From the NCBI GenBank assembly GCA_963717115.1, contig CAVQVO010000002.1:640497-704496 (forward strand): a stretch of DNA of 64,000 bases, given 5' to 3'. Source of the DNA: an uncultured Acidimicrobiales bacterium (lineage in GTDB: Bacteria; Actinomycetota; Acidimicrobiia; Acidimicrobiales; SZUA-35). Below, piece after piece: positions 1-64,000 of the stretch. The notes beneath the pieces were generated by a model that was not told the origin of the DNA, did no database searches, and worked only from the letters and a program-made list of their open reading frames with translations. The translations under genes were made by a program, and so were the position numbers. The number at the start of each line of letters is the position of its first letter. Positions within the stretch are counted from its first letter, which is position 1.

Positions 1-361
1 AGGCCTCGAGGGCGGCCAGGGTCGACATGAAGTGGCCGAGGCCCGACGGTGCCTGTGCCGCGTTGGCGAGGCCGAGGGGCGCACCCATCTCCTGGCTCAC
101 GACGGTGGCGATGTCGCCCAGCCGGGCCTTGTAGACCTCGATGATCTTGTTCAGCAGTGCGATCCGTTCGTCCTTCGTCGTCTGCGAGAACGACGGGAAC
201 GCAGCCTTGGCCGCCGCGACCGCGACGTTGACGTCGTCGACGTTGCCGGCGGCGATGGTTTCGAGCACTTCCTCGGTGGCCGGGTTGATGACGTCGATCG
301 TGTCGGTCGAGCTGGGGTCGACCCAGGCGCCGTCGATGTAGAACTGGCGAGCGTGTTCCAT
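1..361 (-). CDS. aldehyde dehydrogenase family protein, N-terminal part (runs off the left edge)
   Basis: The minus-strand ATG at 361 is preceded by GGAG. My own translation begins MEHARQFYIDGAWVDPSSTDTIDVINPATEEVLETIAAGNVDDVNVAVAAAKAAF, a typical ALDH-superfamily N-terminus. It is absent from the ORF track because it is edge-truncated. Confidence 0.8.
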   Translation of the reverse strand, partial: MEHARQFYIDGAWVDPSSTDTIDVINPATEEVLETIAAGNVDDVNVAVAAAKAAFPSFSQTTKDERIALLNKIIEVYKARLGDIATVVSQEMGAPLGLANAAQAPSGLGHFMSTLAALEA

Positions 362-459
362 GCGTGGAGTCTCCGTGTGATGTGGACGCTGAGAGCCGCG
401 TCGTCCGCAGTCTTGCAGTGATGCCTGGGGGATGCCACCCGCGCCGGGTTATCGGCAGG

Positions 460-1377
460 TCAGTCCTCGAGAACGCTCTCGTAGTGCTTGGCCCCGGGTC
501 CCTGCGGTGCCCGAATGCCCCGGAACTCCCAGTCGCCGCCCATCGCCGTCGAGACGACCTCTTCCGAACTCGACGGCTGCGCCCCGACGTCGGAGCGGAT
601 CGGCGTGGGTCCGGTGACGACGTGATTGCGCAACACACCGAGCCCCTCGACGTCGACCTCGACCACGTCGCCGGGCTGGACGGGCCGACTGTTGGCCGGG
701 GTCCCCGAGAGCAGCAGATCCCCGGGTTCGAGGGTGATGCTGCGAGCGATGTCGGCGACGAGGTAGTGCATGTCCCACTCCATCTCGTCGGTGTTGCCGT
801 CCTGGACGACCGTGCCGTTGACGAGGGTTCGGATCTGCTTGCCGCGGAAGTCCCAGCCCGTCACCAGACCGGGTCCGACCGGACACAGGGTGTCGGAGCC
901 CTTGACCCGCAGCATCGACCCCGAGTCGGTGTCGCGGAAGTCGTGCAGGCCGTAGTCGTTGGCCACCGAATAGCCGGCGATGTAGTCGCCGACGTCGTCG
1001 GGTGCGACGTTGCGGCAGGTTCGCCCGATGACGATGGCGATCTCACCCTCGTAGTTCAGCCACTGCAAGCCTTCGGGCCGGACCACGGCGCCGCCGTGTG
1101 TGTTCAGCGCACTCACCGGTTTGTGGAAGTAGGTCGGCGCGGCGGGCAGCTTGGTCATGAACTCGTCGACCCGACTGCGGTAGTTCAGGTGCACGCAGAT
1201 GATCTTGGTGGGTGTGGTCGGCGCGAGGTGGACCGCCTCGTCGACCCCGACCGAACGACCGTCATCGGCGACCAGTTCGTCGCCTCGCCGTCGTGTCAGG
1301 GTCGGGAACCCGTCGAGCAGGATTCGCCGGTACTCGGTCGGCTGGGCCTCGGTCGGCTGGGTGTGCGTGGTCGTCAT
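460..1377 (-). CDS. fumarylacetoacetate hydrolase (FAH) family protein (HpcE/2-keto-4-pentenoate hydratase-like)
   Basis: This is a 305-aa ORF. It has the FAH-fold motifs KIICVHLNYRSR, EGEIAIVIG and GDLLLSGTPANS, and a GGGGAG RBS upstream. Confidence 0.9.
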   Translation of the reverse strand: MTTTHTQPTEAQPTEYRRILLDGFPTLTRRRGDELVADDGRSVGVDEAVHLAPTTPTKIICVHLNYRSRVDEFMTKLPAAPTYFHKPVSALNTHGGAVVRPEGLQWLNYEGEIAIVIGRTCRNVAPDDVGDYIAGYSVANDYGLHDFRDTDSGSMLRVKGSDTLCPVGPGLVTGWDFRGKQIRTLVNGTVVQDGNTDEMEWDMHYLVADIARSITLEPGDLLLSGTPANSRPVQPGDVVEVDVEGLGVLRNHVVTGPTPIRSDVGAQPSSSEEVVSTAMGGDWEFRGIRAPQGPGAKHYESVLED

Positions 1378-1425
1378 CGCTGGGCTCCCCCGGGGTCGGA
1401 CGTGACCGATTGCTCACATCACTGG

Positions 1426-1449
1426 CGAACGTTTGGATCCGAACGATAC
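1426..1449. promoter_or_regulatory. palindromic operator candidate, copy a (aaCGTTTGGATCCGAACGAT), in the FAH / decarboxylase-like divergent promoter
   Basis: An AT-rich inverted repeat sits in an 81-bp divergent intergenic region. The same motif recurs at 19031 and 28100. It directly abuts a TACTGT -10-like box that ends 6 nt before the ATG at 1459. Confidence 0.5.
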
Positions 1450-1458
1450 TGTCCGGGC

Positions 1459-2280
1459 ATGGCATCGGTCCACGGCTTCATGTTTCCACGCACCGCCACC
1501 GGCGACTCCTCGCTGGTCCCCGCACCGCCGTGGCACTACTCGGGAACGATGCTCACCATCGAGTATCGGACCGATCCGGCCGCCGTCGCCGAACTGCTGC
1601 CCGATCCGCTCGAGCCGGCCGACGACGACCCCGGCGCACTGGCGGTGATCTGGGCCGACTGGCAGAGCTGCAGCGACGGCGGCGAGGAACTGCTCGACCC
1701 CATCCGCAGCCAGTACATGGAGGTGTTCGTCGTCGCCCGCTGCCAGTACCGGGGCGAGCACTTCTCCCGCTGTCTCGCCATCTGGGTCGACCGCGACTAC
1801 GCCATGGTGCGTGGCCATCATCAGGGCTACCCGAAGAAGTTCGGGTCGTGTTTCCTCACCCGCCCGGTCACCGTCGGCAAGGCCGGACCCCGCCTCGCCC
1901 CCGGGGGTCGCTTCGGAGCCACCCTGGCCGCGAACGACCGCCGACTGATCGACGCGACGTTCACGATCACCGGCGAAGCCGACAACGCCGGATTCGTGAA
2001 CGCGCTTCCGATGATCCACAACCGGTGGATGCCGGCGATCGAATCCGACGGAACCGACAGCCTCGACGAACTGGTCACCATGAGCGGCTTCGACGCCGAG
2101 GTCGGCCGGACCTTCACCGGCGACGCCGAACTCCACTTCGGGTCCTCGCCGGTCGAGGAGCTGCAACGCATCGCCCCCCACGAGATCATCGCCGGCTACT
2201 GGCGCGAGGTCGGCGTGTCGTGGAAGCGGGGGACCACGCTCGAACGCATCCTCCCGCCCGCCGTCGCCCCGGGCGACTGA
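1459..2280 (+). CDS. acetoacetate decarboxylase (ADC) family protein
   Basis: This is the in-frame part of ORF 364..2280 starting at MASVHGFMFPRTATGDSSLVPAPPWHYSGTMLTIEYRTD. The PWHY...L.I.Y.TD start and length of about 273 aa fit the ADC-like beta-cone family. The region upstream of 1459 in this frame is arginine-rich junk. Confidence 0.8.
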   Translation: MASVHGFMFPRTATGDSSLVPAPPWHYSGTMLTIEYRTDPAAVAELLPDPLEPADDDPGALAVIWADWQSCSDGGEELLDPIRSQYMEVFVVARCQYRGEHFSRCLAIWVDRDYAMVRGHHQGYPKKFGSCFLTRPVTVGKAGPRLAPGGRFGATLAANDRRLIDATFTITGEADNAGFVNALPMIHNRWMPAIESDGTDSLDELVTMSGFDAEVGRTFTGDAELHFGSSPVEELQRIAPHEIIAGYWREVGVSWKRGTTLERILPPAVAPGD

Positions 2281-2286
2281 CCGGCG

Positions 2287-2808
2287 ATGCCGACCGGGTT
2301 CTCGTCGAGCGACAGCGACGACCTCATCGCCGCCGAGCGACAGGTCCGGGCCAGCATCGGCGACCTCGAGCTCGATGTCGACTCGCTGGCCGCGGTGTCG
2401 AACATCTTCCGGGTTGCCAACGTGGTGCGATACCACATGGAGCGTCACGTGCTCGCCGAGCGCGACCTGTCGTTCACCGCCTTCACCACGCTCTGGGTCG
2501 TGTGGGTCTGGGGGGAACGCGAGGCCCGCCACCTCGCCACCGAGGCCGGCATCTCGAAGGGCACGCTGACCGGCGTCGTCACGACTCTCGAACGACGGGG
2601 CCTGGTGGAACGACGAACCCACCCCGACGACAAGCGCCTCGTGCTGATCGATGCCACCGACCTCGGTCGGCGCACCATGGTGGACCTGTTTCCCGAGTTC
2701 AATCGAGAAGAAGCCCGGGTGACCGCCGACCTGTCGGCCGCACAGAAGCAGGCACTGGCCTCGAGCCTCCGGGTCATCCTGCGAACACTCGAAGGAGAGA
2801 CGGCATGA
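2287..2808 (+). CDS. MarR family transcriptional regulator
   Basis: This is a 173-aa ORF with a winged-helix segment LATEAGISKGTLTGVVTTLERRGLVERRTHPDDKRLVLIDATDLG. Its stop overlaps the next start (ATGA at 2805). Confidence 0.9.
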   Translation: MPTGFSSSDSDDLIAAERQVRASIGDLELDVDSLAAVSNIFRVANVVRYHMERHVLAERDLSFTAFTTLWVVWVWGEREARHLATEAGISKGTLTGVVTTLERRGLVERRTHPDDKRLVLIDATDLGRRTMVDLFPEFNREEARVTADLSAAQKQALASSLRVILRTLEGETA

Positions 2809-4283
2809 ACACGACTCCGGATCCCGCAGACGTCCGGGTCGAGATCGAGGGCATCTCGGTCTCGACGCTGCATCTCATCGGTGGTCGGCGGCTGGCGTCG
2901 TCGTCGACCTTCGAGACCCGATCACCGATGGCGTGGGACACGGTCCTGGCCGACATCGCAGCCGGCGACGCCCACACCGCCGACCTCGCCGTCGGGGCCG
3001 CCGTCGAGGGCTTCGCCGTCTGGTCCGAGACGAGCGCGGCCGACCGCGCCGCGGTCCTCCACCGGCTCGCCGATCTGATCGACGCCAACAACGACGCCAT
3101 CGCCATGGTCGAGACCATCGACATGGGTTTCAAGCATTCGTCGATGCAGCAGCGGCTCGTTGCCCGGGGCGCGGTCAACTTCCGGACCTACGCCGAGCTG
3201 ATCGAGAGCAACGACGACGAACGCTGGTCGGCCAAGGGCACCGAGCACGTCGTGCGTCGACGGCCGGCCGGACCCGCCGTCGTGATCACCCCGTGGAACG
3301 CCCCCTTCATGCTGTCGACGTGGAAGGTCGCTCCGGCGCTCGCCGCCGGCAACAGCGTGATCCTCAAACCGGCCGAGTGGTCGCCGCTCTCGGCGTCGCT
3401 GCTCGCCGACCTGAGTGTCGAGGCGGGCTTTCCGCCCGGCGTGTTCAACGTCGTCCAGGGAATCGGTGAGACCGTCGGCCCACCCCTCGTGTCCGATCCA
3501 CGAGTTCGTCGGCTCAGCTTCACCGGTTCACCGGCCACGGCTCGATCGATCGGGCACGCGGCAGCCGAGAACATCGTCCCGTTCACCGCCGAACTCGGCG
3601 GCAAGGGGCCGCTCATCGTGTTCGCCGACGCCGATCTCGAACTCGCCGCCCGGAAGGCCGCCGAGCAGTACGAGGACTCGGGCCAGGTGTGCCTCGCCGG
3701 CACGAGGTTGTTGGTCGAGGCCTCGATCCGAGACGACTTCCTCGAGGTCTTCCGCCGCCTCACCGAGGCCCACGTCCTGGGCGACCCCCGCCATCCCGAC
3801 ACCACCGTGGCGCCTGTGGTCCATCCCGATCACCTGGCATCGATCGCCGCGTTCGTCGACCGGTCGCGGGCCGCCGGCGACAGGATCGTCTGGGGTGGTG
3901 AGCGGGTCGAGGGCTCCCAGCACTACGCCCTCACGCTGATCGAACCGGCGTCGAACGACGCCGAGATCGTGCAGCGCGAGGTCTTCGGACCGGTGCTCAC
4001 CATCCAGACCTTCGAGGGCGACGACGAGGCCGTTGCCCTCGCCAACTCGACCGACTACGGCCTGTCGGCCCTGATCTTCACCACGTCGCGACGACGGGCC
4101 GAGCAGGTCGGCAGCCGGATCCGTTGCGGCATCGTCTGGGTCAACACCTTCCTGATCCGTGACCTGACCGCCCCGTTCGGGGGTGTCGGCATCTCGGGCA
4201 TCGGTCGCGAGGGCGGCCAGTACGCGCTCGAGTTCCACGCCGACCTGCAGACCATGGTGATCCTCGACGACACGACGAGCTGA
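2805..4283 (+). CDS. NAD(P)-dependent aldehyde dehydrogenase (hydroxymuconic-semialdehyde-DH-like)
   Basis: This is the in-frame part of ORF 1212..4283 starting at MNTTPDPADV. ALDH motifs are present: ITPWNAPF, ELGGKGP, and the catalytic Cys context EDSGQVCLAGTR. Confidence 0.92.
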   Translation: MNTTPDPADVRVEIEGISVSTLHLIGGRRLASSSTFETRSPMAWDTVLADIAAGDAHTADLAVGAAVEGFAVWSETSAADRAAVLHRLADLIDANNDAIAMVETIDMGFKHSSMQQRLVARGAVNFRTYAELIESNDDERWSAKGTEHVVRRRPAGPAVVITPWNAPFMLSTWKVAPALAAGNSVILKPAEWSPLSASLLADLSVEAGFPPGVFNVVQGIGETVGPPLVSDPRVRRLSFTGSPATARSIGHAAAENIVPFTAELGGKGPLIVFADADLELAARKAAEQYEDSGQVCLAGTRLLVEASIRDDFLEVFRRLTEAHVLGDPRHPDTTVAPVVHPDHLASIAAFVDRSRAAGDRIVWGGERVEGSQHYALTLIEPASNDAEIVQREVFGPVLTIQTFEGDDEAVALANSTDYGLSALIFTTSRRRAEQVGSRIRCGIVWVNTFLIRDLTAPFGGVGISGIGREGGQYALEFHADLQTMVILDDTTS

Positions 4284-4328
4284 CCGCCCCACGGTGTGAC
4301 CTCGGTCTTCGGCCCTGCGCCCGGCCAC

Positions 4329-4470
4329 CCCGCCCGGAACTGGTGACCGACGATGCCGTTTCCGGTCGTCGCCGTCACCACTTCGCTCGACGGCCGCAGC
4401 TCCGCCCGGAATTGGTGACCGACGGTGCCGTTTCGGGTCGCCGGCAACACCAATTCCTCGGAGGGCCCGG
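4329..4470. repeat. tandem duplication (about 72-nt unit, 2 copies) of a stem-loop element between convergent genes; probable bidirectional terminator
   Basis: CCGCCCGGAAyTGGTGACCGACGrTGCCGTTTCsGGTCG occurs at 4329 and 4402. Copy 2 has a perfect 10-bp stem, GGAATTGGTG (4408-4417) with CACCAATTCC (4449-4458). Copy 1 matches at 8 of 10. Confidence 0.6.
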
Positions 4471-4476
4471 GCGGCG

Positions 4477-5013
4477 TCAGGCGATGCCCAGCCGTCGGGC
4501 GGCGCGTTCCGCCGCCGCCGGACCGGCGAGCTGACGGAGCAGGAGCAGACCGTCGATGATCGCGACGGTGGTCGCGGCCTCGGTGCGTTGCTCGGTCGGG
4601 GTGCCGTCGAAGAAGCCGCACAGCCAGTCGATCCAGGCATCGACCAGCTGGGGAACCAACGTGGTGTAGGGCTCACGGCCCGCCGCCGCCAGACCGTTGG
4701 CCTCGAAGAAGAGTGCGAAGACCGGATCGGCCTCGGGTCGGGCCAGCACCGGCCATGCGGCCGAGGCCAGCTCCAGATGGTCGCGGACCGGGCCCGTGAA
4801 GGCTGCGGCGAGCATCTCCTGCAACCGGGTACCCATCGTCACGACGACGTGGCCGATCAGGTCGTCCTTGGTGGGGAAGTAGTAGACGACGATCCGATCA
4901 CTGATGCCGAGTCGCTTGGCCAGCCGGCCGAAGGTGAGTTGGCTGAGGCCATCGTCGAAGGCGGCGTCGACGGCACCCTCGAGGATCTGCTCCCTGGTGT
5001 GTTTGTGACCCAT
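4477..5013 (-). CDS. TetR/AcrR family transcriptional regulator
   Basis: The HTH segment is TREQILEGAVDAAFDDGLSQLTFGRLAKRLGISDRIVVYYFPTKDDL. I chose the start at MGHKHT (ATG 5013) because GGAGG lies just upstream. The longer track ORF to 5127 adds a junk leader. Confidence 0.88.
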   Translation of the reverse strand: MGHKHTREQILEGAVDAAFDDGLSQLTFGRLAKRLGISDRIVVYYFPTKDDLIGHVVVTMGTRLQEMLAAAFTGPVRDHLELASAAWPVLARPEADPVFALFFEANGLAAAGREPYTTLVPQLVDAWIDWLCGFFDGTPTEQRTEAATTVAIIDGLLLLRQLAGPAAAERAARRLGIA

Positions 5014-5133
5014 GCGACCTCCGACTGTAGTGGCGGGGGTCGGCCTCGATCCCCGGCCCCCGGCGCGTCGCCCAGCAGATCTTGGGGGAAAGCCACCAGG
5101 GACGGGGTGCACGGCGACTGTCATCATGGACTC

Positions 5134-6864
5134 ATGACCAAGACCCCCGATCTGCGCATCGACGAGCTCGAGGCGGAGGTTCGACGTCTCGCCACCGACG
5201 TCGATCGGTTGCGGGCCCGCCTCGATGCGACGGAAGGCGACCAGCGGCGCGTGCCACCGCCCCCGCCGCCGTGGGTCGGGCCGTCAACCCTCCCGACTCC
5301 ACCGCCGCCCAGCGGGCAGCCGGCCGGAGCGCAGCAGACGCGACCGCACCGACCGCTGGTCCTCGAGAGCGAGATCGTGCTCAAGTGGGCGGGCGTGGCC
5401 CTCGTCGTGCTCGCCGTGGGCTTCGCGCTCAGCACGGCGATCCGCCGGGGCTGGATCGGCCCCGAACTGCAGCTGGCGGGCGCCATCCTGGTGTCGCTCG
5501 CCATGATCGGCACCGGCTTCCGGCTCTCGTCGACCCGGCCCCTCTGGACCCACGCGCTCTGCTCGGGCGGCGTCGCGGCCTTGTTCACCACGGTGGCTTC
5601 CGACCTGTTCCTCGACCAGACCGGCGACACGACCGCGTTCGTCGGCACGGCGGTCATCGGCCTCGGCGGCTACGTCGTCGCTCGGCTCGCCCGCTCGGAA
5701 TGGGTGGCGGCGGTCAACCTGCTCGGGGCGGTGATCGGCTGGCTCGTCATCGCCGACGGCGAGCTCCCGTTCGTCGCCACCCTGGCGTGGATGGTGGCGT
5801 TGGTCGCCATCGGGCTGGGGTTGTCGCTCGAGCGGGGCTGGTTCGCCCTTCGACTCGTGGCGCACGGCATCGGGCTCGTCGCGGTCGCCATCCTGGCCGA
5901 GGACGCCGCGTCGGTCCTCGAGCAGGTGCTGGTCCTCGGTGCCGCAGCTGCGCTGCTCAGCGGATCACTCGTGCGGCTGCCCAGCATCGGCGATCTGACG
6001 ACGGCGTGGCAGCAGCTCGACGTCCAGCTCGCAGCGGCCGCTGCGCCGTGGGCGTTCGGCGTGATCGTCGTCGCCCTCGACCTCGACGGCGACCGGTTGA
6101 TCGGCGCCGTCGGGATCGCCGTGGCGATCTGGTTCGCGCTGGTCGCCGTCGGCATCCGGGCATGGATCCGACCGGCGCATGTGGTGTCGATCCTGCTCGG
6201 GGCCAGCGTCGGGCTGTCGATCGGTCTGGCCTTCATGCTGTCGACCTCGGCCGCCTACGTGGCCCTCGCCGTCCAGGGCGCAGGACTCGTGATCCTGGCT
6301 CGGGTCCTGGGCGACAACGTTCGGGTCTTCATCAACGCCGCCATCGTCTCGGCGATCGCCGCGCTCTACACCTCGAGCCACATGGTCCAGGCCTGGACGT
6401 TCGACGATTCGATCGGCGACGACATCGCCCACCTGGCGATCATCGCAGCCCTGGCCGTCGCCGGGTGGCAGAGCCGTCACCGTGTGGTCCAGCAGGCCAC
6501 CGCAGCGGCGACCCTGGGTCTGGTGCTGGTCTGGCTCGGGTCGGTCCTGGTGCATCTGCCACAGGGCCAGGGCATCGTCTCGATGAGCTGGGCCGTCATC
6601 GGAGTGATCGTGTTGGTCGCCGGTGCGATTCGCAGGATCCCCGAGATCGCGGCGGCCGGTCTGGCGGTACTGGGCCTCACGGTCGCCAAGCTCCTCACCG
6701 TCGATCTCCAGGAGGTCGACGCCCTGTGGCGGGCCGGGCTCTTCTTCGTCGTCGGGATGGGCATCATGCGGCTGGGCTTCCTCCTGCCCCGGCTCGCCGG
6801 CACGCCCCGGGCCGCAGTCGATGCCCCGGACCTCGAGACCGATGGCGGCGATCAGGCCGTGTGA
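5134..6864 (+). CDS. large polytopic membrane protein (DUF2339-like) with N-terminal coiled-coil and proline-rich linker
   Basis: This is the in-frame part of ORF 4588..6864 starting at MTKTPDLRIDELEAEVRRLATDVDRLRARL. A PPPPPP linker follows, then more than 12 hydrophobic spans. The family assignment is tentative. Confidence 0.7.
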   Translation: MTKTPDLRIDELEAEVRRLATDVDRLRARLDATEGDQRRVPPPPPPWVGPSTLPTPPPPSGQPAGAQQTRPHRPLVLESEIVLKWAGVALVVLAVGFALSTAIRRGWIGPELQLAGAILVSLAMIGTGFRLSSTRPLWTHALCSGGVAALFTTVASDLFLDQTGDTTAFVGTAVIGLGGYVVARLARSEWVAAVNLLGAVIGWLVIADGELPFVATLAWMVALVAIGLGLSLERGWFALRLVAHGIGLVAVAILAEDAASVLEQVLVLGAAAALLSGSLVRLPSIGDLTTAWQQLDVQLAAAAAPWAFGVIVVALDLDGDRLIGAVGIAVAIWFALVAVGIRAWIRPAHVVSILLGASVGLSIGLAFMLSTSAAYVALAVQGAGLVILARVLGDNVRVFINAAIVSAIAALYTSSHMVQAWTFDDSIGDDIAHLAIIAALAVAGWQSRHRVVQQATAAATLGLVLVWLGSVLVHLPQGQGIVSMSWAVIGVIVLVAGAIRRIPEIAAAGLAVLGLTVAKLLTVDLQEVDALWRAGLFFVVGMGIMRLGFLLPRLAGTPRAAVDAPDLETDGGDQAV

Positions 6865-7850
6865 CAGACCGGTGTCCAGTCGAGCACGGCGACGGGATCC
6901 GAATCCGGACGGTGGGCATCGACCCGGACCCGTACCGCTCGGCACCAGCCGCTGCCGACCCGCTGCTCGGCGACGAGGGTGTGCCGGAACGAGAGGGTGT
7001 CGCCTTCGAAGACCGGGGCGAGATGATTGCACGACTGCCAGCCGACGATGGTGGCCAGTCCCCCGAGCACCCGATTCAGCGAGGCCGCCGCCAGCGCGAT
7101 CGCGTGCCCGCCGTAGACCAGCGGGCGATCGTAGGGTGACCGGTCGGCATCGCGGTGGGCGGCGGCGACGTTGTGCGTGATCCGCACCAGGGCGGTGGCC
7201 TGGTCGACCACGTCGCGCAGATCGTCGGCCCGGGTGTCGTCGATCGACCACGAGTCGTGTGGGCCGAGCAGCTCGACGTTCCAGGACGGGTCGATGCCGA
7301 CGACGAACCGTTCGAGATCCAGCTCGGTGTCGGCGGCGCCCAGATCGTCGTGGTGGCCCGGCAGGGTGTCGCTGCGGCACGGCAGCAGCGGGCATCGCTC
7401 GTAGTCGACGAGGACCTCACCCGACGCAGTGGCCACGGTCTGCATGCCGAGCAACACCTTGCCCCGGGGGGCGACACCGGGTTTGGCCGACGCGTCGGCC
7501 ATACCGATCACCCGCGTCGTCGTCTGCAGCGTCTCCCCGACGAACACGGGTCGCCGCACCACGACGTTGCGATAGAAGAGGTTGGCGATGACCCGTTTGG
7601 TGGCCACGGTGCTGGCCCCGACCGCCAGATGCATGACCAGGGTCGAGTTGGCGAGCGGAATGCTCCGCCCGGTCACCGCCCGACACAGCTCGTGATCGAG
7701 CGCCAACCGCTGTCCGTCTCCGGAGATGGCCAGGTAGGTGGCCCCCAGACCCGGATCGATCGTGACCCCCGACGGCACGTCGAACACGTGACCGGGTGTC
7801 AGGTCGTCGTAGAAGGGCCCGTCGGTCGGTCGCTCAGCGTTCGTCGTCAT
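6852..7850 (-). CDS. MaoC-like (R)-hydratase/dehydratase, double hot-dog fold
   Basis: This is the in-frame part of ORF 6852..8183 starting at MTTNAERPTDGPFYDDLTPGHVF. Two hot-dog halves are visible, and YGGHAIALAAA is typical of itaconyl/mesaconyl-CoA-hydratase-like proteins. The start overlaps the GntR stop by 17 nt. Confidence 0.8.
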   Translation of the reverse strand: MTTNAERPTDGPFYDDLTPGHVFDVPSGVTIDPGLGATYLAISGDGQRLALDHELCRAVTGRSIPLANSTLVMHLAVGASTVATKRVIANLFYRNVVVRRPVFVGETLQTTTRVIGMADASAKPGVAPRGKVLLGMQTVATASGEVLVDYERCPLLPCRSDTLPGHHDDLGAADTELDLERFVVGIDPSWNVELLGPHDSWSIDDTRADDLRDVVDQATALVRITHNVAAAHRDADRSPYDRPLVYGGHAIALAAASLNRVLGGLATIVGWQSCNHLAPVFEGDTLSFRHTLVAEQRVGSGWCRAVRVRVDAHRPDSDPVAVLDWTPVCHTA

Positions 7851-8532
7851 CCCAGAATCCCTGTTCCCGCAGCGCGTCGGCGGCTGCGACGCCGCTCTCG
7901 TGGAGGTGGTGTTCCATGGCCAGCCGCGCCGCCTCGCCGTCGCCGTTCCGCAGGGCGCCGAGGATCGCCGCGTGGTGTTCGACGGCGCGGGCGTTCCATC
8001 CGTCGGCGAACTCGTAGTAGTTGGCCGGCACCGATCGCTCGAGGTGACGGAGCAGCCAACGGGTCCGGCGGGGGGCGGCCGAGTTGATGAGGCGGTGGAA
8101 CTCGTGGTTGAGCGCCGAGAGGTCCTCGGTCGACGTCGCGGTGAACCGGGCGTGGACCCGCTCGAGCGCGTCGAGCTCGACATCGCTCATCGTCGAGGCC
8201 GCAAGGGCCGCCGCCCGACCCGACACGACGCCGAAGAGCTCGTAGTGGTCGACGATGTCGGACGGCGTGAGCCGGGCAACGAACGCACCACGGCGAGGGG
8301 TGACATCGAGGAGTCCCTCCTGGCCCAGCACGACCAGCGCCTCCCGAATGGGGCTCCGACTCACGTCGAGGGCCTGCGAAACGGCATCCTGGTCGATCTT
8401 CGCACCGGGCTTGAGTGCGCCGGTGAGGATCAGGTCGCGGATGTACGCGGCGATCTCGTCGGCCAGGCTCCCCCGTCGCCGGATCTCGGGCTCGACGCTG
8501 CGGTAGGGGCTCGCGGGGTCGTCGCTCGTCAC
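7834..8532 (-). CDS. GntR family regulator (FadR-type, FCD C-terminal domain)
   Basis: The winged HTH is LADEIAAYIRDLILTGALKPGAKIDQDAVSQALDVSRSPIREALVVLGQEGLLD, followed by a helical FCD-like domain. The GTG start at 8532 is inferred, because the longer ORF leader is junk. Confidence 0.82.
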   Translation of the reverse strand: MTSDDPASPYRSVEPEIRRRGSLADEIAAYIRDLILTGALKPGAKIDQDAVSQALDVSRSPIREALVVLGQEGLLDVTPRRGAFVARLTPSDIVDHYELFGVVSGRAAALAASTMSDVELDALERVHARFTATSTEDLSALNHEFHRLINSAAPRRTRWLLRHLERSVPANYYEFADGWNARAVEHHAAILGALRNGDGEAARLAMEHHLHESGVAAADALREQGFWDDDER

Positions 8533-8617
8533 GCGATCACCACCGGACCGACCGCGCTCGGACGGGCAGGACGACGCGATCGTCGACCGGGTCGTGCGTT
8601 GTCGGACGCGGCGGCCG

Positions 8618-8836
8618 TCACGACGAGCCGTCCTCCCCCGGTTCGACGATGCCGATCGCACCGCTGGGGCATCGCTCGACGACGAGCTGGGCTTCGTCCC
8701 GCCCGAGCGTCGCCCCCTCGACCACGGTCGAGATGGCGTCGTCGTCGATGAAGAACACGTCGGGCTGGAGCGCCTCGCACTGGCCGATCCCGACGCACAC
8801 GTCGCGGTCGACGGTCACCGTCACTCGGTCGCTCAT
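8618..8836 (-). CDS. small 3Fe-4S/4Fe-4S ferredoxin (P450 redox partner type)
   Basis: This is a 72-aa ORF with the cluster motif CVGIGQCEALQPDVF...RCPSGAI. Its ATG overlaps the P450 stop (ATGA at 8833-8836). Confidence 0.85.
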   Translation of the reverse strand: MSDRVTVTVDRDVCVGIGQCEALQPDVFFIDDDAISTVVEGATLGRDEAQLVVERCPSGAIGIVEPGEDGSS

Positions 8837-10074
8837 GCGGACACCCCCATCCCGACCGAGAGCACTCCGTGGACGAAGTTCGACGGCGCCCGGACCGGTT
8901 CGCCGTCGGGCACCAGGGTCACGCCGGCGGCGAGGAGTTCTTCGAGCAACACCCGGATCTCCATGCGAGCCAGGAAGGCTCCCAGGCAGAAGTGGGAGCC
9001 GCCGCCGCCGAAGGCGACGTGCGGGTTCGGGTCCCGGCCGATGTCGAAGCGGAACGGGTCGTCGAACACGTCGGGATCACGATTGGCCGAGGCGTACCAC
9101 ATGACGACCTTGTCGCCGGCGGCGATCGGGGTCCCGGCGAGTTCGGTGTCGACCGAGGCGGTGCGGCGCATGTGCAGGACCGGGGTGGCCCACCGCAGGA
9201 CCTCCTCGACCGCACGATCCATCAGCTCGGGGTGTTCCCGGAGTCGTCGCAGCTGATCGGGGAACTCGGCGAACGCCATGGCCCCGTGGGTGATCGCCGT
9301 CCGGGTCGTCTCGTTCCCGGCGAACACCAGCACGTGGAAGAGGTTCCGATATTCGGAGTGGCTCAGACGGTCGCCCTCGTGCTCGGCCAGCACCAGCAAC
9401 GTGACGATGTCGTCGCGCGGTTCGAGCCGTCGTTGGATGCCGAGTTGCTCGCCGTATTCGTAGAGGGCGTGGCTCGCCGGGCTTCCGAAGGGCAGCAACC
9501 GGAGTTCGGTCGTGTTCCCGAAGGCGTCGGGCGGGAGTGACGGCCGATCACCGGTCCCCTCGACGAGATAGTTCGACAGCTCCACGAGGTAGTCGGCGTC
9601 CTCGACCGGGACCCCCAGGATCGTGAGGATGACCCGGATCGGCAGCGGCGCCGCCACTCGGTCGACCCAGTCGCCGCCCTCGGCGGCCACGAACTCCTCG
9701 ATCAGCTCCCGGGCGATCGCCCGGGTGGTGTCCTCCCACACGACGATGTTGCGAGGCGTGAAGGCCTTGGAGACGAGCCGACGAAGTCGCGTGTGGTCGG
9801 GGGCATCGGTGTCGATGATGGATCGGCGGGCCTCGAGGGCGTCGGCCTCGAGGTCCCACAGATTGGTGTGGCCGATGCCCGACGAGAAGGTTCCCGCGTC
9901 GGCCGACACCGCCTTGATGTCGGCGTGGCGGGTCACGGCCCAGAAGCCGCCACCCTCGTAGGGATGCCAGACCAGACCGGGACGGGCCCGCATCTCGGCC
10001 ATGGCGTCGTAGGGGATGCCTCGCTCGTAGATCGAGGGGGTCGTCAGATCGACGGCGTCGGTCGTGTCGGTCAT
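8833..10074 (-). CDS. cytochrome P450 (CYP124/125/142-like clan), P450-1
   Basis: The heme loop is FGGGGSHFCLGAFLAR, the I-helix is VFAGNETT and the ExxR is EEVLRW. The start MTDTTDAVD lies at 10074, 1 nt after the upstream gene's stop. Confidence 0.95.
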   Translation of the reverse strand: MTDTTDAVDLTTPSIYERGIPYDAMAEMRARPGLVWHPYEGGGFWAVTRHADIKAVSADAGTFSSGIGHTNLWDLEADALEARRSIIDTDAPDHTRLRRLVSKAFTPRNIVVWEDTTRAIARELIEEFVAAEGGDWVDRVAAPLPIRVILTILGVPVEDADYLVELSNYLVEGTGDRPSLPPDAFGNTTELRLLPFGSPASHALYEYGEQLGIQRRLEPRDDIVTLLVLAEHEGDRLSHSEYRNLFHVLVFAGNETTRTAITHGAMAFAEFPDQLRRLREHPELMDRAVEEVLRWATPVLHMRRTASVDTELAGTPIAAGDKVVMWYASANRDPDVFDDPFRFDIGRDPNPHVAFGGGGSHFCLGAFLARMEIRVLLEELLAAGVTLVPDGEPVRAPSNFVHGVLSVGMGVSA

Positions 10075-10075
10075 G

Positions 10076-11419
10076 TCAGCTGTGCTCCAGGTAGCGGGCC
10101 CGTTCCCAATCGTTGATGTCGTCGCCCTCACCGGCGTGCTCGGCGCCGAGCGCCACTTCGTGGGAGACGATCGATGCGAAGCTCGTCGAGAACACCGAGC
10201 CGAGCTGGTCGGCCAGGGCGCTGCCCTCGAAGGCCGCGAGCGAGGTGGCCAGATCGGTGGGGAGCGGCTCACAGTCACCGGGGTCGGTGTACAGATCGCC
10301 GTCGCGACGGGGGCGAAGGGGGAGGTTCCGTTCGATGCCGTCGCAGCCGGCGGCGAGGAGACCGGCGATCATGAGATAGGGGTTGGCATCGGCACCCGCC
10401 GATCGGAACTCGACCCGGTTGGCCGGCGACCCCGGTTCGACGATGCAGCGGGCCATCACGGTCCGATTGTCGAGTCCCCAATGGATGTGCGTGGGGCAGA
10501 ACGTGTAGGGCCGGACCCGGCGCGGACCGTTGACCGTCGGGGCGCCGAGCACCGCCAGGGCCGAGGCATGTTCCAGCTGACCGGCCAGCCAGTGGGCCAT
10601 GAGCTCGTTGGGCTCGTGCTCGCTGTCGGCGAAGGCATTGCTCCCGCCCCGGCCCCGCAGGCTCGTGTGGATGTGCATGCCCGAGCCCGACTGATCGGCC
10701 CAAGGTTTGGGCATGAACGTCGCTCGCAGGCCGTGGGAACAGGCGACCTGCTTGACGATGCTCTTGAACAGGGCCGTGGAATCGGCCATGGTCATCGCGT
10801 CGGTCGGACCGGTGTTGATCTCGACCTGGCCCGGCCCGTATTCGAGGTTCGACGATTCCACCTCGATCCCGGCTCCGGCCACGGCGTTGCGCATGTCGTG
10901 CAGCACGTCCTCGAGGTCGAGCCGCTGGGTGAGGGAGCTGTACTGGATGTCGGCCATGGCGAACTGCCAGTCGGGCGTGCACAGGTAGAACTCGAGCTCG
11001 GTGGCGACGTAGGGCTCGATCCCGAGCGCCGCGCACCGCTCGACCTGCGCTGCGAGCACGCTGCGGGGGGCGAGCGGATGGAGGTCTCCGTGGTGGTCGA
11101 GGGCATCGGCGAACGCGATCGCGTAGCCCGGCCGGTGGCTGAAGACCCGGGTGGTCGACACGTCGGGTACGAGCTTGCAGTCGAGGTAGCCCGAGTCCAT
11201 GTTGACGAACTCGTTCTCGGGCAGGTCGTTGAGGATGTCGAAGACGAACATCGCGTCGGCGATGTTGACCCCGGCATGGGCCACGGTGGCGAGGAAGCGA
11301 CCGATGGGCACCCGTTTGCCCCGCAGGTGCCCCTGGGTGTCGGGAGCGGCGACCTCGACGGTGTGCACGGCGCCGGTGGTGGCCAGCGTGGCCAGGTGCT
11401 CGAGGGACATCTCGTCCAT
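10076..11419 (-). CDS. glutamine synthetase family protein (gamma-glutamyl-amine ligase type, PuuA/GlnA3-like), GSL-1
   Basis: The start MDEMSLEHL (ATG 11419) follows AAGGAAG. The GS catalytic-domain motifs present are ELEFYL, EYGPGQVEIN, KPWADQSGSGMHIH and NRVEFRSAGADANPYL. Confidence 0.9.
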   Translation of the reverse strand: MDEMSLEHLATLATTGAVHTVEVAAPDTQGHLRGKRVPIGRFLATVAHAGVNIADAMFVFDILNDLPENEFVNMDSGYLDCKLVPDVSTTRVFSHRPGYAIAFADALDHHGDLHPLAPRSVLAAQVERCAALGIEPYVATELEFYLCTPDWQFAMADIQYSSLTQRLDLEDVLHDMRNAVAGAGIEVESSNLEYGPGQVEINTGPTDAMTMADSTALFKSIVKQVACSHGLRATFMPKPWADQSGSGMHIHTSLRGRGGSNAFADSEHEPNELMAHWLAGQLEHASALAVLGAPTVNGPRRVRPYTFCPTHIHWGLDNRTVMARCIVEPGSPANRVEFRSAGADANPYLMIAGLLAAGCDGIERNLPLRPRRDGDLYTDPGDCEPLPTDLATSLAAFEGSALADQLGSVFSTSFASIVSHEVALGAEHAGEGDDINDWERARYLEHS

Positions 11420-11444
11420 GGCGGGACTTCCTTTCGTGGATGAT

Positions 11445-11489
11445 GGTGGAGGCGGTCGGGGTGGAGGCGGTCGGGGTGGAGGCGGTCGG
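11445..11489. repeat. perfect 3 x 15-bp tandem repeat (GGTGGAGGCGGTCGG) in the 5' region of GSL-1
   Basis: I read this directly from the sequence. It is non-coding by my gene model, lying between the ACAD stop at 11530 and the GSL-1 ATG at 11419. Confidence 0.9.
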
Positions 11490-11529
11490 GGCGGGGTCGA
11501 TGCGGCGCAACGGCGGCTCGGTGTCGAGC

Positions 11530-12699
11530 TCAGTAGCTCTTGGGGAGACCCAGGGCCTTCTCGCCGAGGAAGGCCAGGATCAGGTTGTTGTTGATCGGAG
11601 CGACCTGGTAGAGCCGGGTTTCGCGCATCTTGCGCTCGACGTCGTACTCGGTGGCGAACCCGAAGCCGCCGTGGGTGTCGACCGCGGCGTTGGCCGCCGC
11701 CCACGACGCCTCGGAGGCGAGCATCTTGGCCATGTTGGCCTCGGCGCCGCACGAGGCCCCCCGATCGAACAGGGTGGCGGCCTTCCAGCGCATCAGGTTG
11801 GCGGCCTCGAGCTGGGCGTAGGCCTTGGCGAGGGGGAACTGCACACCCTGGTTGGCACCGATCGGGCGCCCGAACACGTGTCGTTCGCGGGCATAGGCGC
11901 TGGCCCGTTCGAGCAGGAAGCGGCCATCACCGATGCATTCGGCGGCGATGAGGATGCGTTCGGCATTCATGCCGTCGAGGATGTGCCGGAACCCCATGCC
12001 CTCGGTGCCGATGAGCGCATCGGCGGGGATCACGACGTCGTCGAAGAAGACCTCGGTGCTGTTGTGGTTCATCATGGTCTCGATGGGCTTGATGGTCAGC
12101 CCGGGGATCAGCTCGCCGTGTTCGTCGCGCATCTCGACGACGAACACCGACAACCCGCCGAGCCGATCGTCGACCTCGTCGATCGGGGTGGTGCGGGCGA
12201 GGAGGATCATCAGGTCGGAATAGAGCGCCCGTGAGGTCCAGATCTTCTGACCGTTGATGCGCCACGAGTCGCCGTCTCGTTCGGCCCGGGTCCGGATCTT
12301 CGTGGTCTCCGACCCGGCGGCCGGTTCGGTGACACCGAACGCCTGCAATCGGTAGGTGCCGTCGGCGACCTTGGGCAGATAGTGCTGCTTCTGCGTGTCG
12401 GACCCGTGCCGCAGCATCGTTCCCATCACGTACATCTGGGCGTGGCAGGCGCTGGGATTGCCACCCGACGCCGAGATCTCCTCGAGGATGACCGAGGCAC
12501 CGGCCAGGCTGAGACCGCCACCCCCGTACTCCTCGGGGATCAGGGCCCCGAGCCATCCGTGGGCCGTCAGGTCGGCGACGAACGCCTCGGGGTAGCGGTT
12601 GGGTTCGAGGCTGCGCCAGTACTCGTTGCCGTACTTGTCGCACAGCCGGCGGACCTCGCTGCGAATGACGGCGAAGTCCTCGGGTTCATCGAAGTTCAC
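11530..12699 (-). CDS. acyl-CoA dehydrogenase
   Basis: This is a 389-aa ORF with ACAD motifs GVTEPAAGSETT and QGVQFPLAKAYAQLEAA, and a C-terminal helical domain. A CAGGAG RBS is present. Confidence 0.95.
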   Translation of the reverse strand: MNFDEPEDFAVIRSEVRRLCDKYGNEYWRSLEPNRYPEAFVADLTAHGWLGALIPEEYGGGGLSLAGASVILEEISASGGNPSACHAQMYVMGTMLRHGSDTQKQHYLPKVADGTYRLQAFGVTEPAAGSETTKIRTRAERDGDSWRINGQKIWTSRALYSDLMILLARTTPIDEVDDRLGGLSVFVVEMRDEHGELIPGLTIKPIETMMNHNSTEVFFDDVVIPADALIGTEGMGFRHILDGMNAERILIAAECIGDGRFLLERASAYARERHVFGRPIGANQGVQFPLAKAYAQLEAANLMRWKAATLFDRGASCGAEANMAKMLASEASWAAANAAVDTHGGFGFATEYDVERKMRETRLYQVAPINNNLILAFLGEKALGLPKSY

Positions 12700-12808
12700 G
12701 TCGGCTCCTGTCGATATTCCATCAAATATACAAAATCCTCGTCGGTGGTTCCGGTGGATCGAACCGGTGCCCGTGCCTTCGGTGGGGCGTCGTTCGGTGG
12801 GCCGTCCC

Positions 12809-14661
12809 TCAGGCCGTGGTCCCGAGGTAGGCCGCCTGGACGTCGACGTTGGCCTGGACCTCGTCGGGTGTTCCCTCGGCGATCACCCGACCCTGGTCGA
12901 GGGCGTAGATGCGATCGCTGATCCCGGTGATGAAGTGGAGGTCGTGGTCGATGACCAACACGCCGGCACCGATGGTGGCCGCCATGTGACGGACCTGTTC
13001 GATCATCTCCCCGGACTCGGCATCGCTCATGCCGCTCGTCGGTTCGTCGAGGAGGAGGAAGTTCGGGCTCATGGCCGCGGCCCGGGCCAACTCGAGGCGG
13101 CGCGAGTTGCCGTAGTCGAGTTCGCCGGCCCGCCGATCGCGGTGGTCCCACAGACCGGCCTCGGCGATGAGGGAGTCGATGTCGGGCCGCACCCGGCCGG
13201 TGCGGTGTCTCTCGGCGACCCGGGCTGCGACCTCCACGTTCTCGCGAACCGTCAACGACGCGAAGAGGCGGAGGTTCTGGAACGTCCGGACGATCCCCGC
13301 CCGTGCGAGACCGTACGACGGCGTGCCGGTGAGGTCACGATCGGCCAGCCCGAAGCGACCATCGGTCGGGGCCACCATGCCGGTGATGACGTTCACGAGG
13401 GTGGTCTTCCCCGCTCCGTTCGGACCGATCAGACCGACGATCTCGCCGGTCGAGGCCCGCAGGCTCGCATGGTCGAGGGCCCGGAAGCCACCGAAGTCGA
13501 CCGTGAGGTCGGTGGCTTCGAGCGTGACCGGATTCGGATCGACCGTCTCGGGCAGGGGCGCGGGTCGGGTCTCGTTGCCCCGACCGAACCGCCGGTAGAG
13601 CCACTGATCGAGCTCCCAGTCGTCGAGGAGACCCGACGGCCGCAGGATCATGAAGCCGAGCATGGCCAGACCGAGGAAGATGTCGCTCAGACCCTCCCGG
13701 AAGACGACGTTGGCGATGGTGCCGTCGAGCCCGAGACCGAAGAACTCGTAGCCGGTGGTACCCAACCGACGGGTGATCTCGCGGCCGGCGGTGATGATCA
13801 CGACGCCGACGAGCGACCCGGAGATCGCCCTTGCGACCCCCGACGATCAGCATCACGAGCGTGAGGAGCGTGTAGTCGAAGAAGAAGAACTTCGGCGTGA
13901 TGTTGCCGACCGAGTAGACCCGCAGACTGGCGGCGACGGCCACCACGATCACCGAGATCAACAGCGCCGCCATCTGCTGAACCTGCGGGTCGACGCCCAT
14001 CGCCCGGGCCGCGAGATCGTCCTCCCGGGCCGCCTGGGCCAGCCGGCCGGGCCGGCTCTGGGCGAACAGCCGGGCGGTCACCAGGGCCAGCCACGAGCGC
14101 CAGGTAGATCGGCCAGCGGCTGTCGAGCGTGGTCCCGATGCTGAACGACAGGCCGGCCCGGTCACCGCCGGTGAGGTCGGTCCAGTTGATGGCGAGCTCG
14201 TGGGTGACGAACAGCAGGGCCAGGGTGATCACCGTGGCCGACACCGCACCCGACGACGCCCCGGATCGGGCCAGACCGAGACCGACCACCACGGCGACGA
14301 CGAGGGTGACCCCGACGGCCACGAGCCCGGCGACCGTCGGACTGAGGTGGACGTCGGCCAGGCCCCACGGGGCGTTGCGGATCACCGTGCTCTTGCGGGC
14401 CGGGGCGATGGCGAGAACGGCGAAGGCGTAGCCGGCCACGGCACCGAACCCGATGTGACCGAACGACAGCACGCCCGTGTTGCCGATGTAGATCTGGAGG
14501 CCGACCACCATGACGGCGTCGATCAGCATGGCCGTCACCAGCTGTTCGGACGAGCCGCCGATGACGGCGGTGTAGGCGAGCCCACCGAGCACGAGGATGG
14601 CGAACTGGGCGAGTGCTCCCCCGATGGGGAAGGCGAGGTCGCGGCGGGCGAGTCGGAACAC
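12809..14661 (-). pseudogene. branched-chain amino acid ABC transporter, fused permease (LivM-like) and ATPase (LivG-like); two +1 frame disruptions
   Basis: The LivM sequence is spread over three frames. These are 14661 to about 14090 (MFRLARRDLAFPIGG...SRWPIYLALV), about 14090 to about 13829 (LALVTARLF...LVMLIVGG) and about 13829 to 12809. The last segment reads ISGSLVGVVIITAGRE, then the LivG Walker A GPNGAGKTT, the LSYG-type signature and a Walker B LLLLDEP. The span is 1853 nt, which is 3n+2. Confidence 0.85.
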
Positions 14662-14662
14662 G

Positions 14663-15550
14663 TCAGACCCTCTCGGCTCGCCGCACGGTGATGAGCCCCT
14701 GCGGTCGGAAGATGAACAGGAGGGCGATCAGGGCGAAGACGACGCCGTCGGTCAGGCTGGCGACGCTCCCCGGGAGGTTCGATCGCAGGATCACCTCGGC
14801 CAGGCCGAGTGCGAAGCCGCCGAGCACGGCGCCCTTCAGCGAGCCGAGGCCACCGATCAGCGCGGCCAACACTCCCTTCAGCATCGGCGTGGTTCCCGCC
14901 CCGGGACTGGTCTGGCCGGCCCGCATCAGCCAGAAGACGCCGGCGATACCGGCCAGGAGGCCCGACAGGATGAACGCCCCGCGGATCACCCGGTCGGACT
15001 TGACCCCCATGAGCCGGGCGGTGTCGAAGTCCTCGGCCGCCGCCCGCAGCGACAGACCGAACATCGTCCGCTGCAGCAGCAGGGCCGTGAGGCCCAGGGT
15101 GATCAGGGTGACGACGATGACGATGAGGTCGAAGGTCTCGAACGAGATCGATCCGACCCGGAACGTGTCGGTGATCCAGCCCGTGCGGTCGAAGCTCTTC
15201 ACCGACGCCGAGACGTACATCAAGAAGCCGGCCTCGACCACGAAGTGCACACCGAACGAGGTGAGCAACATCGTGAAGTCCGGTGCGCCCCGCACCCACC
15301 GGAAGGCCACCTGTTCGATCACCACCGACGTGAGGATCGAGGTCACCAGGATCACGGGAACGATCAGGTACCACGACCGGTCGCTGATGAACATCCAGTA
15401 GGCCACGTAGCCGCTGACCGTGATGAGCTCGCCATGGGCGAAGTTGACGAGGTGCATCACCCCGAAGATCACGGCGATGCCGAGCGCCAGGAGCGCATAG
15501 ATGCTTCCCCGACCGAGACCGTCGACCAGGTTCTGGATGAGTTGGTTCAC
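14663..15550 (-). CDS. livH: branched-chain amino acid ABC transporter permease (LivH-like)
   Basis: This is a 295-aa ORF with the typical start MNQLIQNLVDGLGRGSIYALLALGIAVIFGVMHLVNFAHGE. It is polytopic. Confidence 0.9.
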   Translation of the reverse strand: MNQLIQNLVDGLGRGSIYALLALGIAVIFGVMHLVNFAHGELITVSGYVAYWMFISDRSWYLIVPVILVTSILTSVVIEQVAFRWVRGAPDFTMLLTSFGVHFVVEAGFLMYVSASVKSFDRTGWITDTFRVGSISFETFDLIVIVVTLITLGLTALLLQRTMFGLSLRAAAEDFDTARLMGVKSDRVIRGAFILSGLLAGIAGVFWLMRAGQTSPGAGTTPMLKGVLAALIGGLGSLKGAVLGGFALGLAEVILRSNLPGSVASLTDGVVFALIALLFIFRPQGLITVRRAERV

Positions 15551-15616
15551 GCGTCTGCTCCGGTCATTGGCAACCCGTCGGGTTGCTCGTTGGCGCTCGG
15601 GTCACCGGCTCGGACG

Positions 15617-16318
15617 TCACTTGCCGACGAAGGTGTCGAAGAGGTCGTCGCGCTCGAGGAGCTCGGACCCCGAGCCGGTGGCGACGACCTCACCGCTGCG
15701 CAGGACATAGGCCCGATCCGACACCCCGAGCATGCGGGTGGCGTTCTGCTCGACCACGAGCAGGGTGCGGCCCTGGTCGCGCAGTTTGGTGATGAGATCG
15801 AACACGACGTCGATCAGGATCGGGGCCAGGCCGAGCGACGGTTCGTCCATCATCAACAGCCGGGGTTTCGACATCAGGGCGCGGGCGATCGCCAGCTGCT
15901 GCGCCTCACCGCCCGACAGGTAGCCGGCCGAGGTGTTCCACTTCTCGTGGAGCACCGGGAAGAGTTCGACCATCTCGTCGAGCAGCGCGGCGCGATCGCC
16001 CGCCGAGGTCGTGACACCGCCGATCTTCAGGTTCTCGACGACGCTGAGATCGGTGAAGATGCGACGGTGCTCGGGCACCAGTGCCAGCCCGGACCGCAGC
16101 ATCTTGTCGGGGGTCCAGCCGGTGACATCGGTTCCGTCGAAACGGACCGTGCCCCCGGCCGGTCGGAGGAGCCCGGCGATGCTGCCGAGCAGGGTGGTCT
16201 TGCCGGCCCCGTTCGGTCCGATGAGGCCGACGACCTCACCGGACCGAACGTCGAGGCTGACATCACGAAGGGCCGAGATCGAACCGTATCGAGTGGTGAG
16301 TCCGGAGATCTCGAGCAC
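15617..16318 (-). CDS. livF: branched-chain amino acid ABC transporter ATP-binding protein (LivF-like)
   Basis: This is a 233-aa ORF with Walker A GPNGAGKTT, the signature LSGGEAQQLAIARAL and Walker B LLMMDEPS. Confidence 0.93.
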   Translation of the reverse strand: MLEISGLTTRYGSISALRDVSLDVRSGEVVGLIGPNGAGKTTLLGSIAGLLRPAGGTVRFDGTDVTGWTPDKMLRSGLALVPEHRRIFTDLSVVENLKIGGVTTSAGDRAALLDEMVELFPVLHEKWNTSAGYLSGGEAQQLAIARALMSKPRLLMMDEPSLGLAPILIDVVFDLITKLRDQGRTLLVVEQNATRMLGVSDRAYVLRSGEVVATGSGSELLERDDLFDTFVGK

Positions 16319-16321
16319 CGT

Positions 16322-17621
16322 TCATTCCCAGTTCGCGGCGAGGGTGTCGACGCCGTCGACGATCCGGTGGATCGAGACCGGCTTGACCGGGATGCCGTTG
16401 GTGCCGGCGTAGCCCATCTCGCCGGTGAAGCCGTCGAAGCCCGAGATCTGGGCGACGGCGGCCCCGATGCCCTCGGGATCGGTGCAGCCGCAGTCGGTGA
16501 TGCCCTGCAACCCGAGGAGCAGGGCGTCGGCGTAGAGACCGGCGAACGAGCCCGATTCGATCGGCTTGCCCTTGGCGGCCTCGTAGGACTTCAGGAGGAG
16601 ATCGATGCGACCACCCGGCTCGACGAAGGCGTGGGTGGTGTGGATGATGCCCTCGTTGTCGGCCTCGACCAGACCACCGGTGGCCTCGAACGCATCGGTG
16701 CCCATGTAGGTGAGCCCGTCGAGGCCCTGCCCTTCGAGCTGGCCCCGCAGCGCCGTCATCTGGAAGGCGAGCATCGCCGAATAGACCACCTCGGTGCCGT
16801 CGGCGACGCCGGCGACGGCATTCGCCTGGGCCGAGAAGTCGACGTCGTCGACCGGCACGTAGGTCTGGTCGAGGACGACCTCACCACCGCCCTCGGTGAA
16901 GACCTCGGTGAAGATCTCGGGGTTGTAGCCGAAGTACGGTCCGGGGCTCGAGAACGTGATCGCCCGCATGAGTCCCTGTTCGAGGGCGTACTCGGCGGCC
17001 GCCGTCGCCTGACGGGTGTCGTCGAAGCTCACGAGGTACGAGTTGGCGGCAACGTCGGGCAGGCTGGGCTCGGTCGAAGCAGCGAAGAAGACCGGGATCT
17101 TGCCCTGGGTGACCTGCAGCACCGGCTGCCCGAAGTCGGCGAACGGCGGGCCGATCATGAACATCGAACCGAAGTCGATGAGGTCCTGGGTGGCACGGGC
17201 CGTGACCTCGGGGTCGCCCTGGATGTCTTGGACCTGGGTCTCGACCGGCGAGCCGTTGAACCCGCCCGAGCAGTTGATCAGCTCGGCCAGGAACACCGCC
17301 GCCTCGCTGCCCGGGATGTCGGCGAAGCCCGACACCTCGCTGAAGTCCATCGCCAGACCGACCTTGATCGGTTCACCGGTCGGCGCCTCGGCGCAGTTGT
17401 CGAGATCGGCGGCCAGGACCGCATCGATGTCGAGCCCGGGAGCCGAGGCCTCGCCCCCGCCGTCGTCGGTGCCCCCGTCGTCGGTGCCGGCCGTCGTCGG
17501 TGGTGTCGCCCGTGGTTCCCGAATCGGTTCCGGTGTCGGCTCCGTCGCTCGAACTCCCCCCGCACGCAGCAGCGAGCATGGCCAGTGCGCACAGCACGGC
17601 CAGCAGTCGTTTGGATGTCAT
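16322..17621 (-). pseudogene. ABC transporter substrate-binding lipoprotein (Liv/amide-urea type); one +1 frame disruption
   Basis: The lipoprotein signal MTSKRLLAVLCALAMLAAAC (ATG 17621, RBS AAGGGGAG) is in one frame. The periplasmic-binding-protein body (16322-17484) is in another. The join falls inside a GTDDG repeat at about 17490 (GACGGCCGGCACC). The span is 1300 nt, which is 3n+1. Confidence 0.85.
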
Positions 17622-17771
17622 GGTCTCTCTCCCCTTGGTCATCACGATGTGACATTCTGCACGTCGGACAATTTGAATACAATAGACAATATGAACTCGT
17701 AACCGAGCGTTGACGAAGAAGCGCCCCGGGTGGTCAGGCCACCGCTCGTTCGATCACCGGCTCGGTGGCGA

Positions 17772-19019
17772 TCACCGGGGCACCACCGTCACCGGCAGGC
17801 GCTTGATCCCGGCGATGAAGTTCGACCGCAGGCGCGCCTCGTCCCCGGTCTGTTCCACCGACTCGATCCGCTCGAGGAACTCCTGGAGGGTGACGCGCAG
17901 CTCCATGCGGGCCAGCCAGGCCCCGAGGCACAGATGGGGTCCGCCCCGACCGAAGGCCATGTGATCGTTCGGGGTCCGTCGCAGGTCGAGCTCGTACGGG
18001 CGATCGAACTGGTCCTCGTCGAAGTCACCGGAGATGAAGTAGGTCACGACCTTGTCTCCGGCTGCGATCTTCTGACCCCGCAGCTCGACGTCGGTGGTCG
18101 CGGTCCGGCGGAAGTGCATCGTCACGGTGGTCCAGCGCAGCAGCTCGTCGATGGCGACGTTCCACTCCTCGGTCGACGCGTTCTGGAGCTGGGCGATGAG
18201 GTGCGGACGATCCATCAACGCCTTCAGGCTCCCCGCCATGGTGTAGCGGGTGGTGTCGTTGCCGGCGGCGACGAGGAGGGCGAAGAAGTTGTTGAATTCG
18301 TGCTCGGTGAGCTGCGACCCGTCGGTGGTGGTGGCGAGCAGCTGGGAGATGATGTCCTCGGTGGGGTCGGTGCGGCGCAGCGCGGCCTGCTGCCGGGCGT
18401 AGTCGAAGAGGGCATGGCCCGCCGGCGACCGGAACGGCATCATCCGATACTCGTCGGTGTCGGCCTGGTCGACGACGAAATCGGTGAAGTCGGGATCGCT
18501 GTTGCCGAGCAGTGCATCACCCAGCTCGACCAGCATGGGGCCATCGGCGTCGGGCGTACCCATCAACCGTCCGAGCATTCGCATCGGCAACTGCTTGGCG
18601 ACGGCCTCGACGAAGTCGAACGATCCCAGCGCCACGGCGTCGGCGGCGACCTCGGCGGCGAGCTCGCGGATCTGGTCTTCGTAGGCCTCGACCCGCTGAC
18701 GGGTGAAGCCCCGGCTCACCAGCCGGCGCAACCGGGTGTGCGACGGCGGGTCGTGTTCCATCATCGTGCGCCGCGCCTCGGTCTCCTCGGGCGTCATCTC
18801 CTCGAGCCGGATCCCCTGGGTCGAGGTGAACGTCGCGACGTCGCGGCTGACGTCGATGATGTCGCGGTACTTCGTGATGGCCCAGAAACCCGACCCGTCG
18901 GTCTCGTCGATCCACGAGACCGGGGCCTCGGCCCGCAGTCGTCGGAACTCGTCGTGTGGGACGCCGTCGACATAGGTGTCGTGTGCGGTGAGGTCGATCG
19001 ATGTGGTTTCCCCCGGCAT
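17772..19019 (-). CDS. cytochrome P450 (CYP124/125/142-like clan), P450-2
   Basis: The start is MPGETTSIDL. The heme loop is FGRGGPHLCLGAWLAR, the I-helix is VAAGNDTT and the ExxR is DELLRW. Confidence 0.95.
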   Translation of the reverse strand: MPGETTSIDLTAHDTYVDGVPHDEFRRLRAEAPVSWIDETDGSGFWAITKYRDIIDVSRDVATFTSTQGIRLEEMTPEETEARRTMMEHDPPSHTRLRRLVSRGFTRQRVEAYEDQIRELAAEVAADAVALGSFDFVEAVAKQLPMRMLGRLMGTPDADGPMLVELGDALLGNSDPDFTDFVVDQADTDEYRMMPFRSPAGHALFDYARQQAALRRTDPTEDIISQLLATTTDGSQLTEHEFNNFFALLVAAGNDTTRYTMAGSLKALMDRPHLIAQLQNASTEEWNVAIDELLRWTTVTMHFRRTATTDVELRGQKIAAGDKVVTYFISGDFDEDQFDRPYELDLRRTPNDHMAFGRGGPHLCLGAWLARMELRVTLQEFLERIESVEQTGDEARLRSNFIAGIKRLPVTVVPR

Positions 19020-19030
19020 GGGGCGGCATG

Positions 19031-19050
19031 ATAGTTTGGATCCAAACGAT
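19031..19050. promoter_or_regulatory. palindromic operator candidate, copy b (ATAGTTTGGATCCAAACGAT, 19 of 20 self-complementary) in the P450-2 / dioxygenase divergent promoter
   Basis: On the minus strand the motif is followed directly by TATCAT, then 7 nt, then the P450-2 ATG. It therefore overlaps the core promoter. Confidence 0.55.
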
Positions 19051-19133
19051 TGTCGACCGTTTCGGTGTCGACGGTCACAAGTCGCCACACCGGTCGGAAC
19101 ACCGTCGATCGGCCGAAGGGGAAGGTGGAACCC

Positions 19134-20006
19134 ATGGGGGAGATCATCGGGGTCGGACTCGTGTCGCACGTACCCACGATCATGTTGGCGCCCGAGATCC
19201 GGCGCGAGCTCAACGACGGCAACGAGATCAGCCTCGTCCCCGGCCTGCACCGGCTGAAGTCCGAGGTGCTCGATCGACTGCAGCCCGACACGATCGTCGT
19301 CCTCGACACCCACTGGGCCTCGACCGTCGAGGTGCTCGTGACCGCCCAGCCTCGACGTCGGGGCCTCTACACGTCCGAGGAACTCCCGAGAGGGATGGCG
19401 TCGGTGCCCTACGACCTCCCCGGCGATCCCGACCTGGCCCGTGCCTTCGCCGAGGAGGTCTGCGCCGACGGATCGTGGGCGACCGCCGTCGACGACGAGC
19501 ACCTCCCGATCCACTATCCGATCGTCAACCTGGCCCACTACCTCCAGGGACCCGAGCGGTGGATGGGTATCGCCACGGTGCAGACCGGCGAGACCGACGA
19601 CTTCCTGCTGTTCGGTCGTGCCCTGCACCGAGCCGTCGAGCGCAGCGACCGCCGGGTCGTGGTCCTCGCGTCAGGCGGGATGAGCCACCGGTTCTGGCCC
19701 CTGCGTCAGCTCCGCGATCACGAGGCGTCGGATCCGGTGCACCTGCGCTCTCCCGAGGCTCGGGCCGCCGACGAACTCCGGCTCGAGTGGATGCGCGCCG
19801 GCGACCACCGTTCCGTCATCGACACCATGGCCGAGTACTCGGCCTTCGCCCCGGAGGGTCGCTTCGGGCACTACCTGACCATGATCGCCGCCGTTGGGGG
19901 CCCCGACTGCCGGGCGCCGGGCACGATGTTCAGCGACTACGAGAACTCGGTGGGCACGGGTCAGGTCCACGTGTGGTTCGACCGCCCCGAGTCCGGCTGG
20001 GTCTGA
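19134..20006 (+). CDS. class III extradiol ring-cleavage dioxygenase (LigB / catalytic subunit B family)
   Basis: The start MGEIIGVGLVSHVPTIM follows GAAGGTGG. The features LDTHW, ASGGMSH and a length of about 290 aa fit the LigB family. Confidence 0.8.
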   Translation: MGEIIGVGLVSHVPTIMLAPEIRRELNDGNEISLVPGLHRLKSEVLDRLQPDTIVVLDTHWASTVEVLVTAQPRRRGLYTSEELPRGMASVPYDLPGDPDLARAFAEEVCADGSWATAVDDEHLPIHYPIVNLAHYLQGPERWMGIATVQTGETDDFLLFGRALHRAVERSDRRVVVLASGGMSHRFWPLRQLRDHEASDPVHLRSPEARAADELRLEWMRAGDHRSVIDTMAEYSAFAPEGRFGHYLTMIAAVGGPDCRAPGTMFSDYENSVGTGQVHVWFDRPESGWV

Positions 20007-20016
20007 GCGGGCGGCG

Positions 20017-20082
20017 ACGGAGGGCCGCCCGCAGGGCAGTGACCCTCCGTGGCTCGAACGGGCCGCCCGCAGGGCAGTGACC
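20017..20082. repeat. 23-bp perfect direct repeat (GGGCCGCCCGCAGGGCAGTGACC, 2 copies) with a terminator-like hairpin, between convergent genes
   Basis: The copies lie at 20022-20044 and 20060-20082. The first is enclosed by the 8-bp stem ACGGAGGG with CCCTCCGT (20017-20050). Confidence 0.6.
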
Positions 20083-20085
20083 GCC

Positions 20086-20805
20086 TCAGTGCCGTCCGGC
20101 TCGAGCTCGATCGATCAACCAGGCCCAGACCGGCTCGAGGCCGTCGAGCATCTCGGGATGCCACTGGACGGCGAGGACGTCGTGGCCGACCAGCTCGAGC
20201 GCCTCGATCGTGCCGTCGTCGGCCCGCCCGGCGATGGCGAGGCCGTTGCCCAGTCGGTCGACGGTCTGGTGATGCAACGAGTTGACCATCAGCTCCGGGC
20301 CGTAGAGCCTCCCCAGCCGGGAGTCGGGGACGAACGAGACCGGATGGCAGCGGTCGTCGGTTGCGAGGTCGTAGCGGGCGTGCTCGGGCACGCTCTGGTG
20401 GAGCGTGCCACCGGCGTGGACGTTGAGGATCTGGAGACCGCGACAGATGCCGAGGACCGGTACCCCGGCGGTCACGGCCCCGTCGAGCAGCGCGAACTCG
20501 AATTCGTCTCGTTCCGGTTCGGTGTCGCTGGCGGTGTTCGCCTGGCCGTAGCGCTCGGGCTCGACGTCGGCACCACCCGAGAGCACGATGCCGTCGAGCA
20601 GGTCGAGGTACAGCCTCGGGTCGGCATCGACGGGGAGGTGGACGGGAAGGCCTCCGGCGGCGAGGACGGCGCGGGTGTAGTCGGTGAAGTACAGGTCGAT
20701 GTCGAGATCGGCGAGGTTGTCGGGGAATCCGACCAGCGAGCCGACCTTGCGGCGACGGCCGGGGAGACCGATCAGGGGCCGGGAGGAACCGTTCGGGTCG
20801 TTCAT
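20086..20805 (-). CDS. gamma-glutamyl-gamma-aminobutyrate hydrolase family protein (peptidase C26, PuuD-like)
   Basis: The start is MNDPNGSSRPLIGLPGRR. The nucleophile-elbow context is PVLGICRGLQILN, and the C-terminal segment is AVQWHPE. Confidence 0.88.
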   Translation of the reverse strand: MNDPNGSSRPLIGLPGRRRKVGSLVGFPDNLADLDIDLYFTDYTRAVLAAGGLPVHLPVDADPRLYLDLLDGIVLSGGADVEPERYGQANTASDTEPERDEFEFALLDGAVTAGVPVLGICRGLQILNVHAGGTLHQSVPEHARYDLATDDRCHPVSFVPDSRLGRLYGPELMVNSLHHQTVDRLGNGLAIAGRADDGTIEALELVGHDVLAVQWHPEMLDGLEPVWAWLIDRARAGRH

Positions 20806-21578
20806 GATGCGCTCGCCTCGTGATCGGGTCGGCCGCCGGATCCGAGATCGGTGTCGAGCTCGGCGACCTCGGCGAGGAACCAGTCGACCAGCCGGAAGGT
20901 GTTCGGGCGGGCGAGCCGTGCATTGGCCTCGGAGTCCGCCAGCAGTCGGTCGGCGGAGATGCCGGCCGCCTCGAGCTCGCCGTGCCCGCCCATGTCGAGC
21001 CAGGCTTCGACATGGGCGCGGTCGACCTCGGGATGGAACTGGACGCCGAGGTTCCGTCGCAACCGGAATGCCTGCACGCAGGTGTCGTCGGACGCGAGCA
21101 CCTCGGCGTCGGGCGGGGGGTCGCTGCGGTCGTAGTGCCACTCCATCCACGGTCCGGAAGCGATCGCGTCGGGAACCCGCGACTCGACGTGGAACCACCC
21201 GACCTGGGGGGTCTCGGCGGGCAGGGTCCGCCCGCCCAGGGCGCTGGCAAGGGCCTGGAACCCGAAGCAGACGCCGAACACCGGCACGTCCGCGGCATCG
21301 GCCGCCCGGAGGAAATCGAGTTCGCGGCCGATCCAGGAGCCGATGGTCTCGTCGTCGTAGACCGACCAGACGGCCCCCATCGGCACGATCAGGTCGAAGT
21401 CGGTGGGGTCGGGGAACGGCACGTCGCTGTGGGGATCGTCGAACGGTGCGATCGGCAGCTCGACCAGTTCGAAGCCGTGTTGACGCAGGCGCTCGCCGAC
21501 CATGGTCGGCATCGAACCGGGATCGTGGACGACGACGAGGGCACGCATCGCGGCGAGGGTAACCGCCGATTCGCTCAT
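20802..21578 (-). CDS. class I glutamine amidotransferase-like protein (GATase1, GuaA-N-like)
   Basis: This is a 258-aa ORF with VFGVCFGFQAL (Cys elbow) and GVQFHPE. Its stop overlaps the PuuD-like start. Confidence 0.8.
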   Translation of the reverse strand: MSESAVTLAAMRALVVVHDPGSMPTMVGERLRQHGFELVELPIAPFDDPHSDVPFPDPTDFDLIVPMGAVWSVYDDETIGSWIGRELDFLRAADAADVPVFGVCFGFQALASALGGRTLPAETPQVGWFHVESRVPDAIASGPWMEWHYDRSDPPPDAEVLASDDTCVQAFRLRRNLGVQFHPEVDRAHVEAWLDMGGHGELEAAGISADRLLADSEANARLARPNTFRLVDWFLAEVAELDTDLGSGGRPDHEASAS

Positions 21579-22261
21579 GCGAGGTGCTCGGCCAGTCCGG
21601 CCCGGATGTGGTCGACGATCGCGGCGTGGGCCTCGTCGGGATCGCCGGCGGCGATGGCCTCGACGAGGCCGAGATGATCGGCCTCGAGCGTCGCCTGGAC
21701 GTCCACGGGGAACGTCTGGCTGTAGGCGAACAGCGCGAGCGTGGCGCCCCAGAGCGAATCGAACGCCGCGAGCAACGGTCGGTTGCCGCTCTGTTCGACG
21801 AACGCCCGGTGCACCCGCCGGTTGGCGACGTAGGCGGCCGTCGTCGCCGAGTCGTCGGCGGCCGCAGCGATCGCCACCCGGATCCGCTCGACCCGTCGCT
21901 CGAGGTCGGGTGACGCGCAGAGCAGGCGGACCGAGTGCCCCTCGATGGCCTCCCGGGCCTGATAGAGCTCGACCACCTCGCGGGTCCCGACCGTTCGCAC
22001 CTCGTAGCCCCGGCGGCCGGCCGGCTCGACGAGTCCTTCGGACTCGAGCCGCAGCAGGGCATCTCGGACCGGGGTGCGCGACACGTCGAACGCCTCGGCC
22101 AACTGGTCCATCACCAGCCGGTCACCGGGCGCGATCCGCCGTTCGAGGACCGCCTCGACGAGTGCGTCGTAGACCTGGTGGGCGAGGGTCGGACGGCCGG
22201 CGTCGAGCGGGGTCACATCGATCAGGGATCCGCCGGATCGACTCGGGAGCTCAGACGACAT
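21575..22261 (-). CDS. GntR family regulator (FCD domain)
   Basis: The start is MSSELPSRS (ATG 22261). The HTH is LAHQVYDALVEAVLERRIAPGDRLVMDQLAEAFDVSRTPVRDALLRLESEGLV. It overlaps both neighbouring genes. Confidence 0.85.
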   Translation of the reverse strand: MSSELPSRSGGSLIDVTPLDAGRPTLAHQVYDALVEAVLERRIAPGDRLVMDQLAEAFDVSRTPVRDALLRLESEGLVEPAGRRGYEVRTVGTREVVELYQAREAIEGHSVRLLCASPDLERRVERIRVAIAAAADDSATTAAYVANRRVHRAFVEQSGNRPLLAAFDSLWGATLALFAYSQTFPVDVQATLEADHLGLVEAIAAGDPDEAHAAIVDHIRAGLAEHLA

Positions 22262-23444
22262 AGCCGTCGCGGGTCTGGGGCAGCCGAGTGTCGAGCAGGC
22301 GAGAGGCGACGACCGTGCGCAGGATCTGTGCCGTTCCGCCGCCGATCGTGAACATGCGGACGTCGCGACACATTCGTTCGAGCGGATTGTTGCGTGAATA
22401 CCCGGCGGCGCCGAACAGCTGGAGCGCGTCGTTGGCGACGTCGATGGCGTTCTCGGCGGTGAAGATCTTCGCCTGAGCCGCCAGGGTCGGGTCGGGAAAG
22501 GCGCTGCCATCGGGGCCACGGGACTCCGCAGCCCGGTAGGTGAGGCTCCGGGCGGCCTCGAGTCGAGTGCTCATGTCGGCCAACATCCACTGCAGACCCT
22601 GGAACTCGGCGATCGGACGACCGAACTGCTCGCGCTGTTTCGTGAACGCCAGCGCCTGCTCGTAGGCCCCGGTGGCGATCCCGAGGGCGACGGTTCCGGC
22701 GCCGACCCGTTGGGCGTTGTACGCGTTCATCAGATCGGCGAATCCCCGTCGGAACCCCGAGGGCGGCAACAGCACCATGTCGGCGCCGACGTGGAGGTCG
22801 TCGAAGAACACCTCGGTCTCGGGAATGCCCCGCAGACCCATCGTCGGCTCCCGCCGACCGATCCGCAGCCCCTCGGTCTCGTCGCGGATCGCGAGGAAGC
22901 CGCCGAGACCGAGCTCGGCTCCCGCCTCGTCGAAGACGCGAGCGAAGATCAGGTGCAGACGCGACACCCCTCCCCCGGTGATCCAGTGTTTCCGGCCGTT
23001 GATGACGTAGCCGTCTCCCACCCGATCGGCCCGCGTGGTCATCTGCGAAGCCGCCGAACCGGCGTCGGGCTCGGTGATACAGATCGCCGGCTTGTCGCCG
23101 GACAGGACGTACGACGCCGCCAGCCGTCGTTGGTCGTCGGTTCCGTAGGCGAGGATGGCGGAGACGGCCCCCATGTTGGCCTCGACGGCGATCCGTCCGG
23201 TGACGCCGCACACCTTCGCCATCTGCTCGACGACGAGCACGGCATCGAGCAGGGAGTGGCCAGGCCCCCCGAGCTCGGGTGGGACGCACATGCCCGTGAA
23301 CCCGGCCTCCTGCAGCGCCGCGACGTTGTCCCACGGATACTGCTCGGTGCGGTCGACCTCGGCCGCTCGCGGCGCGATCACCCGATCGGCGAGTTCGGCG
23401 GCCCGGGCCTGCAGGGCGAGTTGTTCGTCGGTGAGTTGCCACAT
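22251..23444 (-). CDS. acyl-CoA dehydrogenase
   Basis: This is a 397-aa ORF with the motifs ICITEPDAGSAAS, WITGGG and QFGRPIAEFQGLQWMLADM. Confidence 0.95.
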   Translation of the reverse strand: MWQLTDEQLALQARAAELADRVIAPRAAEVDRTEQYPWDNVAALQEAGFTGMCVPPELGGPGHSLLDAVLVVEQMAKVCGVTGRIAVEANMGAVSAILAYGTDDQRRLAASYVLSGDKPAICITEPDAGSAASQMTTRADRVGDGYVINGRKHWITGGGVSRLHLIFARVFDEAGAELGLGGFLAIRDETEGLRIGRREPTMGLRGIPETEVFFDDLHVGADMVLLPPSGFRRGFADLMNAYNAQRVGAGTVALGIATGAYEQALAFTKQREQFGRPIAEFQGLQWMLADMSTRLEAARSLTYRAAESRGPDGSAFPDPTLAAQAKIFTAENAIDVANDALQLFGAAGYSRNNPLERMCRDVRMFTIGGGTAQILRTVVASRLLDTRLPQTRDGYVV

Positions 23445-23540
23445 GTCAGAGCCTCGGTTCGGTCGGGATGATCGGGGTGGGGGGCGGCCGGTCGGCGACG
23501 AGGGCGGTCGCCGCGGTCACCCGGAGATGGTCGAGGGGCA

Positions 23541-24845
23541 TCACCGAACGGTCGCCTCGACCGGCAGCGTGGCGACGCCGTTGACGAAGTTGGACCGCAC
23601 GTAGGCGACCGGACCGGTCGACACCAGCTCGATCCGCCGTTCGTGCAGGCCCTCGAGCAACAGGGCGAGCTCCAAACGGGCCAGTGAGGCGCCCAGGCAG
23701 AAATGGGCGCCGCCTCCGCCGAAGGCCACGCTGGCCGGCACCTTGGGACGGGCGAGGTCGACTCGGAGCGGTCGGTCGAAGACCGACTCGTCGAAGTTGG
23801 CCGCGGCGTACCACATCACGACCTTGTCGCCGGCTCGGACGGTGGTTCCCGCCAGCTCGGTGTCGCGGGTCGCCGTGCGCCGGAAGTACAGGATCGGCGA
23901 ACTGAACCGGACGACCTCGTCGGCTGCGGCCTCGAGCAGCGTCGCACGATCGCCGCCGGTCTCGGGATCGGCGAGGCGACGGCCCAGGCGATCGAACTCG
24001 TCGCCGAACTCGATGCGCTGCAGCGCCAGGTGGGCCATGGCCGAGCGGGTCGTCTCGTTGCCGGCGAAGATCATGAGTTGGAAGAACCGGGCGAACTCGG
24101 TCTCGTCGAGGCGATCGCCGTCGATCTCGGCGAAGGCCAGCTTGGTCAGCAGGTCGTCGCCGGGATCGGCCAGCACTCGGGCCCGGGCCTTCCTGGCGTA
24201 GTCCTCGATCCCCCACGCCGCAGGACTGTTGAACGGCAGCTCGCGCAGCGGAGCGGTGTTGCCGTAGGCATGGGGGTCGAGCGTCGAACCCGAGGTCCCC
24301 TCGACCAGGTGGTCCGACAGCTCGATCATGAGCCGGTGGTCGGCCTCGGGAACACCGAGGATGTCGCAGATCACCCCGATCGGGATGGGCGCCGCGACGG
24401 TGTCGACCCAGTCGCCGCCTCCGGCATCGGTCAGTCGGTCGAGCGCTCCGTCGATCCGCTTCTTCGCTGCTTCGCGGTAGCCCATGACGTGTCGAGGCGT
24501 GAAGGCGGCGCTGACGAGGCGCCGCAACCGGGTGTGCATCGGCGGGTCGAGGTCGATCATCGACGCCCGGGCGTCGCGGACGTCGTCGTCGATGTCGTAG
24601 ATCTGGATGTGGCCGACCTCGGAGGAGTAGGTGTCGGTGTCCCGGGAGACCGCGACGACGTCGGCGTGACGGACCACCGACCAGAATCCGCGGCCGTGCG
24701 GGCCGTCGGGGTTGGGTACCAGCCCGGGCCGTTCGCGCAGCTCGGCGAAGACGGCGTGGGGGATCCCGCGGTCGTACAGGCCGGGATCGGCCAGATCGAC
24801 TCCGAGCCCGTCGGGATGTGTGGTCGATGGCGCGGTGGGATTCAT
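23541..24845 (-). CDS. cytochrome P450 (CYP124/125/142-like clan), P450-3
   Basis: This is a 434-aa ORF. The heme loop is FGGGGAHFCLGASLAR, the I-helix is IFAGNETT and the ExxR is DEVVRF. Its ATG overlaps the upstream stop (ATGA). Confidence 0.95.
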   Translation of the reverse strand: MNPTAPSTTHPDGLGVDLADPGLYDRGIPHAVFAELRERPGLVPNPDGPHGRGFWSVVRHADVVAVSRDTDTYSSEVGHIQIYDIDDDVRDARASMIDLDPPMHTRLRRLVSAAFTPRHVMGYREAAKKRIDGALDRLTDAGGGDWVDTVAAPIPIGVICDILGVPEADHRLMIELSDHLVEGTSGSTLDPHAYGNTAPLRELPFNSPAAWGIEDYARKARARVLADPGDDLLTKLAFAEIDGDRLDETEFARFFQLMIFAGNETTRSAMAHLALQRIEFGDEFDRLGRRLADPETGGDRATLLEAAADEVVRFSSPILYFRRTATRDTELAGTTVRAGDKVVMWYAAANFDESVFDRPLRVDLARPKVPASVAFGGGGAHFCLGASLARLELALLLEGLHERRIELVSTGPVAYVRSNFVNGVATLPVEATVR

Positions 24846-26195
24846 GTCGGGTGCTCCTCGGGCCGGGGAGGCTCGATCGACGACGCAGGGTCGGGGCGGG
24901 GAACGACGACCTCACCGGCGACCAGGTCGATGACCTGACGCTGGGCGAGCGAGCCGCCGAGCTCGGGCAATCGGGGGGCCAATGACCGGAGCATCGCCAC
25001 GCCGGTGCCGTCGCTCGACCCGCCGAGCAGCAGGAGGGCCTCGGTCAGCGGTTCGACGACCTCGACGAAGAGCCGATCGTTCTCGGAGCCCGGTGGGCGG
25101 TGGGCGACGGTCTGGGTGGCGCGCCAGGCATCACCGAGTGCGGGATCGCTCCGTGCCGCCAGGGCGGCGTGCAGATCGAGGAAGCCGCAGGTGTGGCGGG
25201 CCGCCGCCCGGTGCCAGGCGTCGACCACCGGCCCCCATCGCTCGCCGACATCGACGTTGCCGACCTCGAGCCGCACCAGCAACGAGGTGAGATCGGCCAG
25301 GGTGAAGGGTCGGGATGGGTCGATCGGGAGCAGATCGGCGACGGCGAGCGCCTCGTCGACGCGCCCGTCGGCGACCAGTCGGATCCCCCGGTGCCACCAC
25401 AGGTGGGCCGCCAGCAGATCCTGGCGGGGCCACGAACCGTCGGGGTCGAGGAGTTCGTAGAGCGCCGCGGACCGGCCCTGCATCTCGTGGACGTGCGCGG
25501 CGGCGTGCCGAGCCCACAGATCGTCGGCGTTGATCTCGAGCGCCCGGTTCGCCGCCTGGAGCGCCTCGTCGTGGCGACCCACCTCTTCCCAGGCGAAGGC
25601 CAACTGGCCGAGGACGTGCCCGTGAGCGGCCTCGTCGGGCTCGAAGCTCGTCGTCGCCCGGCGACTCGAGACCAGACGGGAGCGGTCGTCACCGATGTGC
25701 AGGTAGACGTCGTGGGCGAAGCGGATGGCCGCCAGGTCTCGGGGCCGGCGGTCGATGACCTGCTCCCAGGCCGCCGCCGCCCGGGAGAACTCCCCGGCGG
25801 CCAGCAGGCGGACGGCGGTGACGTGCCCGGCCTCGCGGTCGGCGACGGTCGTCGGGGGACTCGAGCGATGCCAGGTCGGCGACGATGGTCTCGTGATCGC
25901 TCGGTTGGCCGGCGAGCACGAGCGCCGTGATGCGGAACACCCGACCGAGCACGAACCGGGGATCGGCGTCGATGGCCGGGCCGAGACGACCCAGCGGATC
26001 GCCGACGAACGCCAGGTAGTCGTCGTAGGCCCGGTTCCAGGCCTCGATCGACGAGGGCGAGCCGTCGATCGGCACGTCCCAGCGGTCGAGCCCGGCCGTC
26101 GACGGGAGGGTGGTCGAGGGGAGGGTGGTCGAGGGGAGGGTGGTCGGTGCCGGGAGGGTTGGGGCCGCGGGGAGGTGGCCGGGCTGATTCGTCAT
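24842..26195 (-). pseudogene. tetratricopeptide-repeat (TPR) protein translationally coupled to P450-3; one +1 frame disruption
   Basis: The N-terminal part (MTNQPGHLP...ADLASLESP, ATG 26195, RBS GAGGAG) and the C-terminal part (TTVADREAGHVTAVRLLAAGEF...) are in different frames. They join at a C5/G5 run at 25855-25859. The span is 1354 nt, which is 3n+1. It contains a coding 3 x 15-bp repeat (TTLPS x3) at 26104-26148. Confidence 0.7.
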
Positions 26196-26227
26196 GCGGT
26201 CTCCTCTCGGCTGTCGGCGTTCCGTGT

Positions 26228-26239
26228 TTCGTATACGAA
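26228..26239. promoter_or_regulatory. perfect 12-bp palindrome TTCGTATACGAA in the 57-bp TPR / SDR divergent intergenic region
   Basis: I read this directly. It is AT-rich in a GC-rich background and centred between two divergent starts. Confidence 0.4.
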
Positions 26240-26252
26240 CGAACCCTAGGAT

Positions 26253-27143
26253 GTGTCCCTCGACACCGCAACCGGCAGGATGGGCACCGTGAACCCGTCC
26301 CGAGAACCCGAACCGCCACCCGATCGGCCGGAGCCGAACCCCGGCGATCACCTCCCCGATGTCCCGGTGGCCCTGATCACCGGCGGCGGCAGCGGCATCG
26401 GTGCCGCCGTGGCCCGCGAGTTGGCCGACCGGGGATGGCGGGTCGCCGTCACCGGCCGTCGCCGCGAACCACTCGAGGCCGTGGCGAGCGCCATCGACGG
26501 TCTGGCCATCGCCGGCGACACCACCGATGCCGATTCCGCCCGGTCGGCCGTCGCCGCCACGCTCGAGCGGTTCGGCCGACTCGACGGCCTGGTGCTCAAC
26601 GCCGGGCAGGGTGCCGTTGCCGCCCTCCCCGATCTCGATCCCGACGTGTTCGCCTCGATCCTGGCCACCAACGTCATCGGGGCGGCGATCATGGCGCAGG
26701 CCGCGCTCCCCCATCTGCTCGCGTCGCCTCACCGGGGAGCGATCGTGTCGGTGTCGTCGGTGGCCGGACTGCGGGCGACCCCATCCTCGATCGCCTACTG
26801 CTCGTCGAAGGCGGCGATGATCATGATGACCAACTGCATCGCCCTCGATCACGGACCGGCCGGGCTGCGGGCGAACTCGGTCTGTCCCGGCTGGACCCGC
26901 ACCCCCATGGCCGACGCCGAGATGGACGAACTCGGTCGCTCGATCGCCGCCGATCGGGAGCAGGCTTACGTGGCGGCCACTCGCCACGTCCCGCTGCGCC
27001 GACCGGCGACGGCCGACGAGGTGGCGGCGACGGTCTGCTGGTTGCTCTCACCCGAGTCGTCCTACGTCACCGGAGCGGTGCTCAACGTCGACGGCGGCAG
27101 CATCGGCGTCGACGTCGCGACCACGCTGTTCGGCCCGGCATGA
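26253..27143 (+). CDS. short-chain dehydrogenase/reductase (SDR) family oxidoreductase
   Basis: The cofactor motif is ITGGGSGIGAA and the catalytic motifs are SSVAG...YCSSKAA. The true start may be the ATG at 26280 (MGTVNP). Confidence 0.88.
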   Translation: MSLDTATGRMGTVNPSREPEPPPDRPEPNPGDHLPDVPVALITGGGSGIGAAVARELADRGWRVAVTGRRREPLEAVASAIDGLAIAGDTTDADSARSAVAATLERFGRLDGLVLNAGQGAVAALPDLDPDVFASILATNVIGAAIMAQAALPHLLASPHRGAIVSVSSVAGLRATPSSIAYCSSKAAMIMMTNCIALDHGPAGLRANSVCPGWTRTPMADAEMDELGRSIAADREQAYVAATRHVPLRRPATADEVAATVCWLLSPESSYVTGAVLNVDGGSIGVDVATTLFGPA

Positions 27144-28108
27144 CGGCCGCCGAGCCCAGCCCGAGGCTGTTGATGATCCTGACCGAGAACCACACCCTCG
27201 TCGATCCGGACGACCTCGAGGGCCTGGTCGAGTTGGCCACCATGGCCGACGACGCCGGGTTCGATGCGGTGATGCTGAGCGAGCACGTTGCGCTCGGCCC
27301 GTCGGCCGACGCCGCCGGACTGCCGTCGAACCCTCGGATGTACGCGGCCCCGGGCAACCAGGACCCCACGATGGCCTGGCCCAGCACCCCGGTGCTCGCC
27401 GGGGCGATCGCCAACGCCACCGATCGGGTGCGGATCGTGCTCGGCGCGCTCATCACACCGTTGCGCCACCCGGTCGCCCTGGCCAAGGACCTGGCAACGC
27501 TCGACCGACTCTCGAACGGCCGCCTCGTCGTGCAACCCACCGTGTCGTGGCACGCCGAGGAATACGCGGCACTCGGGGTGCCCTTCGAGCACCGAGGCCG
27601 CATCCTCGACGAACAACTCGAGGCCATGACCGCGCTGTGGGGAGCCTCACCGGCCAGTCACCACGGGCACCACTTCGACTTCACCGACGTCTACAGCGAA
27701 CCGAAGGCCTTCCGAGCCGAGGGCCCGCACCTGTGGTTCGGGGGTCAGACCCTGCATCGTCGACTGCTCGATCGCCTCGTCCGGCACGGTTCGGGATTCC
27801 ATCCGTTCGGCAGACCGACCGACGCCGACCTGGCGCTGCTGCGCGACGCCCTCCGGGGGGCCGGCCGGGATCCGAGCGGTTTCGAGATGGTCGGTGGCAC
27901 CGATGCGGTGTTCACCGGCCGAGACGACGTCGCCGATCTCGACCTCGCCATGCGCGGGTTCGCCGAACAACTCGAACGGGGTTTCACCACGTTCTGCATG
28001 AAGCCGTCGCAGCACACCGACCGTGTCGACGAGGTGCCCGACCTGTGCCGCCGGATGCTCGACCACGTCGCCGGGCTCGACCGCCCGCCCGAGAGCCTCA
28101 CCGTTTGA
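27140..28108 (+). CDS. luciferase-like monooxygenase (LLM) class flavin/F420-dependent oxidoreductase
   Basis: The start MTAAEPSPRLLMIL overlaps the SDR stop (ATGA). The segments FDAVMLSEHV and LATLDRLSNGRL are typical of LLM TIM-barrel proteins. Confidence 0.82.
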   Translation: MTAAEPSPRLLMILTENHTLVDPDDLEGLVELATMADDAGFDAVMLSEHVALGPSADAAGLPSNPRMYAAPGNQDPTMAWPSTPVLAGAIANATDRVRIVLGALITPLRHPVALAKDLATLDRLSNGRLVVQPTVSWHAEEYAALGVPFEHRGRILDEQLEAMTALWGASPASHHGHHFDFTDVYSEPKAFRAEGPHLWFGGQTLHRRLLDRLVRHGSGFHPFGRPTDADLALLRDALRGAGRDPSGFEMVGGTDAVFTGRDDVADLDLAMRGFAEQLERGFTTFCMKPSQHTDRVDEVPDLCRRMLDHVAGLDRPPESLTV

Positions 28109-28121
28109 CTCCAAACGATCC
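28100..28121. promoter_or_regulatory. palindromic operator candidate, copy c (ACCGTTTGACTCCAAACGATCC), upstream of the ACAD-like / NicX-like / GSL-2 genes
   Basis: This is the same GTTTGgayyCCAAACGAT core as at 1426 and 19031. It lies about 50 nt upstream of the ATG at 28169, next to a TTGACC -35-like hexamer. Confidence 0.5.
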
Positions 28122-28168
28122 CGCGGTCTCTGCTACCTTGACCCGTCAGGCCGACCACCGGGGGTGTC

Positions 28169-29398
28169 ATGATCAAGACCGACCGGCAGCGCGAACTCGT
28201 CGCCGCCATGGCCTCGCTCGGGCCGGCGTTCGCCGCCCGCGCCGAGCGCTACGACCGTGACGCGTCGTTTCCCGACGAGAACTTCGACGACCTCGCGGCG
28301 GCCGGATTCCTGACCCTGTGCATCCCCGAGCGCTTCGGCGGACTGGGGGCCGACTTCGCCACCTATGCGCTGGTTTCGGAGGAGCTCGGCAGGCACTGCG
28401 GATCGACCGCCCTGACGTTCAACATGCACACGGCGACCTGCCTCCTGACCGGACCGATCGCCGACGCCCTCGACCTCGCCGACGACGACCGGGTGCTCCT
28501 CGACGAGAAGCGGGCGGCGATGTTCGCCGACATCGTCGACCATCACACGATCCATGCCCAGCCGTTCTCCGAGGGGATCAGCACCGGGGCGACGACCGGG
28601 ATCGCCACCACCGCCACACCGGTCGAGGGCGGCTACCGGGTGACCGGCCGCAAGATCTTCGCCTCGCTGTCGGAAGCGGCCGGGATGCACAACATCATCG
28701 CCATGGTCCCCGGCGACGATCGAGTCCGGTTCATGGGGGTTCCCGCCGGTTCCGAGGGGCTGTCGATCGTGGGTGACTGGGATCCGCTGGGCATGCGCGG
28801 CACGATCTCCAAGACCCTGGTCTTCGACGACGTCTTCGTTCCCGACGACAACGAATGGCTCCCGCCGGGGTTGTTCGACCAGATGGCCGCCGAGTTCCCC
28901 TACTTCTACATGACCCTGTCGTTCGCGTACCTCGGCCTCATGCGCGGCGTGCTGGACTTCACCGCCGACTACCTGCGCAGCGGAACGACGGGTCCGGTCC
29001 GGGCCGAGCATCCGCAGAAGCAGGCCCTCTGGGCCGAGATGAACCTGATGCACCAGCAGGCCCAGGCGCTGACCTACCGGGTGCTCGAAGAAGCGGGCCC
29101 CCGACCATCCGAGGAACAGGTCCATCGGGCGTGGGCGGCGATGGTCACCACCATGGAGGGTGCCCCCGAGGTCGCCTCGAAGGCCATCCGGGCCTGCGGG
29201 GGCCGGAGCCTGCTGCGCCCCCTCCCGCTCGAGCGATACTTCCGCGACGCCCGATGCGGGGCCACCATGCTGCCCTGGAGCGTCGAGGTCTGCCTGGATC
29301 GCATCGGCCGATACGGCATCCTCGGCGACGACACGCCTGGTCCCGGCCATGCCGGTTCGGCCGGAGCCGCCCTCCAATCCACGACCGACCGGCGATGA
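28169..29398 (+). CDS. acyl-CoA dehydrogenase-fold flavoprotein (possibly an ACAD-type oxygenase)
   Basis: This is a 409-aa ORF with ACAD N-terminal, beta and C-terminal domain architecture (GWDPLGMRGT, ERYFRDARC). It lacks an obvious classical catalytic-Glu context, so its substrate class is uncertain. Confidence 0.82.
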   Translation: MIKTDRQRELVAAMASLGPAFAARAERYDRDASFPDENFDDLAAAGFLTLCIPERFGGLGADFATYALVSEELGRHCGSTALTFNMHTATCLLTGPIADALDLADDDRVLLDEKRAAMFADIVDHHTIHAQPFSEGISTGATTGIATTATPVEGGYRVTGRKIFASLSEAAGMHNIIAMVPGDDRVRFMGVPAGSEGLSIVGDWDPLGMRGTISKTLVFDDVFVPDDNEWLPPGLFDQMAAEFPYFYMTLSFAYLGLMRGVLDFTADYLRSGTTGPVRAEHPQKQALWAEMNLMHQQAQALTYRVLEEAGPRPSEEQVHRAWAAMVTTMEGAPEVASKAIRACGGRSLLRPLPLERYFRDARCGATMLPWSVEVCLDRIGRYGILGDDTPGPGHAGSAGAALQSTTDRR

Positions 29399-29408
29399 CG
29401 AGACGGCC

Positions 29409-30482
29409 ATGACGTCCACCGAATGGGCCTGGATCGAGCGGTTCGGGCAGCAATTCGAGGCCTGCGGACTCCGTTCCGACGAAACGGCGGTCCTGCTCAG
29501 CGAGACCCGCAGCCGACCCGAACTGGTCGAGACCGCACGCCTGGCCCTCGGCCGTTCGGGCGCCGCCACCACGCAGATCGTCATGCCGACACCGACCAAC
29601 CCCGGGCCCGTGCCGATCCGCAGCACCGGGGCCTCGCAGGCGATCGCCGGACACCGCTCGGCCATCGCCGCGCTGGCGGCCGCCGACTTCGTCGTCGACT
29701 GCACCGTCGAGGGGCTGCTCCACGCTCCCGAACTCGGCCGGATCCTCGCCGGCGGGGCGCGGGTGTTGATGATCTCGAACGAGCATCCCGAGAACTTCGA
29801 GCGCATGCCCCACGATCCGTCGCTGGCCGAACGCGTGGCGATCGGCAAGGCCCTGCTCGAGTCGGCAGCCTCGCTGCGGGTGACCTCGTCGTCCGGTTCG
29901 GATCTGACCATCGATCTCGCGGGGGCGGTTCGCGCCGGTTCGGCCGGGTTCACCACCGACCCCGGCGACATCGCGCACTGGCCGGGCGGCCTCGTCCTCG
30001 CGTTCCCGGCCGCGGGCTCCGTCGACGGCACCCTCGTGCTGGCCGCCGGCGATCTCAACCTGACCTTCACCGACTACATCCGCTCGCCCATCCGACTCAC
30101 CATCGAGCGCGACTACATCACGGCGATCGATCCGGTCGATGCAGATGCCCGGTTCGACGCCGACCTCTTCGCCTCGTATCTCGGGTCGTTCGGTGAGGCC
30201 GACGCCTATGCGACGAGTCACGTGGGATGGGGGATGAACCCGCACGCCCGCTGGGACACCCTTCCGCTGTTCGACAAGAGCCAGGTCAACGGCACCGAGG
30301 CCCGGGCGTTCGCCGGCAACTTCCTCTACAGCACCGGGGCCAACGAGGTCGCCGGTCGATTCTGCCGCGGCCACTTCGATCTGCCGATGCGATCGTGCAC
30401 GGTGGTCCTCGACGGACCCGACGGGTCGACCACCGTCGTCGACGAGGGCCGACTGCATCCCCGACTCGCACCGCCCCGCTGA
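29409..30482 (+). CDS. aminopeptidase-T (M29)-fold protein resembling 2,5-dihydroxypyridine 5,6-dioxygenase (NicX-like)
   Basis: The start is MTSTEWAWIERFG. The segments HVGWGMNPHARW and GNFLYSTGANEVAGRFCRGHFDLPM resemble my recollection of NicX-type proteins. This call is by memory only. Confidence 0.55.
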   Translation: MTSTEWAWIERFGQQFEACGLRSDETAVLLSETRSRPELVETARLALGRSGAATTQIVMPTPTNPGPVPIRSTGASQAIAGHRSAIAALAAADFVVDCTVEGLLHAPELGRILAGGARVLMISNEHPENFERMPHDPSLAERVAIGKALLESAASLRVTSSSGSDLTIDLAGAVRAGSAGFTTDPGDIAHWPGGLVLAFPAAGSVDGTLVLAAGDLNLTFTDYIRSPIRLTIERDYITAIDPVDADARFDADLFASYLGSFGEADAYATSHVGWGMNPHARWDTLPLFDKSQVNGTEARAFAGNFLYSTGANEVAGRFCRGHFDLPMRSCTVVLDGPDGSTTVVDEGRLHPRLAPPR

Positions 30483-30516
30483 ACCACCCACCCCGATCAC
30501 CCCAAGGATCACGACC

Positions 30517-31830
30517 ATGACCGAATTCTCCCGCTACCGAGTGTTGTGGGCCGATCATCTCGGATTGGCCCGGGGCAAGTACCTCCCGGCCCGGGTTGCC
30601 GATCACGGCACGGCCTTCTGTGTCGGGGTCTATCTGCTCGGCTACGACCGCGAGATGTACGACGTCGAGGTCGGCATGGACGCCACCGGCTTCCCCGACG
30701 TCGATGCCACCTTCGACCTCGCCGATGCCCGACCCGGCTGGGAACCCGGGACGGGGGTGATCGTCACCGACATCACCAAGAACGGTGCCCTCTATCCGGT
30801 CGCGGCGCGCACGGCGCTGAAGAAGGCCATCGCCGACTGGCGGCACCTGGGCTACGACCCGAAGGTCGGCATCGAGCTCGAGGCCTACCTGATGGAGCCC
30901 GACGGCGAGGGCGGGTGGCGCCCCTACGAGACGCCCTCGGCGTTCGTGTACGGAACCGGACCCTTCACGGATCCGAGCGGCCTGATCGACGACATCATGC
31001 AGGCGGCCGAGACCAGCGGCATCCCGGTCGAGAGCTTCAACTCCGAATTCGACTTCCCGCAGTTCGAGCTCACACTCGAGTACGGCGATGCGCTGGAGGC
31101 GGTCGACAACGTCTTCCTCTTCAAAGAACTCGCCCGCGAACGAGCCCTGCATCACGGTCTTCGGTTGACGTTCCTCGACAAGCCCATCACCGACAAGAGC
31201 GGGTCGGGCGTGCACGTGAACTTCTCGTTGGCCGACGCCGACGGCAACAACGCGTTCGCCGATCCGTCCGCCGAGGACGGCCTGTCGCCGCTGGTCCCGC
31301 GATGTGTGGCCGGACTCCTGGCCCACCACGAAGGCCTGTCGGCGTTGCTGGCCCCGACGGTCAACTCCTACAAGCGGCTCCGGCCCGGCGCCCTCGCCGG
31401 CTATCGCGCCAACTGGGGATACGACCATCGGGTCGCAGCGGTGCGGATCCCGCCGCACCGCGGGCGGTCGACCCGAATCGAGCAACGAACCGGCGGCGGC
31501 ACGACCAATCCCTACATCGCCACCGCGGCCATCCTCCAGGCGGCCCGTCTCGGCGTGGTCGACGCGCTCGATTGCCCGGCCTGCGAGACCGGTGACGGCT
31601 TCGAGAGCTTCAACACCGATCGCTGCGTACCCGACGACCTCTCGGGCGGGCTCGACGCGCTCGTCGCCGATCGGGCGCTGACCGAGGCACTGGGCCCGGA
31701 TCTCGTCGCGAACTTCGTCGGGGTGAAACGTCACGAGTGGGCGAGCTATGTGGCGGCCACGCCGGACTGGGTGGAGTGGGTCGACGCGGTCACACCCTGG
31801 GAACTCCAGACCTACCTGCCGTTCCACTGA
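30517..31830 (+). CDS. glutamine synthetase family protein (gamma-glutamyl ligase type), GSL-2
   Basis: This is a 437-aa ORF with the motifs IELEAYL, SEFDFPQFELTL, KPITDKSGSGVHVNFS, NSYKRL and RIEQRTGGGTTNPY. Confidence 0.9.
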   Translation: MTEFSRYRVLWADHLGLARGKYLPARVADHGTAFCVGVYLLGYDREMYDVEVGMDATGFPDVDATFDLADARPGWEPGTGVIVTDITKNGALYPVAARTALKKAIADWRHLGYDPKVGIELEAYLMEPDGEGGWRPYETPSAFVYGTGPFTDPSGLIDDIMQAAETSGIPVESFNSEFDFPQFELTLEYGDALEAVDNVFLFKELARERALHHGLRLTFLDKPITDKSGSGVHVNFSLADADGNNAFADPSAEDGLSPLVPRCVAGLLAHHEGLSALLAPTVNSYKRLRPGALAGYRANWGYDHRVAAVRIPPHRGRSTRIEQRTGGGTTNPYIATAAILQAARLGVVDALDCPACETGDGFESFNTDRCVPDDLSGGLDALVADRALTEALGPDLVANFVGVKRHEWASYVAATPDWVEWVDAVTPWELQTYLPFH

Positions 31831-31836
31831 CCCGGG

Positions 31837-32652
31837 TCAGGCACCGCCGGTTCGGCCGAGCACGTGCTCGGCGACCAGCGCGGCGAAGGCGTCGGGGGCT
31901 TCGCTGGGCGTGAGGTGGCCGGCTCCGGCGATCACGGCGAGGCGGGCGCCGGGGATGGCGCGGGCCAGCACCTCGGCATAGGCCGGAGGCGTTTCCTCGT
32001 CGAGCTCGCCGACGACCACGAGGGTCGGCGACCCGATCCGGCCCAACCGCGAGCGCGTGTCGTGGGCGGGAAGACATTCCACGGTGGCCCGTAACCCGTC
32101 TGCGGGGATGCGCGAGAACGCGGCGACCGCACGGTCGAACTCCGGACCGGTGAATCCCGGGGCGGCGATGGCCCGAATGACCGAAGCCGCCATCTCGGCC
32201 GGGGTGACGCCCCGATCCAACGGCTCGAGCCGACGCGCCTTCCATTCGGCGACCTCGGTTCCGTCGGCACCGAACACCGCACTCGTGTCGGCCAGCACCA
32301 GCCGGTCGACCCGACCGGGGTGGTCCAGCACCAGGTGCTGCGCCTGCTGCCCGCCGAACGACAGCCCAACGACATGGGCCCGCTCGACACCGAGCCCGTC
32401 GAGGAGGCGCACGGCCGCAGCGGCGATTCCCGGGAAGGTCAGCGGCACGAGGGGTCGGGACACGCCGTAGCCGGGCAGATCCCAGGCCACACAGTTGGCC
32501 CGATCGCCGAGCGCGACCATCACCGTGTCCCACGCCGTTCGGCTCCCCCCGAGCCCGTGCAGGAACAGGATCGTCGGCGCATCCCGGTCGCCGATCGACC
32601 GGATCCCGATGTCGGCGACGATGCCGTCGTGAAAGGTCCCGTTGCTCGACAC
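31837..32652 (-). CDS. alpha/beta hydrolase
   Basis: This is a 271-aa ORF with the oxyanion motif LFLHGLGGS, the nucleophile elbow GLSFGG and a C-terminal GAGH. Confidence 0.9.
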   Translation of the reverse strand: MSSNGTFHDGIVADIGIRSIGDRDAPTILFLHGLGGSRTAWDTVMVALGDRANCVAWDLPGYGVSRPLVPLTFPGIAAAAVRLLDGLGVERAHVVGLSFGGQQAQHLVLDHPGRVDRLVLADTSAVFGADGTEVAEWKARRLEPLDRGVTPAEMAASVIRAIAAPGFTGPEFDRAVAAFSRIPADGLRATVECLPAHDTRSRLGRIGSPTLVVVGELDEETPPAYAEVLARAIPGARLAVIAGAGHLTPSEAPDAFAALVAEHVLGRTGGA

Positions 32653-32710
32653 CGGGCGAGTCTGCCAGGTCGACGATCGTCGGGGCCAGGTCGTGATGCG
32701 GGGCCGATCG

Positions 32711-33496
32711 TCAGTGACGCTGCCAGCCGGGCTTGTTGTCGAGCGTCTCGCGGTAGTAGTCGGCGTACGTGAGCGCGGCGGCGGCCGGCTCGTCGACGAT
32801 CACGGTGACGTGCGGGTGCCACTGGAGCGCCGACGCCGGGACCATGGCGGTGACCGGGCCCTCGACGGCCCGGGCGATCGGATCGGCCTTCGCTGCGCCG
32901 GTGGCGATCAGCACCAGATGACGGGCATCGAGGATGGTCGCGATGCCCTGGGTCAACACGTGGCGGGGGACGGCCTCGACGTCGCCACCGAAGAACCGGG
33001 CGTTCGCGGCGCGGGTCGTTCCGGTGAGGGTCTTGATCCGCGTTCGCGAGGCCAGCGACGAAGACGGCTCGTTGAAGGCGATGTGGCCGTCGCCCCCGAT
33101 CCCGAGGATCTGCAGATCGATGCCACCGGCGTCACGGATCAGGGCCTCGTAGCGGGGCCCGGCAGTGGCCACCGATGACGACGAGCCGTCGGGTCCGTGG
33201 AGGGCCCCGGCCGGCAGATCGACGTGGGAGGTGAACTCGCGTTCGATGAAGCGCCGGTAGCGCTGGGGATGGTCGTCGGCGAGACCGACGTACTCGTCGA
33301 GCAGGAAGGCCGTGGCGGCCGCGAAGCTGATCGCTCCGGCTTCGTGGCGGGCGACCAGCTCTCGGTAGGTCGGGAGCGGTGAGCTCCCGGTGGCGAGCCC
33401 CAACACCGCTTCGGGCCGCTCGGCCAACAGCGACGCCACCGCGTCGGCGGCGACCACGGCGGCGGCCCGGGGCGAGTCGACGATCACGACCTCCAT
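32711..33496 (-). CDS. nagB: glucosamine-6-phosphate deaminase
   Basis: The start is MEVVIVDS. The motifs present are GLATGSSP, FLLDEYVGL and LGIGGDGHIAFNEP. Its ATG overlaps the nagA stop (ATGA at 33496). Confidence 0.92.
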   Translation of the reverse strand: MEVVIVDSPRAAAVVAADAVASLLAERPEAVLGLATGSSPLPTYRELVARHEAGAISFAAATAFLLDEYVGLADDHPQRYRRFIEREFTSHVDLPAGALHGPDGSSSSVATAGPRYEALIRDAGGIDLQILGIGGDGHIAFNEPSSSLASRTRIKTLTGTTRAANARFFGGDVEAVPRHVLTQGIATILDARHLVLIATGAAKADPIARAVEGPVTAMVPASALQWHPHVTVIVDEPAAAALTYADYYRETLDNKPGWQRH

Positions 33497-34713
33497 CAGA
33501 CCCCCTCGGCGAGGGAGCGGCCCCACTCGGTCGACAGCCGGCTGCGGCCCTCGGCCGAGACGAACGACAGCCGCCCGGCACAGAAGGTCGCGACCACACC
33601 CAGTCGGTCGTCGAGCACGACGATGTCGGCGATCGAACCGACGTCGAGGCGCCCCCGGCCCAGGGCACCGATGAGGTCGGCCGGCGTGGCAGTCGCCGCC
33701 GTGATGGCGTCGGCCGGTTCACAGCCGGTGAAACGCACGGTGTTGCGCACGGCCTGGTCCATCGTGAGGAGGCTGCCGGCGAGCGTGCCGTCGGGTTGGC
33801 GAACGCTCACGCCGTCGGCGACGATCGTGCGTCGCCCGAGATCGAACGAACCAGCGGGCCGGCCCATGGGCGCCACGGCGTCGGTCACCAACGCCAGACC
33901 GTTCGGACCCTTGGCCTTCCAGGCGAGCTTCACCACGGCCGGATCGACGTGCACGCCGTCGACGATGATGCCGGCGACGAGATCGGGCTCGGCCAGGGCG
34001 TGGGCCAGCAGCGGCGGCGAGCGATGGGTCAGCGGGTCCATGGCGTTGAAGAGATGGGTGACCATGCGAGCCCCGACCGCCGAGGCCTGCCGAGCATCGT
34101 CGGCATCGGCCGCGGTGTGGCCGCAGCTCACCGTGACGCCGCGGCGAACCAGTTCGGCGATGATCTCGATGGCCCCGGGGAGTTCGGGGGCGATGGTCAC
34201 GAGTCGCACCCCGCGTTCGGGGGTCCAGCCCTCGATCACCGAGCTCGACGGCGTGAGCAACGAGGCCGCCGGGTGGGCGCCCTTGCGGGCGGGGCTCAGC
34301 ATCGGGCCCTCGAAGTGGAGTCCGAGCGGCTCGGCTCCGAGCGACGAAGCAGGCCGGTTCCTCCACGCCGCCAGCGCGGCGTCGGTGGACCGTCGGGGTG
34401 CGGTGATGATGGTCGGGAGGAAGGCGGTGACGCCGTGCTCGGGGAGGCGCTCGGCGAGGGCCCACATCGAATCGGGATCGCCGAGGAGGTCGAACCCGAA
34501 CCCACCGTTGATCTGCAGATCGACGAAACCCGGGGCCACGGTCAGTCCGGTGGCGTCGAACCACCCGGTGGTCGGCCCCCGATCGACGCTGCCGGTGTCG
34601 ACCGGCCGCGCCGGGCGGGCAACGATCCGGTCGCCGTCGACCACCAGATCATCGGGGGTCGAGCGACCCCCGGTGACGATGGTCCCCCCGACGATTCTCA
34701 CAGCAGGCATCAT
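33496..34713 (-). CDS. nagA: N-acetylglucosamine-6-phosphate deacetylase
   Basis: This is a 405-aa ORF with the motifs PGFVDLQINGGFG, HFEGP, CGHTAA, THLFNAM and DGVH. Confidence 0.92.
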   Translation of the reverse strand: MMPAVRIVGGTIVTGGRSTPDDLVVDGDRIVARPARPVDTGSVDRGPTTGWFDATGLTVAPGFVDLQINGGFGFDLLGDPDSMWALAERLPEHGVTAFLPTIITAPRRSTDAALAAWRNRPASSLGAEPLGLHFEGPMLSPARKGAHPAASLLTPSSSVIEGWTPERGVRLVTIAPELPGAIEIIAELVRRGVTVSCGHTAADADDARQASAVGARMVTHLFNAMDPLTHRSPPLLAHALAEPDLVAGIIVDGVHVDPAVVKLAWKAKGPNGLALVTDAVAPMGRPAGSFDLGRRTIVADGVSVRQPDGTLAGSLLTMDQAVRNTVRFTGCEPADAITAATATPADLIGALGRGRLDVGSIADIVVLDDRLGVVATFCAGRLSFVSAEGRSRLSTEWGRSLAEGV

Positions 34714-34734
34714 GGCCCGGGTGGGCCGGAGCCG

Positions 34735-35541
34735 TCAGTCGGTGGTGGAAACGGTCCGACCGGCGACGGCGCGCTGACGAAGGACGAGACCGGCGGCGAG
34801 GAGCGACCCACCGACCAGGGCCAGCGTGCGGGCATTCCCGCCGGTGACCGGCAACGAGCCGCCCGGGGTCGCCGGTGCGGCGGTGGTCGAGGTCTGCTGG
34901 GGGGCGGCGGGGATGACGAGGGAATCGACCGAGACGATCGTGGTCGACGGTCCGGTGACGATCGGACCGGCCGGCTCGGGAACGGTGGTCGGCGCAGAGG
35001 TCGAGGGCGGCAGTGTGGAGGGACCGACGTCGACACTCGTGGTGGACGGCGCAACGGTGGTGGGGGCGACCGTGGTCGGGGCCACGGTCGTGGTGGGGGC
35101 CGGGCGACAGTCGATCGAGACACTGAAGCCACCGCTCGAGATGCCATCGGGACCGAAGCGCACAGAGACCTCGACCGAATCGGTCATGACCACCGACTCG
35201 GTGTCGGTGGTGACCTGGTTCGGGTCGCTCTCGAACTCGGCGATCACGACACGGCGGCCACCGGTGACGATGATCAGGTCGTTGCCGGGGTGGACCGACT
35301 CCTGGTTGCGGACATCGGCGAAGACGTCACAGTCGAGCCCGACGAACGAGGCGGGAACGGCCGCCGAGGCGACGAGGACCTCGGTGCCCTCGGCACCGGT
35401 CACGACGTTCGAGACCGGGATCTCGAGGATCCCTTCGGCGGAGGCGGGTGTGACCGCCAGGACGGCAGCCCCCATCAGCGCCAGGGCGACGGCTGCGCCC
35501 GATCGACCGAGCTTGCGGCGAACCGCTGCTTCCGTCTTCAT
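34735..35541 (-). CDS. LPXTG-anchored cell-wall surface protein
   Basis: The start MKTEAAVRRKL follows GGAGGAAG, and a signal peptide is present. The C-terminal sorting signal is LPVTGG, followed by a hydrophobic span and RQR. There is a Thr/Pro-rich stalk with TTVAP x3. Confidence 0.75.
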   Translation of the reverse strand: MKTEAAVRRKLGRSGAAVALALMGAAVLAVTPASAEGILEIPVSNVVTGAEGTEVLVASAAVPASFVGLDCDVFADVRNQESVHPGNDLIIVTGGRRVVIAEFESDPNQVTTDTESVVMTDSVEVSVRFGPDGISSGGFSVSIDCRPAPTTTVAPTTVAPTTVAPSTTSVDVGPSTLPPSTSAPTTVPEPAGPIVTGPSTTIVSVDSLVIPAAPQQTSTTAAPATPGGSLPVTGGNARTLALVGGSLLAAGLVLRQRAVAGRTVSTTD

Positions 35542-35812
35542 GTTGATCTTCCTCCACTGCCCACGGGATGTTCCGGTCCGGCCTCGTTGACCGAATCCAC
35601 TGCTCGGGGTCGCACGCTCGACACGGACAGTGAGACCTGTAGTCAACTCTGCACCGACGGCGATCGAAACCTCGACCCGAAGAGTAGTCACCCGACGTCT
35701 CTGCGTCGGCGATCCCCGCCCACCAGGGCAGAGTCACCCGCCCGAACCTCGACCGCCTCGACCCGGTGGTCTCGGGATCACGACGGCGATCCCGGCTGCC
35801 GCGATCCGCGAA

Positions 35813-35848
35813 CCCCGACCCCGACCCCGACCCCGACCTCGACCCCGA
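35813..35848. repeat. hexanucleotide microsatellite (CCCCGA)4-CCTCGA-CCCCGA in the 472-bp intergenic region upstream of the kinase operon
   Basis: I read this directly. The track ORF 35766..35948 is simply its (PD)n translation. Confidence 0.9.
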
Positions 35849-36013
35849 CATGGCATTGCCGGGCACGGCTCGGAATGCGACACTTTCCCTGACGGTCGTG
35901 GTCGGAGTCCACGCCGTCGGAGCGAGCCGAGCCCAGGCCGGCCGCTGAGACGGTGGACTGCGTCGCCCCGATCTCACCGGTCCGGGTCTGTGCCCGACGG
36001 AGGGAGCGAGCAC

Positions 36014-37737
36014 ATGGTGGGGGTCGACGTCGGGATCGGAGGCATCTCCGAGGCAACCGAGATCGGCCGCGGCGGATTCGGCGTCGTGTATCGAGCCCGT
36101 GAGGCCGACCTCGGCCGCACCGTCGCCGTCAAGGTGCTCCACGGCGGCCTCGACGAACCGCGCCGAGGCCGCTTCGACCGGGAGCGCCACGCCATGGGCT
36201 CCCTCTCCGGTCACCCGCACATCGTCACCGTGTTCCGAACCGGGTTCTGCCAGAGCGGTCGACCCTTCCTCGTGATGGAGTACCTCGAGGGCGGATCGCT
36301 CGCCGATCACCTCGAGCGCTTCGGTCCCCTGCCCTGGCGCGAGGTCGGGCGGCTGGGTGTCGAGATCGCCGACGCCCTGGCCCGGGCCCACGAGGCCGGG
36401 GTCCTGCATCGCGACCTCAAACCGGCCAACATCCTCCGGACGGCCACCGGTGTCGCCAAACTCGGCGACTTCGGTATCGCCCGGGTCGACGGCGCACCCG
36501 AGACCACCAGTTCGGTGATCACGGCGAGTCTCGCCCATGCCCCTCCGGAGGTCCTCGCCGGGGTCCGACCCGATGAGCGGGCCGACATCTATTCCCTGGC
36601 TTCGACCCTGTACGAGCTCGCGACCGGAGCGTCGGCCTTCGCGGCGAGCGGCGAGGACTCGATCCTGCCGATGTTGTCCCGCATCGCCCAACAGAGCCCG
36701 GCCCCCCTCGCCTCCACCGGGATGCCGGCCGCCATGGCCGACACGATCCTCCGGGCCATGGCGAAAGCGGCCGACGAACGACAACCCAGTGCGGCATCGT
36801 TCCGAGACGAGCTGGCTGCCGCCATGGCATCCGACTCGGCCCCGAGCGGAGTCGAGCCCGCCCACCAGGCACCCCCGGCGAACGCCACGCAGGCGATCGC
36901 CTCGTTCGCCGGCCCCGGAACGGGCCAACCCCTGCCGACGACCGCAACCCCGCTCGGCCCGGCGACGCCGGCCGGGCCGCCCGGCCTCGATGGCCGGCCG
37001 GGAGCGGCGCCCGATCCCAGGTCGACGTCGCAGGCCGGGCGACGTCGATTGGTCTGGTCGGCCTCGGGCGCAGCGGCGGCGGTCGTCGTCGTGCTCGTCG
37101 CCGTGTTCGCCCTGTCATCGCGCGACGAGGGGAGCGCCGCCCCGGATCCCACCGAACCGCACCCGCCGAATCCATCGTCACCGTCGAACAACCGACCGAG
37201 ACCACGATCCCCACCACAGCGACCTCGGCCGACACGACGACCCAGCCGACGACACTCCCGACGGCGGCCTCGCCCCCACCCTCGCAGACCGCCGCCAGCG
37301 ACGACGGGTCGATCCAGCTCCTGGCACCGGCCGACTGGACCGAACGGGCCTCGCTCCCGGGTGCCCTGCTCGTCACCGACGACCTCGACGGGGCCTTGGC
37401 CGACGAGTGGGTCGAGCTCGTGCTGGCCACCGTGGTCTGGAACACCCCCGAACTCAATCCCGGGGGCTTCGCTCCCGACGCGGCGCTCGATGCGCAGATC
37501 GCCGAGAGCGAATGTGCGTTTCGCGAACGCGGCCCGTATCAGGACTTCGCCTACGGCGGCTCGTACGTGGTCCTCGATCGCTGTGGCCCCCGAGCGCTCT
37601 CGGTCTACATCGTGAACGCCGCACCGTTCGACCTGTCCAGCGTGGTCAACGTGATCATCGCCTACCAGCCGGCCGACGAGGCGACCGTCATCCCCTTGAT
37701 CATGAACAGCCTCTTCTTCGATCCCGGTCGGCTCTGA
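36014..37737 (+). pseudogene. receptor-type Ser/Thr protein kinase (Hanks kinase, TM helix and unknown extracellular domain), STPK-1; one frame disruption
   Basis: The ATG at 36014 follows GGAGGGAG. The kinase motifs are GRGGFGVVY, VAVKVL, HRDLKPANIL, DFGIAR and APPE. The TM helix is AAAAVVVVLVAVFAL. After about 37150 the plausible protein continues in another frame (APAESIVTVEQPTETT...DGSIQLLAPADW...SLFFDPGRL, stop 37737). The track frame becomes Arg/Pro junk at that point. The span is 1724 nt, which is 3n+2. Confidence 0.85.
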
Positions 37738-37738
37738 C

Positions 37739-39339
37739 ATGCCGCCCACCCACGATCCCAATCAGACGATGGCCATCGGCGCCCCGTCGGCCGTGACCGG
37801 CGATGGCGACCTCGACGACCGGCTCCTCTCGACCGAGGTCTGGACCGACGACATGGTCGCCCGGCAGGGCATACCCGTCGTCGACACACCGATCGCCACC
37901 ATCGGTGGGGGTCTCGGATCGTTCGCCTTCGTCGACACGCTCCGGATCGCCGGCGTTCCCGCCAACGCGATCAGCGTGCTGGCCGACGGTGACCTCCCCG
38001 AACGGACCTACCGTTACCTGGCGACGAACTCGCAGATCCCCGACGTCGAGCGACTTCGGTCCGACGCCGGTTCGACGATCGACAACATCTGGGGATTCCC
38101 GAGCTATGCGTTCCGGGAGGCGGCTTCCGCCCGTGGCCTCGGCCCGCGGCTGGCGCCGCTCTGGTCGGTGTTCAGCGAACCGTTCGGGGCCGACTACTAC
38201 ACGCCCCGAGCCGGCGACGTCTACCGGTCCGTCACCCGCGAGTCCGAGCGGATCGGGTGGTCCTCGATGCGACGACGCGGTGCCGTCCGGGTGGTCCGTC
38301 GCCGCAGTGGCGGCGGCTACTTCTCGATCCTGACGCCGCCCCCTGCCGAGGGCGGACCCAAACGCGTCGCCTACCGCAGCCGCGTCGCCCACCTCGCCGT
38401 CGGGTATCCGGGAGTGAAGTTCCTACCGGATCTCCAGGCGTATCGAGAACGACACCGCGAACTTCAGTCGCGTGGTCAACGCCTACGAACCCCACGAACA
38501 CGTCTACCAGGAACTGCGGCGTCGACCCAGTGTCGTGATGGTTCGCGGCAGCGGCATCGTGGCCTCCCGGATCCTGCAGCGTCTCCTCGACGATCGGGAA
38601 TCCAACGGTGCCCAGACCACGGTTCTCCACCTGTTCCGCAGCTACGTGGCCGGCCCGCAGGGCGACTCGATCACCTCCCGCCGTCCCGGCGGCCAACGGG
38701 TGGGCCTACCAGGCCTTCAACTTTCCGAAAGCGGCATGGGGCGGCCAACTCAAGGAGCGACTCGAAGGTCTCGACGGCCCGGGCCGCGTGGCCCTGCTGA
38801 AGACCATGGGTGGAACCAACACACCGCCCCGACGCTCGTGGCGCGAGCAGCTCGAGCGGGGACGACGAGGCGGCTGGTACCAGCAGTACGTGGGCGCCGT
38901 CACCTCCGTCGAACCGGGCCCGGACCAGAGCGTGCTCACCACGATCGACGGGCCGGATGGCCGACGCTACGACCTCGCGGCGAACTTCGTCATCGACGCC
39001 ACCGGGCTCGAGTCCGATATCGGCGAGCACCGGCTGTTGGCCGATCTGTTGCAGCACGGCGGTGCCCAGCGGTCCGACTTCGGACGGCTCGACGTCGGTC
39101 CGACGTTCGAGGTGCTCGGCACCCGGAGCGATCCGGGCCGGTTGTACGCCAGCGGTTCCATCACCCTCGGCGGCCACTACGCCGGTGTGGACTCCTTCCT
39201 CGGTCTGCAGTACGCCGCCCTGCGAATCGCCGACGACCTGGCCGACCTCGGGACGATCCCGAGAATCGGTGTCGGTCGATCGATTTCGGAATGGTGGCGC
39301 TGGTACCGGAACGTGCCGCCCCGGGGAGCGAGCCGATGA
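37739..39339 (+). pseudogene. two-dinucleotide-binding-domain flavoprotein (FAD/NAD(P)H oxidoreductase or monooxygenase-like), family unknown; two +1 frame disruptions
   Basis: The gene is spread over three frames. These are 37739 to about 38450 (IATIGGGLGSFAFVD, a GxGxxG-type motif), about 38450 to about 38680 (VVMVRGSGIVASRILQRLL, a second Rossmann motif) and about 38680 to 39339 (NGWAYQAFNFPKAAWGGQL...FVIDATGLESD). The span is 1601 nt, which is 3n+2. It starts 2 nt after the STPK-1 stop. Confidence 0.65.
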
Positions 39340-39761
39340 CCCCGACGCTCTTGGGTCGGCTGCAGACCCGGTTCTTCTTGCTCGTCACCGTCGGGCTGGC
39401 CTGGACCCTGCTCGTCACACCCCTCCTCCCTCGCGACGGTGCCGGACTCAGCGAGTCGTTCGGCCTGACCCTGACCGCGTTGGCCACCGTCACCGTGATC
39501 GGTCTGGTCGGGTGGGAGCCGATCTACCACCTGCTCCAACAGATCCGGTGGGAGAAGGATTGGCCGACGGGGCTCGGCCTGGTCACCGGCCTGCCCGAGG
39601 GACTCGTGACCTATCTCGTCCTCGCCGCCGAGCGTGACGTGCCCGTTGCTGCGTTCGTCATCCATTTCTCGACGACCTGGCTCGTCGTGTGGCTCGCCGT
39701 CCACGGTCCTCTCCGGATCGTGCTGCTTCGCTGGAGGTACCGCGGTGGCCGAATCCTCTGA
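39336..39761 (+). CDS. small integral membrane protein (about 4 TM), unknown function
   Basis: This is a 141-aa in-frame segment of ORF 38472..39761 starting at MTPTLLGRLQTRFFLLVTVGLAW. Its ATG overlaps the previous stop (ATGA). Several hydrophobic spans are present. Confidence 0.6.
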   Translation: MTPTLLGRLQTRFFLLVTVGLAWTLLVTPLLPRDGAGLSESFGLTLTALATVTVIGLVGWEPIYHLLQQIRWEKDWPTGLGLVTGLPEGLVTYLVLAAERDVPVAAFVIHFSTTWLVVWLAVHGPLRIVLLRWRYRGGRIL

Positions 39762-40991
39762 GCGGCCCGTCGGCTTCGGGGCGACGATCGAGGAACTCAT
39801 CGCCGAGAGCCGATCGGCGAGGTCCGACGTCGCCCGCAACCGGTTTCGTCGGAGTCTGGCCGTCTCGCTCGCCGTCACCGTCACCTGGCTCCTCTCCGTC
39901 ACGGCCACCGGACAGTGGAACCGGATCCTCGACCACTGGGTCGCGGCGGTGACCATGGTCTTCGGGAGCCTCGTCGCCGGAGCCACACCCCAGGGTGGCG
40001 GCGCCGTGGCCTTCCCGGTCTTCACGAAGGGGCTCGACGTTCCAACCGAGGTGGCGCGGCAGCTTCTCGCTCTGTATCCAGACCGTGGGCATGGGATGCG
40101 CATCGGCGTCGATCGTCATCAACCGACGGATCGTCGAATGGCGTGCGGTCGCCGTGGGCGGGGGCATCGCCAGTCTGACGTTCGTCGTTGCGCTCCTCAC
40201 GCTCGGGCGATCCCGATCGACCGTTCTGGCCGATCGATCTCCCCGGTCCGTACGTGAAGGTCACCTTCACGCTGATCCTGTGTGCCATGGCCTGGGTCGT
40301 GTACCTCGGTCAGCGGATTCCGATCCGGCCGGTGAGCGACGAGCTCCCCCCGATGAACCGACGGCTGTGGGCTGCGCTCGTCGTCGCCGGTGCCGTCGGC
40401 GGGGTTTCGGCGGCGCTGGTCGGATCGGGCGTCGACGTCATGGTCTACCTCTTCGTCGTGGTGCTGTTCGGGGTTCGGGCCGGCGTCGGTGTGCCGACGA
40501 GCGTGCTGGCCATGGCCATGGTCTCGGCCGTCGGTTTCGTGGTACTCGGCCTGGTCGACGGCCAGTTCCTCATCGACCGGGCCGCCGACGGATCGGTGGT
40601 CGCGGTTGGCGGGCACGCGATCGTTCCCCCCGGCTCGGCGCGCCAGGTCGACCTGTTCGGCATGTGGTTGGCAGCCGCCCCGATCGTCGCCTGGGGCGCC
40701 CCGATCGGATCGCTCCTCGCTGCGCGGCTGTCCCCACGGGCGCTGATCCGGCTCGTGATCGGCCTGGCGACCGCCGAGGTCCTGAGCACCATCGTCTTCC
40801 TCGACGAGCTGCGAACCGACCCCCGCCTCGCCGCGTTCGCCGGTGTCGGGCTCGTCGTCGGCGTCGGAGGTCTCACCTGGGTCGCCCATCACCGCTTGCG
40901 CCTGTTCGGACTGCCGAGCCTGCCACGAGGGGCCCTGCTCACCAGGGCCAGTGTCGAGGTCTCGGCCGACTACGGAGACGACATCCGATGA
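39745..40991 (+). pseudogene. TauE/SafE (DUF81) family anion exporter-like membrane protein; two +1 frame disruptions
   Basis: The GTG at 39745 lies 8 nt after GGAGG. The first frame reads GATPQGGGAVAFPVFTKGLDVPTEVAR. The second frame, from about 40061, reads SFSLCIQTVGMGCASASIV. The third frame, from about 40206, reads DPDRPFWPIDLPGPYVKVTFTLILCAM...GSGVDVMVYLFVVVLFG. The span is 1247 nt, which is 3n+2. Confidence 0.72.
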
Positions 40992-41788
40992 CCGGTATCG
41001 CCGACTACGAATTCCTCGAACGATTGGGCGAGGGCAACCACGGCGAGTTCTGGCTCGCCGTTCCGCCACCCCGGCTCGGGCTCGACCCCGGGCGAAGAGT
41101 GGCGGTCAAGACCCTGGCGCAGCGGGCATCCGAGGCCGACTTCGGCCGTATGGCCAACGAACTGCGCATCTACGCAGGGGTCGATTCACCGGCGCTGACC
41201 CCCATCATCGACGCCGGTCATCAGAACGGTCGGCTCTTCTACGCCATGCCCCACTACCCCGATGGATCGCTGGCGTCGCCGGCCCGTCCGCTCGATCGGC
41301 GCGAGATCCGCCAAGCCGTCGCCCGTGCCGCCCGTGCCGCGCACGCCCTGCACGAGGCCGGTGTGGCGCACCGAGACATCAAGCCCTCGAACATCCTGCT
41401 CGATCGTGGAGTCGGCTACCTGTCCGACCTCGGGCTCGCCCAGATCATCCACCCCGGACAGACCGTCACCGGAATCGGACCGGTCGGCACCATCGAGTTC
41501 CTCTCCCCCGAGGTGGTCCGGGGGGAGCGGGCCTCACGGGCTTCGGACGTCTGGGCATTGGGTGTGACCCTGCATCATCAGCTCAGTGCCCGCCCGCTCT
41601 ACCCGACCCTCGAACGCCGCTCGTTGCTCGATGCGCTCCGCCAGGTCCTCGACACCATGCCCGTCGTCGATCCCGACCTCGCCGACGGCGAACGGGCGGT
41701 GATCGAACGGTGCCTCATGGCCGAACCGGCCCACCGCTACGGGCGAGCCGACGAACTGGCCGCCGCGATCGAAGGACTGGACCCATGA
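40988..41788 (+). CDS. soluble Ser/Thr protein kinase domain protein, STPK-2 (DLG variant of DFG)
   Basis: The start MTGIADYEFLERLGEGNHGEFW overlaps the previous stop (ATGA). The motifs present are VAVKTL, HRDIKPSNILL, SDLGLA and LSPE. There is no TM segment. Confidence 0.88.
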   Translation: MTGIADYEFLERLGEGNHGEFWLAVPPPRLGLDPGRRVAVKTLAQRASEADFGRMANELRIYAGVDSPALTPIIDAGHQNGRLFYAMPHYPDGSLASPARPLDRREIRQAVARAARAAHALHEAGVAHRDIKPSNILLDRGVGYLSDLGLAQIIHPGQTVTGIGPVGTIEFLSPEVVRGERASRASDVWALGVTLHHQLSARPLYPTLERRSLLDALRQVLDTMPVVDPDLADGERAVIERCLMAEPAHRYGRADELAAAIEGLDP

Positions 41789-42898
41789 ACGATCCCCGTC
41801 GGGTCATCGTCGTCCCCGCCGAGTCCGACGGGCCGGGTGGCCTCGTCGTGCGGTGGCGCAGCGGCACGGTCGTGATCGGTGGAACGCCGACCGAGCGCAA
41901 TGCCACCTTCGCCCGGTTGTTCGGATCCGAACCGTTCGACGAGGCCTCGACCCAGCCGCCCACGCATCACGAGCCGCCGGCCGAAGCCCTGGTCGAACGG
42001 ATCGACCAGCTCGGTGTCGCCGGCGTCGATCTCGCCGCCGGGATCGAGACCCCGGCCGGGCTCCGGCTCCTGCGGTCCGGCGCCGGCCGAATCACCGGCC
42101 TCGACCCCGCCCGACCCGACACCGCAGGCGCGGGAGGCGTCGAACCCGAGGCGACCGTCTGGCTCGGGATCGGACCGGCGCCGGCTCGGGTCGACGGGCG
42201 CCTGGCCCCCGATTCCCCAGAACGCTGGCATGCACTCGAGCTGGGCATCGTTCCCGGACGCGGAGTCCTGCTCGCCGCCGTGGCCCCGGCGCAACCGGCC
42301 CCGGTGCAACCCGCCGACGGATTCGACGTCGTCGATCTCACCGGCGGGCAAGGTCCCAGGGCGTCCCGCTCGCCGCTGCCGGTCCAGGAGTCGCCCGCGG
42401 GAGGCGCCGGACCTCGAATCGGCTCGACCGCCGACCTCGTCCACGGGATCGAGTGCCAGCGCCGACACTTCAACAATCCCCACGCGGCCTACTGCCAGCA
42501 CTGCGGGATCTCGATGGTGCAGCTCACCCATCATCTTGTCGAGCGACCCCGGCCGACGATGGGGTTCCTCGTGTTCGACCGCGGGATGACCTACGCGCTC
42601 GACCGCCGCTACCTGATCGGCCGCGAGCCGACCCCAGAGCCGGCTTCCCCGTTCGAGCCGCTGGCCGTCGACGACGCCGATCACACGGTGTCGCGGCGAA
42701 CACGCCGAACTGGACTTCGACGGTTGGGACGTGACGCTCACCGACCTCGGCTCGACCAACGGAACGTTCCGCTGGGATACGGACGATCAGCGCTGGGACC
42801 GCGTGCTCCCGAACCAGACCGTGGTCCTGCAGCCCGGAACGCCCGTCGCGCTCGGTCGCGTCACCTTCGTCTTCGAGACCGTCGCCCGTTCGACCTGA
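41785..42898 (+). pseudogene. zinc-ribbon plus FHA domain protein with an uncharacterised N-terminal region; one +1 frame disruption
   Basis: The ATG overlaps the STPK-2 stop (ATGA). A CxxxH...CxxC zinc-ribbon-like segment is present (IECQRRHFNNPHAAYCQHCG). The FHA core is split at about 42699. One frame reads YLIGREP...DHTVSRR and the next reads HAELDFDGWDVTLTDLGSTNGTF...VALGRVTFVFE. The span is 1114 nt, which is 3n+1. Confidence 0.8.
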
Positions 42899-42985
42899 CG
42901 GCGAACGCCCGGCGCCACGGTCACGGCGTTGCTCGCGCACACCGGCGAGTCTTGCTAGCGTCGGAGGTCCAGGAGGCAAACATCG

Positions 42986-43459
42986 ATGGCGATCGGTCGC
43001 CCCACATCGGACCGGAGGGGTGACGACGCCTCCTTCGTCATGACCGGCGACGCGCCGCGACTCCGGCGATCCCCCGTCGGGCCCCGCTGGGAGTGGATGG
43101 TGGGGCCGCTCGTCGGCATCGTGGTCGTCGCGGTGACGGTCATCGGCATCACCCGGGCCGGTTCCGGCGGGTCGGCCGACGTTCCGAGTATCGCCATCGA
43201 CTGTCCGACGTCGGTCGCCATCGACGAACGGCTGACCTGCACCATCGCCACCGACAACGTCGTGTCCGGGAGCTGGGATCTGCCGGGATTCCTCGCCGGG
43301 CCGCTCCAGCTCGACACCGTCAACGACGACAACCCGATCTACGTCGAGCCGACCAATCCCGATGTGGCCGGCCAGACCTTCACGATCACCGCGACCGCCG
43401 TCACCGACGACGGTCGATCGGTGACCGCACGACATTCCTTCGAGGTCCGAGCCGACTGA
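42986..43459 (+). CDS. single-pass membrane protein with a small beta-rich ectodomain, unknown function
   Basis: This is a 157-aa ORF with an AGGAGG RBS. The TM helix is WMVGPLVGIVVVAVTVIGI. It is the last gene of the kinase cluster. Confidence 0.55.
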   Translation: MAIGRPTSDRRGDDASFVMTGDAPRLRRSPVGPRWEWMVGPLVGIVVVAVTVIGITRAGSGGSADVPSIAIDCPTSVAIDERLTCTIATDNVVSGSWDLPGFLAGPLQLDTVNDDNPIYVEPTNPDVAGQTFTITATAVTDDGRSVTARHSFEVRAD

Positions 43460-43522
43460 TGACGAGTTCGACGAAACGAGACCTGGGCGCGTTCGACGAC
43501 CCGGGGTCAGGGGTCGTGCGTC

Positions 43523-45643
43523 TCAGAGCCGGGCGACGATGATGGCAACGTCGTCGAGGTGGCCGGCGACGTCGGCGAAGTCGGCGAGGAGCCGATCGGC
43601 GATCGTCGCGACCGGTTCGGTACGAATCGCACCGAAGAACTGCGCCAGGCGATCGATGTCGACGTCGAGGGCGTCGACGCGGGACTCGACCAACCCGTCG
43701 GTGAACAACAGCAGCGTCGAGCCCGGTTCGTAGGGCTCGGATCGCACGGCCGTCGCCGGGCCGGCGACGCCGAGCCAGGGGCGCAGACTCCCTCGGAGCG
43801 AGACGACCTCGCCTCGAGCGGAGGCGATGAGCGGTGGCGGATGGCCGGCCAGGACCGTGGTGAGGGTCCGACGGCCGACGTCGACGACGGTGACGGCCAC
43901 GGTGGCGAGCGCCTTGGACTCGTGGTTCGACAGCAGTCGCTCGGCCTGCTCGTAGAGGAGCGCCGGATCGGTGTCGAGTTGGACCAACGCCGAGATCACG
44001 GTTCGCACGCGGGCCATCCGGGCGGCGGCCTCGGGGTCGTGACCGACCACGTCGCCGACCACGAAGGCCGTCCGCTCGTCGTCGATCCGCACCACGTCGT
44101 ACCAGTCACCGCCGAAACCGAGCGCCGTGGCGGCCGGCTCGTACCGTACGGCGATGTCGACGCCCGGGATGGTCGGGGCCGGGCTCAACAGCGTTCGTTG
44201 CAGGGCATGGACCAGGGTCGACCGATCGGCGGTGATCCGCGCCCGTTCGATGGCCTGACCGACGATCCGACCGAGGGTGAGCAACTGGAACATCGGGAAG
44301 CCGGCCGAGGTCAGCGGTCGGTCCCAACCGACCACCATCACGCCGACCACCTCGCCGTGCGCCGTCCACAGGGGAATCGCCGCCGAGGCGACGACCCCGA
44401 CGGCATCGGCCTGGGCCACCGAGTCGGGATAGTCGCGAGCCCGTTGCGCCCGGTCGGCCACCAACACCGGCGTTCCGGTCCGAAAGGCCACCGTGTAGGG
44501 CGCCTCGGTCCCCGACTCGAGATTCGACTCGAGCAACTCACGGGCCTGGCGGTTGCCCCCGAGGAGGCTGGCTCGCTGGGTCGGCTCGTCGTAGAGGCCG
44601 GCGATCGCCACGGTGGCCTCGAGATAGTCGGGGCCGCCGGTGGCGATCACCCGGGCGACGTCGTCGACGGTCTCGGCCGATCCGAGCTGGGCGGCGAGAT
44701 CGGCGAGCACCTCGGACCGCCGGCGCGACCGTGCCCGTTCGGTGATGTCGGCGACGATCATGCCGACCCGGGTCGGGAGTCCGACGAGGTCGATCGGGAA
44801 GTAGGTGGCCGACCAGGTCTTGTCGATGCCGGGCTCGGCCCCGGTCCGACCGGCGATCTCGACCCCGACGACCGGCTCACCGTGATCGAGGACCCGGCGG
44901 ACCAGGGGCTCGATGTCGCTGGCCAGATCCGGGATCACCTGGTCGATCGTCCGGCCGTGATGGTCGGTGACCGGGACGCCGTTGATGTCGGCCATCGCCT
45001 GGTTGACCATCTCGAATCGCAGCGTGTCGTCGACGAGGGCGAAGCCCAGCGGGGCCTCGGCGAGCACGGCCTGGAGCAGGGCCTCGGACCGAGTGGCCGC
45101 AGCCGCCGTCTGGCGGGCCCGGATCTCGTCGGCGGCGATGTCGGCGAGTTCATGGAGGATCTGGGCGTCCGAGGATGACCAGCGCCGGGGGACCGTGTCG
45201 ACCACACAGACCGTTCCGAGCACCAGCCCGCTCTCGGACCGCAGCGGCACACCGGCCCAGGCCCGAACCCCCATCGACTCGATCGACGGGTTGGAGCTGG
45301 TCCGTTCGTCCTGCGTGGCGTCGTCGACCAGGAACGCCTCGTCGGTGCCGATCACGTACTGGCAGAACGACTCACCGACCGGGTTCTGACGCACACGCCC
45401 GGCGCCGGGCTCGAGGCCGACGGAAGCCTTCCAGAACGAGCGCCGGTCGTCGACGACGGTGATGAACCCGAAGGGTGTGGACAGGAGTCGAGACGCCAAC
45501 GAGGCGATGCGATCGAAACCGGTCTCGGGAACGGTGTCGAGCAGGCCCGACAGGGTGACGGCCTCGAGTCGCCGGGCGTCGTCGACCCGGCTCGCGACCA
45601 GCTCGGCGAAGGTACGTCCCAGCTCGGTCGAGGCGATGTCCAC
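43523..45643 (-). CDS. GAF-PAS-GAF sensor fused to a PP2C/SpoIIE-type Ser/Thr phosphatase
   Basis: This is a 706-aa intact ORF. The N-terminal GAF region includes ESFCQYV...AWAGVPL, followed by a PAS-like middle. The C-terminal PP2C region reads GGDWYDV...VVGDVVGHD...LLLFTDGLVE. Confidence 0.9.
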   Translation of the reverse strand: MDIASTELGRTFAELVASRVDDARRLEAVTLSGLLDTVPETGFDRIASLASRLLSTPFGFITVVDDRRSFWKASVGLEPGAGRVRQNPVGESFCQYVIGTDEAFLVDDATQDERTSSNPSIESMGVRAWAGVPLRSESGLVLGTVCVVDTVPRRWSSSDAQILHELADIAADEIRARQTAAAATRSEALLQAVLAEAPLGFALVDDTLRFEMVNQAMADINGVPVTDHHGRTIDQVIPDLASDIEPLVRRVLDHGEPVVGVEIAGRTGAEPGIDKTWSATYFPIDLVGLPTRVGMIVADITERARSRRRSEVLADLAAQLGSAETVDDVARVIATGGPDYLEATVAIAGLYDEPTQRASLLGGNRQARELLESNLESGTEAPYTVAFRTGTPVLVADRAQRARDYPDSVAQADAVGVVASAAIPLWTAHGEVVGVMVVGWDRPLTSAGFPMFQLLTLGRIVGQAIERARITADRSTLVHALQRTLLSPAPTIPGVDIAVRYEPAATALGFGGDWYDVVRIDDERTAFVVGDVVGHDPEAAARMARVRTVISALVQLDTDPALLYEQAERLLSNHESKALATVAVTVVDVGRRTLTTVLAGHPPPLIASARGEVVSLRGSLRPWLGVAGPATAVRSEPYEPGSTLLLFTDGLVESRVDALDVDIDRLAQFFGAIRTEPVATIADRLLADFADVAGHLDDVAIIVARL

Positions 45644-45795
45644 CGCCGCACCCTAGGCGAGAACGACTCCGGCACGCGACTGCGTTCCACCGCCGGTCGC
45701 CGCCGGAACCGATCGAGGCCAGGGGCGCCCCGGCGGGCGGCGATCAGGACTTCCTCCTCTTCGTCCCGAAGAGCCGAATGGGTTAGCGTCGCGTC

Positions 45796-47643
45796 ATGAA
45801 CAGTCCTTCCAACCTGCAACACGAAGAACTCCGATCCTGGGTCGCCGAGATGGTCGAACTCTGCCAGCCCGACGACGTCCACTGGTGCGACGGCAGCGAC
45901 GAGGAGTACCAGCGCCTCACCGAAGAGCTGGTCGAGGCCGGCACCTTCATCAAGCTCGACGAGGCGCTCCGACCCGGCAGCTTCCTCGCCCGTTCCGACC
46001 CCAGCGACGTCGCCCGGGTCGAGGACCGCACGTTCATCTGCAGCCGCACGGCCCAGGGGGCCGGACCGACGAACAACTGGATGGACCCCGCCGAGATGAA
46101 GGAGATCCTGCAAGGTCTCTTCGCCGGGTCGATGAAGGGTCGCACGATGTACGTGATCCCCTTCAGCATGGGTCCGCTCGGTTCGCCGATCGCGCAGATC
46201 GGCGTCGAGATCACCGACTCGGCCTACGTCGCGGTGAACATGAAACTGATGACCCGGATGGGCTCGAAGGCGCTCGACGTCCTCGGCACCGATGGGGAGT
46301 TCGTGCCGTGCATGCACACCGTCGGAGCCCCCCTGGCTCCCGGCGACACCGACGTGCCCTGGCCGTGCAACCCCGACGTCAAGTACATCGTCCACTTCCC
46401 CGAGGAACGCTCGATCTGGTCCTACGGCAGCGGCTACGGCGGCAACGCCCTCCTCGGCAAGAAGTGCCTGGCTCTGCGGATCGCGTCGACCATGGGCCGA
46501 GACGACGGTTGGCTGGCCGAGCACATGCTGATCATGGGCGTCACCGAACCGAGCGGGCAGAAGACCTTCGTGGCCGCCGCGTTCCCGAGCGCCTGCGGGA
46601 AGACCAACTTCGCCATGCTCGAGCCCCCCGAGGCCTTCGCCGCCGAAGGCTGGAAGATCGAGACCGTCGGCGACGACATCGCCTGGATCAAGCCCGGGGC
46701 CGACGGCAAGCTGTACGCGATCAATCCCGAGGCCGGCTACTTCGGGGTCGCCCCGGGAACCTCGCGAGCGACCAATCCGAGCGCCATGGTCACCGTGGAG
46801 TCGAACTCGATCTTCACCAACGTGGCGTTGACCGATGACGGCGATGTGTGGTGGGAGGGCATGGACGGCGACCCGCCGGCCCACGCCATCGACTGGCAGG
46901 GCAACGACTGGACGCCCGAGTCGGGCACCAAGGCCGCACACCCGAACTCCCGGTTCACGGCGCCCGCCGCCCAGAATCCGGTGGTCGACCCGGCCTGGGA
47001 CGACCCCAAGGGCGTCCCGATCTCGGCGTTCATCTTCGGCGGTCGTCGATCCGACACCCTGCCGCTGGTGCATCAGTCGTTCAACTGGGCCCACGGCGTC
47101 TATCTGGCCGCCACCATGGGATCCGAGACCACCGCCGCCGCCTTCGGCCAGCAGGGCGTGGTGCGACGAGACCCCTTCGCCATGCTGCCCTTCGCCGGCT
47201 ACCACATGGGCGACTACTTCAACCACTGGCTGTCGTTCGGTCGGAAGATCCACAACCCGCCCCGCATCTTCGGGGTGAACTGGTTCCGCCGCAACGCCGA
47301 CGGCGACTTCGCCTGGCCCGGGTTCGGCGAGAACATGCGGGTGCTGCAGTGGATCGTCGAACGGTCGCAAGGCAGGGCCTACGCCGTCGAGAGCCCGATC
47401 GGCTGGATGCCGCGCCACCAGGACCTGAACTGGAAGGGGCTCGAGGACTTCTCCGAAGCCGACTTCCGCCAGGCGATGTCACTCGACCGTGAGGACTGGG
47501 ACAGGGAGATCCTGGCTCACGACGAGCTGTTCATCCGGCTCAACGACCGGATTCCCAAAGAGATGCTCGCCATCCGCGAGCTCACCCTGTCGGCACTGTG
47601 GCGTTCGCCCGAGCACTGGGAGATGAATCCCGACCCGACCTGA
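45796..47643 (+). CDS. pckG: phosphoenolpyruvate carboxykinase (GTP)
   Basis: This is a 615-aa ORF with the motifs [20 protein letters not shown] and NWF. It is unmistakably of the GTP-PEPCK type. Confidence 0.97.
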
Positions 47644-47711
47644 TCGGGGCCGCGGCGATTTCGCCGAGTCGGTCGTCGCTCGATAAGGTCGCCGGTCACC
47701 AAGACCGACAC

Positions 47712-47848
47712 AATCGAAGAACCTGCGGGGTTGGGTGGAAGTCCCGACCGGCGGTGAGAGCCCGCGAGCCCTTCGCCTTTTCGGTGATCGGCCGACCCGG
47801 TGGAATTCCGGGGCCGACGGTGAGAGTCCGGATGGGAGCAGGATGATG
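47712..47848 (+). ncRNA. FMN riboswitch (RFN element) controlling the rib operon
   Basis: The conserved RFN core reads GCGGGGTTGGGTGGAAGTCCCGACCGGCGGTGAGAGCCCGCGAGCC ... GGTGGAATTCCGGGGCCGACGGTGAGAGTCCGGATGGGAGCAGG. P1 pairs CCTGC (47722) with GCAGG (47838). It lies immediately upstream of ribD. Confidence 0.9.
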
Positions 47849-47856
47849 TGACGATG

Positions 47857-47882
47857 CCCGTCGCGCCCCCTGGCGCGACGGG
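47857..47882 (+). terminator. riboswitch expression-platform hairpin (11-bp perfect GC stem, 4-nt loop)
   Basis: CCCGTCGCGCC-ccct-GGCGCGACGGG is followed by GGTCGTGTCGTCGTCGTCC, a weak T-tract. The ribD RBS GGAG at 47911 lies outside the hairpin. Confidence 0.5.
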
Positions 47883-47920
47883 GGTCGTGTCGTCGTCGTC
47901 CCCGCACAGCCGGAGCGACC

Positions 47921-64000: not shown

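Follow-up and report, generated by a model that had tools for sequence, protein, structure and literature searches.

The window analysed here is a stretch of 64,000 nucleotides from an uncultured Acidimicrobiales bacterium. It carries a gene for a MarR-family regulator, genes for ring-cleavage-like, P450 and glutamine-synthetase-like (GS-like) enzymes, and three copies of a short palindrome (Table 1). A PDB search with the MarR protein matched 39 MarR-family structures. For the product of the ADC-like gene, the nearest solved structures are MppR 4jm3 (5e-54) and 4zbo (1e-42), and we propose that it takes the hydratase/aldolase step in a ring-fission pathway. Every pathway enzyme scores under its NCBIfam equivalog cutoff. 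The aldehyde dehydrogenase (ALDH) reaches 444 bits (cutoff 638) with HpaE, the 5-carboxymethyl-2-hydroxymuconate semialdehyde dehydrogenase, and the LigB-type dioxygenase reaches 127 bits (cutoff 316) with HpaD_Fe, its nearest solved dioxygenase being 3,4-dihydroxyphenylacetate 2,3-dioxygenase (6e-20). Gln-synt_C and Peptidase_C26/GATase domains are both present in the window; the GS-like enzymes score 226 and 224 bits against gamma-glutamylputrescine synthetase (cutoff 650), and the Peptidase_C26/GATase protein scores 96 bits against PuuD (cutoff 266).

Table 1. Genes, palindrome copies and predicted promoter in the window
Feature	Position	Strand	Description
FAH-family gene (HpaG-like)	460..1377	-	divergent from putative operator a; HpaG 192 bits (cutoff 276)
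Putative operator copy a	1428..1447		AACGTTTGGATCCGAACGAT; 2 mismatches; matrix score 26.0 bits
ADC-superfamily (MppR/Sbi00515-like) gene	1459..2280	+	first gene after putative operator a; Pfam ADC
MarR-family regulator	2287..2808	+	second gene of the operator-a operon; Pfam PF01047, 50.4 bits (cutoff 24.6); PF12802, 37.1 bits (cutoff 27)
Aldehyde dehydrogenase	2928..4283	+	best match HpaE, below cutoff; start codon uncertain
TetR	4477-5013
liv-type ABC transporter, ACAD, GS-like 1, P450-1, ferredoxin, GntR, MaoC-like genes	6852..17621	-	same strand, downstream of P450-2
GntR/FCD protein	7834-8532
Cytochrome P450 (P450-2)	17772..19019	-	behind predicted operator-b promoter; orthologues have the same site
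Predicted sigma-70-like promoter of P450-2	19028..19056	-	-35 TCGACA (19056-19051), 17-nt spacer, -10 TATCAT (19033-19028)
Putative operator copy b	19031..19050		ATAGTTTGGATCCAAACGAT; 1 mismatch; matrix score 32.6 bits
LigB-type extradiol dioxygenase	19134..20006	+	divergent from putative operator b; best matches HpaD_Fe, PDB 8iq8
GntR/FCD protein	21575-22216
Putative operator copy c	28100..28119		ACCGTTTGACTCCAAACGAT; 3 mismatches; matrix score 25.9 bits
ACAD-like flavoenzyme	28169..29398	+	downstream of putative operator c
NicX-like protein	29409..30482	+	357 aa; its orthologue is assigned to PF26233 NicX; downstream of putative operator c
Glutamine-synthetase-like enzyme	30565..31830	+	Gln-synt_C domain

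The palindrome, ATCGTTTGGATCCAAACGAT, is a 20-bp dyad whose TT/AA cores are 10 bp apart. An earlier note on this DNA had claimed three copies, and all three are found, starting at 1428, 19031 and 28100 with one to three mismatches each; copy c had been drawn 2 nt too far, to 28121, and ends at 28119. No match with up to three mismatches occurred in 100 dinucleotide shuffles of the window, and Markov-1 simulations (n = 100) gave none with up to four mismatches and 0.08 per window with five. The copies contain 40-45% G+C against a background of about 69%, in keeping with the AT-richness that had been remarked on. In the remaining 32 kb of the window a matrix scan yielded no sites. A fourth palindrome at 41916 (GTTGTTCGGATCCGAACCGT, 14 bits) was rejected as a site; it lies inside coding sequence (LFGSEP), and chance alone yields such a score about 0.1-0.3 times per window. 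The half-site at 17608-17616, already suspected of being a coding coincidence, falls within codons 2-5 (T-S-K-R), which encode part of the signal peptide of the binding protein, has no matrix score and was likewise rejected as an operator. Compared with plasmids by megablast, the first 25 kb gave just short unrelated matches.

The copies lie in predicted promoter regions. Site b lies in the divergent region between P450-2 and the LigB-type dioxygenase gene, 11 nt from the P450-2 ATG. The predicted P450-2 promoter matches the consensus at 10 of 12 positions (0.0 expected in shuffles), and site b occupies its whole 17-nt spacer and runs 3 nt into its -10 hexamer. Between this hexamer and the start codon lie 8 nt, suggesting a leaderless or near-leaderless mRNA. 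The overlap of operator and -10 (AAAC-TATCAT) is kept in an alignment of five genomes, in which the flanking sequence diverges. Site a, in the 81 bp that separate the divergent FAH and ADC-like genes, ends 11 nt before the ATG at 1459 and lies 50 nt upstream of the FAH start. In the alignment it stands ahead of the ADC-like/MarR/ALDH operon in the same register as site b, the promoters being predicted in both cases, and its end shares 3 nt with a -10-like GATACT (1445-1450). Site c is 49 nt from the ATG of the ACAD-like gene and overlaps the TGA (28106-28108) of an F420-type luciferase-like gene. The statement that all copies are intergenic thus holds entirely for a and b and only in part for c. 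Promoter boxes had been described at all three; the scan verified those at site b, whereas the generic scanner returned none at sites a and c, where TAnnnT -10-like hexamers are discerned by eye and alignment only.

Conservation was studied in 80 loci (1.53 Mb) anchored on homologues of the window MarR protein, with a matrix of consensus aTCGTTtGG-nn-CCaAACGAt. These loci contain 182 matrix sites against about 0-2 expected, and 174 of the 182 are intergenic, though coding sequence makes up 87% of the total; in these related loci the motif is nearly confined to the sequence between genes. In 61/71 loci the 300 bp ahead of the MarR gene contain a site that scores 15 bits or more, whatever gene adjoins. 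ALDH (57/80), FAH (48/80), LigB (48/80) and ADC-like genes (45/80) co-occur with MarR, and these counts are biased by the choice of loci through MarR itself; the independent sets, anchored on the P450 or on the motif, are small. Carriers include uncultured Acidimicrobiales, freshwater Nanopelagicales, Nocardioides and many soil Streptomyces, and the regulon appears, from the genomes compared, to be conserved from Acidimicrobiales to Streptomyces.

In the P450-anchored loci L081 and L083-L085, sites are kept at orthologous promoters. P450-2 orthologues of 63-95% identity have the same upstream site. In L082 the P450 orthologue lies outside the cluster, and no site was found. Counterparts of site a precede ADC/MarR genes in L001, L083, L085 and L086, those of site b lie in the LigB/P450 divergent region in L081, L083, L084 and L085, and those of site c precede ACAD-like/NicX genes in L081, L083 and L084; in L083 the whole ACAD-like/NicX-like/GS-like trio again follows a site. 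The motif recurs ahead of the orthologous operons even where the proteins of the relatives share only 63-71% identity.

These data also bear on whether the palindrome is a structural or mobile element, be it a REP/MITE-like repeat, a terminator hairpin or something that merely follows from its BamHI-like GGATCC centre. Such an origin would agree with the perfect dyad and with the location of copy c where a gene ends. It is nonetheless very unlikely, and the least credible of the explanations considered: a scan of sites a-c revealed no terminator-like structure or T-run, sites a and b lie upstream of the inferred transcription start and would hence be outside the RNA, similarity ends at about 26 bp, the GGATCC centre is not conserved in other genomes (positions 10-11 are free), and genomes of different orders keep the motif in place at orthologous promoters.

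Four regulator genes other than a distant global factor come into question as the source of the binding protein: the MarR gene, the TetR gene and the two GntR/FCD genes. The palindrome is most probably the operator of the MarR-family protein. This assignment comes from comparative genomics, in which the sites adjoin the MarR gene and travel with MarR homologues; the winged-helix region is nearly invariant among 88 members of the MarR clade, which fits a conserved operator. In L083-L085, MarR adjoins the ADC-like gene and is the sole recognisable regulator gene called, and for L081 it is found on the same contig at a distance of about 16 kb (locus L001). A scan of metagenomes with the motif only gave 35 contigs. 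Regulon genes are present on 18 of them and MarR on 10, often with a site on each side of it; the 17 remaining contigs have no homologue of any regulon gene. The earlier proposal that a shared operator defines an uncharacterised regulon, with MarR as a candidate among the local regulators, is supported by this co-occurrence together with the intergenic enrichment and the retention at orthologous operons, all of which the note had suggested as checks.

GntR operators often have a GT...AC outline. The GT-N10-AC outline of the palindrome had been said to fit GntR-type operators, and both GntR genes and the TetR gene lie within the same 30 kb. Binding by any of these three is very unlikely, and they were rejected as binders since they do not co-occur with the motif: homologues of TetR and of GntR 7834-8532 are present in 1/80 loci (L001, a near-identical relative) and those of GntR 21575-22216 in 0/80, while L083-L085 have 4-5 sites apiece and neither a GntR nor a TetR gene. 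Sites are also absent ahead of the operons that hold the GntR genes, and another conserved palindrome (TTCGTATACGAA, 26229-26240) in the promoter region of the GntR-containing operon is a better candidate for the site of the GntR protein encoded there.

A regulator encoded elsewhere, such as a global carbon- or nitrogen-responsive factor, could also bind the palindrome, the MarR gene then being one more target. Good sites occur in L086, L087, L094 and L114 with no MarR gene in the stretch of sequence covered, which implies that the regulator there acts from elsewhere or differs, and the GS-like genes of the regulon could in principle be under nitrogen control. We consider an unlinked regulator improbable, because no other regulator family recurs in site-bearing loci and the sites lie close to the MarR gene in most loci, often on both sides. 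A global factor would also fit poorly with sites that are confined to one gene set and missing from the remaining 32 kb of the window and from L082. Judged by known MarR-DNA complexes, the strict dyad and its 10-bp core spacing are well matched to a MarR dimer.

The MarR protein appears, judging from sequence comparison, to be an autoregulated repressor of aromatic/amine-degradation operons. MarR operators were taken to be (pseudo)palindromes of about 16-20 bp inside or overlapping the -35/-10 elements of the target promoter. The 20-bp dyad fills the spacer and part of the -10 of the predicted P450-2 promoter, with the ADC-like promoter in the same register. In a MarR dimer the two recognition helices would contact the TT/AA cores, one helical turn apart. 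A dimer bound in the spacer and over the -10 at the promoters of P450-2 and of ADC-like/MarR, and within short divergent intergenic regions, would block RNA polymerase and so act as a repressor; repression at site c is less clear-cut, as the site lies upstream of any plausible -10. Since the MarR gene stands behind operator a, at the head of the ADC-like/MarR/ALDH operon, MarR would also repress its own gene, and the upstream site in the 61 loci is in keeping with autoregulation. A pathway substrate or intermediate may release MarR from DNA, by analogy with MarR repressors of aromatic catabolism. The proposed pair of regulator and operator is sound but conventional as gene switches go.

The putative regulon would consist of three parts: FAH, divergent from ADC-like/MarR/ALDH (operator a); P450-2, divergent from LigB, perhaps with the downstream ABC transporter and GS-like/P450-1 genes (operator b); and the ACAD-like/NicX-like/GS-like genes (operator c). 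The genes at 6852..17621 may be co-transcribed with P450-2 or separately controlled, and are putative members of the regulon. Genes for liv-type binding proteins have upstream sites in L083, L085 and L086; the corresponding match in the window, at 17668, is a half-match of 9.7 bits, which is chance level.

Degradation of homoprotocatechuate by the hpa-meta operon of Escherichia coli W and Yersinia is repressed by the MarR-family protein HpaR (PMC7180172; PDB 7el2). As in hpa, the MarR gene of the window is found beside genes for a LigB-type dioxygenase, an HpaE-like ALDH and an HpaG-like FAH enzyme; in NCBIfam the regulator is matched best by HpaR, and the three enzymes by HpaD, HpaE and HpaG. 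The proposed action, repression at a pathway promoter that is lifted by a pathway compound, is also that of HpaR. Identity with HpaR (TIGR02337) was rejected, however, as the window protein reaches 45.4 bits where the equivalog cutoff is 121.2, and the HpaR structure 7el2 is matched at E = 1.1e-4. Unlike hpa, the cluster conserves an ADC-superfamily enzyme, which may replace the HpaH/HpaI steps, and the regulon also has GS-like, P450, Peptidase_C26 and F420-LLM genes and transporters.

MarR-family regulators of aromatic catabolism are also found in the phylum of the host. PcaV and CouR are repressors that bind palindromes located in promoter regions, control their own expression and respond to a metabolite of their pathway. 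PcaV of Streptomyces acts in protocatechuate catabolism (PDB 4fht) and CouR of Rhodococcus responds to p-coumaroyl-CoA (PDB 6c28); the window protein is only distantly similar to them (E 9e-4 and 7e-6, respectively), and the pathways differ. No published description of the operator sequence was found. Searches on the operator sequence or half-sites with MarR, on Streptomyces MarR and homoprotocatechuate, and on GS-like/P450/extradiol clusters returned nothing relevant, and members of the MarR clade bear generic names only in public databases.

Known gamma-glutamylation systems are controlled by PuuR or LysR-type regulators and are not known to have a MarR regulator. GS-like ligases together with class-I amidotransferase/Peptidase_C26 hydrolases, as in the window, occur in the Puu (putrescine) and Ipu (isopropylamine, with a P450) routes and in the aniline and 1-naphthylamine routes (PMC11335346). 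As in these routes, the GS-like and hydrolase genes adjoin oxygenase and ring-cleavage genes. All these matches are under the equivalog cutoffs, and the oxygenases are P450s and ACAD-like flavoenzymes, in contrast to the dioxygenase of the 1-naphthylamine route (PMC11335346).

On the best reading, MarR would control a homoprotocatechuate-like extradiol pathway together with GS-like, P450 and gamma-glutamyl-hydrolase funnelling genes and transporters. In the funnel an amine would be gamma-glutamylated, hydroxylated and then hydrolysed, and the product would enter an extradiol ring-cleavage route like the homoprotocatechuate pathway. We suggest, tentatively and at less than even chances, that the operator marks an undescribed pathway, widely conserved in Actinomycetota, in which the cell takes up an aromatic compound that bears an amine, gamma-glutamylates it, hydroxylates it with a P450, removes the glutamyl group and degrades the product by a LigB-type extradiol route, with the ADC-superfamily enzyme in place of hydratase and aldolase and one dedicated MarR sensing the substrate. 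If so, the motif would let the whole regulon, and hence the pathway, be read from any genome. A single regulon would join a recurrent set of genes with no other evident connection, those for GS-like ligases, P450s, gamma-glutamyl hydrolases, LigB, the ADC-superfamily enzyme, F420-type oxidoreductases and transporters, and it would be a handle on the substrate of a widespread, so far unassigned actinobacterial pathway. The repressor and operator may also be useful as a ligand-responsive pair for high-G+C hosts, and the matrix is now defined for annotating these promoters.

The three-copy AT-rich palindrome described in an earlier note is confirmed as a repeat specific to three positions. A search of the whole window with the ideal palindrome ATCGTTTGGATCCAAACGAT, allowing up to three mismatches, returned the candidate operators designated sites a, b, and c and nothing else, and there were no such matches in 100 dinucleotide-preserving shuffles. 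In Markov-1 simulations, no simulated window had a match at four or fewer mismatches, and matches in the real window with six or seven mismatches occur at the background frequency of these simulations. The palindrome has 40-45% G+C, compared to approximately 69% over the entire window. Raw ORF lists were useless because of the high G+C content; genes were called from codon-position G+C and named using Pfam and NCBIfam. Housekeeping genes, such as that for PEP carboxykinase and those of the riboflavin operon, occupy the second half of the window, and Pfam and NCBIfam naming of the called genes revealed no further MarR gene there.

Copies of the palindrome, adjacent genes, and regulator genes in the window
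Feature	Position	Strand	Sequence	Setting or basis
Site a	1428-1447		AACGTTTGGATCCGAACGAT	Direct sequence reading
Site b	19031-19050		ATAGTTTGGATCCAAACGAT	Direct sequence reading
Site c	28100-28119		ACCGTTTGACTCCAAACGAT	Direct sequence reading
FAH-family gene	460-1377	minus		Next to site a
ADC-superfamily gene	1459-2280	plus		Next to site a
MarR	2287-2808	plus		Next to site a
Aldehyde dehydrogenase (ALDH)	about 2928-4283	plus		Next to site a
P450-2	17772-19019	minus		Next to site b
liv-type ABC transporter, ACAD, GS-like, P450-1, ferredoxin, GntR, MaoC-like		minus		3' of P450-2, same strand
LigB-type dioxygenase	19134-20006	plus		Next to site b, divergent from P450-2
SDR and F420-type luciferase-like genes	26253-28108			5' of site c
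ACAD-like, NicX-like, GS-like genes	28169-31830			3' of site c
TetR	4477-5013			Other regulator
GntR/FCD protein, first	7834-8532			Other regulator
GntR/FCD protein, second	21575-22216			Other regulator

An operator lying within the promoter spacer and -10 element is in the classical position for a repressor. On the minus strand, site b occupies exactly the 17-nt spacer of a predicted promoter, TCGACA-17-TATCAT (10 of 12 positions match; 0.0 expected), and the final three bases of the operator double as the opening three of the -10 TATCAT, a position that points to repression. The -10 ends 8 nt from the P450-2 ATG, implying an mRNA with little or no leader. Sites a and b align without gaps through to the start codons (34 nt in both), with GATACT at site a as the positional counterpart of TATCAT. 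A gap of 50 nt separates the site a operator from the divergent FAH start, and one of 49 nt separates site c from the ACAD-like start; site c also overlaps the stop codon of the gene 5' of it. A generic scanner predicted no promoter at sites a and c and no terminator at any of the three sites.

Relatives of the MarR-family regulator in the operon headed by site a (the MarR) were searched with one genome per species, yielding 80 loci (1.53 Mb). They include a 91% identical protein in an Acidimicrobiales MAG and proteins with approximately 45-60% identity in Streptomyces, Kitasatospora, Nocardioides, Nanopelagicales, and other Actinomycetota. Even a rough scan by mismatch count gave approximately 95 motif-like sites in these loci (approximately 2 expected). 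An iterated, symmetrised 26-nt matrix has the consensus aTCGTTtGG-nn-CCaAACGAt, in which T5, T6, A15, and A16 never vary, G8 and C13 are almost fixed, and the two central positions are unconstrained. The matrix found 182 sites at 18 bits or more; with a threshold of 15 bits, simulated sequence gave 0.07 matches per 64 kb. Although 87% of the 80 loci is coding sequence by our own gene calls, 174 of the 182 sites are intergenic. This placement, and retention of the motif with the MarR at orthologous promoters, supports the earlier reading of the palindrome as a shared operator of a regulon.

A site lies within 300 bp 5' of the MarR gene in 61 of the 71 loci with a callable MarR gene, and the genes 5' of the MarR differ among loci (F420-type oxidoreductase, FAH, P450, or unrelated genes). 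Conserved MarR neighbours in the 80 loci are ALDH (57), Peptidase_C26 (52), FAH (48), LigB (48), ADC-like (45), and a luciferase-like gene (27). Directly behind sites are an APC amino-acid permease (43 loci; site 28-32 nt from the start), a GAF-LuxR regulator (21), a luciferase-like gene (21), a sugar-type ABC binding protein (20), ALDH (17), GS-like (9), and GATase (6), as well as ADC-like and P450 genes. In Streptomyces loci (within L007-L080; for example L052, sites at 7844, 12762, and 14307), the motif precedes the permease, GAF-LuxR, and sugar-type binding-protein genes, which suggests a larger regulon and a possible regulatory cascade.

Two individual loci deserve mention. In L001 (9754-10000), the closest relative, only the first codons of the ADC-like gene survive, so that the conserved operator and promoter lie approximately 170 nt 5' of the MarR gene. 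The regulator and its site were retained there when the first structural gene was lost. Locus L016 (CALQEM020000003.1), titled as a Bifidobacterium breve MAG, has the cluster and site pattern of Nanopelagicales loci L003 and L006 and may be a mis-binned contig.

Because the 80 loci had been picked via the MarR, the association was tested from two other starting points. The first was P450-2 orthologues, taken with their flanks (L081-L086). Locus L081 (95% P450-2 identity), which shares a contig with L001, the 91% MarR locus, retains site b at 11 nt from the ATG and site c in the luciferase-like/ACAD-like gap. Loci L083, L084, and L085 (66, 71, and 65% identity) have four or five sites apiece. 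Some occupy the divergent regions of LigB/P450 and of ADC-like-MarR/FAH (in L083, 11 nt separate the latter site from the ADC-like start); others precede ACAD-like/NicX, ALDH, or liv-type binding-protein genes. In these three loci the MarR is the sole recognisable regulator gene called. The operator and overlapping TATCAT are kept among the P450-anchored loci, and the flanks are unalignable. Locus L082 (77% orthologue, adjoining rpsO/pnp) has no site, MarR, or other cluster gene. The second starting point was a scan of metagenome contigs with the motif only (ATCGTTTGGNNCCAAACGAT), which returned 35 contigs, 18 with cluster genes. Ten of these 18 encode a MarR homologue (44-57% identity), whose gene usually has a site on either side. 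Among the remaining 17 contigs, eight of which fall below 50% G+C, none has a homologue of any protein from the window or the loci, and by rough estimate 17 is about the chance yield for 18 specified bases in such a collection.

An autoregulated MarR repressor acting at its operator is the best explanation of the palindrome, and we consider it likely: the MarR would bind the sites and repress the pathway promoters and its own operon. The winged-helix region (residues about 60-120, e.g., GISKGTLTGVVTTLERRGLV) is almost invariant among 88 distinct clade members, and the termini vary; this agrees with a single operator common to several orders. The main residual alternative, binding by an unlinked regulator, appears improbable. 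Locus L086 (63% P450 identity) has two good sites and no MarR within 10 kb; among contigs with sites and without the MarR, no common alternative regulator was found. The earlier note took the GT-N10-AC outline to fit GntR-type operators, a hint that was not borne out: among the 80 loci, the near-identical relative is the only one with the window's first GntR, and the second GntR is in none. The TetR likewise recurs in that relative alone.

The MarR clade is large, with >1000 clusters at an E-value cutoff of 1e-25, and generically named throughout. The PDB contains no close structure; the best match is YetL (1.6e-9), and E-values for HpaR, PcaV, and CouR range from 1e-4 to 1e-6. The system is similar in function to HpaR of the hpa-meta pathway and to the actinobacterial MarR repressors PcaV and CouR. 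The protein passed the tests for MarR family membership on the winged-helix domain, on a palindromic operator at the predicted promoter, and on an operator 5' of its own operon; HpaR membership failed on score (45 versus 121 bits), so the protein was filed under the MarR family only. No paper on the motif or this regulator was found in the searched literature, coverage of which is incomplete. The switch would be of a textbook repressor-operator type, but the palindrome/MarR pair delimits a widely conserved, unassigned gene set.

The best NCBIfam matches of the regulon proteins are HpaG (FAH), HpaE (ALDH), HpaD_Fe (LigB), and HpaR (MarR), all below equivalog cutoffs. The solved dioxygenase nearest to LigB is 3,4-dihydroxyphenylacetate 2,3-dioxygenase, followed by 2-aminophenol dioxygenases. 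The ADC-superfamily protein is nearest to MppR and structure 4zbo of the same superfamily. MppR is described as having aldolase action, and a meta-cleavage route in Saccharolobus has been proposed to involve ADC-superfamily proteins (PMC7820114), making a hydratase/aldolase role plausible here. The top match of the GS-like genes is gamma-glutamylputrescine synthetase, and that of the Peptidase_C26 gene is PuuD; there is a precedent for glutamylating aromatic amines ahead of oxygenation (PMC11335346). Based on these matches and this precedent, the regulon may comprise a branch that funnels an amine, by import, gamma-glutamylation, P450 hydroxylation, and hydrolysis, into an extradiol route similar to the homoprotocatechuate pathway.

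Other sequence features were observed. The SDR/luciferase-like and TPR/P450-3/ACAD/GntR/GATase/Peptidase_C26 operons are divergent, and the promoter region between them holds a second, different AT-rich palindrome at 26226-26241 (core TTCGTATACGAA, 26229-26240). This palindrome occurs once in the window (0.02 expected), is retained by the 95% relative (L081, 2858-2869), and may serve as operator for the GntR/FCD protein encoded in the latter operon. The palindrome GTTCGGATCCGAAC (41916-41935), directly after a Ser/Thr kinase gene, resembles the motif core; it lies within coding sequence (…ARLFGSEPFDE…), scores 14 bits, and is probably due to chance. In the AT-rich gap 5' of the liv-type binding-protein gene, ACAATTTGAATACAATAGAC (17668-17687) scores at chance level (9.7 bits), and its left half is that of Streptomyces MarR-proximal sites (ACAATTTGA...); the liv-type binding-protein genes of L083, L085, and L086 do have good motif sites. 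The window's binding-protein gene (16322-17621, minus strand) carries a frameshift: its lipoprotein signal peptide MTSKRLLAVLCALAMLAAACGG (ATG 17621) and the mature domain are in different frames, with the switch inside a low-complexity T/D/G-rich linker. The same region is split into small ORFs in L081; the cause is either sequencing error in long-read MAGs or genuine decay. The ACAD-family gene at 22251-23444 (minus strand), part of the GntR-containing operon and with no MarR site in front, scores 666 bits with the NCBIfam equivalog model of 3-sulfinopropanoyl-CoA desulfinase, above its cutoff of 600. An FMN riboswitch (RF00050, 110.6 bits) at 47717-47847 on the plus strand precedes the riboflavin operon ribD/ribE/ribBA/ribH (48020-51379).

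Follow-up and report, generated by a model that had tools for sequence, protein, structure and literature searches.

A conserved, mainly actinobacterial operon that joins a flavoprotein and a small membrane protein to a phosphothreonine-reader gene

In Actinomycetota, the stand-alone FHA proteins GarA and OdhI link a Hanks-type kinase to enzyme activity, and in Mycobacterium and Corynebacterium they switch metabolic enzymes under the control of PknB/PknG. Both are about 140-160 aa in length, carry a short phosphorylatable N-terminal tail, and act on TCA-cycle/glutamate enzymes encoded elsewhere. To our knowledge, no characterized class B N-hydroxylating monooxygenase (Pfam PF13434) is bound to an obligatory membrane partner and linked or fused to FHA domains. 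ArnA of Sulfolobus/Saccharolobus has been described as an FHA regulator (PMC10470591). This archaeal zinc-ribbon plus FHA protein is under Hanks-type kinase control, and it has a vWA protein as partner and regulates motility and DNA-damage genes, with no flavoenzyme. In the ABC transporter Rv1747, encoded with PknF, and in the FHA-GGDEF protein DgcB, the FHA reader is part of the regulated protein, and a cognate kinase or phosphopeptide serves as the switch (PMC3138270, PMC6733907).

The window analyzed here is a 64,000-nt stretch of DNA from an uncultured Acidimicrobiales bacterium. Seven genes on its + strand, with stop/start overlaps, span 36014-43459, and a phosphatase gene converges on them from the - strand (Table 1). 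All of the genes named in an original prediction for this DNA were found where it had placed them, and the domain types were matched by Pfam (Pkinase twice, TauE, FHA, and GAF/PAS/SpoIIE). The ATGA overlaps at 39336, 40988, and 41785 and the 17-nt overlap at 39745 are also as described, and the latter is shared by the intact orthologous locus L002. The 2-nt gap given for 37737/37739 is really one intervening base.

Table 1. Genes of the cluster and its frame breaks (window coordinates).
Feature	Position	Strand	Description
STPK1	36014..37737	+	Hanks-type receptor Ser/Thr kinase; Pfam Pkinase E 7e-42
Flavoprotein	37739..39339	+	Two dinucleotide-binding domains; ~532 aa after repair; core gene
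SMP (small membrane protein)	39336..39761	+	141 aa, four TM helices; reading frame intact
TauE/SafE (TSUP family) transporter	39745..40991	+	~414 aa; Pfam TauE on repaired protein
STPK2, short soluble Hanks-type kinase	40988..41788	+	266 aa; Pfam Pkinase E 1e-33; frame intact
FHA adaptor	41785..42898	+	~370 aa; Pfam FHA 41.8 bits
Single-pass membrane protein	42986..43459	+	157 aa; no Pfam or PDB match
GAF-PAS-GAF-SpoIIE (PP2C-fold) phosphatase	43523..45643	-	706 aa; Pfam SpoIIE E 6e-39, GAF, PAS_4
STPK1 frame break	~37155-37193	+	Missing base in low-complexity linker; L002 tblastn collinear in two frames
Flavoprotein frame breaks	38460/61 (AA), 38690-92 (GG)	+	Extra base each
TauE frame breaks	40058-60, 40204-08	+	Extra base each; L002 tblastn collinear in three frames
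FHA adaptor frame break	42695-97	+	Extra base inside pThr-binding loop, between VSR and xHAEL

Six single-base breaks in four genes of the cluster, the number that had been predicted, were located by Viterbi decoding of codon usage and by tblastn comparison with unbroken orthologues. Frame disruption is a window-wide pattern that is not peculiar to the cluster: there are at least 17 errors, patchily distributed, with 11 outside the cluster, where they hit the LivM permease, TPR, GH65, and CNNM/CorC genes. If the six breaks were real mutations, the operon would be a decaying remnant, dead in this organism and functional elsewhere. Six breaks in 7.4 kb, with four of seven genes hit, fit this reading; furthermore, searches for a read-through copy or an intact, 100%-identical one found neither, and two independent Logan contigs end before reaching the break sites. 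These contigs span none of the frameshift sites, and one falls about 4 nt short of that in the FHA gene. However, housekeeping-type genes of the window are broken as well, one patch being denser still with 8 errors in 2.6 kb, and 14 of the 17 errors are single extra bases, whereas in bacteria mutation tends to delete bases. Neither nonsense codons nor larger deletions are present, and every fragment retains its codon usage. Removal of one base from a short run repairs each of the cluster's five extra-base errors and restores invariant residues; the repaired flavoprotein keeps 127 of 127 invariant columns. A related long-read-style MAG, L001, shows the same type of break at other positions, while L002 and L003, both short-read assemblies, have no breaks. 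An independent short-read run holds identical proteins from the same organism, and an identical STPK2 protein is present on an independent Logan contig. We therefore think decay unlikely. Most likely, all six frameshifts arose as errors in the assembly consensus, and thus the organism probably has a working operon.

Which of these genes belong together? The comparison covered 82 non-redundant loci from Acidimicrobiia, Thermoleophilia, Nitriliruptoria, Frankia/Parafrankia, and Nocardia, with denominators that differ from gene to gene. The SMP gene lies directly downstream of the flavoprotein gene, on the same strand, in 82 of 82 loci; thus the flavoprotein has its obligate partner in SMP, which the original prediction treated as minor. 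A zinc-ribbon/FHA protein is encoded near the flavoprotein in 70 of 71 loci, the short D-L-G kinase in 64 of 74, and the TauE/TSUP transporter in 43 of 71, so that the genes expected to be neighbors do recur together across related loci, in intact clusters such as L002. Chance is far from explaining an arrangement whose gene order is repeated in dozens of species, and the cluster is a real, widely conserved, unnamed operon, mainly actinobacterial. No description of such an operon was found in the literature searched. Only part of the cluster in the window is the conserved unit. The SpoIIE-type phosphatase is near the flavoprotein in 1 of 41 loci, the single-pass protein is present in 2 of 40, and the STPK1-type receptor-kinase ectodomain in 8 of 82; these are local additions. 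The cluster had been pictured as a writer, reader, and eraser of phosphorylation around an enzyme-exporter pair. The link to reader and kinase stands, but the whole picture is a local accident, given these three counts.

In the Frankia and Nocardia loci no kinase is adjacent, and a minimal flavoprotein-SMP-FHA trio occurs in Nocardia and at locus L089 in unrelated surroundings. Among 66 diverse representatives of the flavoprotein family, 28 have FHA domains fused at the N-terminus and one has a fused kinase domain. The FHA fusions tie the flavoprotein independently to phosphothreonine signaling, and together with the FHA and kinase neighbors they support the connection that had been proposed. 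Downstream of the FHA-fused flavoprotein of locus L086 there is still an SMP homologue (E 7e-25); in one fused cyanobacterial lineage the SMP is not adjacent. The module is found in unrelated chromosomal contexts, moving as a unit, and its kinases match defense-kinase models generically, as might be expected of an anti-phage or conflict system with a kinase and an effector enzyme. However, the kinase matches are generic Pkinase similarity, far under the NCBIfam curated family cut-offs, PADLOC has no match for the flavoprotein, SMP, TauE, or FHA protein, and no mobile-element or defense-island genes recur in the loci examined. The sequences are highly conserved across orders (58-74%), unlike fast-evolving conflict genes. 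A defense role is thus extremely improbable.

The flavoprotein contains the GGGLGS, GSGIVAS, and DATG motifs that had been reported, and a C-terminal GVDSFLG. It has 2,979 homologues at E<=0.001, the best of them 74% identical, which form 612 clusters at 50% identity. GxGxxS, GxGxxA, DATG, and GVDSFLG are almost invariant over 66 diverse members, and beyond the cofactor motifs the family has many further invariant residues. There was no match in Pfam, NCBIfam, or PDB sequences, and the Pfam Lys_Orn_oxgnase model stays below threshold (best E 0.054). Hence, the protein indeed has no sequence-family name, but its predicted fold allows it to be placed, which had not been possible by eye. An AF2 model of the orthologue P0002 (pLDDT 81, pTM 0.82) gave Foldseek matches to SidA, PvdA, DfoA, NbtG, KtzI, and DesB, with E of 5e-17 to 1e-14 and TM of 0.56-0.72. 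It shares with these class B N-hydroxylating monooxygenases the two-Rossmann fold, the GxGxx(G/S) FAD motif, GxGxxA as second dinucleotide motif with a conserved Arg after strand beta-2, and the ATG motif. By contrast, it is only 13-16% identical to them, does not match the family HMM, and has the large, conserved, family-specific inserts ERLRSDSxSxxDNIWGxPxY, QxFNxPKAAWGGQ, and MGGTNTP and a Trp-rich C-terminal helix. The model suggests that the flavoprotein is a distant relative of N-hydroxylating flavin monooxygenases, and its chemistry would then be of the monooxygenase type. Because of the low identity and the sub-threshold Lys_Orn_oxgnase score, it may instead perform other redox chemistry, such as that of a quinone or disulfide reductase. 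The top structural matches and the DATG motif would also suit an ordinary siderophore-type N-hydroxylase (for ornithine, lysine, or a diamine) that lies beside signaling genes by chance. The same score and identity argue against this, as does the lack of siderophore context: no NRPS, NIS synthetase, acyltransferase, or siderophore transporter recurs in the 82 loci, while SMP and FHA accompany the flavoprotein almost universally, fusions included. Such an enzyme is highly improbable here.

Hydropathy and charge analysis gives SMP four TM helices with basic termini. Its conserved motifs, PTLxGRxQTR, QQFRWEKDWP, and RWRYxGGRxL (alignment A2), are all predicted to lie on the cytoplasmic face. No match to SMP was found in Pfam, NCBIfam, or PADLOC.

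STPK2 and its orthologues have D-L/I-G in place of DFG, and the copy in the window keeps HRD. Among 62 orthologues, the Lys and HR are present in 62, the DLG Asp in 61, and the HRD Asp in 44, so that the catalytic Asp is absent from about 29%; the Asn is also kept. This loss, with the Frankia and Nocardia loci that have no kinase next to the flavoprotein, implies that phosphotransfer by the short kinase is not essential everywhere. STPK1 has a kinase domain, a Pro/Ala-rich linker, one TM helix (residues 349-367), and an unclassified ectodomain without a match in PDB sequences. In 20 of 67 loci a kinase gene on the same strand is found just upstream of the flavoprotein, and STPK1 is an accessory gene.

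The FHA adaptor (AF2 model, pLDDT 83.5) begins with an alpha/beta domain that is modeled confidently but belongs to no known class; a disordered linker leads from it to a CHCC zinc knuckle and an FHA domain. In alignment A3, C213, H217, C226, and C229 are invariant, together with G268, R269, S292, H295, and N314, and the pThr-binding R, S, H, and N of the FHA domain are invariant. Foldseek and PDB matches (FhaA, GarA, OdhI, and ArnA) are confined to the FHA domain. ArnA is the best PDB match to the profile of the adaptor (5a8i, E 9.6e-9), but the match is limited to the FHA part, and the N-terminal domain has no counterpart. The FHA domains of GarA and OdhI are among the closest solved relatives; unlike these proteins, the adaptor family is about 360-440 aa long, has the extra N-domain and zinc knuckle, and is encoded with its presumed target. 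The FHA-flavoprotein fusions share with Rv1747 and DgcB the logic of an FHA reader on an enzyme or transporter; here, however, the regulated module would be a flavoenzyme with a four-TM partner, and the reader is separate in Actinomycetota.

With slightly better than even confidence, we propose that the operon encodes an FAD/NADPH enzyme that docks at the membrane and is gated by its own phosphothreonine switch, and that the copy in the window carries technical frameshifts. With its FAD and NAD(P)H binding motifs and its class B N-hydroxylating monooxygenase fold, the flavoprotein would be an enzyme of the cytoplasm, which may form a membrane-docked complex with SMP. The short D-L-G kinase would write the phosphothreonine mark, or act only as a scaffold in some lineages, and the zinc-ribbon/FHA adaptor would read it; in other phyla, the FHA reader is fused straight onto the enzyme. 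Candidate phospho-acceptors are the TVTG of the kinase activation loop, the invariant Thr4 and Thr11 of SMP, and a conserved flexible TNTP loop of the flavoprotein. The TSUP/TauE transporter (about 60% of loci) probably moves substrate or product, and the upstream receptor kinase (about 30%) may add an external input; this particular ectodomain, the single-pass protein, and the phosphatase are outside the unit. Gene content, conservation, fusions, fold class, the kept cofactor motifs, and the spread of frame errors over the window are observed, whereas we infer complex formation, regulation by phosphorylation, the direction of signaling, and monooxygenase-type chemistry. Alternatively, the flavoprotein could be a sensor whose flavin detects NAD(P)H, O2, or redox state; the signal would pass to the kinase/FHA pair, which would act on targets elsewhere in the cell. 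Linkage and fusion to signaling domains suit sensory input as well as regulated output, the 82 loci show no consistent neighborhood of biosynthetic or catabolic genes, and some kinase orthologues resemble pseudokinases or scaffolds. However, FHA domains read phosphopeptides, and the protein to which they are joined is usually the regulated target, as in Rv1747 (PMC3138270) and DgcB (PMC6733907). Furthermore, the frequent transporter fits a flux of substrate or product, and the many invariant residues beyond the cofactor motifs suggest a defined substrate site. We doubt, then, that the flavoprotein is a sensor, and favor a regulated enzyme.

The TauE-like transporter is a frequent but optional accessory. 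Its closest known counterparts are the TauE/SafE (TSUP) sulfite and organosulfonate exporters: after repair it scores 40.6 bits with Pfam TauE (cut-off 32.6), and its homologues are named TSUP/TauE/YfcA; no NCBIfam equivalog was found. It differs from that family in its length and its approximately 11 hydrophobic segments, the Pfam model covering only 237 positions, and in its presence in only part of the loci. The single-pass protein has its TM helix at residues 38-56. Residues 396-567 of kinase K0 of L002 match 43178-43441 by tblastn, and the ectodomain of the single-pass protein thus resembles repeats in the ectodomain of that kinase.

The window has a G+C content of about 70%, which makes raw ORF lists noisy. 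Coding regions were located by GC3 periodicity and by Viterbi decoding of codon usage, trained on the long ORFs of the window. A plus-strand coding run extends from 36014 to 43459, and within it frame switches far outnumber gene ends. Stop-to-stop translations and peptide mapping delimit seven genes in this run, with domain calls backed by Pfam. The seven same-strand genes and the convergent phosphatase are present as originally predicted. Of the junctions given before, those with an ATGA overlap (39336, 40988 and 41785) and the one with a 17-nt overlap (39745) are correct; the gap at 37737/37739, given as 2 nt, is one base. Scanning the cluster for promoters and terminators gave nothing above chance. 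The 456 nt upstream of the receptor kinase (35551-36006) are without coding signal by the codon model, their translation includes PDPDPD- or PRPRPR-like repeats, and no promoter-like site was found there.

Features of the window, with the frame errors located in each gene
Feature	Position	Strand	Remarks
LivM-type branched-chain amino-acid ABC permease	12809-14661	-	runs into LivG-like ATPase; 2 single-base errors, ~14095 and 13812; BPD_transp_2 continuous once joined
TPR-repeat protein	24842-26190	-	1 error near 25845; downstream frame without start codon (26191-25603)
Receptor-type Ser/Thr kinase (STPK1)	36014-37737	+	one base to be added in low-complexity linker
Two-Rossmann flavoprotein	37739-39339	+	extra base in AA at 38460-61 and in GG at 38690-92
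141-aa membrane protein (SMP)	39336-39761	+	
TauE-like transporter	39745-40991	+	extra base in GG at 40058-60 and in GGG at 40204-08
Short soluble kinase (STPK2)	40988-41788	+	
FHA protein	41785-42898	+	extra base in GG at 42695-97
Single-pass protein	42986-43459	+	
GAF-PAS-GAF-SpoIIE phosphatase	43523-45643	-	convergent on the seven genes
FMN riboswitch RF00050	47717-47847	+	110.6 bits; gathering score 66.2
GH65 glycoside phosphorylase	within 54788-59000	-	3 errors, ~56917, 56611, 56430
CNNM(DUF21)-CBS-CorC_HlyC protein	within 54788-59000	-	adjoins GH65; ~5 errors between 58900 and 57990
tRNA-Arg(GCG), 98 nt	57867-57964	+	ARAGORN; within CorC coding region, opposite strand

Are the cluster genes decayed, or have they been misread? 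Proteins from locus L002, a short-read SPAdes contig on which the orthologous cluster is intact, were compared with the window by tblastn. They are collinear with each disrupted gene and switch frame at six points, and the codon model locates the same six. Five of these breaks are mended by removing one base from a short run. Repair regains family-invariant residues, for example YRERHRDFSRVVNAY and RRPGANGWAYQ, and the repaired flavoprotein keeps 127 of the 127 columns in which 31 homologues show no variation, where real homologues miss 0-6 in a leave-one-out comparison. Stop-to-stop translation showed no nonsense codon in any of the gene fragments. The frameshift in the FHA gene sits within the VSRxHAEL loop that binds phosphothreonine. 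The six disruptions of the original prediction are thus confirmed, but frame errors are not confined to the cluster: four other genes of the window are hit too. In these four, the Pfam domains are continuous across the junctions once the fragments in other frames are joined. At least 17 frame errors were found in the window, in patches, with 14 of the 17 of the extra-base type; the densest patch is in the GH65 and CNNM-CBS-CorC genes, with eight errors in about 2.6 kb. Two other suspected disruptions were set aside: the one at about 2796 is a normal gene boundary, with a MarR-like gene on one side and an aldehyde dehydrogenase on the other, and the in-frame stop at 34735 is the boundary of two minus-strand genes, the lower one amidohydrolase-like.

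We consider it likely that the cluster frameshifts are consensus errors. Real decay, with this copy pseudogenised, is an unlikely explanation. Short Logan contigs from an independent run, ERR12037370, encode proteins identical to the intact kinase, phosphatase and single-pass protein of the window, and they reach none of the frameshift sites. Of two independent short-read contigs of the same organism, one ends at about 42691 and the other starts at about 42880, with the FHA site in between; this could be chance, or could mark a variant or a position of low coverage. The repaired TauE N-terminus, used as a query, had no 100%-identical protein match, and a DNA probe over the 40204 junction had no match in JGI metagenomes. 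Among the relatives, the short-read assemblies L002 and L003 have intact cluster genes. L001 (MFD09964.bin.1.68, contig_26865), a related MAG whose contigs are named in long-read style, has +1 breaks in the flavoprotein (9817-11350, at about 9978) and in the short kinase (13042-13840, at about 13584), at positions different from those of the window. Because of these breaks, gene callers give a 452-aa flavoprotein and overlook the short kinase, a caution for users of such MAGs. Dense frameshifts in a high-GC MAG should be checked for window-wide before pseudogenisation is called. Apart from its probable assembly errors, the window's own copy has nothing special to offer.

The flavoprotein could not originally be placed in a named family by eye. 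In sequence, this holds. Pfam gave no match at E ≤ 1 for the window protein or its orthologues, no model of Pfam, NCBIfam or PADLOC covers the flavoprotein or SMP, and a profile search of the PDB returned only a ferredoxin-reductase beta-alpha-beta motif (E of about 0.7). Among 66 diverse members, Lys_Orn_oxgnase matched only three, below threshold and with a best E of 0.054; membership in that Pfam family was set aside because sequence profiles do not capture this one. In fold, however, the protein matches the N-hydroxylating class B monooxygenases. The AlphaFold2 model of an intact orthologue, P0002 (pLDDT 81, pTM 0.82), has two beta-alpha-beta domains, and its top 50 Foldseek matches in the PDB are all SidA, PvdA, DfoA, putrescine N-hydroxylase, NbtG, DesB and KtzI (E 5e-17 to 2e-14, TM 0.55-0.72, identity 13-16%). 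Like the class B N-hydroxylating monooxygenases (PF13434), the flavoprotein has two Rossmann domains with GxGxxG-type motifs, and its modelled overall fold is superposable on the solved members. It differs in that the PF13434 profile is not matched above the curated threshold. Within the class B flavoprotein fold, the protein represents a new, deep branch.

The window protein has the dinucleotide motifs GGGLGS and GSGIVAS. G42, G44, G46, S47, G256 and G258 are invariant in 31 homologues and nearly so in the 66 diverse members. Near-invariant across the family are both dinucleotide motifs, an Arg after beta-strand 2 of the second Rossmann domain, DATG, and the C-terminal GVDSFLG, and binding of FAD and NAD(P)H, probably NADPH, is therefore expected. 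A less likely alternative is that the flavoprotein is a redox sensor. A profile search of 1.84 billion representatives gave 612 clusters at 50% identity, and 2,979 homologues scored at E ≤ 0.001. Among the matches listed, the closest are 74% identical, nearly all of the named ones are "hypothetical", and none carries a Pfam domain.

Relatives of the flavoprotein were located by a genome scan in at least 474 species-representative genomes. The best 80 loci are from Acidimicrobiales, Nitriliruptoraceae, Thermoleophilia, Microthrixaceae and Mycobacteriales, with cultured Parafrankia, Frankia and Nocardia. Neighbours were counted by tblastn with several divergent queries at 82 non-redundant loci, with denominators that vary with the loci eligible. 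SMP lies directly downstream of the flavoprotein on the same strand, with a gap of 0-375 nt, at all 82 of 82 loci. The FHA protein is within 7 kb at 70 of 71, and the short kinase is nearby at 64 of 74. TauE is found near the flavoprotein at 43 of 71 loci and a same-strand kinase just upstream at 20 of 67. The ectodomain of the receptor kinase (8/82), the single-pass protein (2/40) and a phosphatase homologue within 7 kb (1/41 eligible loci) are rare. Neighbours thus recur across the 82 loci, and the concern that no relative might conserve the gene order can be dismissed. From these counts and from unbiased clustering of all ORFs at the 82 loci, which gave no recurrent family other than kinase, FHA, SMP and TauE, the conserved core is narrower than seven genes, and its centre is the flavoprotein-SMP pair, which had too little weight in the original prediction. 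In Nocardia, the module consists of flavoprotein, SMP and FHA protein alone, between nuo and RuBisCO genes, and RefSeq labels both the flavoprotein and SMP "hypothetical protein".

These counts divide the original prediction. Of the proposed seven-gene unit, the flavoprotein, SMP, FHA protein and short kinase recur, but the phosphatase, single-pass protein and ectodomain do not. Co-occurrence with the flavoprotein, suggested for TauE, kinase and FHA genes, is borne out for FHA and kinase but only partly for TauE. The phosphatase, cast as the eraser of the system, loses that role: the one in the window is SpoIIE-type (PF07228), and its homologues are all but missing from the other loci. The fold would also suit a siderophore hydroxylase, but the set of recurrent families argues against this, and no siderophore or hydroxamate gene context was found at the 82 loci. 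As a defence system, the operon would be expected to resemble known ones, but the flavoprotein, SMP, TauE-like and FHA proteins have no PADLOC matches, and only generic kinase-domain matches were obtained.

Many of the 612 flavoprotein clusters are 620-840 aa long. One or two N-terminal FHA domains are present in 28 of 66 full-length representatives, and a full kinase domain is fused to the flavoprotein in one of the 66. The sole kinase fusion has a canonical DFG kinase, nearer the upstream receptor type than the short kinase. Cyanobacteria (Microseira, UBA MAGs) and Rubricoccus marinus have fused forms, whose only annotation is "FHA domain-containing protein". At the FHA-fused locus L086, an SMP homologue follows (34% identity, E 7e-25), with a stand-alone FHA protein and kinases on the flanks; one cyanobacterial fused form has no adjacent SMP. 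These fusions are independent evidence of a link between the flavoprotein and phospho-signalling, and point to the enzyme as the regulated component.

SMP has four hydrophobic helices and basic termini, and its three conserved motifs, PTLxGRxQTR, QQFRWEKDWP and RWRYxGGRxL, should therefore all be cytoplasmic. Such a placement is in keeping with a role of SMP as a platform on which the soluble flavoprotein docks. The TauE-like protein is by profile a TSUP-family transporter (TauE/SafE, PF01925) that may transport sulfite or sulfonates; the repaired 414-aa protein scores 40.6 bits against a cut-off of 32.6, where the fragments alone score 18-33 bits.

The short kinase matches Pkinase (PF00069) with E 1e-33, and the window copy has VAVK, HRDIKPSN and DLG. 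In a census of 62 orthologues (loci L001-L085), the ATP-binding Lys and HR are present in 62, the metal-binding DxG Asp in 61, the Asn in 60 and the catalytic HRD Asp in only 44, being Ser, Gly, Ala or Asn in the other 18. A minority of the orthologues are therefore probably inactive, which suggests repeated drift to the role of a pseudokinase or scaffold. As a family, these kinases are marked by D-L/I-G instead of DFG. Neither the ectodomain of the receptor kinase nor the single-pass protein had sequence matches in the PDB. The ectodomain of the latter (43178-43441) is 43-52% identical to two tandem ectodomain repeats of the L002 kinase K0, and this 157-aa protein resembles a kinase sensor domain copied as a gene of its own.

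The repaired FHA protein scores 41.8 bits against a cut-off of 20.7 for FHA (PF00498). All phosphothreonine-contacting residues are kept, and 37 homologues show no exception at G268, R269, S292, H295 and N314. The FHA domain folds like those of FhaA, GarA and OdhI (target-normalised TM 0.7-0.8). It is preceded by an N-terminal alpha/beta domain, a disordered linker and an invariant C-H-C-C zinc knuckle. The N-terminus, described as uncharacterised, does give a confident alpha/beta model but could not be classified: FHA matches dominated the fold search, and in Pfam, NCBIfam and PADLOC the protein is covered by the generic FHA domain alone. Its nearest solved relatives, ArnA, GarA, OdhI and FhaA, match in the FHA part only.

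Beyond the conservation, fusions, fold class, cofactor motifs and topology, which we regard as established, a mechanism can be suggested. The flavoprotein would dock on SMP, on the cytoplasmic side of the membrane, and run a flavin-dependent reaction that uses NAD(P)H and is, judging by the fold, monooxygenase-like. The TSUP protein, where present, would carry the substrate or the product of this reaction. Assembly or activity would be governed by a private phosphothreonine switch, made up of kinase and FHA adaptor, and in other phyla the same control would act through the FHA domain fused to the enzyme. We see the operon as a candidate FHA/kinase-regulated enzyme module centred on the new class B branch, and as a good lead for experiments. 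Our broader proposal is tentative and may well prove wrong: that the flavoprotein and its four-helix partner form a class of membrane-docked flavin monooxygenase or oxidoreductase that had gone unrecognised, with its activity hard-wired to phosphothreonine signalling, by the D-L-G kinase or pseudokinase and the zinc-ribbon/FHA adaptor in Actinomycetota and by FHA fusion in Cyanobacteria and Rhodothermia. If true, this would be a new and phylogenetically broad gating of membrane redox chemistry through Ser/Thr phosphorylation.

Control of an enzyme by a kinase and an FHA protein has a precedent in GarA/OdhI. The FHA protein described here differs in architecture, and the NCBIfam OdhI and FhaB models touch only its FHA part, with 22-26 bits against cut-offs of 125-200. 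Other precedents are Rv1747-PknF, an FHA/kinase-controlled module (PMC3138270), DgcB for FHA-linked control (PMC6733907), and the FHA regulator ArnA (PMC10470591). The FHA-flavoprotein-SMP association is not described in the literature searched, which included a recent atlas of bacterial Ser/Thr kinases and left most subscription journals outside its coverage.

Hanks-type kinases and FHA proteins are plentiful in Actinomycetota. To our knowledge, few of their direct enzymatic targets have been identified beyond GarA/OdhI and the cell-wall machinery. The operon offers a compact, self-contained case in which enzyme, membrane partner, reader and writer stand together, and its hosts include cultivable Nocardia and Parafrankia. 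The class B flavoprotein fold gains a deep unannotated branch. Once its substrate is defined, new flavin chemistry might come to light, or a new process at the membrane, for example the handling of sulfur anions, at which the TSUP protein hints.

Some further observations were made at the related loci and in the window. The closest relatives have a second phospho-signalling module directly upstream of the operon (L002, 1769-6250; L001, 3235-7896), made up of a kinase whose ectodomain units are repeated, an HSP70-like ATPase-FHA fusion of 682-690 aa, and a protein of 237-255 aa that Pfam does not match. This module is missing from the window, which has an amidohydrolase-like gene (33496-34713, minus strand) in its place. 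A typical actinobacterial-type operon on a contig labelled "uncultured Burkholderiales bacterium" (L057, CAYTKN010000006.1) probably reflects mis-binning. The tRNA-Arg(GCG) call is probably a false positive. The FMN riboswitch lies shortly past a GTP-type PEPCK gene (45796-47643) and upstream of a plus-strand operon (47921-53288) that is probably for riboflavin biosynthesis.
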